Shown here in pieces: positions 1 through 64,000 of a stretch of 64,000 nucleotides of DNA. The notes under the pieces are model-generated. The model saw only the letters and a list, made by a program, of their open reading frames with translations. It had not been told where the DNA came from and made no database searches. The stretch's first letter is position 1. Every line of letters begins with the position of its first letter. Made by a program: the position numbers and the translations under genes. Source of the DNA: an uncultured virus (IMG/VR IMGVR_UViG_3300031992_001727) (taxonomy: Duplodnaviria; Heunggongvirae; Uroviricota; Caudoviricetes). The stretch is from the IMG/VR virus record IMGVR_UViG_3300031992_001727; one strand, given 5' to 3'.

Positions 1-510
1 CGTTCTACTATTGTTATTCGTTGCAGTCGGTTACGATACCAAGTAGCGTAACAAGCATCGGCAATAATGCGTTCCAATATTGTGTTTCGTTGCAGTCGGT
101 TACGATACCAAGTAACTTAACAAGCATCGGCAATAATGCGTTCTACTATTGTTATTCGTTGCAGTCGGTTACGATACCAAGTAGCGTAACAAGTATTGAC
201 AGTAGTGCGTTCTACTATTGTTATTCATTGCAGTCGGTGACTATACCAAGCAACTTAACAAGCATCGGCAATAATGCGTTCCAAGATTGTTATTCGTTGC
301 AGTCGGTTACGATACCAAGTAGCGTAACAAGCATCGGCAATAATGCGTTCCAATATTGTGTTTCGTTGCAGTCGGTTACGATACCAAGTAACTTAACAAG
401 CATTATAGGCTTTGTGTTCGGCAATTGTTTTTCGTTGCAGTCGGTTACGATACCAAGTAGCGTAACAAGCATCGGCAGCTATGCGTTCAACTTTTGTTTT
501 TCATTGCAAG
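1..510 (+). repeat. 69-bp tandem repeats encoding LRR units (about 7 copies)
   Basis: Recurring TTGCAGTCGGTTACGATACCAAGTA at 69-bp spacing (21, 90, 159, 228, 297, 366, 435). Confidence 0.95.
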
Positions 511-680
511 AAATGATATTTGAGCGTACATCGCCGCCAACATTAGGTGGTGCAAAAAACTCGCTGGGTGACACTTCTTTCACTTTCCCGATATATGTTC
601 CTGATTCGGCTGTTTCGTCGTATAAGAGTTCTTACCCGAACTATGCTAGCAGAATTAAAGGTATCAGTGAGCGTGAGTGA
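1..680 (+). CDS. C-terminal part of BspA-type leucine-rich-repeat (LRR_5) protein, probable receptor-binding/tail-associated; starts upstream of window
   Basis: Frame open from window edge; 23-aa repeats LQSVTIPSSVTSIGNNAFxxCxS and typical C-cap PPTLG...IYVPDSAVSSYK. Confidence 0.85.
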   Translation, partial: FYYCYSLQSVTIPSSVTSIGNNAFQYCVSLQSVTIPSNLTSIGNNAFYYCYSLQSVTIPSSVTSIDSSAFYYCYSLQSVTIPSNLTSIGNNAFQDCYSLQSVTIPSSVTSIGNNAFQYCVSLQSVTIPSNLTSIIGFVFGNCFSLQSVTIPSSVTSIGSYAFNFCFSLQEMIFERTSPPTLGGAKNSLGDTSFTFPIYVPDSAVSSYKSSYPNYASRIKGISERE

Positions 681-776
681 GAGGGTTGCACCGAACACTT
701 GTGCGAGCAATTATGGCAGTACTTTGGCGTGATGGATGACACGTCATCACGTTGAGTCAATTTTCAGTTAGTTTTT

Positions 777-811
777 GAGCCTTGGTAACTTGGTGTTGCT
801 GAGGCTCTTTT
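777..811 (+). terminator. Probable intrinsic terminator after LRR gene
   Basis: GAGCCTTGGTAAC...GTTGCTGAGGCTC stem followed by TTTT. Confidence 0.55.
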
Positions 812-888
812 GTGTGATTTGTGCGGATGTGTTTTGATTTTAACATAATTTTATCGCAAAAATATTTTGTTGTTGTTGCATAAAGTAG

Positions 889-896
889 TAACTTTG
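889..896 (+). promoter_or_regulatory. Bacteroidetes sigma-A -7 promoter element
   Basis: TAACTTTG matches TAnnTTTG, AT-rich leader precedes ATG at 959. Confidence 0.6.
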
Positions 897-958
897 TGGT
901 GAGGATATTCCTCATTGAATCAACAATTATTAATTAATTATTTTAATCAATTTCAGTT

Positions 959-1828
959 ATGGCAGATACTACTTTCTTGGCACCGGACAATAGTGTGCCT
1001 ATGGGTGTTCTTCCTTATCTCAACAACAATGGTGGCCTTTTTGGCGGTAACAATGGCTGGGGTGGCGGCATTCTTGGCTTCTTGCTTGGTGCGATGTTCA
1101 GCGGTGGCTGGAACGGCGGCGGTCTGTTCGGTGGCGGCGGCAACAACGGGAACCACAACGCAGACCTGATCATGCAGGCCGTGACGAACAGCGGCGAGCG
1201 CAGTGTGAGTGCAGTGCAGCAGTTGTCGACCAACCTTGGTCAAGACTTCACGCTTGTCAACTCGGCCATCAACACCATCAGTCAGAGCATCAATCAGATT
1301 GCCAACGCACAGGGCTTGAACGCCATGCAAGTGATTAACGCCATTCAGAGCGGCAACTGCTCAATGCAGAACCAGCTGAGCCAGTGCTGCTGCCAGATGC
1401 AGAACACACTGACCACACAGGCTAATATGCTCCAGCAGGGCGCGAACCAGAACACTCAGTCGATTCTTGGCGAGCTGCGTGCTATGCAGACCCAGGCTCT
1501 GCAAGACAAGCTTGATGCCGAGCGTGCCAAGAACACCCAGCTTGCCGGTGAGATTTCGCAAGCCAATCAGAACAACACCATCGCCGCCATGATTGCCAAT
1601 GCAGTGAACCCGATTGCCTCGCAGCTTGCCGGCATTCGTGGCGAGGTAGATGCCATCAAGCGTTGCCAGCCTTCGACCATCACGCTGCCCAACAACTCGA
1701 TGACCGCAGTGCCGACGATTTGGGCCAACGGTGTGGCCGACCTTGTTGTGGATCGTGTCGCGGCCGCACTGGCTCAGGCAGGTGGAACTACTACTCCGAC
1801 TACTCCGACCGCTGTTGCCAAGATGTGA
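959..1828 (+). CDS. Conserved gut-phage hypothetical protein (Gly-rich N-terminus, Q/N-rich coiled coil, QCCC motif)
   Basis: 289-aa ORF, GGWGGG/LLGAMF segment, AIQSGNCSMQNQLSQCCC. Confidence 0.7.
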   Translation: MADTTFLAPDNSVPMGVLPYLNNNGGLFGGNNGWGGGILGFLLGAMFSGGWNGGGLFGGGGNNGNHNADLIMQAVTNSGERSVSAVQQLSTNLGQDFTLVNSAINTISQSINQIANAQGLNAMQVINAIQSGNCSMQNQLSQCCCQMQNTLTTQANMLQQGANQNTQSILGELRAMQTQALQDKLDAERAKNTQLAGEISQANQNNTIAAMIANAVNPIASQLAGIRGEVDAIKRCQPSTITLPNNSMTAVPTIWANGVADLVVDRVAAALAQAGGTTTPTTPTAVAKM

Positions 1829-1936
1829 TTGACATGGCCGTGGCAGGAGCCACGGCATAGTTAGACCGCTAGAGAGATTGTGCCGGCGGCGTAACCGCCG
1901 GCTACATAACATGAAATAACTAAACAACTATCAACA

Positions 1937-2446
1937 ATGGATTTCAATAGTCTGAACAAGGGTGATAACATCTATGTCATCAACAAGACCGACGCCGGGC
2001 CTGAAATGATTGTGTGTGAGGTCATGGACAAGACCGCTCCTCACTATGACTTACAGAACCAGGCTGCTGCCAACGGCAGCGGCATGCAGCAGGTTGTTGA
2101 CTTGAGTGTCCGGATTGGTGACCGTGTGGAGCCGATGCGCAACTTGACCGTCACTAAGCAGATGGAGAGTTACAACGGCGGCAAGCAGATAGTGTGTTGC
2201 GACAAGGAGAGCGTTCTGCGTGAGATAGACCGCATGATGTCGGTTAGCCGCGGTGAGATAGAGCGCGATGCCTATAACCACCAAGTGCTTGAAAAGGGCG
2301 AGGTCATCATTGAGAGCCTTAACCCGAAGTACAAGGAGGACAAGGAGCAGAAAGCCGCGATAGCCATGCTGAAAGACCAGATGTCGACGATGATGGGCAT
2401 GATGCAAGAGCTTCAGGAGAGTTTGAAATCTGCAAAAAAATCTTGA
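1937..2446 (+). CDS. Hypothetical protein, C-terminal coiled coil
   Basis: 169-aa ORF with A-rich leader. Confidence 0.7.
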   Translation: MDFNSLNKGDNIYVINKTDAGPEMIVCEVMDKTAPHYDLQNQAAANGSGMQQVVDLSVRIGDRVEPMRNLTVTKQMESYNGGKQIVCCDKESVLREIDRMMSVSRGEIERDAYNHQVLEKGEVIIESLNPKYKEDKEQKAAIAMLKDQMSTMMGMMQELQESLKSAKKS

Positions 2447-2450
2447 GGAA

Positions 2451-2696
2451 ATGGGATATAAAGTATATCGTTTCAAAGAGAGCGGCGACCCGGTTGAGAT
2501 GGTGTCGCGCGCCAAAGACATGCTGATGGAAGCGCATGAGATGCTTGCTGAGGCTTGTGAGATGATGAACGGCAACCAAGTGGACATGCGCCGTGGCCGT
2601 GTGATGAGCCGCCGTGACCGCTGGGACGGCAATGGCAATGACATTGACCGCCGTGACGACTGGGATGAGGTTCGCCAGCGTGGCCGTTACTACTAA
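2451..2696 (+). CDS. Hypothetical small protein with Arg/Asp-rich tail ending RGRYY
   Basis: 81-aa ORF co-oriented in cassette. Confidence 0.65.
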   Translation: MGYKVYRFKESGDPVEMVSRAKDMLMEAHEMLAEACEMMNGNQVDMRRGRVMSRRDRWDGNGNDIDRRDDWDEVRQRGRYY

Positions 2697-2779
2697 CCCA
2701 AATGTGTAGATAGGGCCACAGCGGGAGCTGTGGCACAGATAGACCGCTGTGGCCCATTCTGCTAAAAGACGAGCGAATT

Positions 2780-3190
2780 ATGTGTGACTGTGGAGATTTG
2801 ACCAAGTTCTATGTGTTGAGCCGTGAGATGCGCAAGTATCTTGCGACTTATGGGCCACACTTCACGAAAGAGTTGTGCGAGGATGCCGTGTCGATGATGG
2901 AAGACCGCGACGGCAACCGTGTGAGGCCTATAGAGAAGAAGGCGTTGGGTGAACTGCTGGAGCGTGCCGGTGTGAAACTGGAACACGACACGCTGCATGA
3001 TGGCGTTTACGTCCACTCGATGGGCCTTGCCGACTATTGGGGCAGCTCGATCAATGACGAGACCAGCCTAGCGCGATATGTGAAGGACTATCTTGATGAT
3101 CCTGATGGCTATGAAGGTATCGCCTTCTGGCGGTGGTATGGTGACTGCTGCAAGAAGGGTATCGTCATCGACTGGGAGAGTTATTACTAG
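2780..3190 (+). CDS. Conserved hypothetical phage protein
   Basis: 136-aa ORF, YGPHF...DYLDDPDGYEGIAFWRWY. Confidence 0.7.
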   Translation: MCDCGDLTKFYVLSREMRKYLATYGPHFTKELCEDAVSMMEDRDGNRVRPIEKKALGELLERAGVKLEHDTLHDGVYVHSMGLADYWGSSINDETSLARYVKDYLDDPDGYEGIAFWRWYGDCCKKGIVIDWESYY

Positions 3191-3215
3191 GCTTTAGGCA
3201 TTAGATTTTATCGTT

Positions 3216-3581
3216 ATGCTTGCTAAATGGATAGACATAGATGGCAAATGGGGCGTCGTTGTGAACTATGATGTTCGCATCGACGACTTGTCTTATGTAC
3301 TTGGCCAGGTAGACCGCATCGGTGTGAGTGATCGTGACCGCCGTGAGATAGAGGGTCTGTTCGAGGAGCCAAACCGCGGTTTCACTGTGAGCGACATGGA
3401 AGAGCGCATGAGCCTCACTTGCATCGGTTGGGCCGACAGCCGTGAGCAGATGGTTGACAGTATCATTCATGAGATAGACCATGTGCAGCGTGACGTGTGT
3501 GAGTATTATGGTGTTTCCCTTGGCAGTGAGCGTGCCGCCTGGCTGCAAGGCTACCTTGGGAGAGAAATGATGGTGATATGA
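3216..3581 (+). CDS. Putative zincin-like metallopeptidase domain protein
   Basis: HEIDH (HExxH) motif followed by E..A. Confidence 0.5.
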   Translation: MLAKWIDIDGKWGVVVNYDVRIDDLSYVLGQVDRIGVSDRDRREIEGLFEEPNRGFTVSDMEERMSLTCIGWADSREQMVDSIIHEIDHVQRDVCEYYGVSLGSERAAWLQGYLGREMMVI

Positions 3582-3623
3582 GCGATGTGCGAGCCTTGTG
3601 GCTCGCAATTCTTGACAATAGGG

Positions 3624-4103
3624 ATGACACAGACGTTGATTGATATGAGCCGCTTGCTGGCGATGGACGCGGTCATCATCCTAGTTGGGATGATGTGGGA
3701 CTTGGCCGTGGGCATACGCAAAGCGCAAGAGCGTGGCGAGGCGAGGACAAGCTACGGACTTGCTCGCACCGCTACGAAGATGCTGACGTACTATGGCGCA
3801 TTTGGCATCGGTGCTTGCATTGACGTGCTTCTGCATGTTGGAAGGGTGTGGCAGCTTGTCGGACTTTCCGACACACTGGAGAGCGTGCCTGTGGTTGCCA
3901 CGCTGATAGCGATATTCCTCTGCATCATAGAAGGTATTTCCATTTTGGAAAATGCTGACACGAAGGCGAAAAAACGCATGAGCAAGGTGGCCGATGTGGC
4001 ACTGACCGCTGCCAGCAATACCGAGCTGGTGGAGCTGCTGGCAAGGGCTATCACGGCAGCGCAGGAGAACACGAAGAGCAAGGGAAATGGCAATGGTGAA
4101 TGA
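3624..4103 (+). CDS. Holin (phage holin 4-like)
   Basis: Three hydrophobic segments, D..GIRKA..RGE.RTSYG...T..K, SILEN; directly upstream of endolysin; start moved to ATG 3624. Confidence 0.75.
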   Translation: MTQTLIDMSRLLAMDAVIILVGMMWDLAVGIRKAQERGEARTSYGLARTATKMLTYYGAFGIGACIDVLLHVGRVWQLVGLSDTLESVPVVATLIAIFLCIIEGISILENADTKAKKRMSKVADVALTAASNTELVELLARAITAAQENTKSKGNGNGE

Positions 4104-4145
4104 TGTGCGAGCCAGTGGCTCGCAATACCTAACAGTTGATTGACG

Positions 4146-4925
4146 ATGAAGACATTGAAAAAAGGGATGACCCGTGACGAGGTTAAGACCTTGCAGCGTG
4201 CGCTGGGGGTGAACGATGATGGCATCTTCGGGGTGATGACCGAGGTGGCTGTGAAGGACTTCCAGCGGTCGAGGCAGCTGATGGCTGACGGCATCGTGGG
4301 GGCGAAGACATGGGCCGCGCTTGGCGTGACGGAGAACAAATGCGTTGACCCGAGCGTGGTGTACCTGCCGCTGAGCGTGCATGTGAGCCGACTGCCTGGG
4401 CGCAGCATCAAGTACCTTGCCATACACTACACTGCTGGCAGCTCGTCGGACGCTGGCCGTGCGAGGGCGGTGAAGCATGTGTTTGAGACGCGGAAGGCTA
4501 GCGCAGACTTTGCCGTGGACGACAAGGAGATTGTGCAGTTCAACCCAGACATTCGCAACTACTACTGCTGGGCAGTGGGCGACAAGAAGGCGGCTGGATC
4601 AATCGCTGACGCCACCAACCGAAACACGATTAGCATCGAGATTTGCTCGACACTAGCAAAAGGCACCAGCGCAAGCGTTCCTAACCATGAGGGGTGGAGC
4701 TTCACCGATGAGGCTGTGACGAATGCCGTGCGGCTGGCTAGGCTGCTGATGCGGAAGTATGGGATTCCGATTGATCGCGTGGTGCGGCACTATGACATCA
4801 GCGGGAAGATGTGCCCGGGCATCATCGGCTGGAACACTGGCTTCATCTACACCACCGACGGGCGCAGAACCAGCAAGCGCAGTGACAGCGAGGCATGGGA
4901 GAAGTTCAAGGCTAGGCTGGCATGA
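4146..4925 (+). CDS. Endolysin: PG-binding domain + N-acetylmuramoyl-L-alanine amidase (Amidase_2)
   Basis: DGIFG/DGIVGAKTW PG-binding motifs; IHYTA, SIEIC, VRHYD..GKMCPG. Confidence 0.9.
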   Translation: MKTLKKGMTRDEVKTLQRALGVNDDGIFGVMTEVAVKDFQRSRQLMADGIVGAKTWAALGVTENKCVDPSVVYLPLSVHVSRLPGRSIKYLAIHYTAGSSSDAGRARAVKHVFETRKASADFAVDDKEIVQFNPDIRNYYCWAVGDKKAAGSIADATNRNTISIEICSTLAKGTSASVPNHEGWSFTDEAVTNAVRLARLLMRKYGIPIDRVVRHYDISGKMCPGIIGWNTGFIYTTDGRRTSKRSDSEAWEKFKARLA

Positions 4926-4965
4926 TGGTAATGGCCGCCACGGGAGTGGCGGCAAAGTGAGACCG

Positions 4966-5394
4966 ATGATGAGGAAGGACTTAAGAAACGTGATGCGGGT
5001 GCTGGTGGCTATCGTGCTGGGCATGGTGGTGTGCTGGCTGCTGGGCGGGTGCTCGCCGAGGGTTGTGGAGATTGAGAAACCTGTGGTCGTGGAGCAGACG
5101 CACACGCAGACGCACACGGACATCGTGCGTGACACGCTCATCTGGCGGGATAGCGTCTACCACTATGTGCAGGGGGACACGGTGCGCATCGAGCGGTGGC
5201 ATCATTCTATTGCCGTCAATAAGGTGATGGTGGCCGACACGATCAGGGACACGATACCTCGCATTGTGACCGTCAAGGAGACGGTGGTGCATGAGGTCAA
5301 TAGGCTGCGGTGGTGGCAGAAGTTGCTGATGTGGGCTGGTGGGATTGCGTTGCTGGTGTGCGGTGGCTGGGTGGTGCTTAAAGCTAAGCGTTGA
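4966..5394 (+). CDS. Lipoprotein, probable spanin-like lysis protein
   Basis: Signal peptide with LLGGC lipobox, RDT/RDS repeats, C-terminal TM helix; follows endolysin. Confidence 0.6.
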   Translation: MMRKDLRNVMRVLVAIVLGMVVCWLLGGCSPRVVEIEKPVVVEQTHTQTHTDIVRDTLIWRDSVYHYVQGDTVRIERWHHSIAVNKVMVADTIRDTIPRIVTVKETVVHEVNRLRWWQKLLMWAGGIALLVCGGWVVLKAKR

Positions 5395-5486
5395 TCCACA
5401 CGACTTTTTATGGTGCGAGCCGGGTGGCTCGCAATACGGAACAATAATGATTAATGATTGATGATTAATAAAAAAACTGACTGGAA

Positions 5487-5933
5487 ATGGCAAAAGAGAT
5501 TGAACAAGTGAATGACGAGCAGCAGAAGCAGCTGAATGCCGTGATTGAGGACTCGGTGGACTATGTGACCGTCCGTGGCAAGAAAAAGGGCGTGCGGTGG
5601 CTGAAAAACGCAACTATCAGGAAGGTGACTGACGTGCTGCTGGGGGAGCATGGGCATGAGAGCATGGTGAACTGCAAGTGCGCCGCAGCGATTGTGCTGA
5701 ACGGCTACTGGGGCATCAAGCTGTGGTGGTGGGCATTGTGGCGTTGGTACTACTATGTGAAGCAGTATCGCGACTCTGAGCTGACCGAGCTGATTGAGGT
5801 GGGCAAAAAAAAAGTGGATGTGGAAAGCTACTACTTGACTACCACATATCTGACCGCGATGAAGGACACGATGATGGCGATGACAAGAACGGAAGTCGAG
5901 CATTTCCTAGCCGCACAGCGTGGGGCGCAATGA
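5487..5933 (+). CDS. Probable tail assembly chaperone
   Basis: 148-aa ORF with GKKKV encoded over an A9 tract; assignment by inference. Confidence 0.4.
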   Translation: MAKEIEQVNDEQQKQLNAVIEDSVDYVTVRGKKKGVRWLKNATIRKVTDVLLGEHGHESMVNCKCAAAIVLNGYWGIKLWWWALWRWYYYVKQYRDSELTELIEVGKKKVDVESYYLTTTYLTAMKDTMMAMTRTEVEHFLAAQRGAQ

Positions 5934-6196
5934 GCGCAATCGGGGAGAAGCATGGTTGGCTGCTGGCCGACAAGCACTACCTTGGTGGGCTGGTGACGGT
6001 GAAGGCTTGGGGCTGGTGGACCGGCTACACGGCCGCACAGATAGAACTGATGGTTGCCGACAGCCCGCTGGTGACGTATGGTGACGGGAAGAAGAAGGTG
6101 AAGCGCGGCGACGTGGAGAAGGCGCATCGTGACTGGATGAGCCTAGACGAGCGTGAGACGCGGAATGTGAAGCTGAGTGAACTGCTGAAAGGTTGA
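5930..6196 (+). CDS. Hypothetical protein (possible second tail chaperone segment)
   Basis: ATGA overlap with previous ORF; TAAQIELM motif. Confidence 0.55.
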   Translation: MSAIGEKHGWLLADKHYLGGLVTVKAWGWWTGYTAAQIELMVADSPLVTYGDGKKKVKRGDVEKAHRDWMSLDERETRNVKLSELLKG

Positions 6197-6243
6197 TGGC
6201 CGTGACTGGAGTCACGGCATAGTGTGACCGATTTTTTTTGATT

Positions 6244-6723
6244 ATGGCAAAGAAGAAAGATGATGACAAGAGGGGCCTGATGACCCGGCTGATGAGCAAG
6301 TATCAAGTGCCTGAGCGGGAGTTCATGCTTGCTGTGCTTGTTGCTTGGGGTGTTCCGGCTGGTGACGCATTCGGTGCGCTGATGGACTGCAAGCCCGAAT
6401 GGCGCGAACAGATGTGGCAGCGTTACAAGAACGACAAGAGCAACCTGGGGACGCTGGAGCTGATCAGGGAACTGCGTGAAGGTTCGGCTGACAGTTCGGA
6501 CTCGTTTGCGTATGACTTGAAGAGCAAGGATGGCATGATAGAGGCCTTGTCGCGTCAAGTGCGTGACACCGACGACCCGAAGCAGAAGGCCGACATCTTG
6601 ATGAAGATAGCCGACTTGCAGCGCATGAAGCAGGACGAGAACACGGAGAAAGAGAAGCTGGTGCACTACTACCTGCCGTTGCGTTGCGAGGTTTGCCCCT
6701 GGAAAGATGGCGGGAACACTTAA
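6244..6723 (+). CDS. Hypothetical protein, possibly terminase small subunit
   Basis: Helical protein ending HYYLPLRCEVCP (CxxC); function inferred. Confidence 0.4.
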   Translation: MAKKKDDDKRGLMTRLMSKYQVPEREFMLAVLVAWGVPAGDAFGALMDCKPEWREQMWQRYKNDKSNLGTLELIRELREGSADSSDSFAYDLKSKDGMIEALSRQVRDTDDPKQKADILMKIADLQRMKQDENTEKEKLVHYYLPLRCEVCPWKDGGNT

Positions 6724-6776
6724 TGGCCGACGCGCTGCGCCGGCCCACGAATAACCGCTATTCGTTGCCACCGGGG

Positions 6777-7214
6777 CTAGGTGTCGCGCTGTGGTGAGCG
6801 GTATGCCGCCAGTGCCTTGAGCAGTGCCGAGACGTCGAGTTCGGCATTGAATAAGATGGAATAGGCCAGCTGTAGCTGGTGTATGTAGTGCAGTTGGAAG
6901 ATTGGTCTTCCGGCTGCACTGATTGTGTATAGCCCCTGCTGTGTGGAGTGGTTAAGTGTGAACTCTGTTTGGTTGATTGTCCATGAACTTTGTTGGCTTT
7001 CGAGGTCGGGCAGTGTACGGATGAGGTTGTCGGTGATAGGCACCGGGTCGACTTCGGCCAGCCCCAGTGTTGCGACATAGATGAGCCGATTGTCATCTAG
7101 AATTGCCGGCCTCATGGTGCATATAAACCTCTTGTTGTGAACATTTTGCTTGTCAAGCGGGACATAGTCGGCGATGAAGACCACCGAGCCGAATGTGAGC
7201 TGGTCGAGTCGCAT
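6777..7214 (-). CDS. Hypothetical protein (YopX-like, YIHQLQ motif)
   Basis: ORF from MRLDQLTFG; PVPIT...LHYIHQLQ resembles 13825-14229. Confidence 0.5.
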   Translation of the reverse strand: MRLDQLTFGSVVFIADYVPLDKQNVHNKRFICTMRPAILDDNRLIYVATLGLAEVDPVPITDNLIRTLPDLESQQSSWTINQTEFTLNHSTQQGLYTISAAGRPIFQLHYIHQLQLAYSILFNAELDVSALLKALAAYRSPQRDT

Positions 7215-7215
7215 G

Positions 7216-7557
7216 TCATCGGGTGGATGATGCCTCCTTGATTTTTTTGATGGCTTCGGCTGTTTTGTCATATAGTTGGCTGTATTGCGGGTTGTTTTGA
7301 ATGTTGACGTAGGTGTCGTAGAGCCTTCGCATAAGTGATGCTCTGGTGAGGAAAGTGTATCTTTTGAGGATGTCGTCGGCTGGGCACTTGGCAAAGTCTC
7401 TGAGTGCAACAAGCAAGATGTTGATAGCTACCTCGGACGCTTGTGCCTGTGGTGTCGAGAACAATGTGGCGCGCTCGACTTTAGCGACTCGCGCCACGAT
7501 TGCTTCGACTTGTGCGATAGCCGGGAGATTAATCCTTGTTATGGGTTTTCGCGGCAT
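7216..7557 (-). CDS. Putative DnaA C-terminal-like HTH protein
   Basis: EAIVARVAKV..ATLFS...A..I....LRD pattern resembles DnaA domain IV. Confidence 0.4.
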   Translation of the reverse strand: MPRKPITRINLPAIAQVEAIVARVAKVERATLFSTPQAQASEVAINILLVALRDFAKCPADDILKRYTFLTRASLMRRLYDTYVNIQNNPQYSQLYDKTAEAIKKIKEASSTR

Positions 7558-7975
7558 TGTCTTGGATTTCTTTTTTGATTTCGGATTCGATTTTGGCGAT
7601 TTTTTCGGGAGTGTTGGCCTGTTCGGCAGCATGTGCCAGTGCGAGGTCTTGCTCCAGTTCGTCGGCTGACAGTTCGTCGGGCAGCTTGTCGGGGACCTGG
7701 TTGTACTTGTTGAGGACGGCGAGGATTTCGTTGTAGGCCTCGGGTTGCATGGGCATGTTGCTGATGACGTAGGCGAGGTTGAGGATGAGTTCGATGTACT
7801 CGGTTGCGTTCTCGACACCTTCGTTGAGCAATTCGGGGAATGCCGATGTGGCCATGAGTTCGGGGCCGAACGTGATGGTGAAGTTACCTGCCTTGTTTGT
7901 TGCGACGAGGCTTGTGAGGCCCGTCTGCTTGTCCACCTGCTGGTGGAGCGTGAAAGAGTTGATGTTGTATTGCAT
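7529..7975 (-). CDS. Hypothetical acidic protein
   Basis: ORF from MQYNINSF, in operon. Confidence 0.6.
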   Translation of the reverse strand: MQYNINSFTLHQQVDKQTGLTSLVATNKAGNFTITFGPELMATSAFPELLNEGVENATEYIELILNLAYVISNMPMQPEAYNEILAVLNKYNQVPDKLPDELSADELEQDLALAHAAEQANTPEKIAKIESEIKKEIQDNAAKTHNKD

Positions 7976-7986
7976 TGTCTGTTTTG

Positions 7987-8424
7987 TTATAGGTGTATTA
8001 CTTTTTCGTCGTTGATGACTTGTGTGATGATTGATCGGAACTGGTCGTTGTTGTGTATGAGTGCGATGCATAGGGATGTGAACGACACCCGGAAATCTGT
8101 GTCGTTGTTCTCAAATGCGTACTTCAAACTTGTTTCCAGCCCTTTACCGCCGATGGCTGAAACCATATCTGCTTCTGTTGTAATTCCGATTAGCATCATT
8201 GCTGAGAACATCTGTTTCAGTTCGTCAAACTTCTCCCTGACTTGTCGCTGGGATGGTGTCTCTTTGAATAGTTCTCTTAACTCATCGGTTCTCGCTTCAA
8301 TCGTTATTGTATCATTCAATTTGTTTGGTGGCGATGTGAGTTTGTCGGCCTCTGTTCCGAGGTCTACTTTCCCGGCATAGACTACTGGTTTGTCGCCGAT
8401 GAAGATTTCTTCTTTGTCTTTCAT
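7987..8424 (-). CDS. Hypothetical protein
   Basis: ORF from MKDKEE, ATGA overlap with radical SAM stop. Confidence 0.55.
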   Translation of the reverse strand: MKDKEEIFIGDKPVVYAGKVDLGTEADKLTSPPNKLNDTITIEARTDELRELFKETPSQRQVREKFDELKQMFSAMMLIGITTEADMVSAIGGKGLETSLKYAFENNDTDFRVSFTSLCIALIHNNDQFRSIITQVINDEKVIHL

Positions 8425-9362
8425 TTTTTGTTGAGATATTGTGCGCATGTGAAGCCTTTGCGTGGGCGGAAGTCACGGAATGCGCAGGTGATGTATAGTG
8501 CTTTCTGGTTGGCCCAGTGCGCCATGTCACGTTGCCATTGCGGAATGTTCTGGACGAGCGACGTGAGGTCGAGCATGGGCTGTGCCTGGCAGCGCACCTT
8601 GCGGTCGTAGCGTGGGTGCCTCCAGTGCTCTAGGCGGCTCAGGCACTCGTCGAAGTCGCCGTGTAGCATGGTATAGAGCATCACTCGGCCATTGTAGCCA
8701 TGCTGGCGCAGAAGCGTGATTGCTCGGTCGCAGTCCTCGACTTGTGCTGCTGTGTCGCAGCCGAAGCGGATGTACTCGATCCAGCGCACGCGTGCCAGCA
8801 GTGCGGCCATGTCGTCGGTGACTAGGCGTGCGTCCATTGCCTGGTTGAAGTCTACCCGCCATCGGTGATTGACGATTTTCTCGATTTGCTGCAAGCCGTA
8901 GTCGCTGGCGAGGATGTTGTTGTCCATGAGGAAGAGGTTTGTTCGCCCGTCGATTGCGATTTGCTCTACGTCCATGTATGGACGGATTTTGCCCTCGGCC
9001 TTCGGGACCACGCACCATGGGCAACGCCGGATGCAGCCTCGCGTGAGAAAGCCGATGGCCCAATTAGGCTTCCAGTTGATGGCAAGCGAATAATCAGGTT
9101 GGCATCGGTCAATCTCGTCGGGCAGGTTGTGGTAAGGTGCTCCCCAGCCCGTGCCGCCGCGAACCACCTTGTCGGCGTTGATGGGGTACTGGTACTGCGG
9201 TATGAATGTGAACACCTTGCTGTGGTAGCAGATGTCGTAGTGCTTGAATGGCGAGTAATATTCAACAGAATCGCCCTGTCGTTTGTGCCATGTGGCGCAT
9301 TTGAGCAGGGCGAGGTTGGGGAAGTTGCGGTGGCAGTCGTCGGGTAGTATGGCGATGTTCAT
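8421..9362 (-). CDS. Radical SAM (Fe-S oxidoreductase) protein
   Basis: TRGCIRRCPWCVV (CxxxCxxC), FPNLALLK, DNN, DFNQAMDARL. Confidence 0.85.
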   Translation of the reverse strand: MNIAILPDDCHRNFPNLALLKCATWHKRQGDSVEYYSPFKHYDICYHSKVFTFIPQYQYPINADKVVRGGTGWGAPYHNLPDEIDRCQPDYSLAINWKPNWAIGFLTRGCIRRCPWCVVPKAEGKIRPYMDVEQIAIDGRTNLFLMDNNILASDYGLQQIEKIVNHRWRVDFNQAMDARLVTDDMAALLARVRWIEYIRFGCDTAAQVEDCDRAITLLRQHGYNGRVMLYTMLHGDFDECLSRLEHWRHPRYDRKVRCQAQPMLDLTSLVQNIPQWQRDMAHWANQKALYITCAFRDFRPRKGFTCAQYLNKK

Positions 9363-9631
9363 AGAATGTTTCGGATTTCGATGCCGTGTTGTTTGAGGAT
9401 GTCTCGCCATCGCAGTATGACTTCTGCCCGGTCTTCCTCGTCCTCGCACTGCGATAGTTCGTTGGCGAATCGGACGAGCATCTTTGCCTTGTCAAGTGTC
9501 TCGTCGGCTTGGTCATCGTAATCTTCGGCCTCGGAGAGCATAGCCTTTGACTGCTGGCGCATGGCATAGAATAGCCCGATGTTCACTCCGCAGCAGAGGA
9601 TGTTGAAAATTGAAAGGATGAGTGTTGTCAT
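9359..9631 (-). CDS. Hypothetical membrane-anchored protein
   Basis: N-terminal hydrophobic helix, 90 aa. Confidence 0.55.
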   Translation of the reverse strand: MTTLILSIFNILCCGVNIGLFYAMRQQSKAMLSEAEDYDDQADETLDKAKMLVRFANELSQCEDEEDRAEVILRWRDILKQHGIEIRNIL

Positions 9632-9888
9632 ATTGTCACTTCTCTTTTATAGGTTAGTTTGCCCTCGTAGCCGAGGTGGCGCAGATAGTCGAATATCTCG
9701 CGAGGTTTGTATTGGCAGAGCGGTTTCTGCCATGCCTCGTTTTCGGCAGTAGGGTCGGCGTGCTTGCGCAGGAATCTGCTGATGTAGCCTTGGGTCATGC
9801 CCACCTCGTCGGCGATCTGCGTCGTGGTGCAGCCTTGTTGCCGCATAGCCTTGACTCTCTCTACCAGTTGTGGGTCGGTCTGTCTCAT
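9628..9888 (-). CDS. HTH DNA-binding protein
   Basis: GCTTTQIADEVGMTQGYISRFL. Confidence 0.7.
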   Translation of the reverse strand: MRQTDPQLVERVKAMRQQGCTTTQIADEVGMTQGYISRFLRKHADPTAENEAWQKPLCQYKPREIFDYLRHLGYEGKLTYKREVTI

Positions 9889-9949
9889 GATTTTGTTGGT
9901 TTTGTGCCGGCGGGGTCGCCGGCAATACTTAACTTGTTGTCGTTGTCGC

Positions 9950-10483
9950 TCACAATAATCTCTTCCCTTTCTCGGTTGCCATGTGGCGGTCGATGATGGC
10001 CATCACCTGGGGGATGACAGCCTCGACAATCTCCTCGGCGATGTCGGCGTAGTACATCGACACGCGCTGGTCGCCGTGTTCTCCGTCGCCATCCACCATC
10101 TGCACGCAACGGTTCCACGCATCAGCCTGGTTGCGGAACATCTGGGCCAGCTCGTTGCCGCCCTGGTTGTCGATGCCCTCTGTCAAGTTGTCGAACACCT
10201 CGGCCATGCGGTCGGCGATGCTTGTTGCTATGTCGCCAGCGGCAAAGCACAGCAGCATGTGCCGCACCAGCTGCTTGCGGGCCTCATAAATCTCGGCCTT
10301 GATGCTGTCGATGGTCTTGTTCTGCTCACGCATCAGCCGCTCAATTCGGTCGGCCTCGCGGTCAAGACCGCTGTCACGCAGCACATCACGCTGCACCTTC
10401 ATGCGGTTGAGCTCGGCATAGGCAGCAGTCAGCCGATGAAGGGGTTTGAAATAAAATTTGCGGTTTGGTTTCTTCATAGTCAT
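9950..10483 (-). CDS. Hypothetical helical protein
   Basis: 177-aa ORF, overlaps dUTPase stop. Confidence 0.6.
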   Translation of the reverse strand: MTMKKPNRKFYFKPLHRLTAAYAELNRMKVQRDVLRDSGLDREADRIERLMREQNKTIDSIKAEIYEARKQLVRHMLLCFAAGDIATSIADRMAEVFDNLTEGIDNQGGNELAQMFRNQADAWNRCVQMVDGDGEHGDQRVSMYYADIAEEIVEAVIPQVMAIIDRHMATEKGKRLL

Positions 10484-10896
10484 TGTCCTGTTGATCCGTA
10501 GCCGCCGTTGCCGCGCTCGGTGTCGCTCAGCGTGTCGGCTTCGATGGGTTGCACATTCAGAAATGGAACGATGACCAGCTGGGCGAAGCGGTCACCGACA
10601 TAGTATCGCTTTCCGTTGGGCTTGTTGTCGAACTTGGCCGACACCTCGCCGCGGTAGCCGCTGTCAATCACGCCCACACAGTTGGTCAGGCGCATGTCGG
10701 TGCTGCTCACGCTGGAGCGCGGGAACAGCAGCCCCACATAGCCATCGGGTATCTCCATGGCGATGTCGCTGTGACACACCCACAGCTCGCCTTCGTAGCC
10801 GCACCGGCTCACATACATGTCAAGCCCAGCGTCACCTGTGTGCGCCCTTGTCGGCAGCTGAGCGGTGGGCGCGAGTTTTCTTACTTTGATTTTCAT
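10480..10896 (-). CDS. dut: Trimeric dUTPase
   Basis: Motifs AGLD, PRSS, GVIDSGYRGE, GDRFAQL, RGNGGYGSTG. Confidence 0.95.
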   Translation of the reverse strand: MKIKVRKLAPTAQLPTRAHTGDAGLDMYVSRCGYEGELWVCHSDIAMEIPDGYVGLLFPRSSVSSTDMRLTNCVGVIDSGYRGEVSAKFDNKPNGKRYYVGDRFAQLVIVPFLNVQPIEADTLSDTERGNGGYGSTGQ

Positions 10897-11052
10897 TTTC
10901 GGTTCTTTGTTTTACTTGGTTGATGAAATTCTTCACTGCCACGCATTCGCGCGGCTTGCGCTTGATGCCGTACTCGCATGCACGGCAGTAGCGGCACAGC
11001 ACGTCGGCCAGTGCGCTGGGCAGTACCGCTATCAGTGTCTCGCCTCGGTTGC

Positions 11053-11412
11053 TCATGATGGGTTCAATGGTTGTGGTTCGCGTTCTTTGTAGCCACGACA
11101 GCCGACTCGGGCAAAGTCGGTCTCCAAGTTGTCAATTCCGCGGAAGCACGGGTAGTTGACGCAGCGGTGGCACAGCCGTGGTAGCGGTGTCTCCTGCTGT
11201 TGCTTGGCTGTGCTGGTGTTCTCCTTGCGGAAGGTTACACCATTCGCCTTGCGGATGCCCATCTTGTTGGCTCTAGTCTTGACGCAGTGCGGTGCTCGGT
11301 GCAGCATCGCCGCTAGCTTGGTTGTCCGCATCATCGGGTAGAACTCGCGCACCATTTGGAGCTCCTTGTGTGTCCAGCCGCCGCGCTTCAGATTATCGGT
11401 TGTGTTGCTCAT
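11053..11412 (-). CDS. Hypothetical HTH + Cys-rich protein
   Basis: WT..E....REFYP...LAAMLHR....VK.RA; CxxC..YPC. Confidence 0.55.
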   Translation of the reverse strand: MSNTTDNLKRGGWTHKELQMVREFYPMMRTTKLAAMLHRAPHCVKTRANKMGIRKANGVTFRKENTSTAKQQQETPLPRLCHRCVNYPCFRGIDNLETDFARVGCRGYKEREPQPLNPS

Positions 11413-11541
11413 AACGTTCAGATTTTATTTGTCTCCATCGTGCCTCATGGTAGAGGATGATGGCGATATACATGGCTGCCGCCAGCACCAGCAGTGCCAA
11501 GATCACGGCCAGCAGCCCCAGGATGATCGTCAGTAGTGTTG

Positions 11542-11847
11542 TCATAGTCGTTGCAGTTTGAAGAGTTGTCTCAGTTGCCCGTCGTCGACGGGATGCAGTT
11601 TGTTCTCTGCGGCGGGCGATGCCGTGCCGATGTCGTAGATGTAGTCACCCTTGCCCTTGCCATGGCGCGCTGTGCGCCGTTGGGGCTCCTTGCGGATGAC
11701 GTAGATGCCGTGGTTGAACATCACGATGTCGCCCTTGGCGTAGCGTGGGTCACCCACGACATGGGGCTCAGGCATGGTCTTGCGGTAGCTGCCGTAGCCA
11801 TCTGGATAGACATAGTCGGGGTCGTTTGTCGGGATAATGTAGCTCAT
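11542..11847 (-). CDS. Hypothetical protein
   Basis: 101-aa ORF in operon. Confidence 0.5.
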   Translation of the reverse strand: MSYIIPTNDPDYVYPDGYGSYRKTMPEPHVVGDPRYAKGDIVMFNHGIYVIRKEPQRRTARHGKGKGDYIYDIGTASPAAENKLHPVDDGQLRQLFKLQRL

Positions 11848-12060
11848 AGCTTTTTCTTTTCGAACGGTACATCGGGAATCGGGATTACTTCTACACGGAT
11901 GCGGAATGCGCTATATTCTCCCTTGTCGATGAGATCATCCAGGTCGCTGAGCAGTTCTCCGCCAATGTCGTCTGGCAGCTTTGTTCCTTCATACACAAGT
12001 GCAATCTCATCTTGGTCTATGCGCAGCATATAGCCGTTGTCTGCCACCTCAAGCGTGGCC

Positions 12061-12423
12061 TCAGTCGTTCTCTTTATATTGTCCATTGTCATTGCGTTTT
12101 TGTCGTGCTATCGCTTTGATTTCTTTCTCTGTTTTGCCCTCTTTGATAAGTTCGATGATGCGGTCACGGCCCAGCTTGCGGTAGGCCGGCAGGAGCGACT
12201 TCAACACAAGGTCGGCTGGCTCTCCTGGCTCGATGGCTTTCTGCCTACCTTCTCGCGCAGCTATTGCGCTGCACTCCCAAAGGTCTCGGCCAAGTTTGTC
12301 GACGATGATGTATTCGCGTCCTTGAAATGTGATGCCTCCATAGTATCGTGCGACAGATAGTTGCGAGTTTGCCCAGAACTCCTCGGTCATCAGTAGTGGG
12401 TAGCGTTCGTCAGTCTTTTTCAT
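12061..12423 (-). CDS. Conserved hypothetical Bacteroidetes phage protein
   Basis: MTEEFWANSQLSVARYYGGI...EPADLV. Confidence 0.6.
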   Translation of the reverse strand: MKKTDERYPLLMTEEFWANSQLSVARYYGGITFQGREYIIVDKLGRDLWECSAIAAREGRQKAIEPGEPADLVLKSLLPAYRKLGRDRIIELIKEGKTEKEIKAIARQKRNDNGQYKEND

Positions 12424-12715
12424 TTTCTAGTAGTTTTGGATTGTCGTGTATGTTTCCGATGACCTCGCATGAACCAATATCGAAGTATGTTCCGTCAGGG
12501 AATTGTAATGCGTCTTTGTTGTCATAACTACCAATAAATGGGACAAACACATGCTGCCCAGCTACGATTCGTCCATAACCATAGGCTCCTCGATAAAACT
12601 CAACAATGACTTTCTGTCCTCTATGTTGGATGATGTCGCCATCATATATCTCTTTGCCATACTTGTCGTACAAGCCAGTGAACTGGCCGATGGTATCTGA
12701 TTCAACACTTGTCAT
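12410..12715 (-). CDS. YopX family protein (N-terminally short)
   Basis: TIGQFTGLYDKYGKEIYDGDII...EVIGNIHDNP. Confidence 0.8.
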   Translation of the reverse strand: MTSVESDTIGQFTGLYDKYGKEIYDGDIIQHRGQKVIVEFYRGAYGYGRIVAGQHVFVPFIGSYDNKDALQFPDGTYFDIGSCEVIGNIHDNPKLLENEKD

Positions 12716-12886
12716 AGTCGTTGTCTTTAGTAGGTTCGTTATGTATGTAATACTCGCAGTGCTTCGGGTCAAATATCGCAAACCACTGGTAGTCGTTCAT
12801 GGTCTGCCCAAGCTGCCATCTCAGGCATGTCGTGCGCATCGGGCAGCCCTTACCATCGCATGCTGCGATGTCGTTGTTGTGTCGTG

Positions 12887-13414
12887 TCATTGTTCGCCTC
12901 CTTTCTTCGGGCATGGTTGCCGTGAGTTGCAGCCCTCTTCGTGGCACTTGCAGCAAGGGATGCCCTTGCCGCATGGCGGATATTGGGCTACAAAGCAGTC
13001 GGGACAGGCTGTCTTATTGCTGATGCCAGCAATATGTTCGGGCGGTTGCGGCAAAGCCATCCAGTGGGTGACCTCACCTCTAATCCTGTCACCATCTTCA
13101 GGGTGTCCCTCATCAAACCAATATGGCGAGCCTATAGGGTTGTCTGTATCCACATCCAAGTTTTGGTTAAATGTTGCGATGCATATTGTGCCGTCGGATA
13201 GTAGTGCTGTTACTTTCTCGCTTTCCAACACATCTGATGGCGTCCCATCCCAGTTGTTATATGGGATATAACATCTCGGCAACTCGTCCTCAACGCTTAT
13301 CCAGTGAGGCATCCCTTGCAAGTGCAGTTGCCACACACGTTCCAAGAACTGCTCCCAGTGTTCTTTCACGTCATAAGCCATACTAACGTGAGCTTTAAAT
13401 TCTTCTTTAGTCAT
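12887..13414 (-). CDS. DUF551-like protein
   Basis: WISVEDELP...VTHWMALPQPP. Confidence 0.75.
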   Translation of the reverse strand: MTKEEFKAHVSMAYDVKEHWEQFLERVWQLHLQGMPHWISVEDELPRCYIPYNNWDGTPSDVLESEKVTALLSDGTICIATFNQNLDVDTDNPIGSPYWFDEGHPEDGDRIRGEVTHWMALPQPPEHIAGISNKTACPDCFVAQYPPCGKGIPCCKCHEEGCNSRQPCPKKGGEQ

Positions 13415-13416
13415 AG

Positions 13417-13740
13417 TCAAATCAGATAAGTTAAACAATACTTCAATGCCGCCTCAACTGCTTCTTCGTATGAATCTAAAGTTTCATCTACATATTTTTC
13501 ATTTCCAAGTAAATTAAATGCCTTATAAACTTGACAACACCATTTCTTCTTGCCATTTGCATTATAAGGATATGCAATTATATGCAAATCACATTCTTCC
13601 CTCAGCCACTTCATTGCCATTTGGTGTGTGATATAACACACACAAGGTATTTCGCTCATATTACCATGAGTTTGTCCATTAAACCCCTTTTCTTTAAGAA
13701 GTTTGGCTACTTCATACGAGCAATAATCTTCAGTTATCAT
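13417..13740 (-). CDS. Conserved hypothetical phage protein
   Basis: MITEDYCSYEVAKLLKEKGF...THQMAMKWLRE...SYEEAVEAALKYCL. Confidence 0.65.
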   Translation of the reverse strand: MITEDYCSYEVAKLLKEKGFNGQTHGNMSEIPCVCYITHQMAMKWLREECDLHIIAYPYNANGKKKWCCQVYKAFNLLGNEKYVDETLDSYEEAVEAALKYCLTYLI

Positions 13741-13824
13741 AGTCTATCCAGCCGAAAAGCCAATGATGTTTCTGGATGCTGTAAAACCCCATACTTTTAT
13801 ATTTCGCTCTAAATCTTGCCATAA

Positions 13825-14229
13825 CTATAACCTTATTTCTTTATCAATCCCAGCCATCCACATGGCATGCTGGAGTTCATGCAAATATTTAACTTTTATC
13901 GTTAGTTTAGAAAATGGTTCTTCGGCATAATCAATTCTCAACATTCCGTCAAAGTAATCTATGCGATACTCAATTAGCCGTCTACCATTGTTCTCACTAA
14001 TTAACCACCCGTCATAGGCTTGCTTAACAAACCCATTCTTCTCCAGTATCTCAGCGTTGAGGGGAATAGGACTGAATTTATTATTATAATCCCATAGATG
14101 AGGATGTCCGCAAGCAAAATGAGCAGAACCATCACCCCACTTATCTATGCGAGTGACTCTAAAATAATTGCCACTGAAGTGTTGAACCCAGTCGCCTATC
14201 ATCAGGTCTTTTGCAGTTATATTATTCAT
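13825..14229 (-). CDS. Hypothetical protein (YopX-like)
   Basis: DLMIGDWV...PIPL..EILEKNGF...YLHELQ. Confidence 0.6.
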   Translation of the reverse strand: MNNITAKDLMIGDWVQHFSGNYFRVTRIDKWGDGSAHFACGHPHLWDYNNKFSPIPLNAEILEKNGFVKQAYDGWLISENNGRRLIEYRIDYFDGMLRIDYAEEPFSKLTIKVKYLHELQHAMWMAGIDKEIRL

Positions 14230-14705
14230 CTTGCATCGCTTTTTGAAATTCTTCTATCATCTTGTAAGTGTCATACCCATTGTCTGTATCAAGATACTCA
14301 TGGGCATTGTGGGATAGCCACTGGCTGGCCCGCTCAATCAACGTGCGGTCAGCCCAACGAGCACCCTCTGTGAACGCCTCACGCAACGCTTGCATCAAGA
14401 AGCCGTGCGCATAACGCCCCTTGTTGTCACGGATAGCCACTTTGCCAGCGGACTGCCTAATCTCCTCGTCACGGCTCATCCTTCACCCCCTTCCTTGTCT
14501 GCCGAGTCTGGATATTCTTGCTCCTCGGTCATCTGACTGAGCAGCGTATTCATGTCGTGCAGAATTGACTTGACTCGATAGGTCGCGTGTTGCCAACCAA
14601 AGTTGGCAGCCAAGTATATCAAGAACTTCTCATGTTCGTTATATGTGACTGTCACGAATGTCTCGTCAACAAGTTTCTTTATCTCGGGATTAATTCGTAT
14701 CATAG

Positions 14706-15071
14706 CTATACTTCATTAAATTCGTTAAACGTATTCTCCCATCCATCGCACTCGGCGATAATATGCGACAGATGCTGCCTCGCTCTCACACCCATCGGTG
14801 TGGCCGTGTCGTCGATGCTGTCGAACATCGTCCTCGCCAGCTGCTTGCACTCGGCAATCAATTCCAGCGGTGTCATGTGGATGCTCGTCCACTCCCGCTG
14901 CGGGTCTCGCAGATTGTCAAACTCGTCATAGTCGTTCGACCAGATGTCATCGGTTCTGCGCAGTTCAAACACTGCTTCGATGTTGTACTCTTTTTCCTCC
15001 GGCTCCACCTGGTTGTACGGAGCGTTGGGATCAAATTCGGCACCCGGTGGGTACCACCCTGATTCTCTCAT
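14706..15071 (-). CDS. Hypothetical protein
   Basis: YPPGAEFDPNAPYNQ motif, 121 aa. Confidence 0.6.
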   Translation of the reverse strand: MRESGWYPPGAEFDPNAPYNQVEPEEKEYNIEAVFELRRTDDIWSNDYDEFDNLRDPQREWTSIHMTPLELIAECKQLARTMFDSIDDTATPMGVRARQHLSHIIAECDGWENTFNEFNEV

Positions 15072-15144
15072 AATGATTTGGTTTTTTGGTTTGGTTAAAA
15101 AATATTGCCTCTGTCTCGCTATGCCGTGGCTCCTGCCACGGCCA

Positions 15145-15597
15145 TCAGAACAGCGACATTTGCTCGCCGCTCTGGTATTCTTTCTCTATGTCAACAAACA
15201 GCTTCCTGAAAATCTCAGTCAGCACACCGACAACTATGCTATTCCCGGCCATTTTGTACTGCTGGCTGTTGCTGATGCCAGCCGCCTGGATCTTGTCGAT
15301 GTCCTTGTCATCGCAATCCATCAGTCTGTAGCACTCGCGCGGCGTCAGCTTGCGGATGTCAAACCGCAGCGTGCGTGTCTCCCCGTCGGGCTTGGTGAAG
15401 CGGAATCGGCAGTCGCCCAGCGGCTCAATCTGCGTGTCCTCGGTCAGTTCAAACTCGGTGTATTCGTATTCGTCTTTCATTGTCATGATAAAATTGTTGT
15501 CTTTCCAGTTGCCCTCGGCATTCAGTGTCGGGCATATTGCGGTCTGCATTATCCCACCACCGAAATAGCCGTGAGGCAGTCTAATTATCGCACTCAT
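15145..15597 (-). CDS. C5 cytosine DNA methyltransferase, separate C-terminal polypeptide (last module + motifs IX and X)
   Basis: IRKLTPRECYRLM (IX), QQYKMAGNSIVV (X). Confidence 0.9.
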   Translation of the reverse strand: MSAIIRLPHGYFGGGIMQTAICPTLNAEGNWKDNNFIMTMKDEYEYTEFELTEDTQIEPLGDCRFRFTKPDGETRTLRFDIRKLTPRECYRLMDCDDKDIDKIQAAGISNSQQYKMAGNSIVVGVLTEIFRKLFVDIEKEYQSGEQMSLF

Positions 15598-17670
15598 AGT
15601 ACTCCATGATTGGGTTATCTTTCAGCACGGTCGACAGCACATTGCTGCAACCGTCAGTCCTAGGCTCCAGGCAGCGGTGACGGAAGTTCTCCCGGTCGCC
15701 AACCACCTTGTGTATTGCTCGCCCCTTCTCCGTCCTGACGTATGCACAACAGCAGCGAGTCTTTGCCGACGCTTGTGATGGCATTTGCGACTGTGCCACT
15801 GCCGATTTCGATGCGCTGTGGCAGGTTGCAATAGTTGCGTGTGCGCATGGCGCAGGTGATATGTGTTGTGTCATTGCTCATCGTCCTCTCTCATGATGCC
15901 AACAACCATAAACCCGCCCATCGTCTTGACTGTTGGAAACTCGGTGTTGCTGTGCGTCTCGATGGCACAAGCATCGCTGTAGCCCCGTGTCCCCCCCCCT
16001 AATGCTGGCCGTGAACGTCCGGCCGATGTCCACGTTGTTCGCTATTCTCAGTCTCAATTTCTTCATCGCATTCAATTATTGTCGGCACCAGATTCCCCCC
16101 CCCCACTATAGTCGCACAAGCAGGGGGCGATGCCATGTCGGTCATAGACCACCCCCTTGCCTGGCCTCTTGCGTGTTGGCTTGATATAGAAGCCCAGCAC
16201 CCTTATCGTCTTGTCCGCATTCTTCATATTCTATCAGCAAGTTAGGAGATTTGTAGTCAGTGGCTATCAATGTCGGTGACAGCTGCATGAGTTGTACTCT
16301 CCCGAACCTTTTGAATGGGTCGGGCACTACAATCAGTTTCTTCATCGTCTTGTCCGCATTCTTCATACACATCTTCAAACACCAGCAGTTCACCCATGGT
16401 CGCAGTCAAGGCAGGGCATATCTTACCCCCCCCTTGCACACGCCCACGGCGAAACTTGCTGTCAGGATAGTTCAGGTCGAACACCGACCTCGGCGGGCAC
16501 GTCACATATCCCCTGGCCGTCGCCTGCGGAATCATCAACTTGAACTGGTTCATATTCAATCACACCAACGGCACAATACTTCTGCCCCCCCGCTTGGAGT
16601 TCATCAGATTGCCGCCGCTGGACTTATAATAATTACTCTTGATGCACGCTGCAACACCCGCATCGTCCACGTTGAGAAGTATTCTCCTCTTCATCCCATT
16701 CTATCACCATTTGTTGTCGGTCGCTCATCGGGTTCGCGTTCACGCAAAAGGCGATGCCCTTCACGCTCACCATGTCCTTGTCGCGGTCACCCACTTTCTG
16801 CATGATCAATCTTCTCATCAACCCCTCCATGATGCGGCACTGCCGCGTCCATCTCCCATTCTATCACATAGATTGCCGTCGTCCCCCCCCTCTGGCATAT
16901 CATCGCCGGCGATAGGTCAACAATGTGGTGTGTCAAGTCATTCTTGTCCCCCACATTGCCCCGGCTGTAGCCCAGTATGCGGCGGGTCTTCGGTGTATTC
17001 ATAAAGTTCTGTCACAAAGTAGAGGTTGTTGTGGTTGATGCGAGCCTTGATTGTGCCAGCGATGGGCGACACCACCATGTTGTAGGCATCAATCCACCAC
17101 CCCCCCCTAATCGGTATCTTCCCCTCGCGCAGCATCTGCTCCAGGTTCTTGCATCGTGTCACCATATACTTCCAGTATCATAGGTTCTCGGTTACCCCCC
17201 CCGTTTGTGGTCAATGCCGCAGCGATGCCGCGTGTGTCAAACACGTTGCCGGCATAATTCCTCCATGCTACATACTTGGGGTTGATAATGTTCGTTATCA
17301 GCATCATCTTCGGTGTCTTCATACACTTCCACTATCTTGCGCTCGTCGCCATGCCCCCCCCGACACACCGATGGGCAGATGCCGTCGGTCAGGTAGGCCC
17401 AGCCGTTGAGCTGGCTGGTCGGGTAGACGTGCAGGAATGGTCGGATTTCGGGTCTGTCCATATCTCTAGCAAAAAATTCCCGCTGATGTGCTGCACCAGC
17501 GTGTTGTAGCATTCCTTGTGGTAGTGCGAAGTGACCGCCTTGGCCACCTCTCGCCCCCCCCTAACAGCCATCGTCACTCGCTTGAGCATAGATGTGTCCT
17601 ACAAAGTTGTCGGTCTTTCTGCCCCCCCCGCATCGGCCGGTGAGGCTGACCGCGATGTCACTTTTTTTTT
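15581..17670 (-). other. Array of about 14 short overlapping module ORFs in the methyltransferase variable (TRD) region, with G7-G10/A9 homopolymer tracts
   Basis: Module starts (minus strand) at 17589, 17461, 17322, 17165, 17002, 16830, 16694, 16553, 16366, 16227, 16066, 15881, 15874 and 15597. Shared G(I/V)(A/C/S)P(T/A)L-like core. C-runs on + strand at 17622, 17554, 17354, 17195, 17100, 16883, 16585, 16426, 16095, 15991; T9 at 17662. Confidence 0.85.
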
Positions 17671-19458
17671 GACGGTGAACTTGTAGCCGCGCTTTTTCTT
17701 CATCTCCTCTAGTGTCGACAGCAGCAACCCCTCGATGCGCTCATGGCTCAAGTAGTACTTGCGCTCCACTTCGTCCTCCAGCACATCGTCAAGGGTCAGC
17801 GTCAGTTCCTGCGGCTTCGGGAACTGGAACGACTGCTCCACATCATCACGGATGCTGACCAGGAAGATACGTTCTCGGTTTTGTGGTGTTCCAAAATCCT
17901 TCGCGTTAAGCACCTGATGGTAGTTGCGGTAGCCCAGCCGCTCAACCTCGTCGCACCACAGCTGGAACATCGGCAGGAACTTCTTGCTCACCATCGCCTT
18001 CACGTTCTCCAGCAACAGATACCGTGGACGCTTGACCTTGATGGCATCACGCACGTTCCAGATGATGCTCGAGCGTGTGCCGCTGCCCTCGGTGAAACCG
18101 TGCTGCAACCCAGCCGAGCTGATCGACTGGCAGTTGTGAACTATCGCTCCGTTAGCAGTATAGGAGTTGTCGCCTTCAACTTCCATATTATAGACTTCAA
18201 TGGTTCGCACCTCAAAAATCGGCAGTTTAGAAAGGGGATACCAAACATAACCGTCATCATAGAATGCTTTGTCCTGCACGTCATTGTCGGCTTTCCAAAC
18301 GACATTGTATGTGTCTTTCTGATTGACCGTCCTCCCCTCAATGACATATTTGTCGGGTCTTGCTACGCGATACAGCGAAAATGGTCGATTAAAAACCTTT
18401 GCTGCACATTGTGCGATGCCAAAGCATAGCTCTCTACTAACCGATGTTGTCTTGAAATGCTTACCAATCATGCAGCCATCGCTATCCATATATCCATCAA
18501 TGAATCTTCTGAGCAAGTCAACTGGAAGCGACATTGTATCTCCGTCAATGCGTTTGCCATGGGCATAGTAGCCATACCTGCCAACAAACTCACAAAGTTC
18601 TTTCTTGTGAATCTTCATTTTATAGCATGTTCGCTCTTTGATAACATTATAGTGGAAGCCACAATCGTCAGCGGCTGCGGTAAGGCTCCCCTTGTTGCGG
18701 TCGCTGCAACAAATTATCACGCTGTGCATCTTGTCGCTCTCGCGCTTCCAGCCGTCACCGATATATCTTCCCATCAGATACCAGAAACTCCCATTGCCCA
18801 AAAGCTGCGCCAAATCATTCACCTTGCGCCCATGTCCCCACTGGTTGTCAATCGTCCCATCCCATTTTGGCAACTCGGACTTTGTGTTTATGGCATAACC
18901 TAAATAACAATTCTTGTCCAAGTTCTTCGCCTTGATCCATTCTGGTTCGTGGAACATTCTCTCCGAGCCATGCCCAGCTCGGTACATTCTGCGCACATAG
19001 AAAGGGTGTTCCTCGGTGCAATAGATAATATCTGTTCCCATACCATAAATTTTCACCATGTTGCCTATGTAGGCATGGCGCATCGGTGTGACAACAGGCA
19101 TGAATCTGTTTTTGTGGGTCAGAACCATGTCTCCTGCCTTAATCTCCTCAATAGGTTTGTACCCTTGCTCGGTAAGAACAAGCGTACCAGCCTCAAAGCA
19201 TGGCGTGCTGTAAGTCAACAGGTCAAAGTCCGGCACCTGCGCCCAGTCTATCTTGGTCATGTCGCCCAGGTTGCGGTCGGCCCACTGCGGGAACAGTGCG
19301 TCATGTGCCTGGATGGCATACTTGTCTATCTCGCTCCAGGCCACAAGTTCATAGGGGATGCCCAGCCTGTTGAGGGCGAGACACTGGCTATCATAGCCCG
19401 AGCACAGCGTCACCACCCGCAGCGGGTTGCCGTTGTCATAAATTTCTTTTCTAGCCAT
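17599..19458 (-). CDS. C5 cytosine DNA methyltransferase, N-terminal part (motifs I-VIII), intein-containing
   Basis: LCSGYDS (I), SEID, STP|CQ (IV), LLENV (VI), LNAKDFG.PQNRERIF (VIII). Confidence 0.92.
   Translation of the reverse strand: MARKEIYDNGNPLRVVTLCSGYDSQCLALNRLGIPYELVAWSEIDKYAIQAHDALFPQWADRNLGDMTKIDWAQVPDFDLLTYSTPCFEAGTLVLTEQGYKPIEEIKAGDMVLTHKNRFMPVVTPMRHAYIGNMVKIYGMGTDIIYCTEEHPFYVRRMYRAGHGSERMFHEPEWIKAKNLDKNCYLGYAINTKSELPKWDGTIDNQWGHGRKVNDLAQLLGNGSFWYLMGRYIGDGWKRESDKMHSVIICCSDRNKGSLTAAADDCGFHYNVIKERTCYKMKIHKKELCEFVGRYGYYAHGKRIDGDTMSLPVDLLRRFIDGYMDSDGCMIGKHFKTTSVSRELCFGIAQCAAKVFNRPFSLYRVARPDKYVIEGRTVNQKDTYNVVWKADNDVQDKAFYDDGYVWYPLSKLPIFEVRTIEVYNMEVEGDNSYTANGAIVHNCQSISSAGLQHGFTEGSGTRSSIIWNVRDAIKVKRPRYLLLENVKAMVSKKFLPMFQLWCDEVERLGYRNYHQVLNAKDFGTPQNRERIFLVSIRDDVEQSFQFPKPQELTLTLDDVLEDEVERKYYLSHERIEGLLLSTLEEMKKKRGYKFTVKKKVTSRSASPADAGGAERPTTL
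18133..19200 (-). mobile_element. Intein with LAGLIDADG homing endonuclease (356 aa)
   Basis: Starts CFEAGTLV, block B TEEHPF, YLMGRYIGDG and FIDGYMDSDG, ends VHN followed by extein Cys; more AT-rich than flanks. Confidence 0.92.
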
Positions 19459-19483
19459 TTTACTCTTTTGGATGATGGATTTA

Positions 19484-19663
19484 TCATTTGAACAGCGAAA
19501 CACCGTCAGAGGTGCGTTTCTGTTCCATTCTCGCCCATTTGCGCCCCACGGCCACGATGTGGCGCAGCGCGTTGGCGATGGCCGCGTCGCTGTGGCGCAT
19601 GCCTTGCAGCACCCGCGCGGCGCGCACTATCGTGTCGTAGTCTCGGTCGCTGATGGATTTCAT
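19484..19663 (-). CDS. Small hypothetical protein (not in ORF track)
   Basis: MKSISDRDYDTIVRAARVLQ..., 59 aa, between dnaB and methyltransferase. Confidence 0.5.
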   Translation of the reverse strand: MKSISDRDYDTIVRAARVLQGMRHSDAAIANALRHIVAVGRKWARMEQKRTSDGVSLFK

Positions 19664-19694
19664 TGTGAATTGTGCATTGTGAATTGTGCATTGC

Positions 19695-21089
19695 CTAGAA
19701 CGGCGGCTCCTCGCTCCCCTTGGGATTGAGCAGCGGGTCGTCGGGCGATAGCAACGGCGGCGAGGTCAGCTCGCTCCAGCGGGTCAGCTCGCCGTCAAAG
19801 GCCAGCAGAAACTCGCCGATGCCCGTGTTGCGCGCCTTGCCGTGGATCACCAGCCCTGTCCCCTTGGGGTCGTAGCGGCTCCACTGGTCGCTCAGCTTGT
19901 CGGGGTAGGTGGTGTTGTACATCTCCGGTCGATACACCAGGTAGATGTTGTCGGCCGCATTCTCCAGGTTGCCGCTCTCCTTGAGTTGGGCGATGGTCGG
20001 CTCGGGGCTCTCGCCAGTGCTCACGCGGCGCAGCTGGCTGATGAGTATCACGCAGATGTCCAGTTCAACCGCCAGTCGTTTCAGACTGTCGGCACTGCCG
20101 CCCACCACCTCGCGCTTCTCACGCACGCCGGGGTTGGTCAGCAGTTGCGCATAGTCCACCACCACCAGCTTGATGCCGTAGTTCAGCTTCATCCTGCGAA
20201 TGCTCGCCTCGATGAGCCTGACGTTGCTCGCCCGTGTGCCGTCGTAGTAGATGGGCATCGGGGCCAGCCGTGCCGCGTGGTTGAAGGCTATCTGGAACGT
20301 GTCAGCGTCAAGCCTGGAGTATTGCAGTCGGTTGCTCGCCACACCGCTCTCCATGGCAGTCAGTCGCATGAACAGCTGTCTGAGGCTCATCTCCAGCGAG
20401 AAGAACGCCACTGCCGTGCCAGCCTTGGCGGCATTCAGGGCCATCGCCAGCGCGAGGCTTGTCTTGCCTTGGCTGGTGCGCCCGGCGATGATGTCGAGGT
20501 CGCTCGGCTGCAACCCGCCTGTGCGGTCGATGTAGTGGAAGCCGGTCATGATGCCGTCCACCGTCGTGCCGTTGGCGCGGGCTTCCCACTCATGCACCGT
20601 CTCGCGGTACACTTCCATGTTGGTCACGTCGGTGTCGGTGCGCATCACGGTGTTGTCGATGGTCTCCTTGGCTGCGGCGACCACATCCTCGATGTGGCGG
20701 TCAAGGTCGTTGAGGTTCATGGCCGCCCGCATCAGCCCGTGTTGCAGCTTGCGCCGGGTTGATAGGTTAGCCAGGTAGGCCGCTATCTCAAGTGGGTTGT
20801 CCAGTCTGCCGGAGTTGTCTGCGGCCAGTCCCACCTCGCGCAGGTCAAGGTTGATGCCCATGCTCGGTGCGCGGGCTATCACGCTGGCCATGTCCACCGT
20901 CTTGCGGTCATCGCCCAGCGACTGCATCACCTGCCAGATGTCCCGGCAGAACCCGTCCTCGAAGTCCTCCTCGGTGAGCATCGTCGCGCACTGCGGAAAG
21001 AACTGGTTGTTCATCCCACATAGGAACAGACCAATCAGCTTCCGCTCTTGATCGCTGTCATAGAGCAGTGTGTTTGTTTCGTTGTTCAT
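19695..21089 (-). CDS. dnaB: Replicative DNA helicase DnaB
   Basis: AGRTSQGKT Walker A, FSLEM, VDYAQL, SQLRR, LKESGNLENAAD, KARN. Confidence 0.93.
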   Translation of the reverse strand: MNNETNTLLYDSDQERKLIGLFLCGMNNQFFPQCATMLTEEDFEDGFCRDIWQVMQSLGDDRKTVDMASVIARAPSMGINLDLREVGLAADNSGRLDNPLEIAAYLANLSTRRKLQHGLMRAAMNLNDLDRHIEDVVAAAKETIDNTVMRTDTDVTNMEVYRETVHEWEARANGTTVDGIMTGFHYIDRTGGLQPSDLDIIAGRTSQGKTSLALAMALNAAKAGTAVAFFSLEMSLRQLFMRLTAMESGVASNRLQYSRLDADTFQIAFNHAARLAPMPIYYDGTRASNVRLIEASIRRMKLNYGIKLVVVDYAQLLTNPGVREKREVVGGSADSLKRLAVELDICVILISQLRRVSTGESPEPTIAQLKESGNLENAADNIYLVYRPEMYNTTYPDKLSDQWSRYDPKGTGLVIHGKARNTGIGEFLLAFDGELTRWSELTSPPLLSPDDPLLNPKGSEEPPF

Positions 21090-21951
21090 ACTTCACTTTG
21101 TGCTGTCTCAGCGACGCTTCGATGTCGTATTCGGGCCATTGTTCAAAGTACATGATTCCATCGTTCAGGTTGATGCAGAATTTATAGAACTCCACCACCA
21201 TCGGCCTTGGGAATTCCTTGCCGATGAATGGTAGCAGTTTTTTCCACAGATCCCTCTTTCGTTCTTCTATGTCTATGGCTCGTATGGCTTCGCGTCGCTT
21301 GTGTTCCTTGAAGTTCCGTAGTTGGTAGAACGCATCACTCATGAGTTGCTGCCGGGCTGGCTCCTCTCCTTTGGTGTTGATATGGTAGTCGTATGCGAAG
21401 TCTAGCAGTGCGGGAATGTCATCGGGTTCGATTCCTGCTTTGATTTGGTTTTCGACCCAGGGTCTGTTGTTCTCGATGATGTCTGCGATGATTTCCTCGC
21501 GCGCACGCGCTATTTTTTTTTCTTTATTAATTAGTAAACTAGTATTAGTATTCTTATTATAGTATGTTGCTGAATTCGGCAAGTCAGCCTTGCTTTTTTC
21601 GGCAAGGCTGGTTTGCTCTGAGAAGCAAGTCTTGAGCGTACTGGTGACAAATCTGCGTCTGCCATCGAACCTTGTTTTTTCGACAAATCCTTTCTCAATG
21701 AGCGATGATAATACCCTACTGGCATTTGTTTCGTTTATTTCTAGAAACTCCGCGATATACTTGTTGCTCATGAAACATTCTTTGCCACTCCTGGTATAAG
21801 TGTCAATTTCAGCGAGAAGTACGCGTTCTTGCCATGATAGCCCTAATCCCTTGTTATACCACAACTCGATTGGTATTACAATGTAATTTGGGTTGCTGAA
21901 ATTGTTAGCCAAAAAATCTTGTTGTTGAGATTGAGAGTGTTCCATCTTCAA
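21058..21951 (-). CDS. Phage replication initiator (N-terminal winged HTH)
   Basis: LLAEID...CFMSNKYIAEFL......SRVLSSLIEKGFV; upstream of dnaB. Confidence 0.75.
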   Translation of the reverse strand: MKMEHSQSQQQDFLANNFSNPNYIVIPIELWYNKGLGLSWQERVLLAEIDTYTRSGKECFMSNKYIAEFLEINETNASRVLSSLIEKGFVEKTRFDGRRRFVTSTLKTCFSEQTSLAEKSKADLPNSATYYNKNTNTSLLINKEKKIARAREEIIADIIENNRPWVENQIKAGIEPDDIPALLDFAYDYHINTKGEEPARQQLMSDAFYQLRNFKEHKRREAIRAIDIEERKRDLWKKLLPFIGKEFPRPMVVEFYKFCINLNDGIMYFEQWPEYDIEASLRQHKVKYEQRNKHTAL

Positions 21952-22177
21952 GATAATCTATTTGTATGATGCCAAGTTTTATAAGTTTTGCGGTAGCGTC
22001 ATTGAGTGATTTTTTCCCAATATACCTGTGTATGTATTGGAAATTGTTTTCTGTTATTTGCCATTCAGGGATTGCCCTATCGTCTTGTAGTGCTATAGCA
22101 TTTCTGATATTATTTAGAACAATTGCTGGGACTAATCCGTATCTTTCGGCTTCGGCTGTGTCGAATGTTTGTATCAT
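21905..22177 (-). CDS. Small winged-HTH-like protein
   Basis: FDT.EAERYGL..AIVL...KLIKLGII. Confidence 0.5.
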   Translation of the reverse strand: MIQTFDTAEAERYGLVPAIVLNNIRNAIALQDDRAIPEWQITENNFQYIHRYIGKKSLNDATAKLIKLGIIQIDYLEDGTLSISTTRFFG

Positions 22178-22180
22178 ATC

Positions 22181-22438
22181 TTATTCTTCCCATTTTATGG
22201 TTTGTGTCTGTTTGTCGGCGGCTTGCTGGCGTAGCAGGTATAGTTTGTCGTTGATGGCGGTGCGTATTGTGAAGATGACGCTCTGCGCTTCCTTGTGCGA
22301 CAGCCACATGCGACAGCCGTTGACTGAGAAGCAGTATTCACCGCCATTCTCGCTCTTTTCTGACCACAGCATAAGGTCGTTGATGAACTTCTGCCGTGCC
22401 TCGGCGTGCATGATCTCAAGTTTCAGTTCTCTTTCCAT
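22181..22438 (-). CDS. Hypothetical protein
   Basis: ORF from MERELKLE. Confidence 0.5.
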   Translation of the reverse strand: MERELKLEIMHAEARQKFINDLMLWSEKSENGGEYCFSVNGCRMWLSHKEAQSVIFTIRTAINDKLYLLRQQAADKQTQTIKWEE

Positions 22439-22442
22439 AGTT

Positions 22443-23000
22443 CTAAAGATTTTTGCGTATAGCGTAGTCGCAGATGAGCGTGGCATCCACCTTGTTGTCA
22501 TCGAAGGTCTTGCACCGCTCGGTGCGCTTGAACACCATGCTCGGGTGCAGTCGCCTCGCCGCCGAGCAGCTCGTAAGTTTTGTGTCAACCTTTCCATCGC
22601 GCATGATCTTGTCACCAGGAGACCACATCTCCTTTTGCCACACACGCGGTGCAACCTCAACATAGGGGATTCCGTAAGCCATCAGCATGCCGAGCACAAT
22701 TCCGTAATTCTTGCCGAAAGTGAATGTAGTGGCCACACCTTGCCTCGGCATTGAGTGAACCGACTCGATTGCAGCTACTGCGTAGCACTGGGCCACCTCT
22801 CGCAACAGCTTCTTCAAGTTGTCGGTGTCAGCGATGGGGCAGTGCTCATATTCCCTGCCGGCAACCCACCACACGCAGACATACCCCTTGGCTCCGGGGT
22901 CAATGCCTACATAAACTTCTCTATCCATAGTAGAATTCAAAATTTGCCTATAAAAAAGCTCTGTGAGCGCGTTTTTCTGTTCGGATGATAAATCTATCAT
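22443..23000 (-). CDS. RuvC-like Holliday junction resolvase
   Basis: YVGIDPG, AAIESV, TFTFG.NYG, V.P..WQK, DATLI. Confidence 0.85.
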   Translation of the reverse strand: MIDLSSEQKNALTELFYRQILNSTMDREVYVGIDPGAKGYVCVWWVAGREYEHCPIADTDNLKKLLREVAQCYAVAAIESVHSMPRQGVATTFTFGKNYGIVLGMLMAYGIPYVEVAPRVWQKEMWSPGDKIMRDGKVDTKLTSCSAARRLHPSMVFKRTERCKTFDDNKVDATLICDYAIRKNL

Positions 23001-23055
23001 CCTAGCAGTTTGACACGCTCACATGGCAAACAAACAACAAAAATATGTAATATGG

Positions 23056-23364
23056 CTAAAATGACGGTTCCTGCTGTGATGGCTGGTGTGTGTTCAGCGG
23101 CTCAATCTTGTAAAGCATGATATTTGTGAATGCTCTTCCTTTCCATTCTTTGGCCTTTGTGTTGAAAACCACCTTGATGAGCGTGCCAACGCTGAATGCG
23201 TTCAGTTCGGTCATTTTTTCGTTATACACGTCGATGGCCACAGAATTCGGGTATTGCGGTGCAACCTCTTCGACGATAATTGTTGTTTTCTGGCCTTCTT
23301 GGCCATTTTTCTGTCTGTATGTCTGTACTGGACAGATTTGCTTAAGTATTCCTACGAATTCCAT
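23056..23364 (-). CDS. DUF3127-like OB-fold (SSB-like) protein
   Basis: MEFVG.L..I......QYP....D....KEWKGRAFTN; acidic tail ending F. Confidence 0.7.
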   Translation of the reverse strand: MEFVGILKQICPVQTYRQKNGQEGQKTTIIVEEVAPQYPNSVAIDVYNEKMTELNAFSVGTLIKVVFNTKAKEWKGRAFTNIMLYKIEPLNTHQPSQQEPSF

Positions 23365-23375
23365 TGTTTTTTCTG

Positions 23376-24110
23376 TTATTCAATAATTGACGGCATAGAA
23401 GCAGCCTCTGCGTATTTGGATGCTGTGGCTTTCTGTGCCTCTATCACTTCATTGGCCCGCATCACCCGCTCACGCATCTGGGCGATGGCTTCATCATCCC
23501 TGGCGATGCGAACCTCAAAGATGGGCTTCACCATCAGCGGGCAATAGGGCACGAAGTCCACATAGTCTAGTTCACAAATGTCTATCTGTGCCATCACCTG
23601 CCAGTAGTATTCGGGCTTGACCGCCTTGAGCGACTCAGCATCGTGTATCGTATTGTACCACTCCCAGTAGGTCTTGGGCAGCGGGCATTTGATCTCGATT
23701 CCTGAGTTGCTCTCAACCACCAGCCCGTCGGGTGAGCAAGCGTAGTTGTCGATGTCGGGGTGGTCAACGCTGCCCACCTGCTCCACGGTCACGCCATGGC
23801 GGGTCTCATATATCTCCCGGGCTTCGTCCTCATGCTCGCTGCCCCAGCGAACATATCTGTTGCTCACTTCGACAAGTTCCCGGTAAATCCAGAACTCATC
23901 TTCGTTCGCCACCATCTCTGGGTCGAGATTGCGCTCGGCGGCAACCTCGTTTATGTATGACAGAGCGGTCTTGCCAAAGTATTCGTCCTTCTTGCGCCCG
24001 CTAGTCATCAGCTCGCTGATGCGGCTGGCATTGAACTTTCCCAATCGTTGGCGGTGCCACTCATCACTGCCCTGGGCTGGCATGTCTTGGTATGTCTTGA
24101 TGTCTATCAT
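23376..24110 (-). CDS. YqaJ-like (lambda-type) exonuclease
   Basis: QGSDEW...RLGKFNAS, CSPDGLV, EIKCP, YYWQV. Confidence 0.9.
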   Translation of the reverse strand: MIDIKTYQDMPAQGSDEWHRQRLGKFNASRISELMTSGRKKDEYFGKTALSYINEVAAERNLDPEMVANEDEFWIYRELVEVSNRYVRWGSEHEDEAREIYETRHGVTVEQVGSVDHPDIDNYACSPDGLVVESNSGIEIKCPLPKTYWEWYNTIHDAESLKAVKPEYYWQVMAQIDICELDYVDFVPYCPLMVKPIFEVRIARDDEAIAQMRERVMRANEVIEAQKATASKYAEAASMPSIIE

Positions 24111-24112
24111 AA

Positions 24113-24994
24113 TCAGTCTTCAAAGGGTAAATCGTTGACTGACGGATCAATCGGTTGTGGCTGTTCGTCAGTTGGTTTGTCTGTCTGTTCGCTGAATTCC
24201 GCATCCTCGGTCGCACGCTCCTTGGCACGCTCGGCCAGTGCATCCTTTGCGGCATCCTTGTCGTTGTCGACGTAGGTGTACTCGTTAGGGTTATATTGCA
24301 CCGACTGGTCGGCGGCAATGGCTTTCTGAATCTCTATCGACTTGGGTGCGGTACCATCGTTGAGCAGTTGTTTGATGACTGTCTTCAACGACATCTTGTG
24401 GCGGTCAGTCACCCACTTGCTGTTGTTATGCACCCATTCCGTTCGAGACTTATACGTCTCGGAATAACGCATGGCGTGTTTCTCAATGTCTTCAACTGTC
24501 ATGTAAAGCGTCTTTGAGAAACCATTTAGCAACTTGAAGTATGCCACATAACCGATTATTGGGAGTTTGTCACGGTCAGCGGTCTCATTCCACTCAAACT
24601 TGATGCGCCCTGTTAATCGATCAATCTTCTTCAACTCACCCTCACGCACATCTGTTGCGTTGATGTCGCTGTACATATTCGTGCGTATGGCTAGTTGCTG
24701 GAATCCTTTAAACCCCATCTGGAATTGCCCCACAGTCATTCCGGATTTTTTATCCTTGTATGGAATGACGTAGGCCATGCCCAGGTTTTTGTCCAGCGGC
24801 AATTCCAGCGCGGTTGCTGTGATGGCCGCGTTCATGATGGTGACCGGTTCGCACTCCTGCAACTTTTTGTCGTTAGAAACAAGAGCAGTGAGGTTGGCCA
24901 CAAACGACTGAGCTTTCTCTCCCAGCACGTCACGCAGGTAATCCTGCGTGTAGTCCATGCGCATCAGCGCATTGAAATCTTTTAATGAACTCAT
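24113..24994 (-). CDS. recT: RecT-family single-strand annealing protein
   Basis: LG.AYVIPYK, QFQMGFKGFQQLAIR, M.LKTVIK. Confidence 0.88.
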   Translation of the reverse strand: MSSLKDFNALMRMDYTQDYLRDVLGEKAQSFVANLTALVSNDKKLQECEPVTIMNAAITATALELPLDKNLGMAYVIPYKDKKSGMTVGQFQMGFKGFQQLAIRTNMYSDINATDVREGELKKIDRLTGRIKFEWNETADRDKLPIIGYVAYFKLLNGFSKTLYMTVEDIEKHAMRYSETYKSRTEWVHNNSKWVTDRHKMSLKTVIKQLLNDGTAPKSIEIQKAIAADQSVQYNPNEYTYVDNDKDAAKDALAERAKERATEDAEFSEQTDKPTDEQPQPIDPSVNDLPFED

Positions 24995-25040
24995 AAAAAA
25001 AATAATTGAAAGATAAAATAAATAAGAAAAATGAAATAGT

Positions 25041-25108
25041 TGGCGCGGCGGGAGTCGAACCCGCAATCGGCATGTAACACACAACCACGCCTATCCGTTT
25101 TGCGCGCC
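25041..25108 (-). ncRNA. tRNA-like structured element
   Basis: Minus strand GGCGCG...GCGGGTTCGACTCCCGC-CGCGCCA: acceptor-like stem + canonical T arm, no proper anticodon arm. Confidence 0.5.
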
Positions 25109-26228
25109 TAACACAGGTATGGAAGAAAACAAATCCAAAAACGGCCAGTATCTACCGCCGTGACCACCTACTGTACTTCGGTGGACGTACCCGGCTCGAC
25201 TTTGCCGTGAACTATGAGAACTTGCAAAAACGATCGAGAAAAAATCGGGCGCACAAAACAAAATTACAATTATGGCAGTACATGCAAGAAGTGCAGTGCG
25301 CCCGAACGATAAACCTTTCTAGCATTTTCCATCGGGAGTTTCCCGATTTTGGGGCCGCGCCACGCAGTCGAAACCACTGATTACGCACACCATTTAACTT
25401 AATACTAACTCTTGCATGACGCGGTGATGATGCGGCGGGGAGCGGAATGAGAAGAACAGCAGATGAAAAAGTCGCTACAACCCGCCGTGATGCGAAAGCC
25501 AAGCGCGGTGTTCAAAAGTAGAAACAAACTGCGGTTAGACATTGTTTATGCGCTTGGCAAAATATGAACATTGAAACTTGAGCGCCCCAGTCTCCCAGGG
25601 TGTTAATGTCGCCATGCCGCCTTGGGGGAAATAGACGGTTGTGTGCCAATATTGGCAGCGGCATGGCGTGATGAGACCCGCATATCCTCACGGACTGACG
25701 GGGAAAATCATTTAGTATAACATATGAAAAATCAACACATATCCTCACGGACATAGTAGCAAAGAACATAATATGGAATGCGGTCCCGCGCCCGAAATAA
25801 CAGACCATCTAATTCTTACTATTCAGTGAACTAACGGACGCGGGTGATGGTCATGCAGGTGTCCTACGCCTTTAATCCGGTGCGGTGCCTCACGGTCATC
25901 GCCACCTGCATGTGATGAGTGCCGCCTATCTTCACAGACCAGCGGCCAAGTAAATTGAAACTATTACGCTATTATGCACAATGACTTCACCATGGATGTT
26001 GTAGTTATCTGTTGGCGGCACTGACAGGCATTGGGCTGTTCGGCGTGAGGTCATGCCCGCCAGTGTTCGGCTATCTTTCACCCCGCATTGCTGTTAGGGG
26101 CATCCATGGTGTGATATTTACCCGCATATCTTCGCAGACCGGCGGGAATCTCAATTTTAAATCAATCCTTGCTTACGTTACGCGGCCCACATTGCGCATC
26201 ACTGCGGTATTGCGGGCCTAAGAAAGAG

Positions 26229-26381
26229 TTATTCGTTGTCTTCGCTCTTGACCATCAAGGTCAGTGAGCTTATGATTCCGAGCAGGCTTATGGCCAATGT
26301 CGGTGTGTCGGCATACTCACCACCATTGAGGGCGAGATATGCCAATGTTGCGATTAGCACGCAATAGCTTAATGTTCTCAT
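26229..26381 (-). CDS. Small two-TM membrane protein
   Basis: MRTLSYCVLIATLAYLALNGG..., similar to 38775-38966. Confidence 0.5.
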   Translation of the reverse strand: MRTLSYCVLIATLAYLALNGGEYADTPTLAISLLGIISSLTLMVKSEDNE

Positions 26382-26405
26382 TGTCGCATGTGTTTTGGTT
26401 AATAG

Positions 26406-26476
26406 CAGGGCGAGATGGAGTCGAACCACCGTCTGCGGTTTTGGAGACCGCTGTTCTGCCTCTAAACTATCGCCCT
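26406..26476 (-). tRNA. tRNA-Trp (CCA)
   Basis: AGGGCGA/TCGCCCT acceptor stem, GCGGT-CTCCAAA-ACCGC anticodon arm, GGTGG-TTCGACT-CCATC T arm; 3' CCA not encoded. Confidence 0.9.
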
Positions 26477-26771
26477 ATATGCCACCGAGACATGCAAGCC
26501 CCGGTGGCGAGTTATAGTAGTATGAAAATAAAATTTCAAAGTTCACACTTAACCGCCCTACACGTTCCCAGGATAATCGCAATTTGCGAAATATCACTGC
26601 CGTTCACTCGGGTGTCTCCTCGCCACGATCTCCTATGTGGGGCAGGCGCGCGGTTTAATTCCTTTCGGCTTCCATCCAGCCCGCCAGCCGCGACTGACGT
26701 GGGTACTTTCAAGGGGTTGCCGTCCCTGTGTTGTGCCGTGCCGGATGCGGTGTCCGGCTAACGCTTTACGG

Positions 26772-26996
26772 CTAGTTGATAAAGTGGTGCAGCACTCTGT
26801 TCTTTGGGAACCTCACTGAACCGCCGATTTTGATGTGCGGTATCTCGTCGGTGTGCTGCCTGACATACGAGACAGACACTTTCAACAGCTGTGCGCACTC
26901 TTCGGCTGTGAGCAGTGTCTCAGTCTCAGCCGCCATGCTTCGCTGCCATTCCCGGACGATGGCTCTTGCCACCATATTTGCTTCTGATTGTGTCAT
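26772..26996 (-). CDS. Excisionase-like HTH_17 protein
   Basis: LLTAEECAQLLKVSVSYV.....IPHIKIGGSVRF. Confidence 0.8.
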   Translation of the reverse strand: MTQSEANMVARAIVREWQRSMAAETETLLTAEECAQLLKVSVSYVRQHTDEIPHIKIGGSVRFPKNRVLHHFIN

Positions 26997-27199
26997 CTCA
27001 ATCTCGTCACTTTGCTTGTCCCTAATGCTCCTCGCCTCAGCATTAGGCGGTAGAACCTGTTTGTTGTCTTGTGGATGTCGGCGATGGCATACCTCAGTTC
27101 TTTTCTCGGCACCTCTGTATCGGACACTGAGATTGTGTTACCTATCTTCATCTCCATGAGCAGTTCTGTTATGCTCGATGGACGCTTCCTTGTTATCAT
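26993..27199 (-). CDS. Small DNA-binding protein (paralog of next ORF)
   Basis: SITELLMEMKIGNTISV...VTRL. Confidence 0.6.
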   Translation of the reverse strand: MITRKRPSSITELLMEMKIGNTISVSDTEVPRKELRYAIADIHKTTNRFYRLMLRRGALGTSKVTRLR

Positions 27200-27393
27200 G
27201 GGAGCCTTGTCACGTTGGTTCCGAGGATTCCTCGGCATGATGCCGTGACGTTCACTCCTTCCGCTCTGAGACGGTAGCACGTCTGACGGATTACATCGTA
27301 TCTGAAATCCTTTTCTGGGATATGTATCGTGTCTCCCGGCCTCATCTGGCGCAGCGTGGCGGCCAGTGACTTTTTTTTGACGTAAATTGTCAT
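27196..27393 (-). CDS. Small Cro-position DNA-binding protein
   Basis: SLAATLRQMRPGDTIHI...VTRL; first gene of leftward operon. Confidence 0.6.
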   Translation of the reverse strand: MTIYVKKKSLAATLRQMRPGDTIHIPEKDFRYDVIRQTCYRLRAEGVNVTASCRGILGTNVTRLP

Positions 27394-27421
27394 TTTTCTT
27401 GGTTTTCTTAATAAATAATGT

Positions 27422-27492
27422 TATCTTTGCAGTCCGGCTAAAATCGTCAACATAGTTACGACGGGTCGTTGACCGAACTCGACTGCAAAGAT
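27422..27492. promoter_or_regulatory. Face-to-face promoters of the lysis/lysogeny switch
   Basis: TATCTTTGCAG on + (27422) and on - (CTGCAAAGATA, about 27483-27493) between divergent cro-like and repressor genes. Confidence 0.65.
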
Positions 27493-27590
27493 AGTCTATT
27501 TAGATGACATAAGTGTTAATTCAGTGTTAATATTATGTTAATAATTATAAACAATAGGTCTAATTAGACCAAATTTAAGTGCAAACCATT

Positions 27591-28001
27591 ATGATTCAGA
27601 GAATTAAAGAGATTATTGATTTTTACCGATTGAGTGGGCAGAAATTTGCCGTCAAAATCGGGATTTCGCCAAACACCCTAAACAACTATCTCCAAGGGAA
27701 AAATAAGATTTCTTTGGCTTTTATAGAGGCCATTTTAAAGGCTTTTCCCGAGGTTTCTGCCGAGTGGCTGATGAGGGACAAAGGGCAGATGATTCAAGGC
27801 GATCAGCCCACAATTATGGGCGATAACAGCGGAGTGGTGGCCGGCCACATCGAGGGCAAGGCCATCACCCAGAGCGGTGAACTGCACAAGGCTATCTCGG
27901 CCATCGTTGAGGCTCACGCAGAGCAGTACAAACAGATGCAGGCAGAGATAGTGTCGCTGCATCAGATTATTAACAATTTAATAGGAAATATGCAGAAATG
28001 A
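27591..28001 (+). CDS. XRE-family HTH phage repressor
   Basis: RIKEII.....SGQKFAVKIGISPNTLNNYL...VSAEWLMR.KG.M. Confidence 0.85.
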   Translation: MIQRIKEIIDFYRLSGQKFAVKIGISPNTLNNYLQGKNKISLAFIEAILKAFPEVSAEWLMRDKGQMIQGDQPTIMGDNSGVVAGHIEGKAITQSGELHKAISAIVEAHAEQYKQMQAEIVSLHQIINNLIGNMQK

Positions 28002-28558
28002 GAAGACTTGTATTTATTTTTGTTGCTTGTATGTTGATGTTGTCTGTATGTTGCACTGGAAATAAGGCATCGGTAGGAGATACGGCGAAAGACTCGTCTA
28101 AGATTGTGATTGACAGCATTTCGTTTTTCGGTGTCCACATTGGCGACAGCTTGATGCCTACCATTGAAAGGCTTGCGGAGATTCGTCTGCTGAAAGATTG
28201 GGATCATGACGATGCTGATACCTACCCAGTTGATTTCGGAGGTAAAAGGTGGGGCCGCGCATTTTTCTCTTTTGAGCGTGATGTTCTGTATAGCGTGAGG
28301 TTTATGGCTAATGCAGACACGAAACGTGATGCTGATTCTATATTCAACGAACTTAGTGGCGCGTTTGGGAAGAAGTATCCAATCTTTCTCCCTAAAAGCG
28401 ACAGCATCGGAGAATTGTCAATCACCTATGGTGTTGAAGACAAATATTGCATCTGGCTCATGACGATGCGAGACGGTGGGACCTGCACAATTTGGCTGGA
28501 ATATCAGAACAATGATTTATGGAGAAGGTTAATCGAGCAGTCCAAGAACGAGATTTAG
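27998..28558 (+). CDS. Lysogen-expressed lipoprotein (possible superinfection exclusion)
   Basis: Signal peptide with Cys lipobox; between repressor and integrase. Confidence 0.55.
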   Translation: MRRLVFIFVACMLMLSVCCTGNKASVGDTAKDSSKIVIDSISFFGVHIGDSLMPTIERLAEIRLLKDWDHDDADTYPVDFGGKRWGRAFFSFERDVLYSVRFMANADTKRDADSIFNELSGAFGKKYPIFLPKSDSIGELSITYGVEDKYCIWLMTMRDGGTCTIWLEYQNNDLWRRLIEQSKNEI

Positions 28559-28858
28559 CCGGGCTTCATCGTGATTTCAAATTGGCAAAGATTTTTTCAA
28601 ATGTGCCACTATTGTGATACCAACATTCTGAGCGTCACACCAAATTGGCATGGAAATCAGCGGTTTGCAGAGATTCAAAAAAAGTTAAGTTGTAACTTTG
28701 TGGCCTGATTTTACAAGCGTTTCAGTGACAGCCGATTGTGCGTAAATGATTGGCGCATAGATGTTATGATTAGTTGATAGTTTTACATTGTGTTACACCG
28801 AATTGCACGAAAATGCCAATTTGTGCTACCGATGTGATACCAAAAAAATGGTGATTTT

Positions 28859-30013
28859 ATGATTAAGACACCCACAGCAAGATTTGTGTTCGACCGTAAA
28901 CACGTTGCGACACGCAGCACGGCAAAAGGACGGAAGAAGGGGCTGGTGCAGATAGAGATCATGTATCAGCGCAAACGCAGGTATATTACCACTGGCATCA
29001 AGCTGTTCAAGGAGCAGTGGGCTCAAGACAAGGAGAACCATGTCGTTAATTCGGCATACGCTGATGAGTACAATGAATCGCTGCGGTTGCAGATGCAGTC
29101 GGTGCTTGGAGAAATTAACAGACAGGTAGAGTCTGGCTCGATAGATATAAAAGCGATAATGGAAACTAAGCATGACACAATGAGTATTGTCGAGCTGTCT
29201 GAACTTGTCGAGCAAGAAAGGCCGTCGCTTTCAGATGGAAGCAAAAAAATGTATTCTTCTGTCCGGAATGTCTTTGATGCTTTTGGCAAATTTAATGATG
29301 TCAGCCTTGTTGATGCCTCTCTTGTCGCTGAATTCGATTCATGGATGATTAAAGGCGGCATATCGGGAACAACTCGCAAAGTGCGTCTGTCGCATCTGCA
29401 TATGCTTTTGAAGTTCGCTGTAGCAAAGGGACTCATAGCGTCTGACCCGATGGCCGGATATAAGTTGCCTAAAGCAAAATCAAAGGAGATTGTCTACTTG
29501 ACCGATGAGGAACTTGAACGCATCGCACAAGTTGAGCTGCCCAGCAGGTTACTCATCACTAGAGACCTGTTCTTGTTCCAGTGCTACACTGGCATGGCTT
29601 GGGCGGACATCGCCACGCTGGATCGCTCAATGATTCAAACCCAAGGAGCCGATACGTTCATCAGTCGCTCAAGGGAGAAAACCCATGTGCATTACAGGAC
29701 AAAACTGCTCACCCCGGCTCTAGATGTGATGAAACGGCATAACATGAGCGTACCGATGCCTGAGAGTTATTCAAAGTACCACAAGCAGCTGCATAAGGTT
29801 ATCAAGCTTGCCGGAATAGACAAGAATGTGAACTCGCATGTTGGCAGACATACGTTCGCCACATGGGCATTGTCGCATGGTGTGCCAATCGAGATTGTCA
29901 GCAAGATGCTTGGTCACACGAAGATTGAGACCACACAGATTTATGCGAAGGTATTGGCGAAAGATGTTGAGGCTCAGTTTGACAAATTGGATGAGTTGTT
30001 TACTGAGAAATAA
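28859..30013 (+). CDS. int: Tyrosine integrase with Bacteroidetes arm-binding domain
   Basis: RDLFLFQCYTG, HVGRHTFAT, LGH....TQIYAK; N-terminal VFDRK...RRYITTGIK. Confidence 0.92.
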   Translation: MIKTPTARFVFDRKHVATRSTAKGRKKGLVQIEIMYQRKRRYITTGIKLFKEQWAQDKENHVVNSAYADEYNESLRLQMQSVLGEINRQVESGSIDIKAIMETKHDTMSIVELSELVEQERPSLSDGSKKMYSSVRNVFDAFGKFNDVSLVDASLVAEFDSWMIKGGISGTTRKVRLSHLHMLLKFAVAKGLIASDPMAGYKLPKAKSKEIVYLTDEELERIAQVELPSRLLITRDLFLFQCYTGMAWADIATLDRSMIQTQGADTFISRSREKTHVHYRTKLLTPALDVMKRHNMSVPMPESYSKYHKQLHKVIKLAGIDKNVNSHVGRHTFATWALSHGVPIEIVSKMLGHTKIETTQIYAKVLAKDVEAQFDKLDELFTEK

Positions 30014-30151
30014 AAAAGCACCGACGTCTCACGACGGCGATGCTCGCAACTTTTTAATTTAAATACACCTCACAGGTGTGAGGTTTGCGCAAAGGTAATA
30101 ATAACCTTTTGTTTGGCAAAATTTCTTTAGATTGTTTAACTTTAGACTTAA

Positions 30152-30255
30152 TTTTTGGCTGTTTTCGGCTCGTTTGAGGCCGCAAAATTGCCCGATTGAT
30201 AAGTAACTCAATCGGGCAATGAAAGTCGCTAAAATCGGCTTATTTTAGGCCGTTT
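30152..30255. promoter_or_regulatory. Long imperfect palindrome (ssDNA promoter/ssi-like)
   Basis: Perfect ATTGCCCGATTGA/TCAATCGGGCAAT stem at 30187-30220 with TAAAATCGGC-type flanks. Confidence 0.45.
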
Positions 30256-30804
30256 TTATGGGAATATCCGAGGAAGACCGTTGAGGATGATGCAGGGCTT
30301 GCCGTTATGCAGCCATCGGCAGTTCTCGATGCCTTCCGGCTCTGTTGGAACATATCCTTGCCAGTCATCAGGCACGAAGAACTCGCCACCGAGCTCGATA
30401 GCAACCGATGATGCGTAGTCGCTGATAAACCAGTGCATTGTAAACTCGTCACCACCGATACTGAAATTTTCGGATTTCACGATGATGATGGGCACCTCTT
30501 CGTCAAAGCCCATCATATACTCACCCTGTTCTTTGATGCTGTCTTCATCACCGAACATTCCATCGTAGACACTTGCCTCTACCTCTCTGCCAGCATCGCT
30601 GAGACAGAGTGTGTCACCGTTCCAAAATGCATGACTCAGTTCGTCGCCTAATAGTGTGTTTGTTTCTAGCGGCTTGCGCTTTTCAGCATTGATTGCGCCG
30701 ACTACTGCAATCCCGCCGTATGGGAAATTCCCCTCGGCTGCTGGGGCTGACCAGCGGATGGTCTTGCCCTGGAGGCTGTTGATGTTTGATTTTGTGATTC
30801 TCAT
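30256..30804 (-). CDS. Hypothetical protein
   Basis: 182-aa ORF in early operon. Confidence 0.55.
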   Translation of the reverse strand: MRITKSNINSLQGKTIRWSAPAAEGNFPYGGIAVVGAINAEKRKPLETNTLLGDELSHAFWNGDTLCLSDAGREVEASVYDGMFGDEDSIKEQGEYMMGFDEEVPIIIVKSENFSIGGDEFTMHWFISDYASSVAIELGGEFFVPDDWQGYVPTEPEGIENCRWLHNGKPCIILNGLPRIFP

Positions 30805-31325
30805 GATGCTTTGTTTTATCGGATTTCACGTTTCGCCCAATCGAGCAACAAGGTTGCTGCTCGGGCTATTAATTGCGGGGTATCTTCCTTCGTTGCGAAG
30901 TTTTCAACAACGGACTTTGCCCATTCGCGCCGTTCCTTCTCACTATTGCATTGCTTGTTCAGAATATTTCTAAGCCATGCTCTGTCTACTGGCTGGTTGG
31001 CTTCCCATGCCTCGTTAGCGAGGCTGAATGATGAATGTTTCATATGTTGTTTGGTTTTTGGGTTATTAATTGTTGTATTTATTGAAACACTGAGCCCATA
31101 TTTGTGCATCAGTGTATAGTCCTTCTGGAGTGTCCATATATGCTTTCATGAATCTTCGCTCCATCACACCACGAACAGCGGCGAAGACTCTATGGTTCAT
31201 GCCTTCTGGGCATCTAGCGTAGCGGTCTTTTGCGAGTACTTTGTATGCTTTCTCTTTCATGTGTTGTTTGGTTTTTGGTTTGTGCAAAGGTAACTCATTG
31301 TTTTGTTAACCGATGCAAATTAAAC

Positions 31326-31799
31326 TTAATTATTATTTTCGCAGTGAATGATTGTCGCTGCTAACATGACTAGTACGTCTGTATCCAGCATTTCAACTGG
31401 GGCATGTTCCGGTTCAGATTCCTCGTCTCTATATTCCACTCCAGTGTTATAGAACGAGTAATACCACAACCGCTCTTCTCCATCACGCTCGACGATATAG
31501 AGCGCATAGACAGCTTGGGTCGTGAATACATCACCCAGCGAGTCTTCTTTGTCCGGGTTGCAGACGCTCTGTGTGGTGATTTGGCATCCAGCCCAGTTGT
31601 AGAAGTCTAGGATCTTGGTGATGCGCTCGCCTTCGTCCTCGAATATGTCCATATTGTCTTCCCATGTATTGCGTTCTTCTCCGTCGCTGTCGATGTATGC
31701 CCCATCTTTGTGGTAGTCCTGGCCATTTTGGCGTACATACTCGGTGAGTGCCGATATGAGTATGTCGGCACTGATGTCTAATGCTTTTTGTAGTTTCAT
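31326..31799 (-). CDS. Hypothetical acidic protein
   Basis: 157-aa D/E-rich ORF. Confidence 0.55.
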   Translation of the reverse strand: MKLQKALDISADILISALTEYVRQNGQDYHKDGAYIDSDGEERNTWEDNMDIFEDEGERITKILDFYNWAGCQITTQSVCNPDKEDSLGDVFTTQAVYALYIVERDGEERLWYYSFYNTGVEYRDEESEPEHAPVEMLDTDVLVMLAATIIHCENNN

Positions 31800-32125
31800 A
31801 GTTTTTCTAGTTGAACGATTAATGATGATACATTCTGAGATTTCACAAACGAGGGATAGATTCCTTTCTTCATGTAGAATACGACAATAAGCTTCTTCAA
31901 GTCTTCATCGTCGCACCAGTTGTCGCATCTAAAGACTATATTTTTAGTATCTTCTATGCTGATGGTAATCTCTAACGGTTTCGCTTTGTAAAAACCAAGA
32001 TAGTGCGGTATGTCCGGGTATCTAGCGCGAATTGTCTCTGAATGCCATAACCAGCTTCCGTTGAAAATTTCATCGGCAAGTTCATCAAGATACATCGCAT
32101 CTTTGGTGTAGATTTTCTTTTCCAT
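31796..32125 (-). CDS. Hypothetical protein
   Basis: 109-aa ORF. Confidence 0.5.
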   Translation of the reverse strand: MEKKIYTKDAMYLDELADEIFNGSWLWHSETIRARYPDIPHYLGFYKAKPLEITISIEDTKNIVFRCDNWCDDEDLKKLIVVFYMKKGIYPSFVKSQNVSSLIVQLEKL

Positions 32126-32164
32126 AGTTAATGCCCGTATTGCCGATAGCGCAGCAGTTAGTTG

Positions 32165-32482
32165 TTACTTAATATCCTTAACTTTCTTGTTGTTGAAGTG
32201 CAGGTCTCGTTCGATACCTAACCAAAATGGGCCTCGGTACGACTGGAGCTGGCTGAGCATGAAATATCCGTATTCACGCTCTAATATGTCTACAATGCCG
32301 AAAAACTCCCAGTCTCCATCTGGTCGCCGTTCGCCCTCAAGCACATACCATGTGCCCGCACCGCTGGGATTGAAAAACTTGCAGATTATGTCTGCATCAT
32401 CGCCTCGCCCATCTTGCGAATAAAGCGGGTATTTGGCCAGTTTTGCCTCGATTTGTTTAGTCAGTAGTTTCATAATCTCCAA
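32165..32482 (-). CDS. DUF2958-like protein
   Basis: LYSQDG...KFFNP.G.GTWY..E...E.GYF.L..L...IERDLHF. Confidence 0.8.
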   Translation of the reverse strand: MEIMKLLTKQIEAKLAKYPLYSQDGRGDDADIICKFFNPSGAGTWYVLEGERRPDGDWEFFGIVDILEREYGYFMLSQLQSYRGPFWLGIERDLHFNNKKVKDIK

Positions 32483-32710
32483 TTCTTTTTCATATATCTA
32501 GCCACGAATGCGTGCGCTTGGTCTGCCAGCGGGTCGCTGCCCTCGCACACGGTCTCAACCGTGGCATAGTTTTGCCTAAAATAATGCTCTCGGTTATACC
32601 TGGTCACTTCGTCCTCGGCATCATACTTGCGGTCAAAGAATTTAACCCTCTCAGTCCACTGCTTGCCGATGCGCTCATGATAGGTAACTTTGAATCTGTA
32701 AGTGTACATA

Positions 32711-33553
32711 TTACTTGAATTGTTCAAAATATTGTTTCACTTCCTCGGGTGCGTCACCGATGCTCAGGATATATCGGGCAGTCATGTCAACAGATGAGTG
32801 CCCCATGTATCTCGACACCATGAAGATGTCATGGCATCGCAAGTAAAGGTTTGTGGCGAAACTGCGCCGTGCCGTATGGCTCGATACGAATTGCCACTTC
32901 TCGCCCTCTTTCGTCTCACCGCCGTTGTGGACTTGCACCTGCTGTGTTATCCCGCAATCTTTGCAGATGCGTTTCAACACACGGTTGAAAGTCATTGCGC
33001 TCAATGTGCGAGTAAACTCGCCCTCACGCAAGATGCGCTCAACAGCCGGAGAATACGGAATTTCGCTCCGTATTCCCGTTTTCTTGCTGATGTAGACCAG
33101 ATGCCCACCGACAATGTTTTGCGGTGTAAAACGCGTGTAATCGCTCCATCGGGCCCCGGTGAGACAGCCCAGCAAAAACTGGTCACGCACAAGCGCATCG
33201 TTCTGCGTATTCGGGTCGTAGGCCACAATGGTCTCAATGTCGGCATCGGTGAGCCATGTACTGACAACCGCCTCGCTTTTCAGAGCGAGTATTTTCTCGT
33301 ATCCGTTCGGGAAGTCGTAGCGGTCACGATACAGGTTCATCGCCGCACGGAACATTTTGGCATAGGTCTTGGCTGTGTTCTGTGCGAAAGTCGCTTGCAG
33401 ATGCTTGCAGAACGCGTCAAGCCCGGCCAGCGTGATGATGCCCCAGCTGCTGGTCTGCTCCCATCCTTTCGGGAGGTCGTTTGCCTCGCCGTATATATCG
33501 AGCAGCCGCTGTGCATACTGGGAATTGTGTTTGCTGAAATCTTCTAATATCAT
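32711..33553 (-). CDS. Second tyrosine recombinase lacking arm-binding domain
   Basis: RDQFLLGCLTGARWSD, KKT, HTARRSFATN, MGH.SV.MT.RY. Confidence 0.9.
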   Translation of the reverse strand: MILEDFSKHNSQYAQRLLDIYGEANDLPKGWEQTSSWGIITLAGLDAFCKHLQATFAQNTAKTYAKMFRAAMNLYRDRYDFPNGYEKILALKSEAVVSTWLTDADIETIVAYDPNTQNDALVRDQFLLGCLTGARWSDYTRFTPQNIVGGHLVYISKKTGIRSEIPYSPAVERILREGEFTRTLSAMTFNRVLKRICKDCGITQQVQVHNGGETKEGEKWQFVSSHTARRSFATNLYLRCHDIFMVSRYMGHSSVDMTARYILSIGDAPEEVKQYFEQFK

Positions 33554-33622
33554 ATCCCTAGAATTAGTCCGAGCATCACTCGGATGATTAAACATACGAT
33601 GATATAGAGGATGAAATCTCCC

Positions 33623-33865
33623 TTATTCCAATCCTCTTCCATTGATAAAATTTTTGCACAAGTCAATTTCGTATTCGTATGGGTGTTCCGTGTAAAGCGA
33701 AATTCCCGGCCAATCATCAATGCTGTCATCTTTGTCCAGCACGATTGTACCTTTGTCCCATGCTTCAAGCACAAGTTCCCTAGCCTTGTCGTATGTTTCT
33801 GCTTCGACAGCCACCAGGCGGTTCAGTGTCTCTTGCACTGATACAATGAATTTCTTTTTCTTCAT
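33623..33865 (-). CDS. DpnD/PcfM-like protein
   Basis: F.V.VQETL.R.V.VEAE...A...V...W....IVLD.DD. Confidence 0.7.
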   Translation of the reverse strand: MKKKKFIVSVQETLNRLVAVEAETYDKARELVLEAWDKGTIVLDKDDSIDDWPGISLYTEHPYEYEIDLCKNFINGRGLE

Positions 33866-33962
33866 AGTCGTTTGGTTTTAGTTAAACAAGTGAATTATAT
33901 TTGCTCCCATGCTGGCTCTCGCTGCCAGATGCGCGGCGCAACCGCTCACATGGGATTTGCCG

Positions 33963-34751
33963 TTATTCGTACACTATGCAGTTTTCGTCTCCATCATCGG
34001 GCCCTAACTTCGGCATCTGAAGGAATATGTTACCATCGGCATCGGATAACTGAATTGGGCCGTTGTTCTTGCGTGATAGAAATACCACTGGAATATGGTA
34101 TTTCAACCAGTATGCAAGGTATTCAGCCGCATCTTGTCCGAAATACTTACCGCCAATCTTGACAAACGGCATCAACTCTCGCTTGGCATCGGCCTTCATC
34201 TGTTTGGCCGTTACAGCGAACCAGCTTGCGTCATGCTCTAGCGTGAACGGCTCGGAATATTCGTCATCCTTTACTAGAACTGACTTAAAGTCAGGATAGC
34301 GGTATTCTACCGTTGATGGCTGCATGTCGTCGTTGGCACATTTGTCCTCAAGTTCGGCAGGATAGTCGAATTTCTCCATGATTAGGTGATGCGAGTCGGT
34401 CGCCTTCACGAACCCGCCGGAGAAGTGGCATAGCATGAATTGCGGATGCAGCTTGTCATTTCCGCAGAACTTCCATGGGTTGAAAGCTGCATTCAGTCGC
34501 TTGCGTTTGGCCTTGGCTTTTTCGGCATCAAGCTGCTCATTCAGTCGCTGAATGGCATTGGTAAGATAGCCGATGCTGACACCCTTGATGAATATGCGCA
34601 GTTCTTCGCTGTTCTCAAAATCCTGCTTTAACTTGATTTTCTCGCATTCTGCCGTATAGTACGGCCGTCTGTCGTTCTCGTTGACCCACCACGTCATGCC
34701 GGTGTTCTTCTCTAGCAATGTGCATAGGTCTAGTCGTTCTTTACTTGTCAT
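33963..34751 (-). CDS. Hypothetical protein with DNA sliding-clamp (beta)-like domain
   Basis: VKATDSHHL...YRYPDFKSVL...LQMP resembles DnaN central/C-terminal motifs. Confidence 0.45.
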   Translation of the reverse strand: MTSKERLDLCTLLEKNTGMTWWVNENDRRPYYTAECEKIKLKQDFENSEELRIFIKGVSIGYLTNAIQRLNEQLDAEKAKAKRKRLNAAFNPWKFCGNDKLHPQFMLCHFSGGFVKATDSHHLIMEKFDYPAELEDKCANDDMQPSTVEYRYPDFKSVLVKDDEYSEPFTLEHDASWFAVTAKQMKADAKRELMPFVKIGGKYFGQDAAEYLAYWLKYHIPVVFLSRKNNGPIQLSDADGNIFLQMPKLGPDDGDENCIVYE

Positions 34752-34932
34752 TGCTTTTCAAATATAAGTTTATACAATTCTTTTTCGTGTTCCATAGTAA
34801 AACACGGTTCGTTATCTTTATCGGCTGGTTCTACAACACCAAATGGTATTGCACCGCGCATCGCACACTCAGCTAATTCCTTAATATGGAATGCAGCAGA
34901 GCGATATTGGTTGCTTCTTATTTGCCACATGC

Positions 34933-35244
34933 TCATTCGCGATAAAATGTTGATAATCCATTTTTCGGGTCAGTCAGATGCTCATATGCCTCTTCTTTGC
35001 TGTATTCAGCAGCAAGGCCCTTAGCGCGGCCATAGCATAAGTCATAACCTGCACCCAAATCCCAAAAATACTGGTCAAGCCACTCGGCTCCATCTTTTGT
35101 CAGCTTATGCACGTCACCCGCTAACTCATCGGGATCGTCCGCAGATGCCCAATAATCGGGAACAAACATCGAATCTTCTGCATCTGGGTCGTCACCATAG
35201 TAGGCAGATGTTCGCCCGATGAACCCATACTTAGTTTCTTCCAT
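34933..35244 (-). CDS. Hypothetical acidic protein
   Basis: ORF from MEETKYG with A-rich leader. Confidence 0.5.
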   Translation of the reverse strand: MEETKYGFIGRTSAYYGDDPDAEDSMFVPDYWASADDPDELAGDVHKLTKDGAEWLDQYFWDLGAGYDLCYGRAKGLAAEYSKEEAYEHLTDPKNGLSTFYRE

Positions 35245-35332
35245 ATTTCTATTATTTATTTGTTTTGTGGCAATATTGCCGTATTGCACCCAGCGGCGGA
35301 ATCGAACCACCGCTAGCACCATGCTGGGTTAA

Positions 35333-35623
35333 TTACTCACCGCGTTTCCAGTCAGTGAGTTTTACATCGTCATACTGGGCTTGCACGTTGCTCAGATAGT
35401 CTAGCCGGAAATGCTGACCGCCTTTTGTATAGACAGCGCGTAACGCATTGTCGTAGTGACACCATGCATAGCCGTTATGCTCGCTGTGCCACTCGTTGTT
35501 AATCCACTTGCCACAACCGAACCAAACTCGGTGCGGCATTACCTTCTCGCTGTTGTACATGAAGTACAGCCCGCTGATGCGCAGCGGTTTGAGTCGCGCA
35601 ATTACTTCTCTTGGTGTATCCAT
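35333..35623 (-). CDS. Hypothetical protein
   Basis: ORF from MDTPRE directly after ardA. Confidence 0.5.
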   Translation of the reverse strand: MDTPREVIARLKPLRISGLYFMYNSEKVMPHRVWFGCGKWINNEWHSEHNGYAWCHYDNALRAVYTKGGQHFRLDYLSNVQAQYDDVKLTDWKRGE

Positions 35624-35624
35624 A

Positions 35625-36197
35625 TCAAATCTGTTTAAATGCGTAGTTGCTAGAGAAGTCGAAGCATTCTTGCTGTAGGTCATAGAATACATCATTATAG
35701 TCGATGTTGCCTAAGATGATACTTGGTATTGGCTCTGGCAAATCGGGCAAAACTTCATTTTCTATATAATCCACAGCAAAGTCATGCTGGTTATAGAATC
35801 TACCATAGTATCTCTCCTCGAAATCCTCAATGCTTCCATCTTCGTCGATTTCGCTTAAAAACTCACAGAATGCGTCCTTTTTATCGCCATCCATATCGTC
35901 ATACTCGCGAATCTTGTTGAATGTATCCTCATCCATAAATCCCTCGTTGTACCATACATCGGGGAAATTCTCAAAGTCCTGGAACATCAGTTCGGGGTCA
36001 GCCTCATCGTGGTGCAATTCACGGCATGCATCGATAAACTCGTCGTAGTCATAGAATTTTGTCAAATCAAACCACGCTCCATAGATGCTTCCGCTTGCAT
36101 ACTTTGCATAAGTGCCCACATACACGGCTGGGCTGCCGCTGTTGCGGTTGCAGCCGTATTCGGCTTCCAACTCTTGTTTTGTTCTGAAATCTTCCAT
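35625..36197 (-). CDS. ardA: Antirestriction protein ArdA
   Basis: PAVYVGTYAKY..GSI.G.W.DL..F.DYDEF...C.ELH.DEADPELMFQDFENFP; highly acidic. Confidence 0.88.
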   Translation of the reverse strand: MEDFRTKQELEAEYGCNRNSGSPAVYVGTYAKYASGSIYGAWFDLTKFYDYDEFIDACRELHHDEADPELMFQDFENFPDVWYNEGFMDEDTFNKIREYDDMDGDKKDAFCEFLSEIDEDGSIEDFEERYYGRFYNQHDFAVDYIENEVLPDLPEPIPSIILGNIDYNDVFYDLQQECFDFSSNYAFKQI

Positions 36198-36290
36198 ACT
36201 TTTGTTAATTTTTATGTTCTGCATTGTTGCATTGTTCCCCAGCCGTGGCTCGCCCACGGATGCCCGGTCTGCGGTCACTGGGGATGGAGT

Positions 36291-36506
36291 TTAGTCGTTC
36301 ACGTTAGGATAGCAGTCGCATGCCCTAGCAACTAGCTTTTTGCGGTTCGCCGCATCTAGTTGTGCATAGAACATTAACTCGTTGCATCCTGAGGCTACCC
36401 ACTTGTTAAACAAGTGCTCGCCAATGCCGTCGCCAAACACTTGTCTTGCTTCTTCCATGCTCCAACGGTTGAACATATAGAGCATAAATTTTGTTACTTG
36501 GTTCAT
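36291..36506 (-). CDS. Hypothetical protein
   Basis: 71-aa ORF, FMLYMFNRWS. Confidence 0.55.
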   Translation of the reverse strand: MNQVTKFMLYMFNRWSMEEARQVFGDGIGEHLFNKWVASGCNELMFYAQLDAANRKKLVARACDCYPNVND

Positions 36507-37705
36507 AATCCGAATGCTTTTTCAATTTGTTCCTGTTTCTTCTTGCTGAATATCCAGCCCGCGCCGCAGCTCAATTTTGGGTTGAACCGACCGCCAAGGG
36601 CTTTTAGCTTATCCTTGAAATCTTTGGTATCGCCAATCACCGCAATAGCCTTATCGGAATACACGATGATTTTGATTTTAGGTGCATCGGCACGTTTTAC
36701 CTGCATCGGCTTTGCCGCCTTTGCTGGCTGTTGTTTCGGCAACACCCAACGAGGTTTACCGCTCAATGCCGACTTTTTGTCGTCACCTTTGCGGATTTTG
36801 TACTGGCCGTTGCCGATCCAATACACTTCCCAAAAACTCGGTGTGCAGCTGTAACTGTCGTTCTCACGGTCATACTCGTAGTGGAACAGCATAATCTGAT
36901 CCCCACGTTTTGGCTCATATTGCTCAACCCGAACAACCCCGTTGGGCAATCCTTGCGCAATCAGCGCATCTTTCGCCTGGAGTTTTAGTTGCGTGTGATG
37001 CTCAACCGATTTTTGATGCTCTGCGGTCTCACGGTCACGCCGCGCTTTATATGCAGCACGCGCTGCATCAGCCTCGGCTTTGCGTTTCTGAGCATCGTCC
37101 CATGTTATGCCGCTTATTGCCTCAAATAACGCTGGTATGTTTTTCTCATACACAGCATTTATTTCAAACTCCTCGACAACGTACACGATGCCGAAAAGCG
37201 AAGCGTGATACACACTCCCGCAGCCAAAGTAAAGATCTTGGCTGACTGAGCGCATGTGCTCAGTGAACTCGGTCTCGGCCAGCTTGAATTGCTCAGCGGT
37301 ATCAACCCGTTTGGTTCGCTGAATCGTGAAAGAGCGCGAGTCGATCGCTGCATGCCAGCGGCACACAGAATAGCAATCGTCAAACAAATCTTTAAGCATC
37401 TGCTTTTTGTCGCAGTCAACTGCTGAGTATCGAATGCCGATGCTCTTGTTCTTGTTCTGCACTAGGTTCACATAGGAACCGATGCGGTTCGTGCTGGTCT
37501 CGGGGAAAATGCCGTGGATCGTGATTTGCGTGTTGTATTTGAACACGTCAAACCGCCCGCCAACAAGATGCTCAATTGCCTCTAGGCTGCAACCAGCCTC
37601 AATGGCATCGAGCATTTCCTGCGGCACAGCACGCTGGCATGTATTCAGCCGGTGCCTTGCGTCGCGCCGACCGCTCATGCTGAAAAGTTCTTTAATCTTT
37701 TCCAT
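36503..37705 (-). CDS. Hypothetical protein with C-terminal putative ssDNA-binding domain
   Basis: YSDKAIAVIGDTK..KD.LK.LGGRFN..L..GAGWIFSK. Confidence 0.6.
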   Translation of the reverse strand: MEKIKELFSMSGRRDARHRLNTCQRAVPQEMLDAIEAGCSLEAIEHLVGGRFDVFKYNTQITIHGIFPETSTNRIGSYVNLVQNKNKSIGIRYSAVDCDKKQMLKDLFDDCYSVCRWHAAIDSRSFTIQRTKRVDTAEQFKLAETEFTEHMRSVSQDLYFGCGSVYHASLFGIVYVVEEFEINAVYEKNIPALFEAISGITWDDAQKRKAEADAARAAYKARRDRETAEHQKSVEHHTQLKLQAKDALIAQGLPNGVVRVEQYEPKRGDQIMLFHYEYDRENDSYSCTPSFWEVYWIGNGQYKIRKGDDKKSALSGKPRWVLPKQQPAKAAKPMQVKRADAPKIKIIVYSDKAIAVIGDTKDFKDKLKALGGRFNPKLSCGAGWIFSKKKQEQIEKAFGL

Positions 37706-37956
37706 ACTAGCGTATTTAAATGTTAATAATTCAGTTAATTGAACCCACCCAGGGAGTCGGACCCTGATACGACCATCGTGGGTAGCCATCTGCATTTAGG
37801 TTGCAGCAACCGCATGCTCCCTTGATATTTACATCCGTTGTCCGCTTGCGTTACTCCAGTCGGATGGTTCGGGTGTTGCCACCCATGCTAGCATTTGGGG
37901 CTGTGCGTGGTCTCGCTCCACGATGCCGTGTCGTTCACGTCTCACAGCCTAGTCGG

Positions 37957-38169
37957 TCAGACGCGCATATATTCATCCAGTCTCTCCCGGCGACCACGGA
38001 ACATGAAGTATGCGCTCATATCTGCATTGTAGTATATCTTATGCTTGCGGCCATTGGATTTGCCGTAAAATCTGACATACACTCGCTCAAATGTGTTGTC
38101 AAACTCTATCTCTATGCCACCCCAGTTGCTGAGGCACTTGGTTGCATGTGGTGTGAATTGTCTACTCAT
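37957..38169 (-). CDS. Hypothetical protein
   Basis: 70-aa ORF. Confidence 0.5.
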   Translation of the reverse strand: MSRQFTPHATKCLSNWGGIEIEFDNTFERVYVRFYGKSNGRKHKIYYNADMSAYFMFRGRRERLDEYMRV

Positions 38170-38774
38170 TTTGCAATCTTTTTGAGAAGCGCATTGAAAC
38201 GCTTCAAGGTGAAATACTTAGTGAACATCGCTTTTGGCTGCTCAATTTCTCCCAGCGTGATGCACAACTGACCGTCGTGCATCCACCAGCCGAGCAGATC
38301 AAGCCCGTAGGCCGCTGCATAGTTTTTTACTTTCTCTTCCATAGTGTATTTGTTTTAGAGTTAAACTTTAGTCATCTATTTGTTTCGCCCGCGGTATCGA
38401 ACCGCGTCGCTCGGATTGTTCAACCCATGCGACCACCTGTGAGGCGAATCCATTTTTTAGTCGCGCACGCCGTTTATGCGCTCGTCAATTATGGTCACAA
38501 TCATGCGTGCCGTGAAGCACACGAAGCTCACGTATGCGAGCCATGTGACTTTAATGTTTAGGGTTATGTGCAATGCGACTGCAATAGCCGCACTTAGCAC
38601 AACCAGCACCGGGCACCAAATGCCCAGGATTAAATTTGCTTCAGAAATCTTTTCTTTCATCGTAGTATCTATTTGGCATTAATGTTTTTGCCGTTGCCAC
38701 TATCGTGGAACCTATTTGGCATGGAATTTCTCCAAACCGATCCGCATCGCTAGAGGCCAGCGGCATGAATTTTC

Positions 38775-38966
38775 TCACTTTTCGTAATTGTTCGTGTCGC
38801 TCATCCCGTCCAACCCATCGAGGTCGTCGGGGAGACACAACACAAGGAACCCGGCAATGATGCCGATCATGGTTACTAACATGGTGGTGAAGCACTCAAC
38901 CCCACCATTAAGAAGCATGAAGGCAGCCGAAGCTGCCCATACACAATAAGCTAGTGTCTGTCTCAT
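38775..38966 (-). CDS. Small membrane protein
   Basis: Two hydrophobic segments, LNGG. Confidence 0.5.
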   Translation of the reverse strand: MRQTLAYCVWAASAAFMLLNGGVECFTTMLVTMIGIIAGFLVLCLPDDLDGLDGMSDTNNYEK

Positions 38967-39067
38967 AGTGATATGTATTTAATTGTTATTGTTTAGGCCC
39001 GTCCGGTGGAGTCGAACCACCATGCCCAGGAACTAGCCTGGACAGCCAACCGGGCGACGGCGCAAAA

Positions 39068-39367
39068 TTAGCGTGCAACCTTAATTGTGCATGTACTTGT
39101 GTACCCATCAACAATCATTCTTTTCTGAGGGCCTAAGTGAATGCGCACACATCCATCCATCGTCATATTCACATATGGCATTGCAGCATCTTCAAAGAGA
39201 ATTACGTCATGCACTCCAAGGCTGGCGGTCGGTGCAAGATTAATTTCACCAACCACATGATACCATTGATCCCCTCCGAAATCGCATTCATCGCCAGTAG
39301 GTATCAATACAATCGAATCCCAAACCGATGCCTTTTCGACAAACGGCAAACTGTTTACGTCAATCAT
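39068..39367 (-). CDS. Hypothetical protein
   Basis: 99-aa ORF with A-rich leader. Confidence 0.5.
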   Translation of the reverse strand: MIDVNSLPFVEKASVWDSIVLIPTGDECDFGGDQWYHVVGEINLAPTASLGVHDVILFEDAAMPYVNMTMDGCVRIHLGPQKRMIVDGYTSTCTIKVAR

Positions 39368-39379
39368 AGTCGTATGTAT

Positions 39380-39706
39380 TTAATAAATCTTAAATTCATC
39401 TAGCCTATCAATGCGCCCGTATGTACATTTGCGGATAGCAGTTTTGTCAAAACCATACATGATTACTGTGTGACCATACTGGGTAACATAAAAACCTTTC
39501 AAGTATTCATCAAAACCAACAAGCCAACCAAGTACAGGGATGCCGAATTTTGAAAATGTATTTGTGTTAATCTTCTCGGTTATCCAGTTCTTTTCATCCC
39601 TGGATAGTTTTTCACCATTCATTAAGCGCAACTTTAATTGATACGCTTTTGATGGCTTGATTTGTTCCTCGGCGCATGCGCTTGAGGTAAATGGGAATGC
39701 TACCAT
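39380..39706 (-). CDS. Conserved hypothetical phage protein
   Basis: LSRDEKNWITE...G.P.LGW...F...V.QYG. Confidence 0.55.
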   Translation of the reverse strand: MVAFPFTSSACAEEQIKPSKAYQLKLRLMNGEKLSRDEKNWITEKINTNTFSKFGIPVLGWLVGFDEYLKGFYVTQYGHTVIMYGFDKTAIRKCTYGRIDRLDEFKIY

Positions 39707-40003
39707 AATTGTTCGTTTTTAGATGCCCGAAACGGCTCGGGCGTGCCGTATTAATATCGTTCAAGTTGCTCAGCCCGAGCAACCCGGTATCGTTCAAATC
39801 GCTCAGCCCGCTCTACCCAACCCACACACATAAAGCATCGCGTGTGGATCGATCGTGCGGTGTGCAGCACACAAGCCAGGCACGGCATGAACCGTGGTGG
39901 CCGTGTGGCCTCGAGCGGTGGCCGCGTGCCGTGGTGGCCGTGTGGCCGGGCTTAACTGGTGGCCGTGGTCACTGGCAAACCAGTTACCGACAAACCGACG
40001 GCC

Positions 40004-40105
40004 GAAAAGCGATTTTAAGCCGTTTTAAGCGACTTTTTTGGCCTGGTTGATAGGTTATATTACCAACCAACCAAACAGCCCTAAATCGGCCTAAAATCGG
40101 GCAAT
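40004..40105. promoter_or_regulatory. Long imperfect palindrome (ssDNA promoter/ssi-like)
   Basis: CGATTTTAAGCCGTTTTAAG ... CTAAATCGGCCTAAAATCG inverted arms. Confidence 0.45.
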
Positions 40106-40222
40106 TTTCAGACCTTTGCCAGATAGGCAACAAGCCCAAAAAATGACCTTTTCTATAAAAAGAAAAACCACGGCCGTACAATGTACGACCGTGGCAAACG
40201 GTTGTGGGTGTGTGCCGGGCTG

Positions 40223-41050
40223 TTAAGCGGTGGCGGCGGCTGGTGTGGATAGTAACGTGTTAATATCAACCCCTAATTGTGCGGCTAGCGCGCGAACGGC
40301 GGCCAATTTTGCGTCATGGCTGGCACCAGCCAGTTTGTTACCGGCGGCGGTGGTGGCGGCGGCGGCGGCGGCATTGTCGTTGTTTTGCGCTTGTGTGTGT
40401 GCGGCATCGATGACGGCGGCCAGTGTGGCGGGTTTGTTGTCATCTGTTAGGCTGGCGGCCGTGATGCTCAACCCGGGCAACTTGTTAAGTGCTTCAATCT
40501 GTTTGTTAAGTTGTGCAAGCGCATCAACTGCAGCGTTAACGGCGGCGGTGGCTCTTTCTTCATAGTTCTCGAGGGTAACGGCTGTTAACGGGCTCTTTGC
40601 GCCGTATTTCTGACCGATGCGCGCCGATTGTGCCGTTATTTTCAGTTCTTTGCCAGTCAATAGGGTTTTAAGGTCCGGGCTTGCACATGTGGGCACGCCG
40701 TTAATAATGTGACTTTTGCCGGTGTTTGTGTATTCGGCCGGCATGCCGTTAACGTCAACAATGTAACGTGTGTGGGTAGAACCAGTAACAGCCGGTGCAA
40801 GGATATCACGAACAAACACCGAAACGCCGTCATTGCGCAAATACGTTTCACCGATACCGAACGACCACGAACTCTTTGCAAGTTCGTCCGCGATTTCGGC
40901 TACAACAAAAGTACGGGTATCGGTATCGCTAACTTTCGTATCGCTGTTTGATACGTTTACCGGGTTGGTCACTTGTGTTTCTTTCTCGTTCTTACTGGTT
41001 GCGGCGGGTGCAACGGTGGCCGTGGTGGCCGGGTTTTTCTTGTTACTCAT
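40223..41050 (-). CDS. Ala/Thr-rich hypothetical protein, first gene left of putative origin
   Basis: 275-aa ORF, TAATTTTG promoter at about 41103-41111 (-), downstream hairpin 40163-40194. Confidence 0.6.
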   Translation of the reverse strand: MSNKKNPATTATVAPAATSKNEKETQVTNPVNVSNSDTKVSDTDTRTFVVAEIADELAKSSWSFGIGETYLRNDGVSVFVRDILAPAVTGSTHTRYIVDVNGMPAEYTNTGKSHIINGVPTCASPDLKTLLTGKELKITAQSARIGQKYGAKSPLTAVTLENYEERATAAVNAAVDALAQLNKQIEALNKLPGLSITAASLTDDNKPATLAAVIDAAHTQAQNNDNAAAAAATTAAGNKLAGASHDAKLAAVRALAAQLGVDINTLLSTPAAATA

Positions 41051-41099
41051 AATGTATTTAAATTAAAAAGTTATGTAATAGGGTGTTTCCCTATCTTTG

Positions 41100-42000
41100 C
41101 CAGCAAAATTACAACAAATATCTGACACACACAAGCACTTTAACTTTCGTTAACCTTTAACCAGATAGATAGCTATCTATTGTTAGATAACTATGTTTTA
41201 TAACATAACTAGATAACTATATTATATAACTATATTATTTAATATATCTATAAAATATAGCTAACAAATTATGTTATCTAACATAATTAGATAACTATGT
41301 TATTTAGCTATCTAATTTAAATAGCTATCTATCTAGATAACTGCAATAGATATAACTTATTGTTGTGTCTATCATAGGGCGACGCAAAAGTTTCACGGCT
41401 GTGTGTAGCGTGGAACATTGCCGGATCCGGCGTTAACTTTCTGTGTGGGTTCCACCGTGCCCGGGTTCCTCGTTACCTGGTTCGACTGGTTGTGTTTCTC
41501 GTTGGGTGTGATATTACTCTGGTAATATAACGGCTGTTTGTCCAGTTGTGGAGCAAAAAACGCTATAAATTGCGTCTGACGGCGTTTTAGGTGTGAAGGT
41601 GGGTAGTTAGTCGTTTTTGATATTTCGCGCGATTGTAGGGGCGTTTCTGTGCGATTTTGGGCTATTGTGCCGTTTTGGGTAGACCCACACCCCCCTGTTT
41701 TGGGTTGAAGGGGCAGTAACCCTTTATATAAATATTTTTTATTTTATTTTTTTATTATTATTTTAATTTTTATTATTTAGATATACGGTTACTTAGTTGC
41801 TTCATCAGTTAAGTATTTAGTTGCTTCATCAGCTATGTATATAGTTATCTATGATGTTATACATTTATGGTTATCTTAGTATTGTTATCTATGTATTGGG
41901 TGTTGTATGTTAATGTTGTTTACGGATGAATTTTAATGATTTATGAAAGTGTGTGTGTATTTTGTAGGATTGTTAAGTTTTTATTACTTTTGCAGTTGTG
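41100..42000. other. Putative replication origin / genome-end region
   Basis: ORF-free, very AT-rich; repeated TAGATAACTA(TG) and TAGCTATCTA (41164-41356); TTAGTTGCTTCATCAG twice (41793, 41817); transcription diverges here. Confidence 0.55.
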
Positions 42001-42054
42001 TAAGTGTACGTTTAAAAACCCGAGAGTGTATAAAATGTTTAAAATAAATGTGTT

Positions 42055-43818
42055 ATGAATCGAGTTCAATATGTAGGCATGTTAGATGAGCTTCATGGTT
42101 TGTTGCTGGGCCATGAAGTTGGTGGTTGTTTGTTGGAGAAGTCCGGTGTTCGTCGCCGAGGTCGTTTGGCGGATTTGTTCCGTAAAGCTTATGTATCTGC
42201 CGGTTTGGGCAGTTATTGCGGTTTGTTGTGGTGGTATGGTGGTCGTTGTTACATTGAGTTGTCGAGTGATGATTTGTCGAATTCGATTTATGATTTGTTG
42301 AAGCGTGTCGGTGTTCCTGGAGAGGACTTGTTGCATGTAGATGATTTGTTGCGTGTAGTGAGTCGTGCGTTAAGTGCGAAGGAGTTGGTTGTTGACCATG
42401 GCAAAGTGGCGTTTCGCAACTGCGTATTGGATTTAGAGACCGGCAAAGTGTGCAGTTTTGGTCCCGATGTAGTTGTATTTTCGGAGATGGATTACGATTA
42501 CGACGAACGTGCCGAGTGCTGGCGTTGGCGTCAGTTTCTAGATGAAGTGTTGCCACAGAAGGAGCATCAGCGCATCTTGCAGGAGTTTTTAGGCATGGTG
42601 TTGATAGACCGCAAGAAGGTGAAGATGGAGCAGATGTTGATCTTGAAGGGCAGTGGTGCCAACGGCAAGAGCGTTGTGTTTGATGTCGTGTGTCATTTGT
42701 TCGGTGAGTCGAATGTGAGCCATTTCACGTTGAAGAGCCTGTTGGGTGGTGGTATAGACAGGAAGCGGAATATTGCCAGCATCAACGGCAAGCGTTTGAA
42801 CTACTCGAGTGAGACTGACAGGTTTGTGATTCCAAGTGACAGCGGCATGTTGAAGGCGTTGATCAGTGGTGAGCCGTTAGAGGCCCGTCCGATGCGTGGT
42901 ATGAACTTTGCTGCCAAGGACATTCCTTTGTTGATGATGAACGCCAACATCTTGCCTGAGATCAAGGATTGGAGTTTCGGTATGCGTCGCCGTGTGTTGA
43001 TATTGCCATTCACGGTAGAGATACCGAAGTGGCAGCAAGATGCCACGTTGCCCATTGCGTTACGTTCGGAGTTGAGTGGCATCATGAATTGGGTGTTAGA
43101 GGGCCGTAAGCGTTTTGTGTTGAACCAGTACAAGTTGACTGAGAGTGATGCTGCCGAGAAGTTGGCTGACGAGTATCAAGGCGAGTCGAGCAACGTGATA
43201 GACTTCATGCGCGCCATGGGTTATGAGCGCCGGAACGATGTAGTGCGTGGTGCTGTTCCTGTCTGGAAGTATTCAAAAGAGATATATGGCGAGTACACGA
43301 AGTGGTGCATAGCTTCGGAAGACATGGCTGAGAAAGTCCACAAGTTCTTGACGGTGTTGCGTGATGGTGGTTGGCGTGTTGTCCGTCGCAGCCAGGGTTG
43401 GTATATCGGTTGTTATGGTGACCGTGCATTGAAGCGTCAGGCTTGGTTGTTGAAGTGTGACAATGCCAGCAAGGAGTTGAATGTCCAGTTCAAGGGTGAG
43501 AAGTTCTTCAATTGGCGCATCGTCCGTGACATGGCCGAGAAGGTGATGACGATAAATGGTTGGACGCGTTGTGCTGTAGGTTTTCTGGACTTGCAGGAGT
43601 ATTTGGGTTACACGTTTGACTTCAAGGGCCACATGAACCGTGGTCAGTTGGATGGCACTTATGTTGTCAATGATGGTGTTTATTTCTTCAACTTGACAGC
43701 CATTGACGAGCTGTGGCGTCCGAAGTATGAGGCTGGCATCAAGGCTCGCATGGAGCGCAAGCTTGTTGATGCCGAGTATAGGAAGTTGCAGAGCGAGAGT
43801 GACAAGGGTCTTGCATAG
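42055..43818 (+). CDS. D5/P4-type SF3 helicase (primase-helicase C-terminal type)
   Basis: FRNCVLDL (D5_N), W.QFLDEVLP, GSGANGKS Walker A, LKALISGEP..AR. Confidence 0.85.
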   Translation: MNRVQYVGMLDELHGLLLGHEVGGCLLEKSGVRRRGRLADLFRKAYVSAGLGSYCGLLWWYGGRCYIELSSDDLSNSIYDLLKRVGVPGEDLLHVDDLLRVVSRALSAKELVVDHGKVAFRNCVLDLETGKVCSFGPDVVVFSEMDYDYDERAECWRWRQFLDEVLPQKEHQRILQEFLGMVLIDRKKVKMEQMLILKGSGANGKSVVFDVVCHLFGESNVSHFTLKSLLGGGIDRKRNIASINGKRLNYSSETDRFVIPSDSGMLKALISGEPLEARPMRGMNFAAKDIPLLMMNANILPEIKDWSFGMRRRVLILPFTVEIPKWQQDATLPIALRSELSGIMNWVLEGRKRFVLNQYKLTESDAAEKLADEYQGESSNVIDFMRAMGYERRNDVVRGAVPVWKYSKEIYGEYTKWCIASEDMAEKVHKFLTVLRDGGWRVVRRSQGWYIGCYGDRALKRQAWLLKCDNASKELNVQFKGEKFFNWRIVRDMAEKVMTINGWTRCAVGFLDLQEYLGYTFDFKGHMNRGQLDGTYVVNDGVYFFNLTAIDELWRPKYEAGIKARMERKLVDAEYRKLQSESDKGLA

Positions 43819-43890
43819 TATTGTCGCCGCCACAGGAGTGGCGGCATAGCTGTACCGTTATTTTGTTTTTCTTTTTTTGGTTATAGTGTT

Positions 43891-44421
43891 ATGGATAAGG
43901 GAGATTTTTTGAAGTCAGAGGCTATTGGCCTTGGCTTGTGTGAGAAATGGCGCGAAGCGTGGTCTTCGGGCCTTGGTGATGATGCTTTGGTGGAGAAGTT
44001 CAAGGATGGCATTGACTTCTGCATCTTGCATGACTGGCCGTCTTGCGCTTGGGTGAAGGAGCATTTTGACGCAGAGTTGCTGGCTCGGCATGGTGTGTTT
44101 GTAGACGCGGACTTGCGAGCGGGGTCGCTCGCAATACCTGACCTTAACAGCTATGTTCTGATGGGTGATTGCCGTGGTGTGTTGCGTTTTGGCGGCTTTG
44201 ATGTTGCCACGGTGTATGTCCGTCACCAGTGCGATGTTGAGATAATGGTTGATGGCCTTGCGTATGTTGATGTGAGGGTCTATGATGGTGCCCATGTGAT
44301 TGTTTTGGGTGACAGCGCGCGTTCTGTGAACGTGTATGTCTACGATCATGGCAGCTGTGACATGCGTGGCAATGTGAGTGTCCGTCATCGTGGTTCCTTT
44401 AAAGACTTGGCTGATGAATGA
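43891..44421 (+). CDS. Conserved hypothetical phage protein (beta-repeat C-terminus)
   Basis: A..LGLC..W...W...GIDFC...P. Confidence 0.65.
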   Translation: MDKGDFLKSEAIGLGLCEKWREAWSSGLGDDALVEKFKDGIDFCILHDWPSCAWVKEHFDAELLARHGVFVDADLRAGSLAIPDLNSYVLMGDCRGVLRFGGFDVATVYVRHQCDVEIMVDGLAYVDVRVYDGAHVIVLGDSARSVNVYVYDHGSCDMRGNVSVRHRGSFKDLADE

Positions 44422-45235
44422 GTATGAGAAGGCGCAGGCCGTCATTCGTCGTCGGCTTGAGATAGAGAGTGCGTTGCTGCGTGCCTTGCGTGCCGAGTGT
44501 GTTCGTGTGATTATGGAGATAGCCTCTTTGGGTTATGCGAGCGAGATGGCTGGCATGGAGTTTCGTTTGTCAAATTGTGGCAAGTATGAAGATATATTGG
44601 AGCTTTTGGGTGATTTGCGTTTATGGATATACATGAATGTGACGCATTACAGCCAGATGGCAGTTGATGTTGTTGAGGAGCATTGGAAGCCCGTTGTTCC
44701 GTTGGTTGCTGATGAGTATGCGAACCGCGAGGTCCATGGCAAGACATTGAAGGAGCGTGTCGGCATCTATGTCAACCGCTTGAAGAGCGAGGCCGAGATG
44801 TGGATTGCCGCCGGTCTTGTCAGTGGCTTGTCGATCAAGAAGCTTGAGAAGGAAGTTCGTGAGTGGGTTGAGAAGCCTTACTCGAGCCGTTTGTTTCTTT
44901 CGGCCAGTGTTGCTGCCGGCCACACGACAGCCAGCAGTGTCCGTTTGCGCCGTGGTGTTCCTCATTTTGGTGCCGGTCAGTTGCGTGGTTCAGTTGCCTC
45001 GCTTGCCCGTCTTGGTGGCTGGGTTGTCGCTGACATGGTTCGCATGGCTGAGTTCCTTGCTTGGGGCAGCGACAGCCGTGTGACTGGCTATCGTGTGTAT
45101 CGTGGCAGTAGCTACCCTTGCTCGTTGTGTGACATGATGACCGGGTTTCACCCGAAGGGGTTTGAGGAACTGCCGCCGTATCATGCCAGGTGCTGCTGCT
45201 TTGCTGTGCCGGTGATTGATGACAGTGTGTCTTAG
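44414..45235 (+). CDS. Head morphogenesis (SPP1 gp7/Mu gpF-like) protein
   Basis: RGSSYPCSLCD...PPYHARCCC. Confidence 0.75.
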   Translation: MNEYEKAQAVIRRRLEIESALLRALRAECVRVIMEIASLGYASEMAGMEFRLSNCGKYEDILELLGDLRLWIYMNVTHYSQMAVDVVEEHWKPVVPLVADEYANREVHGKTLKERVGIYVNRLKSEAEMWIAAGLVSGLSIKKLEKEVREWVEKPYSSRLFLSASVAAGHTTASSVRLRRGVPHFGAGQLRGSVASLARLGGWVVADMVRMAEFLAWGSDSRVTGYRVYRGSSYPCSLCDMMTGFHPKGFEELPPYHARCCCFAVPVIDDSVS

Positions 45236-45298
45236 GCGGTGATGGAATGAAAAAGCCGCGGCGGGAGCCGCGGCACAGACAGACCTTTGTTGTTTCTT

Positions 45299-47788
45299 TC
45301 AGACGACTTTTTGCCATGTTGCCCCGTTGAGCCGGTATAGGCCCTGCGGGGTTAGTTTCATGGCTGTGTTTGGCACTGCTCCGTCCTCGGTGGCGTAGGG
45401 TGTAGGCGAGAAGCCTATTGAGATGTTCTGTGTCCTTTCCGGCCGGAATGTGACGTTGAATGTGAGCGTGTACTGCTTGATGCCTGGCGGCATGTCGAGT
45501 GTTACGGCAATCATTCCGTCGGTCAGCGTGACCTGCTGGTCGTATAGGACGTTGTTGTCGGTGTCGTTGACGGCGGTGAGCGATGCCTCGATGACTGGTG
45601 GCACTTCGCCCTCGCTTGTGGGCGTGTCCGGTAGTGCGAGTATGTGCGCTCTGACGTGCATTGTCGCCGCGTCGGTAGTCGAGAATTGCAGCACCTGCTG
45701 TGCGTATCGCGAGTAGGTGTGTCCTCCCGTGAACTGCTGGCTGATGCTGCTTGCGCTGATGATGGTCGGCGCGATTTGCTGCCGGTCGGTCTGCATGATA
45801 GCCATCTCGTTGGCAGTGATGTTGGCATAAGCCTCTGCGCCATCTGTTCCCGCGAACAAGCCTGAGACGAACGACACTGGTCCAGCCGCCTTGTCTTTTC
45901 CTTGCTTGGATATGTACTCCTTTGACAACTGGTTGACCCTGTCGATGATGCGGTTGGCGTTAGCGGTTGAGATAGCGTCCATCGTCTGCACCGCCTGTTG
46001 TGTTGCTTGCACGGTTGTGCGTTGCAGCAGTGACGGCTCCACGGTGTCGGAGAGCGTGATTTCGTACTGCGGTATCGTCTCCTCACCCACGGTGATTTTG
46101 ATTTGTGAGATTGTGATGCGCTCGTCTATGCCGAGCGAGTTGTCAACGATGTGCAACTTTGTGCCCGCCATGAGTTGCTCAGCTATGGCCTGGTGCCTTG
46201 CCATGTAGATGTTGTCGATGGTGAGCGCATAGTTGTAGGCCGTGTGGTCGTTGAGCGCGAGGAACTTCTCTGCGGCAGTCTGCAAGCGTTGCTCTGCCGC
46301 TGTGACGTATGTGTCGGGCATTCTGATTCCCGCCAGCACGAACTTGTCTCCCGCCGAGACTTGGTAGTTGACATTCGGGAAATACTGGTTGATGGACGTG
46401 TCTTGCGCCACCTCCAGCGTGACTCGGTAGGTGCTTGGCGACGTTGTCGGTGCTATTTTCTGCATCGTGCGAATGTTGCACTCTCGGCCCGCGAGCATTC
46501 CCGAGTTGAAGACCATGCGTGGTGTCTCTCCGCTGATGATCTGCTCGTTCGGGTCGAAGCCGATGTTTTTAATCGTCACCTGGAAGGTTGGTGCCGTTGT
46601 CTGCTGCTCCGGTATAATTCCGTCGAACGTGACTTGCTCTGCTGTGACAATTTCATCGACTGCTCCTTGGTCCCAGCTAGGGTATTGCTGCGGGTCACGG
46701 ATGTTCTGCTCAGTGCGCTGCTCTTCTGTGAGCGCATTGTAGATGTCGAGCGTAGTCATTCCTGCGATTGACGGGTAGATGTCCTCTACCTCGCTGTCGC
46801 TTCCGTCGAAGAACTTGACCCCTTCCTTGATGCCCAGCGTGGCTGCGTTTGGCGAGTCGATGTAGGCCACCTTTCCGTTCTGCCGGAACATTGGCAGCAT
46901 GAGGTTCGGAAGATACATCGCATCATCTACGTTCGGCAGGTTGTTGTAGTATCGGTACGGCATATTGCGTGTGCTGCCGTATGCGTAGAGTCGTGTGATG
47001 AGCTGCTGGTTCTCATCGGATGTGCGCTCAATCTTCATCAATCCCGCCCCTTGGCTGATGCCGAGTTCTTTTCCATATCGGAACTCGTTGTCAATCTCAT
47101 GCACGATAGCACCTAGTGTGATTGTATGAATGAACGAGTAGTCGGTCGGGTCGGTATCAGGGTGTCCTTCCTCGTTGTCGTTCTTGACTGACGCCACGGT
47201 GAAGTTGATTCCAAGCTTTTGGCACGCGTCTGCCAGTGTGTTCCACACCGACGCATTGCTGACTGATATGGACTGCGGCTTGATGATGGTTCCCGGCTCG
47301 ATGACGATTCGCCACACTTTGTATGGGAACGCCCGCTTGACGTTGGCCATAATTCGGTCGGCCAGTTGTGCCAGACCTGCGCACACCTGTACGGCCTGCC
47401 CTTCCTGGTCGAATGATATGGTGTCGTCGGAGCAGTAGAACTGGAATGTGGGCAGTGATGTGTAGTGCAGCTTGTTATCGTCGGTGACGTAGTCTAGCAT
47501 CATGGTGTCCTGCATCATGGCTATTGCCTCGCACTGGAATCGCACGGCCTTGTACTGCACCGCGTCGCCTCGGCTGTTGTCGCGTGCGTTGCGTGTGACT
47601 GACGGCAGTACGGTCATGACGAACCTCTGTCCCCGGAACTGGATGTAGTCGCCGATCTGCCAGCTGATGGGTGCGGGCGCGTCGATGTCGCATGAGACGT
47701 AGGCGTCGCCCATGAGTGTGGCATCGTATTGCAGCCGCTTTGTCGTGGCCACGATGCCTCCGCTATTGTGGTTGATGTAGTATGTCAT
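45299..47788 (-). CDS. Tail tip/minor tail protein (Tal/hub-like)
   Basis: WQIGDYIQFRG.RF, ITRLYAYGSTRN, GDKFVL.GI.MP..YV..AE. Confidence 0.75.
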   Translation of the reverse strand: MTYYINHNSGGIVATTKRLQYDATLMGDAYVSCDIDAPAPISWQIGDYIQFRGQRFVMTVLPSVTRNARDNSRGDAVQYKAVRFQCEAIAMMQDTMMLDYVTDDNKLHYTSLPTFQFYCSDDTISFDQEGQAVQVCAGLAQLADRIMANVKRAFPYKVWRIVIEPGTIIKPQSISVSNASVWNTLADACQKLGINFTVASVKNDNEEGHPDTDPTDYSFIHTITLGAIVHEIDNEFRYGKELGISQGAGLMKIERTSDENQQLITRLYAYGSTRNMPYRYYNNLPNVDDAMYLPNLMLPMFRQNGKVAYIDSPNAATLGIKEGVKFFDGSDSEVEDIYPSIAGMTTLDIYNALTEEQRTEQNIRDPQQYPSWDQGAVDEIVTAEQVTFDGIIPEQQTTAPTFQVTIKNIGFDPNEQIISGETPRMVFNSGMLAGRECNIRTMQKIAPTTSPSTYRVTLEVAQDTSINQYFPNVNYQVSAGDKFVLAGIRMPDTYVTAAEQRLQTAAEKFLALNDHTAYNYALTIDNIYMARHQAIAEQLMAGTKLHIVDNSLGIDERITISQIKITVGEETIPQYEITLSDTVEPSLLQRTTVQATQQAVQTMDAISTANANRIIDRVNQLSKEYISKQGKDKAAGPVSFVSGLFAGTDGAEAYANITANEMAIMQTDRQQIAPTIISASSISQQFTGGHTYSRYAQQVLQFSTTDAATMHVRAHILALPDTPTSEGEVPPVIEASLTAVNDTDNNVLYDQQVTLTDGMIAVTLDMPPGIKQYTLTFNVTFRPERTQNISIGFSPTPYATEDGAVPNTAMKLTPQGLYRLNGATWQKVV

Positions 47789-47854
47789 TTTCTTCTTGTT
47801 GTTGCCAGCCGCCACTGGAGTGGCGGCATAGTGTATTGTTGTCGCGTTGAGTTG

Positions 47855-49324
47855 CTATTGTTGTTGCTGCTGTCCGTTGATGTCTTGTAGCAGGTCGGCA
47901 GCTTGCTGCTGCTTGAACTCGGTGATGATGATGTCTTCCTCGTTGTTTGCTCCGTATCCGTGTAGCTGGCAGCCGGTGCGTCGGCTTAGCAGCCCTGCGT
48001 TGGTGAGCTGGACAAGGTTGTTGACCAGCTCGGTCATGTTCTGATGGACGTATGGCTCGATCCATGAGTAAGTGCCGAGCTCTGCCATCTGTGTCTGGTT
48101 GCCGAACTGCATTCCGTATCCCCACTTGAAGAGTCGCATGATTTTGTCGAGTGCACCATCATACTCCTTGGCGTCGATGATTGCCCGATCGATGCTCGGC
48201 GAGTAGATGAGCTTGATGGACACACCTGGCATGTCACCGCTTCGCACCTCGGGCGGCAGCACTGCGAACGAGCCTTGGAAAATCATCTTGAGCAGCACGT
48301 CAAGCTGTAGCTTGAATGCCTCGACATTGCCTTGCGGCTCGAGGTATGACGCTTTTCCGTTGACTCCCGCGTCGATTGCCTTCACCGCTCCATACATGTC
48401 GGCCTTAATGTCGATTTCGTCGCCGTTGAGCACCATGATTGGGAAGGCGTATGCCTGGTTGTTCTGGCAGAGGTTTGAGACCGCTAGTTCGTACTTGTCG
48501 ATAGAATCTTGCGACCCGCTCCAGCACGGGCCGTCGTCGTCGCGCATATAAACGATTGGCACCTCACGGAACCCATGTGGTGTGGGTGGCATGTCGATTG
48601 TGAATCCGTCCGTTCCGAGGAAGTCCTTGATGTTGTTGATGATTCCTTGCAGTCCCTGGTTGTCTCGGCGGTAGCGTGTCATGTTGCGTCGGTCCCAGAC
48701 TTCGACGAATGTGATGACCGAGTTTCCCTTTGCGTCGTAAGTGTCATACATTCTTGCGAACGTCTCCAGTTCTCCGTCATCGCCGTAGTGCGGGAAGAGC
48801 GTGTCACCGAGGTCGTAGGCCAGTGCTTTCCATTGTACCTTCTTGTCGCGCATGTAGAAGCACAGCGCGCCGTCGGCTGTCTTCTTTGTCGCTCTTGCCA
48901 GCTGGTAGAATGCCAACTCGATGTTGCAGTCGAGCCAGCCCGTGCGCAAGTTCATGAAAAGGTCTTGCTCCTGCGCAGTGTTGTGGACTCCCGTGAGTTC
49001 GTGGTGTATGTCGTTTCCGCAGAGGTGCACCAGCTGCTGGATGAGTATCATTCGCTGGAATGGGAATGCCACACGGAAGAGGTATTCCTTGTAGTACTGC
49101 TTTGTTTCCTCGTTGTACTTGACCCTGTCGGGGTGCGCCAGCGTTGAGTTGATGTCGTGCCCGGCGGGATCGTACTGCCGGAGGAAGTCGCTCTGCTCAT
49201 AGATGATGTGCGCTGCTTTTTGGTTGCGTGGCAGCCTGGGCTTGATGTCGGAAGTGACGAGCCTTGGTGCCTCGGCGGGGACGATTTGCGTCCATGGCTT
49301 TTTTGTCAGGATGAAGTTGTTCAT
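47855..49324 (-). CDS. Portal protein (SPP1 gp6-like)
   Basis: 489 aa, adjacent to terminase; PHGF.EVPIVY, SGD.PGVSIKL.YSP. Confidence 0.8.
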   Translation of the reverse strand: MNNFILTKKPWTQIVPAEAPRLVTSDIKPRLPRNQKAAHIIYEQSDFLRQYDPAGHDINSTLAHPDRVKYNEETKQYYKEYLFRVAFPFQRMILIQQLVHLCGNDIHHELTGVHNTAQEQDLFMNLRTGWLDCNIELAFYQLARATKKTADGALCFYMRDKKVQWKALAYDLGDTLFPHYGDDGELETFARMYDTYDAKGNSVITFVEVWDRRNMTRYRRDNQGLQGIINNIKDFLGTDGFTIDMPPTPHGFREVPIVYMRDDDGPCWSGSQDSIDKYELAVSNLCQNNQAYAFPIMVLNGDEIDIKADMYGAVKAIDAGVNGKASYLEPQGNVEAFKLQLDVLLKMIFQGSFAVLPPEVRSGDMPGVSIKLIYSPSIDRAIIDAKEYDGALDKIMRLFKWGYGMQFGNQTQMAELGTYSWIEPYVHQNMTELVNNLVQLTNAGLLSRRTGCQLHGYGANNEEDIIITEFKQQQAADLLQDINGQQQQQ

Positions 49325-49399
49325 TGTTTTTTGTTTTTGTTGTTCTGTGCGGGCCGGGTGGCCCGCAATACTGAACGTGTTGTTACTTATTGTTTCTTT

Positions 49400-51082
49400 T
49401 TAGAGGAATCCTAGGCCGTGTCTCCGTTTCATCTGCTTGATGTCGAAAATCATGACCATGAGCATTGCCTCGATGAAGTCGGGTGAGTGGCCTACCAGCT
49501 TTTTCATGACCGCCTTTTTTGGCAGCGTGAATCCGTGGTCGGTTCGTGTCTCGTCTCGTCGGAGCGCGTTCTTCTCGTTGATGAGTATCTCGCGCAGCGT
49601 GCGTTTTGAGTATCCGTGTCCCGAGAACTTTCGCTCCAGCAGCTCCGGCTCGATTGAGAACTCGCCGGCCTTGATGGCTTGTGTGAAGAGATATGCCGCC
49701 TTGGACTTGAAATCGTTGTAGACGTACTTCTCGTTTGGTGGTATGTTGCCTTGGTTTGTGAACGGGACCGCATCGGGGAAATGGCCTTTGAACAGCTGCC
49801 CGAGGCCTGAGAGGTCGTAGGTGAAATTTCGCTGTGGCACTCCCCACTCGTCGAGTTTGGCTGCAACAGCCTGCGGTGTGCGCACCGAGTCGAGCTTGCT
49901 GGTGAAGATGTCGTAGAGGTGCCTTCGGTTCCCTTTCCACAGACATAGGACGAGGTTGTCACCCCCGTCAAGTGCCACGTCGCATGATGCGTATGGCTGG
50001 TTGTCCATGGACTGTCGGTCGTTGTCGAACCACCGTTCCATGTCGGCGAGTTTGAGCAGCGCGGTTCCAACCTCTCGGTATTTCCAGTTTCCGTCAAGGT
50101 CGCGTGCCCGCTGTGCCTCGTCCTGGTTGGCGAGGTTGGCGAGATAGGTAGGGTCGGAGCGCATGAGCTGCCTGTTCTCTGTGACCTTTCCCTCAATGAA
50201 GCAGACCGACTTGATGAACAGGTCTTGCGGTTTGCCATACTGCGCCATGTCCTCGCGCCAGTATCGGTCGATGGTTCCTCTGCACTTCTGGTAGACCTCT
50301 TCGCGTGTGTCTCCCCATGTGATGCTTGTAGGGTCATCTCCGTCCATGAAGCAGTAGCGCAGTCTTCCGTTCCGCTCGGGTATCGGGTACCCGTCATCGT
50401 CGATCCACCAGTCGATGAACCTTGCCACCCATGACTCCGGGTCTGGGTTGCAGGTTCCGTAGACTCTGTTTCGGATGAAGAACGCATTACGGTTGTCGGT
50501 GATGATGTACTTGAACTTGTTGTATGGCATGTGTGTGATCTCGTCTATTGCAATGTAGGCGAAATCTTTTCCTTGCCATCGTATCTTGAAGTCCTTGATG
50601 TCGTCGGCGTAGTATCCGAAGCGCAGGAACCCTCCTGCATGGAAGTTCCACGTCATGTCGTCCTTTGATCGGTTGTAGTCACCGAAGTGCTTGTACAGCT
50701 GGTAGGACGTCTCGATGATTGCGTCAAGGTCGGACTTTTCGTTACGCATGATGAGTGCGTGGAAGTTGGGGTTGTAGATGTCGTTCAGCGCGTCCATGAG
50801 GATGCCGTAGGATTTCCCGCCGCCACGGGAGCCACCGTAGATGGTGATGTCGGCCTTTGTTGAGAGGAACATTTCCTGGCCACCTTGCTGTATGATCACG
50901 TTGTAGGGGTTGGGCTTCTGCTCGTCGGCTTTTCGGAGGATGGCTATTTGCTGGGCTGAGATGATGTCAAGGCCGTTTTTTGCTGTTTGTGCTTTGTTCG
51001 TTTCTCCAATGGCCGTGGCGGGAGCCACGGCACAGCTGACCGCAGTTGCCCTCTTTGTGCCGGTGGTTACTCCACTTGGCAC
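49400..51082 (-). CDS. terL: Terminase large subunit (start uncertain, GTG proposed)
   Basis: YGGSRGGGKS Walker A, IAIDE Walker B, GTCNP, CDVA..GGD, HSPDF. Confidence 0.88.
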   Translation of the reverse strand: MPSGVTTGTKRATAVSCAVAPATAIGETNKAQTAKNGLDIISAQQIAILRKADEQKPNPYNVIIQQGGQEMFLSTKADITIYGGSRGGGKSYGILMDALNDIYNPNFHALIMRNEKSDLDAIIETSYQLYKHFGDYNRSKDDMTWNFHAGGFLRFGYYADDIKDFKIRWQGKDFAYIAIDEITHMPYNKFKYIITDNRNAFFIRNRVYGTCNPDPESWVARFIDWWIDDDGYPIPERNGRLRYCFMDGDDPTSITWGDTREEVYQKCRGTIDRYWREDMAQYGKPQDLFIKSVCFIEGKVTENRQLMRSDPTYLANLANQDEAQRARDLDGNWKYREVGTALLKLADMERWFDNDRQSMDNQPYASCDVALDGGDNLVLCLWKGNRRHLYDIFTSKLDSVRTPQAVAAKLDEWGVPQRNFTYDLSGLGQLFKGHFPDAVPFTNQGNIPPNEKYVYNDFKSKAAYLFTQAIKAGEFSIEPELLERKFSGHGYSKRTLREILINEKNALRRDETRTDHGFTLPKKAVMKKLVGHSPDFIEAMLMVMIFDIKQMKRRHGLGFL

Positions 51083-51126
51083 ACGCCCTGTATTTGATGC
51101 TGATGACACTCTACTGAAATTTTTTT

Positions 51127-51190
51127 TGCAAATGTAATAATTTTTTTTAGAAAAAGTTGCATTGTTATAAAATTTTGTATTAACTTTGCG
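51127..51190. promoter_or_regulatory. Divergent late promoters
   Basis: TACATTTG on - (about 51130-51137) and TAACTTTG on + (51181). Confidence 0.6.
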
Positions 51191-51245
51191 GTTGGATTTA
51201 ATCATTGAATCAATTTCAGTTTCTCTCATTTATGGTTTTTGGTTT

Positions 51246-51587
51246 ATGGGCAGCGTTTACAATCCTCGGCATCCGCATCACTGCGTAGTTTACCGCATGG
51301 TGGGCGAGACAGAGTTCTCGCCCGGTGAACGCGTCATTCTCTATGATGGTGCTTGCCGCAAGTACACGACCCGATCGTCTAGGACATCTACCGCAATGGC
51401 AACGAGCCAGTACACGCTGAGTATTCCTGAGATTGTTCAGGCTCTAGCCGGTGACCGCATTGAGGTTGATGACTATATCGGGCACTTTGAGGGTGTTGTG
51501 ACCGAGGTGACTTGCAACAACATCGGCACCCAGGACAAAGGCCATTGGGGAGGGACTGAGATATTCTGGAACAGTTGGAAGCATTGA
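51246..51587 (+). CDS. Probable head closure/head-tail joining protein
   Basis: 113 aa beta-rich, NPRHPH...LYDG.CR...GD.IEV; position. Confidence 0.55.
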   Translation: MGSVYNPRHPHHCVVYRMVGETEFSPGERVILYDGACRKYTTRSSRTSTAMATSQYTLSIPEIVQALAGDRIEVDDYIGHFEGVVTEVTCNNIGTQDKGHWGGTEIFWNSWKH

Positions 51588-51620
51588 CGCGGCAAGCATA
51601 ACTTGCCGCCACACGACACG

Positions 51621-52142
51621 ATGGCAGCTAATGACAACATACGGGTTCTTGAAGCGGGCATGAAGAAGGCTCGCGAGCTTGTGCGCCAGAAACTTGGTGC
51701 CATGTGCCAGCCGTATGTGATGGGCATCGTTGACGAGGCTGAGAATGCCCGTGAATGGACTGGCTTTACCGGTAATGCCCAGACAAGCTATGGCGGTTGC
51801 GTGATAGACAAGAAGACTGTTTGGCAGTATCGCTCGGACCATGGTGGCGTGAGCGTTGTCCATGACAAGGTGAACAAGGGCGAGACGGTTTATCTTGATG
51901 CTCCTGTGGAGGGCGAGGCTCGCAGCGTGAGTGGCGATGTCAACATTCGTTTCTCGGACTCGTCGAGCGCATTGGACTATGTTCTGAACTTGCCAGTGCC
52001 TGGTTATAGCCTTGTTGATGCTCGGTTTGCGTTCCCTCTGGAGTATGTGAACTACTTGCGTGAGCACTATGCTAACGGTGGTGAGAATCCGCTTATATTG
52101 ATGCATCAGTTGGCTGCTGTTTCTTTTAAGACGATGAGGTGA
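51621..52142 (+). CDS. Probable tail completion (HK97 gp10-like) protein
   Basis: FTGN..SY...EY..YL. Confidence 0.5.
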   Translation: MAANDNIRVLEAGMKKARELVRQKLGAMCQPYVMGIVDEAENAREWTGFTGNAQTSYGGCVIDKKTVWQYRSDHGGVSVVHDKVNKGETVYLDAPVEGEARSVSGDVNIRFSDSSSALDYVLNLPVPGYSLVDARFAFPLEYVNYLREHYANGGENPLILMHQLAAVSFKTMR

Positions 52143-52528
52143 TGGATGAGAAGTGGGTTGACATATTGCAGATTGAGCGCGACCTAGTGGATCGTGTGAG
52201 CGGCATCGCAGACGCTGTGTATGTTACCGGCAACCCCGCCGCCGTTCCCGACAAGCAGGGCAGCTATATCGTGCTTGCGATGGGTGGCACCGTGACCAAC
52301 GAGGGTGCCTACAAGCGCAGCTGGGGCCACATCTACCTGTATGTCCGCAACAAGGTGAGCGGCGTCCAGGACACTGTCAAGATTGACTCGCTGATGAACC
52401 GTGTGCTGGGCGTGTTCCCGATAGCGACCGAGTATTACAGCGCAATCAGCCCGACGATGAGCTATGGGACACGCGTGGGCGAGTTTACGCGCATGATTGT
52501 GCGTTTTGAACTTCGGATAAAGAACTAG
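52142..52528 (+). CDS. Probable tail terminator protein
   Basis: 128 aa; size, position, P.AV......YIV pattern. Confidence 0.5.
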   Translation: MDEKWVDILQIERDLVDRVSGIADAVYVTGNPAAVPDKQGSYIVLAMGGTVTNEGAYKRSWGHIYLYVRNKVSGVQDTVKIDSLMNRVLGVFPIATEYYSAISPTMSYGTRVGEFTRMIVRFELRIKN

Positions 52529-52570
52529 TGGCAGCGATTTAATCGCTGCATACTGAATAACGATAGAGTG

Positions 52571-53203
52571 ATGGATAAAGAAAAAATCTTTAGTGAGTTA
52601 AAAACGAGGATTGGAGAGACCAGTCTGAGTGACCGTACGCTGATGACTTGGGTTGAGAAGAACTTGCCCGCAGAAGGTGTTGAGCCTGATGATGCGTACT
52701 GGGAGAAAGGTGTGTCGCTGTTGCAGAGCCTGGGTGGCCAGTACAGCCATGATGTAGCGGCTTTTGTCGCCAAGCATGGTGGCAAGCAAGACCCCGACCC
52801 TTATCCTGACCCCGACCCGAATCAAGGTGATGGAAACAAAGGCAACGACGACGCATTGAAGATGCTTAGCGACTTGGCCAAGCGTTATGATGAGTTGAAG
52901 GCGCGCATGGACGCTGATGCCGCTGACCGCGACAAGGCGAAATTGCTCGGTCTCGTCAAGGGCGAGATGGAGCGTCGCGGTTGCGACAACGCTTATGTTC
53001 TTGAGCATGTTCTGAACGAAGCCGACCTTGATGGCAAGAAGCCGTTGGAGACGCTTGTTGATGAACAGCTTGTGCGTTACGACTCGGAGTATGCCAGGGC
53101 ATTTGGCAGCGGTGTTCAGCCCCGTGGCTCGATGGGCGGCGGTGGCGGCAAGAGCGCGGCAGATGCCTACTTCGCCAAGAAGTGGAAGCAGGGTGCTGAG
53201 TGA
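52571..53203 (+). CDS. Capsid scaffolding protein
   Basis: LSDRT, PDPDP linker, coiled coil; precedes capsid genes. Confidence 0.6.
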   Translation: MDKEKIFSELKTRIGETSLSDRTLMTWVEKNLPAEGVEPDDAYWEKGVSLLQSLGGQYSHDVAAFVAKHGGKQDPDPYPDPDPNQGDGNKGNDDALKMLSDLAKRYDELKARMDADAADRDKAKLLGLVKGEMERRGCDNAYVLEHVLNEADLDGKKPLETLVDEQLVRYDSEYARAFGSGVQPRGSMGGGGGKSAADAYFAKKWKQGAE

Positions 53204-53291
53204 CTGATGGCCATCACAGGAGTGATGGCATAGCTGGACCGCACTTGGATAGATTTTAGTTTTTGTGTTATTTTAATTTTCAGTTTCAGTT

Positions 53292-53705
53292 ATGAGTATT
53301 GGAAATACATTTCAGAATGGCAGCGTAGCTGTCCCTGGCAAGGCCCGCAAGGTTTGGCGTGAGATTCGTCACCAGTGGCCCGCCGGCGGCAAGGTTGTCA
53401 ACGTGAGCGCATGGTATGGCGGCATCATTCCTGCCGGCACTCCTTGCAAATATGACGGAGCGACAAAAGAGGTGACTTGCTACACCGACGATGCAATCAC
53501 TGCCGCGTCGAGCATTGCCACCCTTGGCATCAACGGCTACACTCAAGAGGACATTGACTGCCGTGCCATCAACGCCAGCGCGCCTGGCATTGCCACCGCC
53601 ACCGTGATTTATGACGGCGAGATTTACGACTTCATGTTTGACAGCGCAGTGCTTGCCAAGCTTAAGACCGTGACCACTTGCCCTCAAGTGATTTTTGTGC
53701 ATTAA
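53292..53705 (+). CDS. Head decoration/auxiliary capsid protein
   Basis: IPAGTP motif, immediately upstream of MCP. Confidence 0.65.
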   Translation: MSIGNTFQNGSVAVPGKARKVWREIRHQWPAGGKVVNVSAWYGGIIPAGTPCKYDGATKEVTCYTDDAITAASSIATLGINGYTQEDIDCRAINASAPGIATATVIYDGEIYDFMFDSAVLAKLKTVTTCPQVIFVH

Positions 53706-53733
53706 TGTTTAACCACTAACGAAAGATAAAGAA

Positions 53734-54936
53734 ATGAATCGACTTCCTGGAACATTGTATGATTTTCTGACGCTTGGCCTTGGTGGTGAGACTTTCCAGA
53801 GTTTCGTTGACCACTACAACGAGCGTTATGACCGTGCGGAGATTGATGGCTTCACGTTTGCTCCTGTGCAGCTGGGCTACACTTGGCAGCAGCTGATCAG
53901 CCAGGTTGCGACCACCGTGTTGCCTACCTATGTTGACCCCGAGTCTCCCGGTTATGAGATGCCATTGAGCGAGATTGCCGGTGCCACTGGCAACATTCCT
54001 ACCTTCAAGAACCGCTATCGTCTGAACCGCGTTACGGTTCGTGAGAAGTTGCAGCTTGCTCAGAAGCTTGGCAGTCTGAATGGCCTGACCGCTGACATTC
54101 GTGACACGTTCATGCAGCTGCTTGACGAGGGTGTTGAGAGCCACATCAAGAGCTACTACAACGCACTGACGAACCAGCGCATGCAGGTTGTCTCGACCGG
54201 CAAGTTCACAATTGACCTGAACAACCCCCGCGGCTACCGTGGTGTGACGCTTGAGTTTGGTGTCCCCGCCACTCACTTTGACTCGCTGACCGGTACCGCC
54301 CGATGGTGGACTAATGCCGACCACTCGATCGAGGGCAATACTAGCGACCCCATCACGTATCTTAAGGACAAGGTCAAGGCCATTCGCCGCACGTATCACT
54401 ACGTCGGTCGCTTGAAGATGGAGATTAGCCGTGACCTGCTTGAGGATATGCTTGGCCACAGCAAGGTTCTGTTGACCCTTGGCCAGCGTCTGTATCCGAT
54501 CAGTGCTGTTGACACCGCCGCTGGCAATGCCGCCGCTGTCAACTATGCTAAGAACAGCAGCGAGGATGCCTTGCTTGCTGAGCTGCGCAAGGTGATTGGT
54601 GTAGACTCGATTGTTGCCCGCGACAGCTGGGCATACGTGAGCGCGCCCGGCACGAACGCTGCTGGTGATCCCGACCTTGTGGCTACCCCGATTCAGAACT
54701 TCGACTCGCACAATGTGGCGTTCTTGCCTGAGGGCAACATCGGCCAGTTCATGGGCGTTGAGCCTCTGACCCTGGGTTATGACCCCGACAAGGTGGCATC
54801 GTACAACGGTGGCCGTCTGAAACTGCAAGAGCGTGCCGAGCCTGACACCCACTCGATTTACATTGACTCGGAGGCTGCACAGCTTGCTGTGCCTAGCCAG
54901 CCGCATAATATGTTTATCTGCACGGTGACGGCTTAG
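53734..54936 (+). CDS. Major capsid protein (lambda gpE-like)
   Basis: 400 aa; Q.VSTG...NNP.G, WW...SDPI..L, C-terminal LAVP..P. Confidence 0.8.
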   Translation: MNRLPGTLYDFLTLGLGGETFQSFVDHYNERYDRAEIDGFTFAPVQLGYTWQQLISQVATTVLPTYVDPESPGYEMPLSEIAGATGNIPTFKNRYRLNRVTVREKLQLAQKLGSLNGLTADIRDTFMQLLDEGVESHIKSYYNALTNQRMQVVSTGKFTIDLNNPRGYRGVTLEFGVPATHFDSLTGTARWWTNADHSIEGNTSDPITYLKDKVKAIRRTYHYVGRLKMEISRDLLEDMLGHSKVLLTLGQRLYPISAVDTAAGNAAAVNYAKNSSEDALLAELRKVIGVDSIVARDSWAYVSAPGTNAAGDPDLVATPIQNFDSHNVAFLPEGNIGQFMGVEPLTLGYDPDKVASYNGGRLKLQERAEPDTHSIYIDSEAAQLAVPSQPHNMFICTVTA

Positions 54937-55046
54937 TGAGTGTTACTTGCCGTCACTGGAGTGGTGGCTGAGCTATTACTTGCCGTCACAGGAGTGACGG
55001 CATAGCGAGACCGATGGTATTTTAATTGACAATAAAGGTTAGAGTT

Positions 55047-55436
55047 ATGGCAGCGAAGTGTGGTATTACGATAGAGGAGCATCTGCGTGGTCTTGTGGAG
55101 AAGTTTGACTTGTCGGACACGACCATCAGTTCGATCTTGATAGATGCAGGCATTAGTGAGGGCATGCCCGTGAGCGAGTTGAGCCGCGAGCAGCTAGACC
55201 TTGCTGTGGCGCATCTGTACTTGTGGTGCTTGCACTTCTTGCCTTACTCGAAGAACAACACCAAGGATGCCGATGGCGGCTGGGAGCACACCGAGGGTGG
55301 CTATCAGCTGCTGGCGGCAGACCGCGAGCGATGGTGGGCTTACTTGCGCTGGTTGTGGCGCAGGTGGCGTTGGCCTTGGCTTGAGGAGTTGCTTGACGAG
55401 GAGAAGTCGAGCAAGGTGGTTGTGTTCAACCTTTAG
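55047..55436 (+). CDS. Head-tail connector/adaptor
   Basis: DLA.A.LY.W...DADGGW.HTEGG; follows MCP. Confidence 0.6.
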   Translation: MAAKCGITIEEHLRGLVEKFDLSDTTISSILIDAGISEGMPVSELSREQLDLAVAHLYLWCLHFLPYSKNNTKDADGGWEHTEGGYQLLAADRERWWAYLRWLWRRWRWPWLEELLDEEKSSKVVVFNL

Positions 55437-55495
55437 TGCGAGCCAGTGGCTTGCAATACTGAACGAGTGTTTAAAATTTTTAGAATTTAGAAACT

Positions 55496-56122
55496 ATGGC
55501 TGACCCAACTGGACAAAACCCTGGTGTTATTGATGGGGGTGAGCAACAAATCAATGAAAATATGGCAGCAGTAACTGTAACAAAGGATGTGAGTGCGCTT
55601 CGTACTCTGTTCAACAAGGTAGGTCGTATCTATTTCACTAGCACGACCGACAAGACTCCGGCAAATCTTGCTACGCTTGATTTCCGTTTGCCGATTCTGG
55701 AGGACTCGGTGGAGTTTGACACTGGTGAACCCGACATTGAGACCGTGAACTTGACCACTGGCGAGAAGTGGACCACTATGACCACCGCTGGCGATCCTAA
55801 CATCACGATGCAGTGCGCGTCGTTTGCCACTGAGATTACCGACCTGTTCTTGAACGTGACCGCGGCCTCTAGCGGCAACATGACTCTTGACGGCAGGACT
55901 TATGCCGGCAAGGGCTATGACCTGAGCGCGAAGAAGGTGACTGGTGGTCTGTTGCTGATGGGCGAAGACCTTGAGATGGCGATTTTCATGCCTCACGTTG
56001 AGATTTACTCCAGCATCGGCATTGAGCAGAATGTACCCGGTTACTTCACGATGAATGTAACCCCGCTTGCCAGCTCTGCTGACAACACGGCAATTTACTT
56101 CTTGCCCAAGACCAGTGCTTAG
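55496..56122 (+). CDS. Major tail tube protein
   Basis: LP.LEDSV.FDTGEP...W....GD..I; precedes tape measure. Confidence 0.7.
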   Translation: MADPTGQNPGVIDGGEQQINENMAAVTVTKDVSALRTLFNKVGRIYFTSTTDKTPANLATLDFRLPILEDSVEFDTGEPDIETVNLTTGEKWTTMTTAGDPNITMQCASFATEITDLFLNVTAASSGNMTLDGRTYAGKGYDLSAKKVTGGLLLMGEDLEMAIFMPHVEIYSSIGIEQNVPGYFTMNVTPLASSADNTAIYFLPKTSA

Positions 56123-56290
56123 TGGCATGCTGGCCGTGGCCGGAGCCACGGCATAGCAATACCGAGACAGTGTGGCGGTGGGGGATGCGGTGAGCTGAAC
56201 TCGCCGCCACACAACTTTTGTTTCCCCTTTTTTACGAGCCGGGTGGCTCGCAATACTGGACAATTATTTGTTTGTTAGTTATAGATTGTT

Positions 56291-59200
56291 ATGGCAGAAG
56301 GTGGTGGCCCTAGTTTGGGTAATTTTTACTTTGATGTTATATTTCGGGACAAGAGCCAAGGGTTTCTTGAGCATGTTAAGAACACGCTCAAGAGCATTGA
56401 CCGCAGTATCACGATAAATATCAGCAGCACCGGTGTTAATGGTGATGTAAGCAAGATTCAGCAGGCAATCAATCAGAAGCTTGCGAATGTGAAGGCTGTT
56501 GTACCCGTGTTGTTGAACAACCAGGCTGCGGTTCAGATTGGCGACTTGCTGACCAAGCTGAAAGGGATGACGGTTGAGCTGAACGTGCTGTTGAAGAACC
56601 CGACGAAGAAGAACCTGGAGTCGATTCAGCGCGCTGTTCGCTCGATGGTTGTTCAGATTGATGTCAAGCTGAAAGAGATAGACCAAGCCAAGATAGACGC
56701 ATTGAAGAAGCGCACCGAGGGCAAGCTGAAACTGGAGGCGACGGTCAACATGAACACCGCGCGCAACAGCCTGAGTCAAGCATTGAAATCGCGTCCCTTC
56801 AAGTTTGATGTTGTCGTTGACCAAATGAAGGTAGCCAGGGCCGTGCAAGCGGCATTGACGCAAGCTGGCTATAGCGGTGCCGGCATGACTGCCGCCCAAG
56901 CCCGCGCTCAGAGAGCGATGCAGCAGCAACAGGAAAGCATTGCAAGGATTGCCCGTCAGAATGCTGAGACGCAAGCAAAGATTGCCCGTCAAGATGCCGC
57001 ACAGCAAGCCAAGACCGCTCAACAAGCTGGCATCGCCGCTCAACGCCAAGCTACCGCCGCTCAGCAGACAGCAGCCGCCCATGCTCGCGCCCAAGCCGCC
57101 ATAGCCCGCTCGACCGCCGCCATCAACCGCAACACGCAGGCCAACCGCCAGAATGCAGCATCGTTCATGCTTGTGCGTCGCAGCATGCTTGAGAGCATTC
57201 CGCTGGCTGGTAGCCTAGCGAACATGGCTAGGAACTATGTGGGTGTGTTCGGTGCTGTGAGTGCTGTGCGGTCGTTGTATCGTATCAGGGCGGAGTTTGA
57301 GCGCCAGGAGGTGGCGTTGCGTGCATTGATGCAGAGTGCCAGCCAAGCGCGTGAGGTGATGGGGCAGTTGCAGCAGATGGCGTTGAAGTCGCCGTTCTCG
57401 GTGAGCGACATTGTGAGTTTCTCTAAGCAGTTGTCGGCATTCTCGATTGGGAACAATGAGCTGGTGGAGACAACGAAACGGCTTGCTGACTTGTCGGCTG
57501 GTCTGGGTGTTGACATGAGCCGACTGATTCTCGCCTACGGGCAGGTGAAGGCCGCGACGGTGCTGCGTGGTCAGGAGCTGAGGCAGTTCACCGAGGCCGG
57601 TGTTCCTATGGTGCAGGCCCTTGCCGACCAGTTCACGAAACTGGAGGGGCGTGTTGTGACCGCCGCCGATGTGTTTGACCGCATATCGAAGAAGGCCGTC
57701 AGCTTTGAGATGGTGAAGCAGGTGCTTGACTCGATGACGAGCGAGGGTGGGCGTTTCTATGACCACCAGGCTAAGATGGTCGAGACCTTGTATGGCAAGA
57801 TGGAGCGATTGGGCGATGCGTATAAGGTGATGATGAACCAGCTGGGCAGTAGCCATGATGCTTTGCTGAAAGCCCCGATAGATGCTATCACCAAGGCCAT
57901 GATGGACTGGCGCAGCACCGTTCGTGCTATTGTTACGATGCTTGCCTCCAGCGGTATTTGGAAGTTTGTGAACTACTTGAAGACTCCGCCACAGGCGTTT
58001 GCCGGCCTTCAAGGCATGAAAGAAGCCGCCTTGATGCAGAAGCGCATGACAGCGATGACTGCGATGTATGAGCGTGGTGGTCTGGACAAGCTGAATCGTG
58101 GCATGCAAAGTTACATCATGCTGAGCAACACAATGACCAAGACCGACTGGAAGAACGTGGTGATGAAGAACAATCTTAGCAAGGCCGAGACGATGTATCT
58201 TTACACCACAGGTCGTTTGACCAAGGCTCATGTTGAATGGATAGCCAGCCAGCGCAAGTGGAACCTTGCCGCTCAGCAAAGCATCTTGAACATGAGCAAG
58301 ATGCAACTGCTTGGTATGCGTGCCGGCATTGCCATCACTCGTCTTGCTGCATCGGTTCGCGCCTTTGCTGCCCAGGCCTTGCCTGTTGCGATTATCTCGC
58401 TGTTTGTAGACATTATTGGCAAGGTGATTCAGGCCAAGCAGGAGATTGATGACTTCAACAAGCAGGTGCGTGAGAGTGCGAAAGAGACGGTTGACGACTT
58501 GCGCAGTTACCTTGACAGCCACCGCGATGCGTTTGACTTGGTAGTCAACCCAGAAATATCTCAGGACAGCGACACGTTGCAAAAGACCTGGGAGGACTTG
58601 AAGCAGAAGATAGCGACCTTGCCCGGTCAGGAATTGATATTGGGCATTGTGTCGGATGGTGCTGATGGTGACTTGAAGAAGTTGAACGCGAATGCGATAG
58701 AGTTCTTGCGTACGATGGAGCGTGTGAGTGATGAGATCAAGAACATGAACACGCAGATGGAGTACACGCAAGATGACTGGTTGTATGGCTTGTTTGATGA
58801 AGGCGTGAAGAGCGATGTGAAGGACTACAATGACAAGCTGAAGGAAACGCGCAAGGAGATAACTGCCATCAATGACTACTTGCGTCACAACAAGGTCAAC
58901 TTTGAGCTGACTATTGGTGGGCTTGATTCGTCTAGCATCAATGATATGCGTGAGGCAATCGCTAGTGCTGGCGCAAATGAGGCATGGGTTGGTGAGGCCG
59001 CTACGCGTGCCGCATCGCAGCTGAAAGAAGCCTACGATGAAATGTCTGACGAGATAAATGCCAGTCTGAGGACATCGCTGCTGCCCGTGTTTGAGGAGTT
59101 GCGTCAGAAAGGCATCACGTCGCCGAAAGAGATGGCCGCTGCATATCAGCAGATCATGCCTCAGATACGCGAGGCGATGGGTGCGACAACGAAAGAGGCT

Positions 59201-62200
59201 CAAGACACACTTGACCGACTGGCTATGGCCATGCTGCGCTCAAATGGTTTCACCCTTGACGAGGTTGTGTTGCTTGGTGAACGTGCCGCTAGCGACCTGC
59301 GCACCAGCATCACGCGCGAGGCAGAGAAGATGGGTGTTGACATCAATGACATCATAGAGTCGAACAACACAGACACGATGAAGGCCTTGCTTGATGCTGC
59401 CATCGCCAACAACAGAACCATCAGTGATGACACGCGTGCGCAGTTTAATGCTCTGCGCGACTACATCATGACGCACCCAGCGACGTTCCGTGTTATCATG
59501 CGTGTTGAGACCCAGGAAGATGGTGAGGCGCGGAAGTATCTCAAAGGTCTGAATGGTGCTAAGAATGCCTATCAGCTTGCTCAGACCTATGGCTCAAGCA
59601 CTCCCGAGGGCGGTGACACGAACGAGAAGGCCATCAAACGTGCAAAAGACAACTATGCGAATGCATTAGAAAAGCAACAAAACCTTGGTCGGCAGCTGAA
59701 GAACCTAGAGAAACAAGGCCAGAAGAACAGCCAGCTATATAAAGACACCAAGAAAGCCTTCGACAACGAGAAAACAAATGCAGACCAGGCGAAAAAAGCG
59801 TATGATGACCTTGGCGGTGACCCGGCAGACTTTCAGCCTAAAGGCAAGAAAGGCGGCAAGACCGGGCACAAGACTGGTGGCAAGGGGACGAAGCGTGATG
59901 AGTGGTTGGATGTGATGCGTAACCGCTTTGCTGAGTACAAGGAGGCGCGGGCCGAGGTTGAGAAGCTGCGCAAGATGGGCATGAGCGAGGCCAAGGCTAT
60001 TGAGGAAGTGATGAAGATGCCTTGGGACTATGACCTGAACAAGGATTACCTTGGCCGTGGTGATGCGAAGGCCCTGGTAGACTATCTGATTCCGCTGGTT
60101 GAGCAGCATGGCAAGGGCCTGCAAGGCTCGTTCAAGCAGGCTAACAACAAGTTCTTGATGGAGTTGCGCAAGGCTCAGCATGATGACCAGCTGAAACAAT
60201 ATGAGGAAGAGACCAAGAAGATAGGCGATGCCATCAAGAAGCACATTGAGACAGGTGTGCGGCAGTGGAAGTTGTATGACGCGCTGTTTGCGGCGACTGG
60301 GGATGAGGCTTTGAGCGCGAATGCGGCTTTTGGGGGAAAGAAGCTGTTTCGGAACATCGAGGAGCAGCTGATTGCTCTGTTCAACAAGAACGAGGGGAAG
60401 GTGGACTTCTCGGACGCGTTGCAGATGGATGAGAAGACGCTGAGCGAGAAGCTACTGAAAAATGCTGACGAGTATATCGACCTGCTGAAACGCATCAAGG
60501 AGATGCGTGATAGCGGCTGGAGCGACATCATGACAAAGGCAGCCGAGGCGATGGAAGCGCAGATGACGCTTGAGGAGAAGTTGCAGAAGCAGCGCATGGT
60601 GAACCAGAAGGAGCTTGCCGACTTTGTGAAGCGCAACGGTGGCATGGAGAAGGTAATGTCGAACCCCGAACTGTTGAAGCTGTACAATGCGCTGAAGAAT
60701 GCCGGGCTTCGCGCACTTGCCGAGCTGGAGCAGGAAGGTGTGAAGCTGAGCGCGTTTTGGAAGGGCTTGTTTGACAAGTTGAGCGAGAGCACGCTTGGCG
60801 GTCTGCGCCGTGTGGTGACCAAGTATGGCACCGCGTTGAAGAATGCCAAGCGCAACGGCGACGGCACATGGACTGTGCCAGGCATTGACCAGCCGGTGAC
60901 CGAGGGCACCTATCGTGAGATGGTGAAGCGCATAGAGGACTTGCGCGAGAAGATTCGCGAGTTGAGTCTGACTGACTATCTGAGCGACCTGTTCGGCAAC
61001 GATGGCCTGTGGCGCAGGGCCGAGACGCTGGGCGAGAAGATGGAGATTATCGCCATTGCCGTGGGGCGTGTGCATGATGAGCTGAAAAAGGCCACTGGCC
61101 CGATGAAGGAGTTTTTCTCGGCCCTTGGCAATGACACGGTAGGCGACTATGTTGACTTCTTCGACGAGATGCTGAACGGCATCACCGAGCTTGGCACTGG
61201 AGCGGCGAGGATGGCTAGCGGCGACCTGCTGGGTGGCGGCATTCAGGCTGTGGGCGGTTTGTTCTCGACGATAACGAGTTTCTTCAACTTCCACGACAAG
61301 CGGTTGGAGAAGCTGATTGAGGAGAGCAAGCGAACGGTGTCGAAGTTGGAGAATGCTTACTCGCAGATGGAGAAGGCCCTGGAGCGCAGCCTTGGCGGCA
61401 TGTACACGACCCGCAGCTACCAGCAGCAGCTGAACAACCTGATGCAGCAGCGCAAGGAGGTGCAGCGGCAGATGGATGCCGAGCGTGACAAGAAGAAGAC
61501 CGACAAGGATGCGCTGATAGCATACCAGCAGCAGCTTGCTGAGATGGATGACCAGATCAAGCACTTTGCCGAGGACATGGCTAACTCGCTGTATGGCATC
61601 GACATCAAGAACTGGGCCAAGCAGCTGACTGACGCAGTGGTGAACGCCTGGCGCAACGGCGAGAATGCCGTTGAGGCCTACCGTGACAAGGTGAAGGACA
61701 TCATTGCCGAGGTTGCGACGAGCATCATCAGCCAGAAGATTATGGAAGCCGCGTTGCAGCCCGTGCTTGACACGCTGGTGGCAGAGATGACTGCCAAAAA
61801 CGGATTGCTGGACGAGGGGACCATCATGACCTTTGCGACGATGCTGGGCAATGCCGGCAACACGGCAGTGAACACGATAACTGGTGTGCTTGACGCACTG
61901 AAAGCGCAGGGTTATGACTTGACCAGCGGCAACGGGGCAGGCACACTGGGGCAGGGCATCAAGGAGATCACCGAGGACCAGGCGAACTTGCTTGCCAGCT
62001 ACATCAACGCAATGCGCGCTGACTTGAGCGTTGTGCGGATGCTGTGGGAGCAGCACGCGCTGGGATTGAGCGTTGTGAGCCAGGCGCAGCTGACTGAGCT
62101 TGCCGCCATCAGTGCGAACACGTTGCGCAATGCCGAGGCTGCTGAGCGCATTGAGGCCGCGCTTGGGTCGGTGATCACAGTTGGTGCCAGCGGCGCGAGG

Positions 62201-62212
62201 GTGCGTGTGTGA
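56291..62212 (+). CDS. Tape measure protein
   Basis: 1973 aa helical; ALKSPF, DMSRLILAYGQV, LRGQELRQFTEAG. Confidence 0.92.
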   Translation: MAEGGGPSLGNFYFDVIFRDKSQGFLEHVKNTLKSIDRSITINISSTGVNGDVSKIQQAINQKLANVKAVVPVLLNNQAAVQIGDLLTKLKGMTVELNVLLKNPTKKNLESIQRAVRSMVVQIDVKLKEIDQAKIDALKKRTEGKLKLEATVNMNTARNSLSQALKSRPFKFDVVVDQMKVARAVQAALTQAGYSGAGMTAAQARAQRAMQQQQESIARIARQNAETQAKIARQDAAQQAKTAQQAGIAAQRQATAAQQTAAAHARAQAAIARSTAAINRNTQANRQNAASFMLVRRSMLESIPLAGSLANMARNYVGVFGAVSAVRSLYRIRAEFERQEVALRALMQSASQAREVMGQLQQMALKSPFSVSDIVSFSKQLSAFSIGNNELVETTKRLADLSAGLGVDMSRLILAYGQVKAATVLRGQELRQFTEAGVPMVQALADQFTKLEGRVVTAADVFDRISKKAVSFEMVKQVLDSMTSEGGRFYDHQAKMVETLYGKMERLGDAYKVMMNQLGSSHDALLKAPIDAITKAMMDWRSTVRAIVTMLASSGIWKFVNYLKTPPQAFAGLQGMKEAALMQKRMTAMTAMYERGGLDKLNRGMQSYIMLSNTMTKTDWKNVVMKNNLSKAETMYLYTTGRLTKAHVEWIASQRKWNLAAQQSILNMSKMQLLGMRAGIAITRLAASVRAFAAQALPVAIISLFVDIIGKVIQAKQEIDDFNKQVRESAKETVDDLRSYLDSHRDAFDLVVNPEISQDSDTLQKTWEDLKQKIATLPGQELILGIVSDGADGDLKKLNANAIEFLRTMERVSDEIKNMNTQMEYTQDDWLYGLFDEGVKSDVKDYNDKLKETRKEITAINDYLRHNKVNFELTIGGLDSSSINDMREAIASAGANEAWVGEAATRAASQLKEAYDEMSDEINASLRTSLLPVFEELRQKGITSPKEMAAAYQQIMPQIREAMGATTKEAQDTLDRLAMAMLRSNGFTLDEVVLLGERAASDLRTSITREAEKMGVDINDIIESNNTDTMKALLDAAIANNRTISDDTRAQFNALRDYIMTHPATFRVIMRVETQEDGEARKYLKGLNGAKNAYQLAQTYGSSTPEGGDTNEKAIKRAKDNYANALEKQQNLGRQLKNLEKQGQKNSQLYKDTKKAFDNEKTNADQAKKAYDDLGGDPADFQPKGKKGGKTGHKTGGKGTKRDEWLDVMRNRFAEYKEARAEVEKLRKMGMSEAKAIEEVMKMPWDYDLNKDYLGRGDAKALVDYLIPLVEQHGKGLQGSFKQANNKFLMELRKAQHDDQLKQYEEETKKIGDAIKKHIETGVRQWKLYDALFAATGDEALSANAAFGGKKLFRNIEEQLIALFNKNEGKVDFSDALQMDEKTLSEKLLKNADEYIDLLKRIKEMRDSGWSDIMTKAAEAMEAQMTLEEKLQKQRMVNQKELADFVKRNGGMEKVMSNPELLKLYNALKNAGLRALAELEQEGVKLSAFWKGLFDKLSESTLGGLRRVVTKYGTALKNAKRNGDGTWTVPGIDQPVTEGTYREMVKRIEDLREKIRELSLTDYLSDLFGNDGLWRRAETLGEKMEIIAIAVGRVHDELKKATGPMKEFFSALGNDTVGDYVDFFDEMLNGITELGTGAARMASGDLLGGGIQAVGGLFSTITSFFNFHDKRLEKLIEESKRTVSKLENAYSQMEKALERSLGGMYTTRSYQQQLNNLMQQRKEVQRQMDAERDKKKTDKDALIAYQQQLAEMDDQIKHFAEDMANSLYGIDIKNWAKQLTDAVVNAWRNGENAVEAYRDKVKDIIAEVATSIISQKIMEAALQPVLDTLVAEMTAKNGLLDEGTIMTFATMLGNAGNTAVNTITGVLDALKAQGYDLTSGNGAGTLGQGIKEITEDQANLLASYINAMRADLSVVRMLWEQHALGLSVVSQAQLTELAAISANTLRNAEAAERIEAALGSVITVGASGARVRV

Positions 62213-62323
62213 TGGTGATGGTTATGGCCGTGACAGGAGTCACGGCACAGCGAGACTGATTGTGCGGGCGGGGTCGCCCGCAATACTGAACTGATGGTGT
62301 AACTTTGATTAATAATTAATGAT

Positions 62324-62812
62324 ATGGCTAGAGATAGGGTATTGTTTCAGCGGGGCGATGATTTCAGGACGCTTGACACCTGGGGGCTTGTGTTGTGTGA
62401 GGCCCCGATTCAGCTGATGAGCGATGTGAAGGAGCCTTACAAGAACGAGTGGCCTGACGAGCATGGCGATGAGGAGTTGGCAGATGTGTTGTACTACCAG
62501 TCGTATGAGTTGGAGCTGACGATGGCGACTCGGTCGGTGTTGTTGAACACGACGGCTGTTGAGGTGCGCGCGTTTGTCGAATGGCTAGCTGCCGGCGAGT
62601 TTATGTTGTGGGTTGAGCATGGCAACCTTGGCCGTCAGAAGGTGCGTTATGCGGGCTATGAGGATGATGCTCACATGTGGAAGCAGAAGATTCGCTCTGG
62701 CGGTCGAGACCAGGATGAATGGGTGTTGCAGTTTAAGATTAAGCTTAAGGTGAATGACCCTGTGACGCGTGTTTTCCCGAACTCGACTTACACGGGGTTG
62801 CGTGTGCTGTGA
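62324..62812 (+). CDS. Probable distal tail (Dit-like) protein
   Basis: KEPYKNEWPDEHGDE...F...LKVNDP; follows TMP. Confidence 0.6.
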   Translation: MARDRVLFQRGDDFRTLDTWGLVLCEAPIQLMSDVKEPYKNEWPDEHGDEELADVLYYQSYELELTMATRSVLLNTTAVEVRAFVEWLAAGEFMLWVEHGNLGRQKVRYAGYEDDAHMWKQKIRSGGRDQDEWVLQFKIKLKVNDPVTRVFPNSTYTGLRVL

Positions 62813-62900
62813 TGTGCAAGCCGGTGGCTTGCAATACTGAACTCTTGTGCGGGCGAGGTCGCCCGCAATACTGAACGGTGATTGTTGGTTTAACTTTTAA

Positions 62901-63158
62901 ATGTTTTGTGAGATGATTTGGATTTTATTGCTTGGTGTTGTTTGTGTTGCTCTCGCTGGTGCTTGCTGGCGCATGAGTTGCAACCGTGATGAGTGGATGG
63001 TGCGTGCCCATGAGCTCAGTGACTCGCTTCGCTTGAGCGATGAGCGTCTTGCCATGCTCGAGGAAGAGCGTGACTCGCTTGCCGCAGAGGTGGGTACCCT
63101 CAGTGCCAAACTGAGCCGTAAGGGGACTGGCCGCAAGGGAAGCAAGAAGTCGCAGTGA
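62901..63158 (+). CDS. Small membrane-anchored coiled-coil protein
   Basis: N-terminal TM helix, 85 aa. Confidence 0.5.
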   Translation: MFCEMIWILLLGVVCVALAGACWRMSCNRDEWMVRAHELSDSLRLSDERLAMLEEERDSLAAEVGTLSAKLSRKGTGRKGSKKSQ

Positions 63159-63284
63159 TGTTGCCAGCGGGGTCGCTGGCAATACCGAACACTTGTGCGA
63201 GCCACTGGCTCGCAATACCGGACGATTGTGTTTTGTGTTTTCTATTTTTTATAGTATCTTTGTGGGTGAAAATACTTTGGTGAT

Positions 63285-64000
63285 ATGAGTGTAATCAGAA
63301 AAGAGAATTGGAAGAGCGACATCAGGCTTGCTGTGACGCTGCTTGTTGGTGGTGAGGCCGTGCATGTGCCGAGCCATGCTTTCACGCTGCGTTTCAGGGT
63401 GTGCAATGGGCAGACCTACTATGACTGCTGGCGTGATGATGGTGGTGTGTATCACAACTGCCGCCCGAACGATGACGGGAGCATGCTGCTGTGTTTCCTT
63501 GACAACCACAAGCTGGGGCTTGGTGAACTGCACTGCGAGTATTATGACTATGCTCCGGATGCCGATTTTGCTGATGGTAACAAGTTGACCGTTGTGCCAC
63601 AGGTGCTGCCGATAGAGCTTGTTGCTGGTGCTGGCGATGATGCTGAGCAGGTGGACGCGGAAGTGATTGTTGCGATAGACGGGCTTGTGGGTGATGCTCA
63701 AGAGGCTATTGCCGCTGCAACGGATGCCTCTGTGCGCGCGAATGAGGCCGCTAGCCGTGCCGAGAGTGCTACGTCAGACGCAGTTGAAGCCGCTACTGAT
63801 GCCTTGCAACGTGCAGAAGAAGCACGTCAAGCCGCCAGTGCAGCGAATGCTGCCTCGACAAGAGCGAATGATGCCGCCGAGGCTGGCATGGACTTGTGTG
63901 AACGCGCCTCGGAGACAGCGACAAGTGCCGCGAATGCCGCGAATGTTGCCCGCGTCAACGCTGAGATGGCTGCAAGTGTAGCCAACCAGGCTGCTGGCCG
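63285..64000 (+). CDS. Tail fibre/upper baseplate-like protein, runs off window (not in ORF track)
   Basis: MSVIRKENWKSDI...LDNHKLGLGEL...PDADFADG then Ala-rich coiled coil, no stop to 64000; TATCTTTG promoter at 63255. Confidence 0.7.
   Translation, partial: MSVIRKENWKSDIRLAVTLLVGGEAVHVPSHAFTLRFRVCNGQTYYDCWRDDGGVYHNCRPNDDGSMLLCFLDNHKLGLGELHCEYYDYAPDADFADGNKLTVVPQVLPIELVAGAGDDAEQVDAEVIVAIDGLVGDAQEAIAAATDASVRANEAASRAESATSDAVEAATDALQRAEEARQAASAANAASTRANDAAEAGMDLCERASETATSAANAANVARVNAEMAASVANQAAG

Follow-up and report, generated by a model that had tools for sequence, protein, structure and literature searches.

The DNA analysed here, a window of 64,000 nt, belongs to a temperate siphovirus-like phage whose host is probably a rumen Bacteroidales, and it carries a short hairpin so many times over that one has to ask what reads this structure, and whether the element belongs to the phage or to something that moves through it.

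Design and pairing of the family A hairpin

The element, termed family A, is 32 nt long and consists of an 8-bp GC stem, the loop NGGA and the tail AYAG-N3-GACCG (consensus GCC RYSR C / NGGA / G YSRY GGC / A[ACT]AG N3 GACCG). A search with GCCNNNNCNGGAGNNNNGGC that allowed at most one mismatch gave 16 matches in the window against 1.15 expected and a maximum of three in shuffled sequence. The zero-mismatch matches number 14, the same copies that an earlier note on this DNA had listed; 13 lie on the plus strand, at the plus-strand starts given below, and one on the minus strand, at 15123. The one-mismatch matches at 6309 and 57565 were rejected as members, their arms being unpaired and the tail absent.

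1837..1868, plus strand: family A, GCCGTGGC AGGA GCCACGGC, tail ATAGTTAGACCG; 8 nt past the stop of gene 959-1828; 52.9 bits; ssDNA folding -11.6 kcal/mol
2715..2746, plus strand: family A, stem GCCACAGC, tail ACAGATAGACCG; 18 nt past the stop of 2451-2696
4934..4965, plus strand: family A, stem GCCGCCAC, tail AAAGTGAGACCG; 8 nt past the stop of amidase gene 4140-4925
6199..6230, plus strand: family A, stem GCCGTGAC; 2 nt past the stop of 5930-6196
15111..15142, minus strand: family A, the sole minus-strand copy, almost identical to copy 1837; 2 nt past the stop of minus-strand gene 15145-15597
43826..43857, plus strand: family A, after the D5-type primase gene
45255..45286, plus strand: family A, in a convergent gap; the only copy with a T-run following, on the minus strand
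47808..47839, plus strand: family A, between the minus-strand portal and 838-aa genes, antisense to both; 33.8 bits
51012..51042, plus strand: family A, antisense to the 5' end of the terminase large-subunit ORF 49400-51229 (minus strand)
53210..53241, plus strand: family A, stem GCCATCAC; 6 nt past the stop of 52568-53203
54949..54980, plus strand: family A, degenerate, one G.T pair, tail TGAGCTATTACT; 12 nt past the capsid gene stop; 20 bits
54982..55013, plus strand: family A, in tandem with 54949, after major capsid gene 53734-54936; 54.7 bits
56133..56164, plus strand: family A, before the tape-measure gene
62227..62258, plus strand: family A, 14 nt past the tape-measure gene stop, with a family B copy next

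A covariance model built from 26 copies and run on the window with filters off, a check that the earlier note had suggested, recovered exactly the 14 copies and added none (20-54.7 bits, E <= 6e-4), the best match outside them scoring 13.7 bits. Pairing is perfect in 13 of the 14, all seven stem variants that had been named being present, and the exception is the single G.T pair of 54949. Across the 26 copies (14 in the window and 12 at other loci), for which the collecting pattern imposed nothing on the four variable stem positions and the metagenome loci had been pre-filtered to at least 7 of 8 pairs, 208 of 208 stem cells are paired and both sides change at four of the eight pairs (34 cells); this level of covariation was reached by none of 500 shuffles, and slid controls paired at 20-59%. 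The compensatory 8-bp stems of the earlier note are confirmed, with stems that vary while loop and tail are kept. Abutting the foot on the 3' side of the strand read is the tetranucleotide A[CTA]AG, in which A29 and G30 are invariant in the 26 copies. When eight of the copies were folded as ssDNA, the expected hairpin formed in all eight with the tail unpaired, at -9.1 to -11.6 kcal/mol in seven and at -3.6 kcal/mol in the degenerate 54949. No Rfam family, the CRISPR direct-repeat families included, matched the hairpins at E <= 1.

Position, strand and turnover in the phage

A second hairpin, family B (loop GGGT, tail ATACYGAAC), has 11 copies in the window, all on the plus strand and none on the minus strand.

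4106..4133, plus strand: family B, TGCGAGCC AGT GGCTCGCA ATACCTAAC
5414..5442, plus strand: family B, loop GGGT, tail ATACGGAAC
9905..9933, plus strand: family B, between two minus-strand genes
44114..44142, plus strand: family B, within the called ORF 43891-44421
49348..49376, plus strand: family B, between the minus-strand terminase and portal genes
55437..55464, plus strand: family B, 7 of 8 pairs, immediately past the stop of 55026-55436
62263..62291, plus strand: family B
62815..62842, plus strand: family B, first member of a tandem pair
62848..62876, plus strand: family B, second member of that pair
63162..63190, plus strand: family B, first member of a tandem pair
63196..63223, plus strand: family B, second member of that pair

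With gene boundaries taken from crude gene calls, 11 of the 14 family A copies begin 2-19 nt past the stop of a co-oriented gene, which bears out the earlier remark that copies usually sit just past stop codons, and a twelfth, 54982, follows 54949 in tandem. Twelve of the 14 are clearly intergenic. The exceptions are 47808, whose overlap with an ORF is limited to first codons that are doubtful, and 51012, which lies either in the terminase leader or in frame (AVAPATA). Thirteen copies fall in the late and structural part, none lies between 15,150 and 43,800, and a double copy stands directly behind the major capsid gene; all are singlets or direct tandems. Taking families A and B together, 24 of 25 elements are on one DNA strand, and among the five in or beside minus-strand gene blocks four (47808, 51012, 9905 and 49348) are on the plus strand and one, 15123, on the minus.

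The element also turns over. Close strains (~97% identical) differ by gain or loss of a 33-nt copy and by a copy swap: neither strain L004 nor a DNA contig of run X5 has the 33-nt unit at 54949, and at site 43826 L004 has a different copy, whose stem shows a compensatory change and whose tail is that of copy 4934. The tail of copy 47808, degenerate in the window (ATT), is intact in L004 (ACC). All these changes are within the element, with no gene gained or lost at the copies. Ten loci of phages whose capsid protein is 50-54% identical contain no family A copy. In one run, an RNA-library contig (X3 #12) reads through 54949, 54982 and 55437 and stops at 56166, 2 nt beyond the tail of copy 56133, where DNA contigs continue.

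Bacterial copies and a RAYT-like enzyme

Family A is not confined to the phage. Single copies occur in Bacteroidales-type chromosomal intergenic DNA, with GH92, GyrA, a TonB-dependent receptor, MutS2, Wzz/flippase and ApbE as neighbours, and few bacterial sites emerged from a scan of metagenomes. Among about 419 Bacteroidales genomes (401, 6 and 12, in overlapping sets) none had more than one pattern match; three of the 401 had a single match, with the stem paired in only one, and the G195 (six genomes) and G360 (twelve genomes) families yielded no others. The density is 14 copies in 64,000 nt in the window against 6 in 67,220 nt in five bacterial loci, a rough comparison of small numbers in which five of the six bacterial copies were search seeds. 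The possibility raised earlier, that these are abundant ordinary host REP elements with no positional bias, survives only to the extent that a RAYT-like gene in bacterial DNA has the element next to it: the element is abundant in no genome searched, and the phage copies are strongly biased in position and strand.

That gene lies on one bacterial-type metagenome contig, L027 (G+C 0.59, against about 0.51 in the phage), where family A flanks an HUH gene as two inverted pairs, 5798(+)/5918(-) and 6947(+)/7162(-), on either side of ORF 5928-6917; the four copies score 47.6-52.8 bits with the covariance model. The ~330-aa product is a fusion of a Y1-HUH domain, in the RAYT/IS200 fold, with a DprA-like domain at its C terminus. 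Its motifs PDHLHIV, LWEEGF and YVHDNP (DHLH, WE and Y-V-x-x-N-P) resemble those tabulated for TnpAY1 class 2 in the available part of PMC6006769, and H-x-H, Y and N-x-x-R are unchanged across 11 homologues. Against NCBIfam REP_Tyr_transpos (NF047646) it gives E 1.5e-10 and 41.1 bits, short of the cutoff of 80, and against Pfam Y1_Tnp (PF01797) E 6e-4 and 20.4 bits, short of the cutoff of 23. The AlphaFold model (pLDDT 85.9) matches the TnpA proteins of ISDra2, IS608 and IS200 in Foldseek (E ~1e-6, the best E-values), its predicted core fits that of E. coli RAYT (4er8_A) with an rmsd of 2.3 A over 137 columns (E 1.7e-6), and its C-terminal half matches DprA. The protein is a divergent RAYT relative with an added DprA-like domain. 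Homologues in the reference genomes G327:C12, G220:C3 and G091:C7 have their own hairpins, one on each side and ~1.1 kb apart, found only twice per genome, an arrangement closer to a solitary IS200/IS605-type unit than to REPs dispersed through a genome. Run X5 also contains the phage, and contig ends there resemble the L027 flanks when compared by eye.

Pfam, PHROG and NCBIfam scans found no HUH gene in the window, as had been claimed, and no RAYT-like HUH gene was found in viral contigs. The earlier comparison with RAYT/HUH substrates is therefore supported, hairpin, loop and tail all flanking a Y1-HUH gene on L027; the idea that a phage-encoded factor reads the hairpins as a phage-wide signal is not, given that no phage HUH gene was found and that the element also occurs singly in bacterial chromosomal contexts.

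On balance we favour, as rather probable, the reading that family A elements are REP-type ssDNA hairpins on which a bacterial RAYT-like enzyme acts in trans, and that they probably affect mRNA 3' ends as a side effect. A Y1-HUH enzyme of RAYT/IS200 type would read the hairpin and its asymmetric tag on ssDNA, and the phage copies would be non-autonomous passengers that the host enzyme copies or converts in trans when phage DNA is single-stranded, whether because a host replication fork passes the prophage or during rolling-circle replication. Copying on single-stranded phage DNA would account for the common strand of families A and B whatever the direction of neighbouring genes, and the survival of intergenic insertions only, in a compact phage genome, for the copies just behind stop codons. 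Once in place, the stable hairpins would probably influence late mRNAs too, stabilising their 3' ends or attenuating weakly, in the manner of REPs in E. coli. A single contig, L027, provides the link to the enzyme, and the clustering of copies in the late and structural part, with 11 of 14 hugging co-oriented stops, is not predicted by random insertion and fits an RNA-level role.

Alternative readings and known systems

That last observation leads to the main alternative, which we regard as possible but doubtful: an RNA signal kept by the phage as 3'-end punctuation of late mRNAs, whether it blocks exonucleases, marks a site of processing or attenuates with the help of a factor, with loop and tail read by a host or phage RNA-binding protein and the likeness to the RAYT flanks reflecting shared ancestry only. 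The places of the copies suit it, behind stops, in the late and structural part and, doubly, after the capsid gene, as do conserved loops and tails on variable stems, and the end of the RNA contig at 56166 is a weak hint from one run. However, A copies 47808 and 51012 and B copies 9905 and 49348 are antisense to local genes, the same RNA contig passes through three elements, and the relatives with 50-54% identical capsid protein have no copies. Nor did the three scans of the window yield a candidate reader protein, or Rfam a matching family, and bacterial DNA has the element as well, also next to an HUH gene.

Ordinary terminators and attC-like sites are both unlikely. Intrinsic terminators, alike by chance or duplication, have only a slight chance of being the answer: GC-rich 8-bp stems behind genes, folding as ssDNA at -9 to -11.6 kcal/mol, would serve, and copy 45255 is followed on the minus strand by TTTTT, but this is the one hairpin in eight between 42000 and 61999 that passes a terminator-like scan, and only on the opposite strand. 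The scan total of 24 is close to the shuffle mean of 19.4, T-runs, where present, begin at least 12 nt past the stem, a conserved loop and 12-nt tail are unnecessary for termination, and the RNA contig runs through three elements. We give very little credence to attC-like folded recombination sites. Integron attC sites, too, are recognised in folded single-stranded form, and the phage encodes two tyrosine recombinases (28859-30013 and 32711-33595), but these score 55.8 and 26.9 bits against the TIGR02249 integron-integrase cutoff of 265; the second, which the earlier note had put forward as a partner, is a generic tyrosine recombinase. Stems of attC are long and imperfect, with extrahelical bases, whereas family A hairpins are perfect and 20 nt in length, and the copies flank core head, tail and lysis genes in their usual order, not cassettes, with strain differences that involve no gene gain or loss. 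It is least credible of all that these are solitary CRISPR-repeat mimics (RNA anti-CRISPRs) that soak up host Cas6-type proteins with a hairpin and 3' handle, since a mere resemblance to class 1 repeats is countered by the lack of any Rfam match at E <= 1, by an HUH gene rather than cas genes between the flanking copies, and by a pattern of 14 varying-stem copies spread through gene gaps that is not the one known for such mimics.

Among known systems, the stoperators of cluster A mycobacteriophages are likewise short and asymmetric, lie by the dozen in small gaps close to stops of a temperate phage and show strong orientation bias. They are 13-bp duplex sites for the phage repressor, oriented with transcription and devoid of a hairpin, whereas the family A hairpin covaries, is also found outside the phage, and ignores gene direction in four of the five informative cases. 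In IS200/IS605 elements and their transposase-less derivatives, end hairpins are read by TnpA on ssDNA, with lagging-strand targeting, and the available part of PMC6006769 leads one to expect uniform strand orientation from ssDNA, replication-coupled insertion; the phage elements share that uniformity, and the L027 model and the reference-genome homologues recall the family too. Against this, NCBIfam scores the L027 protein far higher as RAYT (41 bits versus 14 for IS200), its gene is flanked by inverted doublets of a single element instead of by a left and a right end that differ, and the 32-nt phage copies have no internal cargo.

The closest systems are REP/BIME-RAYT (TnpA-REP), the 'REPtrons' of E. 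coli, Stenotrophomonas and Marinomonas, and the REPINs of Pseudomonas. Like them, family A is short, GC-rich and extragenic, its hairpin has a conserved tetranucleotide at the foot, its copies are many and dispersed and, on L027, a Y1-HUH gene lies between inverted copies. It differs in its tag: described REPs have GTAG directly 5' of the hairpin foot (PMC8266576, in the part available), and family A has AYAG on the 3' side (CTRT, 5' of the hairpin, on the other strand) plus a GACCG block. Its perfect 8-bp stem is bulge-free, the enzyme is unlike RAYTs in its ~330 aa and DprA-like domain, and none of the Bacteroidales genomes searched has hundreds of copies. The phage copies are one-strand singlets and not the inverted doublets held, in the accessible portion of PMC3116915, to be the mobile REP unit. 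According to the available text of bioRxiv 10.1101/2021.07.10.451892, horizontally mobile elements lack RAYTs and REPINs are passed on vertically; a phage genome would be an unusual home for REP-type elements, and this one is the densest known home of family A.

Structure and covariation of the two hairpin families

The 14 family A hairpins picked out in an earlier note are the same 14 that match GCCNNNNCNGGAGNNNNGGC exactly in the window; with up to one mismatch allowed there are 16 matches where shuffled sequence leads one to expect 1.15, and the one-mismatch matches at 6309 and 57565 were rejected, having unpaired arms and no tail. Aligned, the copies (named here by start coordinate) share a G-C-C foot, four variable stem positions of the form R-Y-S-R, an NGGA loop and a 3' tail AYAG-N3-GACCG, and the stem is often directly preceded by G or TG. 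That the stems are compensatory, as the same note held, is borne out in a set of 26 copies comprising the 14 and 12 from other loci: 208 of 208 stem cells are paired, four of the eight pairs vary on both sides, none of 500 shuffles reached the observed level of covariation, and slid controls were paired at only 20–59%. The covariance model that had been suggested as a check, built from these 26 copies and run with its filters off, returns exactly the 14 at 20–54.7 bits, the runner-up in the window scoring 13.7 bits. Of eight A copies folded as ssDNA, seven have energies between -9.1 and -11.6 kcal/mol and leave the tail unpaired; copy 54949, which is degenerate, reaches only -3.6 kcal/mol.

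Family B is built on a TGC-stem with a GGGT or 3-nt loop and the tail ATACYGAAC. Its 11 strict copies all lie on the + strand, in many cases as tandem pairs or immediately 3' of an A copy. The family is recorded over 3588-63223, and variants at 3588, 52531 and 1882 have different loops or tails. Among viral contigs the B pattern matches only strains of the same phage, and it is absent from five genomes that carry the RAYT-like homologues described below.

Family A in bacteria and a RAYT-like gene

The full 32-nt A pattern, run against metagenome contigs, returned 26 loci. In 14 of them at least 7 of the 8 stem positions pair, and two of these 14 are the phage itself; the other loci, with 4–6 pairs, were set aside as chance matches in high-GC DNA. 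Five loci lie in what are, going by their predicted neighbours, ordinary bacterial gene contexts of Bacteroidales type.

Bacterial loci with family A copies and their neighbouring genes
L026, A copy: response regulator, GyrA, TonB-dependent receptor
L037, two A copies: ApbE, outer-membrane barrel, cleaved-adhesin protein
L040, A copy: Wzz, flippase
L041, A copy: MutS2
L042, A copy: GH92, FAD oxidoreductases

A further locus, L022 (333-6101), holds one A copy and one B-like copy among genes for a reverse transcriptase (RVT_1), an endonuclease/exonuclease/phosphatase protein and an ART-PolyVal polyvalent protein, a content that suggests another mobile element or phage with these hairpins. In a search for the bacterial hosts, the L026 GyrA found its best matches among 401 Bacteroidales genomes at 69–71% identity, the L042 DNA matched at 65–68% over ~1 kb, and the families to which the nearest genomes belong (6 and 12 genomes) contain no real A copies, so that this search did not reach the host clade. 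No copy-rich genome was found among the Bacteroidales reference genomes searched.

The most informative locus is L027, a metagenome contig on which four A copies, arranged as two +/- pairs, flank both sides of a 329-aa ORF (5928-6917, -). Its translation contains PDHLHIV, LWEEGF and YVHDNP, and it matches the NCBIfam REP-associated tyrosine transposase (E 1.5e-10) and Pfam Y1_Tnp (6e-4), each under the curated cutoff; a sequence search of the PDB gave no match. Homologues at 31–49% identity occur in 7 of the 401 Bacteroidales genomes, and in them the H-x-H, Tyr and N-x-x-R motifs are invariant. A model predicted from the homologue alignment (pLDDT 85.9) matches the ISDra2, IS200 and IS608 transposases as well as the E. 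coli RAYT bound to its REP hairpin (4er8_A; E 1.7e-6, rmsd 2.3 Å over 137 columns), and its C-terminal half matches DprA, an ssDNA-binding recombination mediator. Three homologues have a hairpin of their own, GCGACG-N4-CGTCGC, on both sides and ~1.1 kb apart, found nowhere else in those genomes. Taken together, the motifs, family matches, predicted fold and flanking hairpins point to a family of hairpin-associated Y1-HUH enzymes, and the hairpins flanking the L027 member are those of family A. These Bacteroidales RAYT-like proteins (L027 and L043-L054) are ~330–370 aa long, with a Y1-HUH core and a C-terminal domain modelled as DprA-like, a build that we did not find named in the RAYT/REP literature consulted. 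Neither a single-protein query nor an 11-sequence alignment gave a confirmed relative of the gene in viral contigs, and family searches of the window agree with the earlier note that it contains no HUH transposase gene.

Placement and turnover in the phage

Family searches show the window to be a temperate siphovirus-like phage, as judged from its predicted genes: terminase, SPP1-type portal, major capsid, a 1973-aa tape measure and an amidase endolysin; DnaB, an O-like initiator, RecT/RecE, SSB and a D5-type primase; and a repressor with two tyrosine recombinases, one of which has a Bacteroidetes-type arm-binding domain. Among named genomes, the closest capsid relative sits on a Tannerellaceae contig (54% identity). 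Strains 95–98% identical in DNA were found among viral and metagenome contigs, and the phage is present in runs labelled sheep, goat and bovine gut that come from nine studies; by megablast, 42000-62300 matched none of 50,697 phage records.

Other features of the window
1-508: ~7 tandem 69-nt repeats, 82–89% identical, within the 5'-open ORF 3-680; these probably encode a repeated domain in a tail or fibre protein
8421-9449 (-): radical SAM domain protein (PHROG 9298, E 1.6e-89) in the early block, adjoined by a dUTPase-like gene (10480-10896)
17599-19503 (-): C5 cytosine DNA methyltransferase ORF, split at residues ~100–175 by Hint/PT-HINT matches, which suggests an intein
26405-26476 (-): tRNA-Trp (CCA), ~2.4 kb upstream of the integrase gene; could be phage-borne or a marker of the attachment region
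33905-33955 (-): near-threshold Rfam match to DUF2693-FD RNA (39 bits, gathering score 44.5, E 2.4e-5), just downstream of gene 33963-34751 in the lysogeny/early region
50960-51229 (-): terminase large-subunit ORF, with a Bacteroidetes-type -7 box (TAcaTTTG) near 51125 on the same strand

Measured against our own codon-usage gene calls, 11 of the 14 A copies begin 2–19 nt past the stop codon of a gene in the same orientation, in keeping with the earlier observation that they lie a few bases past stop codons, and copy 54982 follows 54949 in tandem, both 3' of the capsid gene. Thirteen copies fall in the late/structural part (42-64 kb and 1-6.3 kb) and one at 15.1 kb, leaving 15,150 to 43,800 free of family A. 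Two copies, both +, depart from the co-oriented rule: 47808, between the minus-strand portal and 838-aa genes, and 51012, at the 5' end of the minus-strand terminase ORF. That ORF has candidate starts at GTG 51109, GTG 51082 and ATG 51229/51205 and no in-frame ATG/GTG/TTG between 51012 and the region conserved in relatives; given these positions, translation may run in frame through the hairpin (AVAPATA), or the terminase may use an unusual start. Pooling the two families, 24 of 25 elements are on one DNA strand, and four of the five in or beside minus-strand gene blocks disregard gene direction; two of the + oriented B copies, 9905 and 49348, have minus-strand genes on both sides. The idea that the elements target sites just past stop codons was rejected, as the bacterial copies are not consistently tightly spaced: the L026 copy begins 16 nt past a stop, whereas upstream of the L042 copy, and of the second of the two L037 copies, the closest ORF of at least 90 aa stops 200–270 nt short of the element, and this wide spacing makes a compact genome the better explanation for the phage.

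The elements also differ between close strains. Compared with L004, a strain differing at 429 of 14,875 columns, site 43826 in L004 combines a compensatory stem change (C..G to T..A) with copy 4934's tail, the tail at 47808 is ACC in L004 and ATT in the window, and the 33-nt unit 54949 is missing from L004, as it is from a DNA contig of run X5; a contig of run X12 has a single copy with yet another tail. Some contig ends in X5 resemble the L027 flanks when compared by eye, so this sample, which contains the phage, seems to have a related HUH locus as well.

The main rival is that the hairpins act primarily as RNA signals. Their clustering in late gene gaps would suit such a role, as would a single RNA-library contig that stops 2 nt past the tail of copy 56133, but that same contig reads through three other elements. 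We consider this reading unlikely. RNA-run depth is a single figure per contig and was not used to rank genes. Intrinsic terminators fare worse: of the eight A hairpins in 42000-61999, a terminator-like scan accepts only one, and that one on the opposite strand, and the overall number of scan hits was at the level of shuffled sequence. A search of Rfam, CRISPR repeat families included, left the hairpins unmatched at E <= 1. A mini-ORF (ATG GCC ... GCA TAG, 'MAVAGATA*') was dismissed, its ATG being present in only about half of the phage copies and absent from bacterial ones.

Proposed REP-type elements in a phage

We think it rather probable that the hairpins are REP-type ssDNA elements of a bacterial RAYT-like enzyme. 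Under such a scheme, A and B elements would be copied or converted onto one phage strand while the genome is single-stranded, and selection would have spared just the intergenic ones; they may plausibly also affect mRNA 3' ends. Several findings count against a plain REP reading. A single locus, L027, carries the link to the enzyme, and no copy-rich genome turned up among those searched. Moreover, the family A tag is not GTAG and lies on the opposite side of the hairpin from the REP tag described in PMC8266576, and the phage A copies are singlets, unlike the inverted doublets of REP systems in PMC3116915.

It is tempting to go further, although we hold the combined picture only tentatively and with some doubt: this rumen phage would be a REP-type hot spot and possibly a vehicle, with two families in almost every late gap at ~10x the density of element-bearing bacterial contigs (a rough comparison of small numbers), its one-strand copies a fossil of replication-coupled ssDNA insertion by a host RAYT-DprA fusion, retained as 3' punctuation of late mRNAs. 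REP elements and their RAYTs are regarded as chromosomal. RAYTs have been described as absent from horizontally mobile elements and REPINs as vertically inherited (bioRxiv 10.1101/2021.07.10.451892), and targeted searches of an open-access library found no description of REP-type or miniature hairpin elements in phage genomes; a phage with two REP-type families at such density would thus be unusual.

Should the REP reading fail, the hairpins would still be an undescribed conserved hairpin signal of one Bacteroidales phage. If it is true, a REP-type family with a candidate enzyme of an undescribed RAYT-plus-DprA-like build has its highest observed density in a temperate phage of the sheep, goat and cattle gut, which would be a counter-example to strictly vertical REP/RAYT systems that avoid mobile elements and would offer a route for moving such elements between hosts. 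With 24 of 25 copies on one strand, the phage would also provide a natural test of strand-specific ssDNA insertion, and it would exemplify selfish hairpins that influence how phage late operons are laid out and perhaps how they are expressed.

Follow-up and report, generated by a model that had tools for sequence, protein, structure and literature searches.

A phage C5 DNA methyltransferase locus with a split core, overlapping recognition-module mini-genes and an array of poly-G tracts

The locus considered here lies on the minus strand of the window, i.e. the whole 64-kb stretch of viral DNA that was analyzed, and is best read, with a probability of about 0.6, as encoding a phase-variable, multi-piece anti-restriction C5 methylase with separately translated recognition modules. 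According to this reading a multispecific C5 enzyme of a temperate gut phage would have been dismantled into a catalytic core with motifs I-VIII and an intein, a C-terminal piece combining the last module with motifs IX-X, and 13 overlapping mini-genes of one domain each. The architecture of the locus and its switching are well supported, and a phage population carrying it is probably able to vary which sequences it shields from host restriction.

A divided core and its recognition modules

Comparison with the Pfam profile PF00145 matched its positions 71-234, in two stretches, to an ORF of 634 aa (17599-19503; E = 1.2e-45), termed the N-part or alpha, and its positions 265-322 to an ORF of 150 aa (15145-15597; E = 8e-09), termed the C-part or beta. 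The N-part contains the C5 motifs I-VIII, including the catalytic PC dipeptide, and the C-part the last recognition module followed by motifs IX-X; this division of PF00145 over two separate, adjacent ORFs, as in split enzymes of the M.AquI type, bears out the split C5 methyltransferase proposed in the first-pass annotation. Motifs I-VIII stretch over 1.9 kb because the N-part is interrupted by a 357-aa intein (18133-19203) located immediately ahead of the catalytic Cys in the PC motif, which is whole only once the intein is removed (TP/intein/CQ, as read straight from the sequence). The insert displays the Hint fold, an N-terminal Cys and a C-terminal HN followed by the nucleophile (TP/C...HN/CQ in the ORF), and recovered a Hint_2 match above the cutoff (E = 1.6e-08), a hit to a bacterial intein-like domain (PDB 2lwy, E = 1e-06) and weak matches to Intein_splicing and LAGLIDADG_3. 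A listing of homopolymers places an A9 tract in the alpha tail (17662-17670), past which the frame homologous to the post-VIII segment of the relatives is the -1 frame in a three-frame view against continuous homologs, and also the first poly-G tract (tract 1, G8, 17622-17629), in the alpha tail or first recognition segment.

The gap between the two parts is tiled with short minus-strand ORFs, and the roughly 14 mini-ORF modules described there previously resolve into 13 short module ORFs plus the last module within the C-part. All 14 lie between motifs VIII and IX and are homologous to the tandem in-chain domains of single-chain multispecific relatives, in agreement with their earlier designation as recognition domains; identity to these domains and to modules of other loci is 33-60%. 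Proceeding from the N-part, and with the upper coordinate of each module being its ATG, the first five modules each carry a G8 tract in frame. Module 1 (17389-17589) holds tract 2 (17554-17561), in which one more G would take reading from the module 1 start into the frame of module 2; module 2 (17237-17461) holds tract 3 (17354-17361); module 3 (17107-17322), a homologue of the domain marked 'TNGGGNRQP' in single-chain relatives, tract 4 (17195-17202); module 4 (16938-17165), tract 5 (17100-17107); and module 5 (16787-17002), tract 6 (16883-16890). Module 6 (16633-16830) has no tract and is 59% identical to a module of the related locus L035. In module 7 (16462-16694) tract 7 (G7, 16585-16591) is out of frame and the canonical end sits in the adjacent frame. 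Module 8 (16257-16553), with tract 8 (G8, 16426-16433) in frame, represents the module type conserved most widely, and module 9 (16142-16366), without a tract, is flanked by exact 24-nt direct repeats (16205-16228 and 16344-16367). Modules 10 (15999-16227; tract 9, G10, 16095-16104) and 11 (15874-16066; tract 10, G9, 15991-15999) have their tracts out of frame, and modules 12 (15660-15881) and 13 (15581-15784) have none. The ATG of module 13 precedes its homologous part by about 30 nt, and module 12 is about 10 residues short relative to its relatives, which counts against the preferred reading. The recognition module of the C-part encodes GGG without a homopolymer.

Junctions between the modules

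The 14 curated junctions of the window are at the ATGs of the 13 modules and of the C-part (15597), and with 14 frame changes and a start codon at each, the locus departs from the single polypeptide typical of multispecific enzymes. At 13 of them the ATG lies at +1 of the preceding frame, which stays open for 23-93 codons upstream, and the one exception noted earlier, at 17461, is indeed the sole +2 junction. The ATG-to-ATG spacings (128, 139, 157, 163, 172, 136, 141, 187, 139, 161, 185, 97 and 187) equal 1 modulo 3 in nine of 13 cases; three deviant spacings (141, 161 and 185) each hold a poly-G tract that is out of frame in the assembly analyzed, and equal 1 modulo 3 at the in-frame tract length. 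A junction motif, defined as two hydrophobic residues, E, an optional residue and Y/D/H/N, with an ATG at +1 opening an ORF of at least 20 codons, is enriched approximately 30-fold in the arrays of 12 loci (35 occurrences in 13.35 kb, compared with 27 in 323 kb of control sequence taken from those loci), and an ATGA is found at 30 of these 35 motifs. The starts of the confident genes of the window are likewise A/T-rich and of the ATGA type, and just two of 25 such genes have a Shine-Dalgarno-like element.

The first-pass annotation had offered both a multi-polypeptide and a frameshift-assembled methylase. On the sequence evidence the former appears to fit best, because every junction has a start codon, which in most cases (23 of the 35 motifs in the 12 loci) is the first to follow a stop of its own frame located 1-4 codons upstream. 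We propose that each mini-gene ATG, positioned at +1 within the end of its predecessor, with a stop in its own frame just upstream and a TGA overlapping it in the third frame, is so surrounded by stops that translation would restart at each module in whichever frame a ribosome arrives. Frameshift assembly would instead yield one chain through a +1 shift at every junction, or shorter chains ending in motifs IX-X through internal starts plus shifts. It could explain the regularity of the +1 register and the SD-like GGAR often found directly 5' of a junction, and in the related locus L043 shifting at the last junction would place motif IX behind a linker of a length that also occurs in single-chain relatives. 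Yet it is unlikely, as inspection of the window junctions revealed no prfB-type +1 frameshift site: their core is NAT/GAA, NAT/GAT or NAT/GGT, where the P-site tRNA cannot re-pair at +1 and the A site presents neither a stop nor a known hungry codon. Moreover, a shift needs no ATG, whereas the junctions keep one (once a TTG, in L035), the target frame has stops 1-4 codons upstream, fourteen successive shifts would result in a vanishing yield, and the sole tRNA encoded in the window is an ordinary tRNA-Trp.

Poly-G tracts and module turnover among related phages

The ten poly-G tracts (G7-G10) are all located within 1.64 kb (15991-17629), and no G or C run of 7 or more occurs elsewhere in the 64-kb window. 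While the split and the staircase of the first-pass annotation stand, it had missed these tracts, along with the A9 tract and the intein, and there is good support for the tracts being the actual switches of the modules. In our curated reading a tract toggles just the module that holds it, with six in frame and three out, and every break inside a window module falls at a tract. The homopolymers stand where relatives use mixed Gly codons: among 29 single-chain relatives the GGG motif is never a homopolymer (15 of 15 motifs, with the longest G run being 2-4). Tract lengths are unequal at homologous modules of two closely related loci (L060 and L061), and a comparison of assembled contigs from three other studies (X3, X7 and X8) with the window shows differences at five of the ten tracts; at tract 9 (module 10) the X7 contig is four letters shorter than the window, and at tract 10 (module 11) the X3 and X7 contigs are one letter shorter. 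The locus thereby combines the features of a contingency locus, namely local enrichment of coding homopolymers of at least 7, lengths that vary among close relatives, and toggling of the frame. We envisage that the ten G runs gain or lose bases on replication, each toggling its own module alone, such that progeny phages would bear differing combinations of methylation specificities; these might hedge against the different restriction systems and methylation-dependent nucleases of their hosts.

A search of relatives for the +1 staggering, suggested in the first-pass annotation, recovered the same staircase with tracts in independent phage loci (staircases were read in L035, L043, L060, L061, L067 and L081), and tracts just upstream of the IX-X piece are present in 16 of 68 viral loci and eight of 19 genome loci. 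Among the relatives there are also homopolymer-free multispecific methylases of the ordinary single-chain kind, as well as a plain two-gene form (motifs I-VIII and IX-X, with stop/start overlaps) in L009 and L069. Continuous homologs had been named in advance as a sign that the breaks are assembly errors; such homologs do exist. The related contigs of the three other studies share the array of the window. An artefact of assembly or sequencing at homopolymers, whose length some platforms misreport, has a negligible likelihood, given also that the junction shifts lie away from homopolymers, that the remainder of the window has long intact ORFs, and that one independent Logan assembly contig, albeit from a run that is possibly the window's own source, spans the whole stretch.

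Could the frameshifts and tracts alternatively be damage in a decaying multispecific methylase gene, of which the core and C-part, or nothing, still works? An automated call placed 24 of 73 tracts (22 loci) in frame, i.e. the one-third expected without selection, although its heuristic mis-scored at least three window tracts relative to the curated reading; further, the alpha tail requires a -1 step at the A9 tract, and L035 has two breaks that no tract explains (a TGA right after the first tract and a -1 step before the last module). Such decay is rather improbable, because the design recurs across many diverged loci with modules that are 33-60% identical in protein sequence and otherwise open, the breaks within window modules are all at tracts, the junction shifts share one direction with a start codon at each, and the homopolymers substitute for the mixed Gly codons of relatives. 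The earlier argument that so regular a register is not random decay hence holds.

The earlier suggestion of exchangeable modules is likewise upheld, as related phages exchange, lose and gain modules at the junctions. The X7 and X8 contigs skip exactly one module, module 9, between the 24-nt repeats, X7 skips two more between a second junction repeat pair, and X3 and X8 have modules replaced relative to the window. This turnover would also suit an array that is mainly a store of silent cassettes, where recombination at junction repeats removes or exchanges modules and joins a selected one in frame to the IX-X piece, the only part to be expressed. A 25-nt repeat (76% identical, spacing 1535) in fact joins junction 4 to a junction-like DEYEYTE in the C-part at a register that would permit in-frame fusion, the window encodes a RecT-like annealing protein (24113-25084), and stand-alone homologues vary in module order. 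We nonetheless consider a silent store a poor prospect, since silent cassettes need no start codons of their own, frame-specific stops or poly-G switches, no observed deletion joins a module to IX-X, and deletion is irreversible. The stand-alone module homologues, known as public predictions, comprise seven proteins of 62-95 aa, in four of which an initial Met immediately precedes the conserved 'IPQATx' start, the other three beginning at a more internal position; the end of the domain is common to six, and their tails vary.

Assembly of the pieces and comparison with known systems

Under the phase-variable, multi-piece reading the free modules might work in trans, as exchangeable specificity subunits that dock on the core plus the IX-X piece. 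The IX-X piece of L043 and of L067 is an ORF of 77-92 aa without a recognition module, which implies a need for modules to be supplied in trans. A complex model of the L043 core, IX-X piece and a free module scored 0.87 against 0.02 for the best control, although it may only mirror solved single-chain enzymes; at least 80% of contacts agree between the runs, with a partner pLDDT of 76, and 116 of 157 solved complexes and two of 215 mismatched pairs attain the mark used. This result would indicate compatibility only, because pieces of a fold already solved in single-chain form are expected to pass. In the window itself the covalent recognition module of the C-part would compete with free modules, which counts against the preferred reading. 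It is a tentative proposition, at somewhat less than even odds, that the locus represents an undescribed C5 organization, in which free, exchangeable recognition subunits with an HsdS-like function, each independently phase-variable through its own poly-G tract, would be made from overlapping mini-cistrons arranged as a staircase whose junctions reset the frame. Our literature search found no paper describing such a locus.

Multispecific C5 methyltransferases of Bacillus phages were reportedly treated by Trautner et al. in 1996, and include M.SPRI, M.Phi3TI, M.Rho11sI and M.H2I. Like the window locus they are phage-encoded and have several recognition domains in tandem, located between motifs VIII and IX and each presumably conferring its own specificity; however, they are one polypeptide without homopolymer switches, as opposed to an overlapping ORF per domain, most with a poly-G tract. 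By analogy with this family, the window enzyme may protect against many restriction systems, as had been surmised. Phage multispecific methylases are a classic counter-defence, so far seen as fixed single chains, and with individually switching specificities a phage population would be hedging its epigenetic identity one module at a time. If this is correct, the methylation phenotypes available to one phage genome could number roughly 2^9 to 2^10, and the gain and loss of cassettes at junction repeats would supply slower variation on top. Such switching would bear on host range in the dense communities of gut and rumen, in which classical restriction coexists with the methylation-dependent kind. 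It would also imply that C5 recognition domains can act as detachable subunits, which is of interest for the unsolved issue of how one core uses many domains in multispecific enzymes and for the engineering of targeted methylases. Gene callers will go on labelling such loci as pseudogenes or hypothetical mini-proteins.

Among split enzymes, the gene for the small polypeptide of M.EcoHK31I sits in another frame within the larger gene. The available portion of one source (PMC3404938) describes M.AquI and M.EcoHK31I as functioning as two polypeptides, M.AquI being split in the variable region with motifs I-VIII and IX-X on separate polypeptides as in the window, and the small polypeptide of M.EcoHK31I providing motif IX, comparable to the split here. 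The two-gene form of M.AquI is matched exactly by L009 and L069, but it has two pieces and one specificity, whereas the window has as many as 15 pieces, and neither core piece of L043 or L067 contains the recognition module; M.EcoHK31I differs in its single fixed specificity and in having neither a module array nor repeats. The same portion reports complementation between fragments of monomeric C5 enzymes. It also reports that M.SssI fragment pairs cut distally within the variable region, or immediately ahead of motif IX, give hardly detectable or no methylation (PMC3404938), which by analogy argues against a free IX-X piece.

With respect to the switches, hypermutable homopolymers in phage genes are described in the accessible part of a preprint (bioRxiv 10.1101/2025.10.21.683753) as serving bet-hedging, with contingency loci in T2/T4, poly-G tracts in receptor-binding proteins of Fletchervirus and a poly-G tract in a methylase gene of the Bordetella phage BPP-1; an array of separately gated methylase modules is absent from that part, the tracts there gating single whole genes, mostly for host recognition. 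The excerpts available of two further sources (PMC7383803, PMC7394358) describe Type I hsdS and Type III mod phasevarions, in which slippage at simple repeats switches methyltransferase expression or specificity as in the window, and Type I systems in which specificity is supplied to a shared catalytic core by a distinct subunit, as proposed here. These phasevarions belong to bacteria, act on N6-adenine and usually have one or two repeats in a locus, whereas the window enzyme is a C5 methyltransferase of a phage, with ten tracts at a single locus.

Division of the methylase and its module junctions

The C5 methyltransferase on the minus strand is divided between separate ORFs, as the first-pass annotation had claimed for motifs I-VIII and IX-X. 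The N-terminal part, or core, is a 634-aa ORF (17599-19503, minus strand) in which the Pfam model PF00145 covers motifs I-VIII (E 1.2e-45), and the C-terminal part, a 150-aa ORF (15145-15597, minus strand), recovers the end of the same model, corresponding to motifs IX-X (E 8e-09). The length of the core is explained by a 357-aa intein (18133-19203, minus strand) adjoining the catalytic cysteine, inserted exactly before this residue of the methylase PC motif. It is identified by hits to Hint_2 (E 1.6e-08) and PDB 2lwy (E 1e-06) and by its boundaries (C...HN followed by C), and has a degenerate, LAGLIDADG-like middle region. Gaps of ~1.06 kb and ~1.07 kb in the tblastn alignments of two homologous loci (L015 and L054) suggest that related methylases also carry an insertion at this site. 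Near the end of the core lies an A9 tract (17662-17670, minus strand), and the -1 frame beyond it matches the post-VIII segment of relatives. A tracts are subject to slippage in replication or transcription, which could here produce two alternative core tails.

Three-frame reading of the intervening region, combined with a junction table, revealed 14 junctions (17589 down to 15597) at which the ATG of the next module is embedded in the end of the previous one. In 13 of these the ATG is at +1 relative to the frame of the previous module, itself open for 23-93 codons; the lone exception is the ATG at 17461, at +2. Both this register and its exception were correctly described by the first-pass annotation. 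Each previous module ends in two hydrophobic residues, Glu and then Tyr/Trp/Cys/Asp. Past the junction the previous frame runs on for a further 3-41 codons, roughly the expectation for random sequence, and hence this tail looks unselected. A stop in the ATG's own frame lies a median of 3 codons upstream, and in the third frame a stop is found one codon downstream at 9/14 junctions, five of which have a TGA overlapping the ATG (ATGA). Together with the stops of the previous frame, these imply that the junction resets all three frames. ATG-to-ATG spacings are 1 mod 3 in nine of 13 intervals, and an out-of-frame poly-G tract lies inside three of the four deviant ones.

Allowing at most 3 mismatches, a 14-nt junction consensus matched the window 16 times, where 3.7 matches would be expected; its exact form matched in only one of the other loci, being too degenerate at the DNA level. 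In a set of 12 loci, arrays show ~30-fold enrichment of the junction motif (35 in 13.35 kb versus 27 in 323 kb), with a stop at most 4 codons upstream in 23 of the 35 and ATGA in 30. A broad scan for overlapping ATG-initiated ORFs was uninformative, as control regions also contained many, and tblastn frame tracing or segment-support tracing was too coarse, or contaminated by the near-identical loci L060, L061 and L063. An SD-like element precedes 2/25 confident genes of this phage, whose A/T-rich starts resemble the junctions. Given a start codon at every junction, the frame-specific stops and the start context, each module is most likely to be its own cistron. Of the two options first offered, a multi-polypeptide or a frameshift-assembled enzyme, this favors the former. 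Joining of modules by serial ribosomal +1 shifting would have no need of the ATGs, and no slippery site is present at any junction. Other forms of recoding were also rejected: the remaining genes of the window read as long, uninterrupted ORFs with table 11, recoding of a stop would be unable to repair frame changes, and the sole tRNA is a normal tRNA-Trp rather than a quadruplet-decoding or suppressor species.

Poly-G tracts as candidate module switches

The first-pass description captured the staircase but missed its homopolymers. G/C runs of at least 7 bases occur ten times in the 64-kb window, all of them coding-strand poly-G inside the array (G7-G10, spanning 15991-17629), and encode Gly-Gly(-Gly) or Arg-Gly-Gly within modules. 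When each tract was altered by one base using a script, one length connected the module ATG to the canonical end and the two other lengths caused truncation. Of the module tracts, six keep the frame and three, namely G7 at 16585-16591, G10 at 16095-16104 and G9 at 15991-15999, do not. Linkage of the frames into a single N-to-C chain by tract changes was rejected, as gain or loss of one G only truncates or restores a module; solely at tract 2 does an additional G carry a start (17589) into the frame of the next module (module 2). In a set of 29 single-chain relatives, these Gly motifs are written in mixed codons in 15/15 cases, with a longest G run of 2-4, indicating that the homopolymers are not forced by the protein. 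Poly-C tracts (C8-C11, coding strand) were observed in further homologous loci (L043 at 4777, L067 at 2107, L023 at 487, and L015/L016 at 5598 and 5787); as these encode Pro-Pro-Pro in one module type, the switches are not restricted to poly-G.

Separate cistrons make sense of these tracts: a slipped tract in the staircase would silence one module only, whereas in a single chain it would remove motifs IX-X and hence every specificity. One single-chain relative of 515 aa (L077, 3657-5204) has two in-frame tracts (G7, G8), and is possibly an intermediate in which a slip would turn off the whole enzyme.

Comparisons of related sequences revealed variation in the tracts. Between the close relatives L060 and L061, tract lengths differ at homologous modules, in frame versus out of frame in both directions. 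Assembled contigs from runs of three other studies (X3, X7 and X8) differ from the window at at least five of the ten tracts, including those at 15991, 16095, 16425, 17354 and 17554; a further run in this comparison, X1, is possibly the source of the window itself. Given that independent assemblies show the array, an assembly or sequencing artefact is excluded. The contigs also point to module shuffling. An exact 24-nt direct repeat occupies two successive junctions (16205-16228 and 16344-16367), and the 139 nt separating its copies are absent from contigs of two other studies, so that exactly one module is skipped. X3/X7/X8 contigs additionally show two modules skipped between another junction repeat pair, replaced modules, and 276 extra letters at 17589/17597. 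Public predictions include seven stand-alone homologues of module 8 (62-95 aa). Four of them begin with a Met directly ahead of the conserved IPQATx sequence, and the other three begin at a more internal position. The domain end is common to six of the seven, and the tails differ, as would be expected if the tail were merely an out-of-frame reading of the following module and neighbors were shuffled.

The junction deletions suggest an alternative, that the array is a store of silent cassettes read out by deletion. So does a repeat with 76% identity across 25 nt, shared by junction 4 (16990-17014) and a junction-like DEYEYTE site inside the C-terminal part (15455-15479). This site has no embedded ATG and resembles a fossil junction that is now translated through; the repeat is in register, and recombination across it would join module 4 to motifs IX-X in one reading frame. 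However, silent storage leaves unexplained why start codons, stops and tracts accompany every cassette. Gene decay might in turn be argued from the absence of an in-frame excess in an automated call over 22 loci (24/73 tracts in frame), a noisy call that takes the longest upstream frame, at times the tail of the previous module, and from two breaks without a tract in L035. It is contradicted by the intact modules and by a design conserved across loci, bearing out the earlier argument from the regular register. At 3868-3880 of L035 the core ends in a G9 tract, followed at once by an in-frame TGA, removable by no tract length, and then a conserved segment in the same frame.

Related loci and the possibility of modules acting in trans

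Searches with the C-terminal part recovered 68 viral loci, the majority being single ORFs, 350-731 aa long, which hold as many as ~8 tandem recognition domains and no homopolymer. The window modules are homologous to these in-chain domains, but here form separate ORFs, most of them with a poly-G tract. In 16 of the 68, the C-terminal frame is short and immediately preceded by G or C tracts, which are nearly absent from the rest of the locus. The same staircase, with the +1 staggering that the first-pass annotation had thought worth seeking in other phages, was read out in L035, L043, L060, L061 and L067. L009 and L069 are intermediate forms by their sequence organization: a core gene is followed by a chain of several domains that terminates in IX-X, and both tracts and an overlapping stop/start are present. 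The IX-X ORFs of L043 and L067 are 77-92 aa long and lack any recognition module. Tracts also occur in 8/19 loci of bacterial genome bins (labelled Bacteroidales and Clostridia, the binning of phage contigs being unreliable), and locus L081 has eight. In a quick tree of the core, the 11 loci with tracts all belong to a single clade of 22 rows (SH-aLRT 98), where they are mixed with single-chain forms, a pattern compatible with one origin or with several. Module pairs between loci are 33-60% identical in protein, and consequently synonymous sites are saturated across loci. The phage GenBank collection yielded one weak 126-nt match.

A full-text literature search found no description of this architecture. 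Its parts are already known: multispecific phage methylases, split C5 enzymes and repeat-driven phase variation of methylases. Split C5 enzymes have the core and motifs IX-X on separate pieces, as in the window, which adds the module array with tracts. Poly-G contingency loci are known in phages, and in the accessible portion of the same source a poly-G tract in a Bordetella phage methylase gene receives passing mention only (bioRxiv 10.1101/2025.10.21.683753).

A consequence of the layout is that modules would have to serve the core and the IX-X piece in trans. This step is supported by C5 enzymes that naturally consist of two pieces and by complementation between fragments (PMC3404938), by the module-less IX-X pieces and by a complex model for L043. 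Conversely, the same source gives no detectable methylation for pairs of M.SssI fragments divided immediately ahead of motif IX (PMC3404938), which weighs against it. The model of the L043 core, IX-X piece and a free module scored 0.87 versus 0.02 for the best control (the mark used is reached by 116/157 solved complexes and 2/215 mismatched pairs), with a contact agreement between runs of at least 80% and a partner pLDDT of 76. In the predicted geometry the last strand of the module pairs with the first strand of the IX-X piece, and a conserved module loop contacts the motif VIII region. As this fold is already solved as a single chain, the predicted complex shows compatibility, not binding. 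Since classical restriction would favor methylation and methyl-dependent restriction would punish it, we infer an ecological role in hedging between the two.

Genomic setting

The methylase is flanked by genes for a DnaB-type helicase, a replication initiator and a RecT-like protein, with terminase, portal, tape measure and integrase genes more distant, placing the locus in the replication module of a temperate phage. A run look-up found near-identical DNA in ruminant gut metagenomes. The tRNA-Trp(CCA) gene (26405-26476) is close to a tyrosine-type integrase (28859-30013), with structural genes beyond (45-62 kb), and this region could mark the end of a prophage or an attachment site. The window also encodes a radical SAM domain protein (8421-9449, minus strand; phrog_9298, E 1.6e-89).
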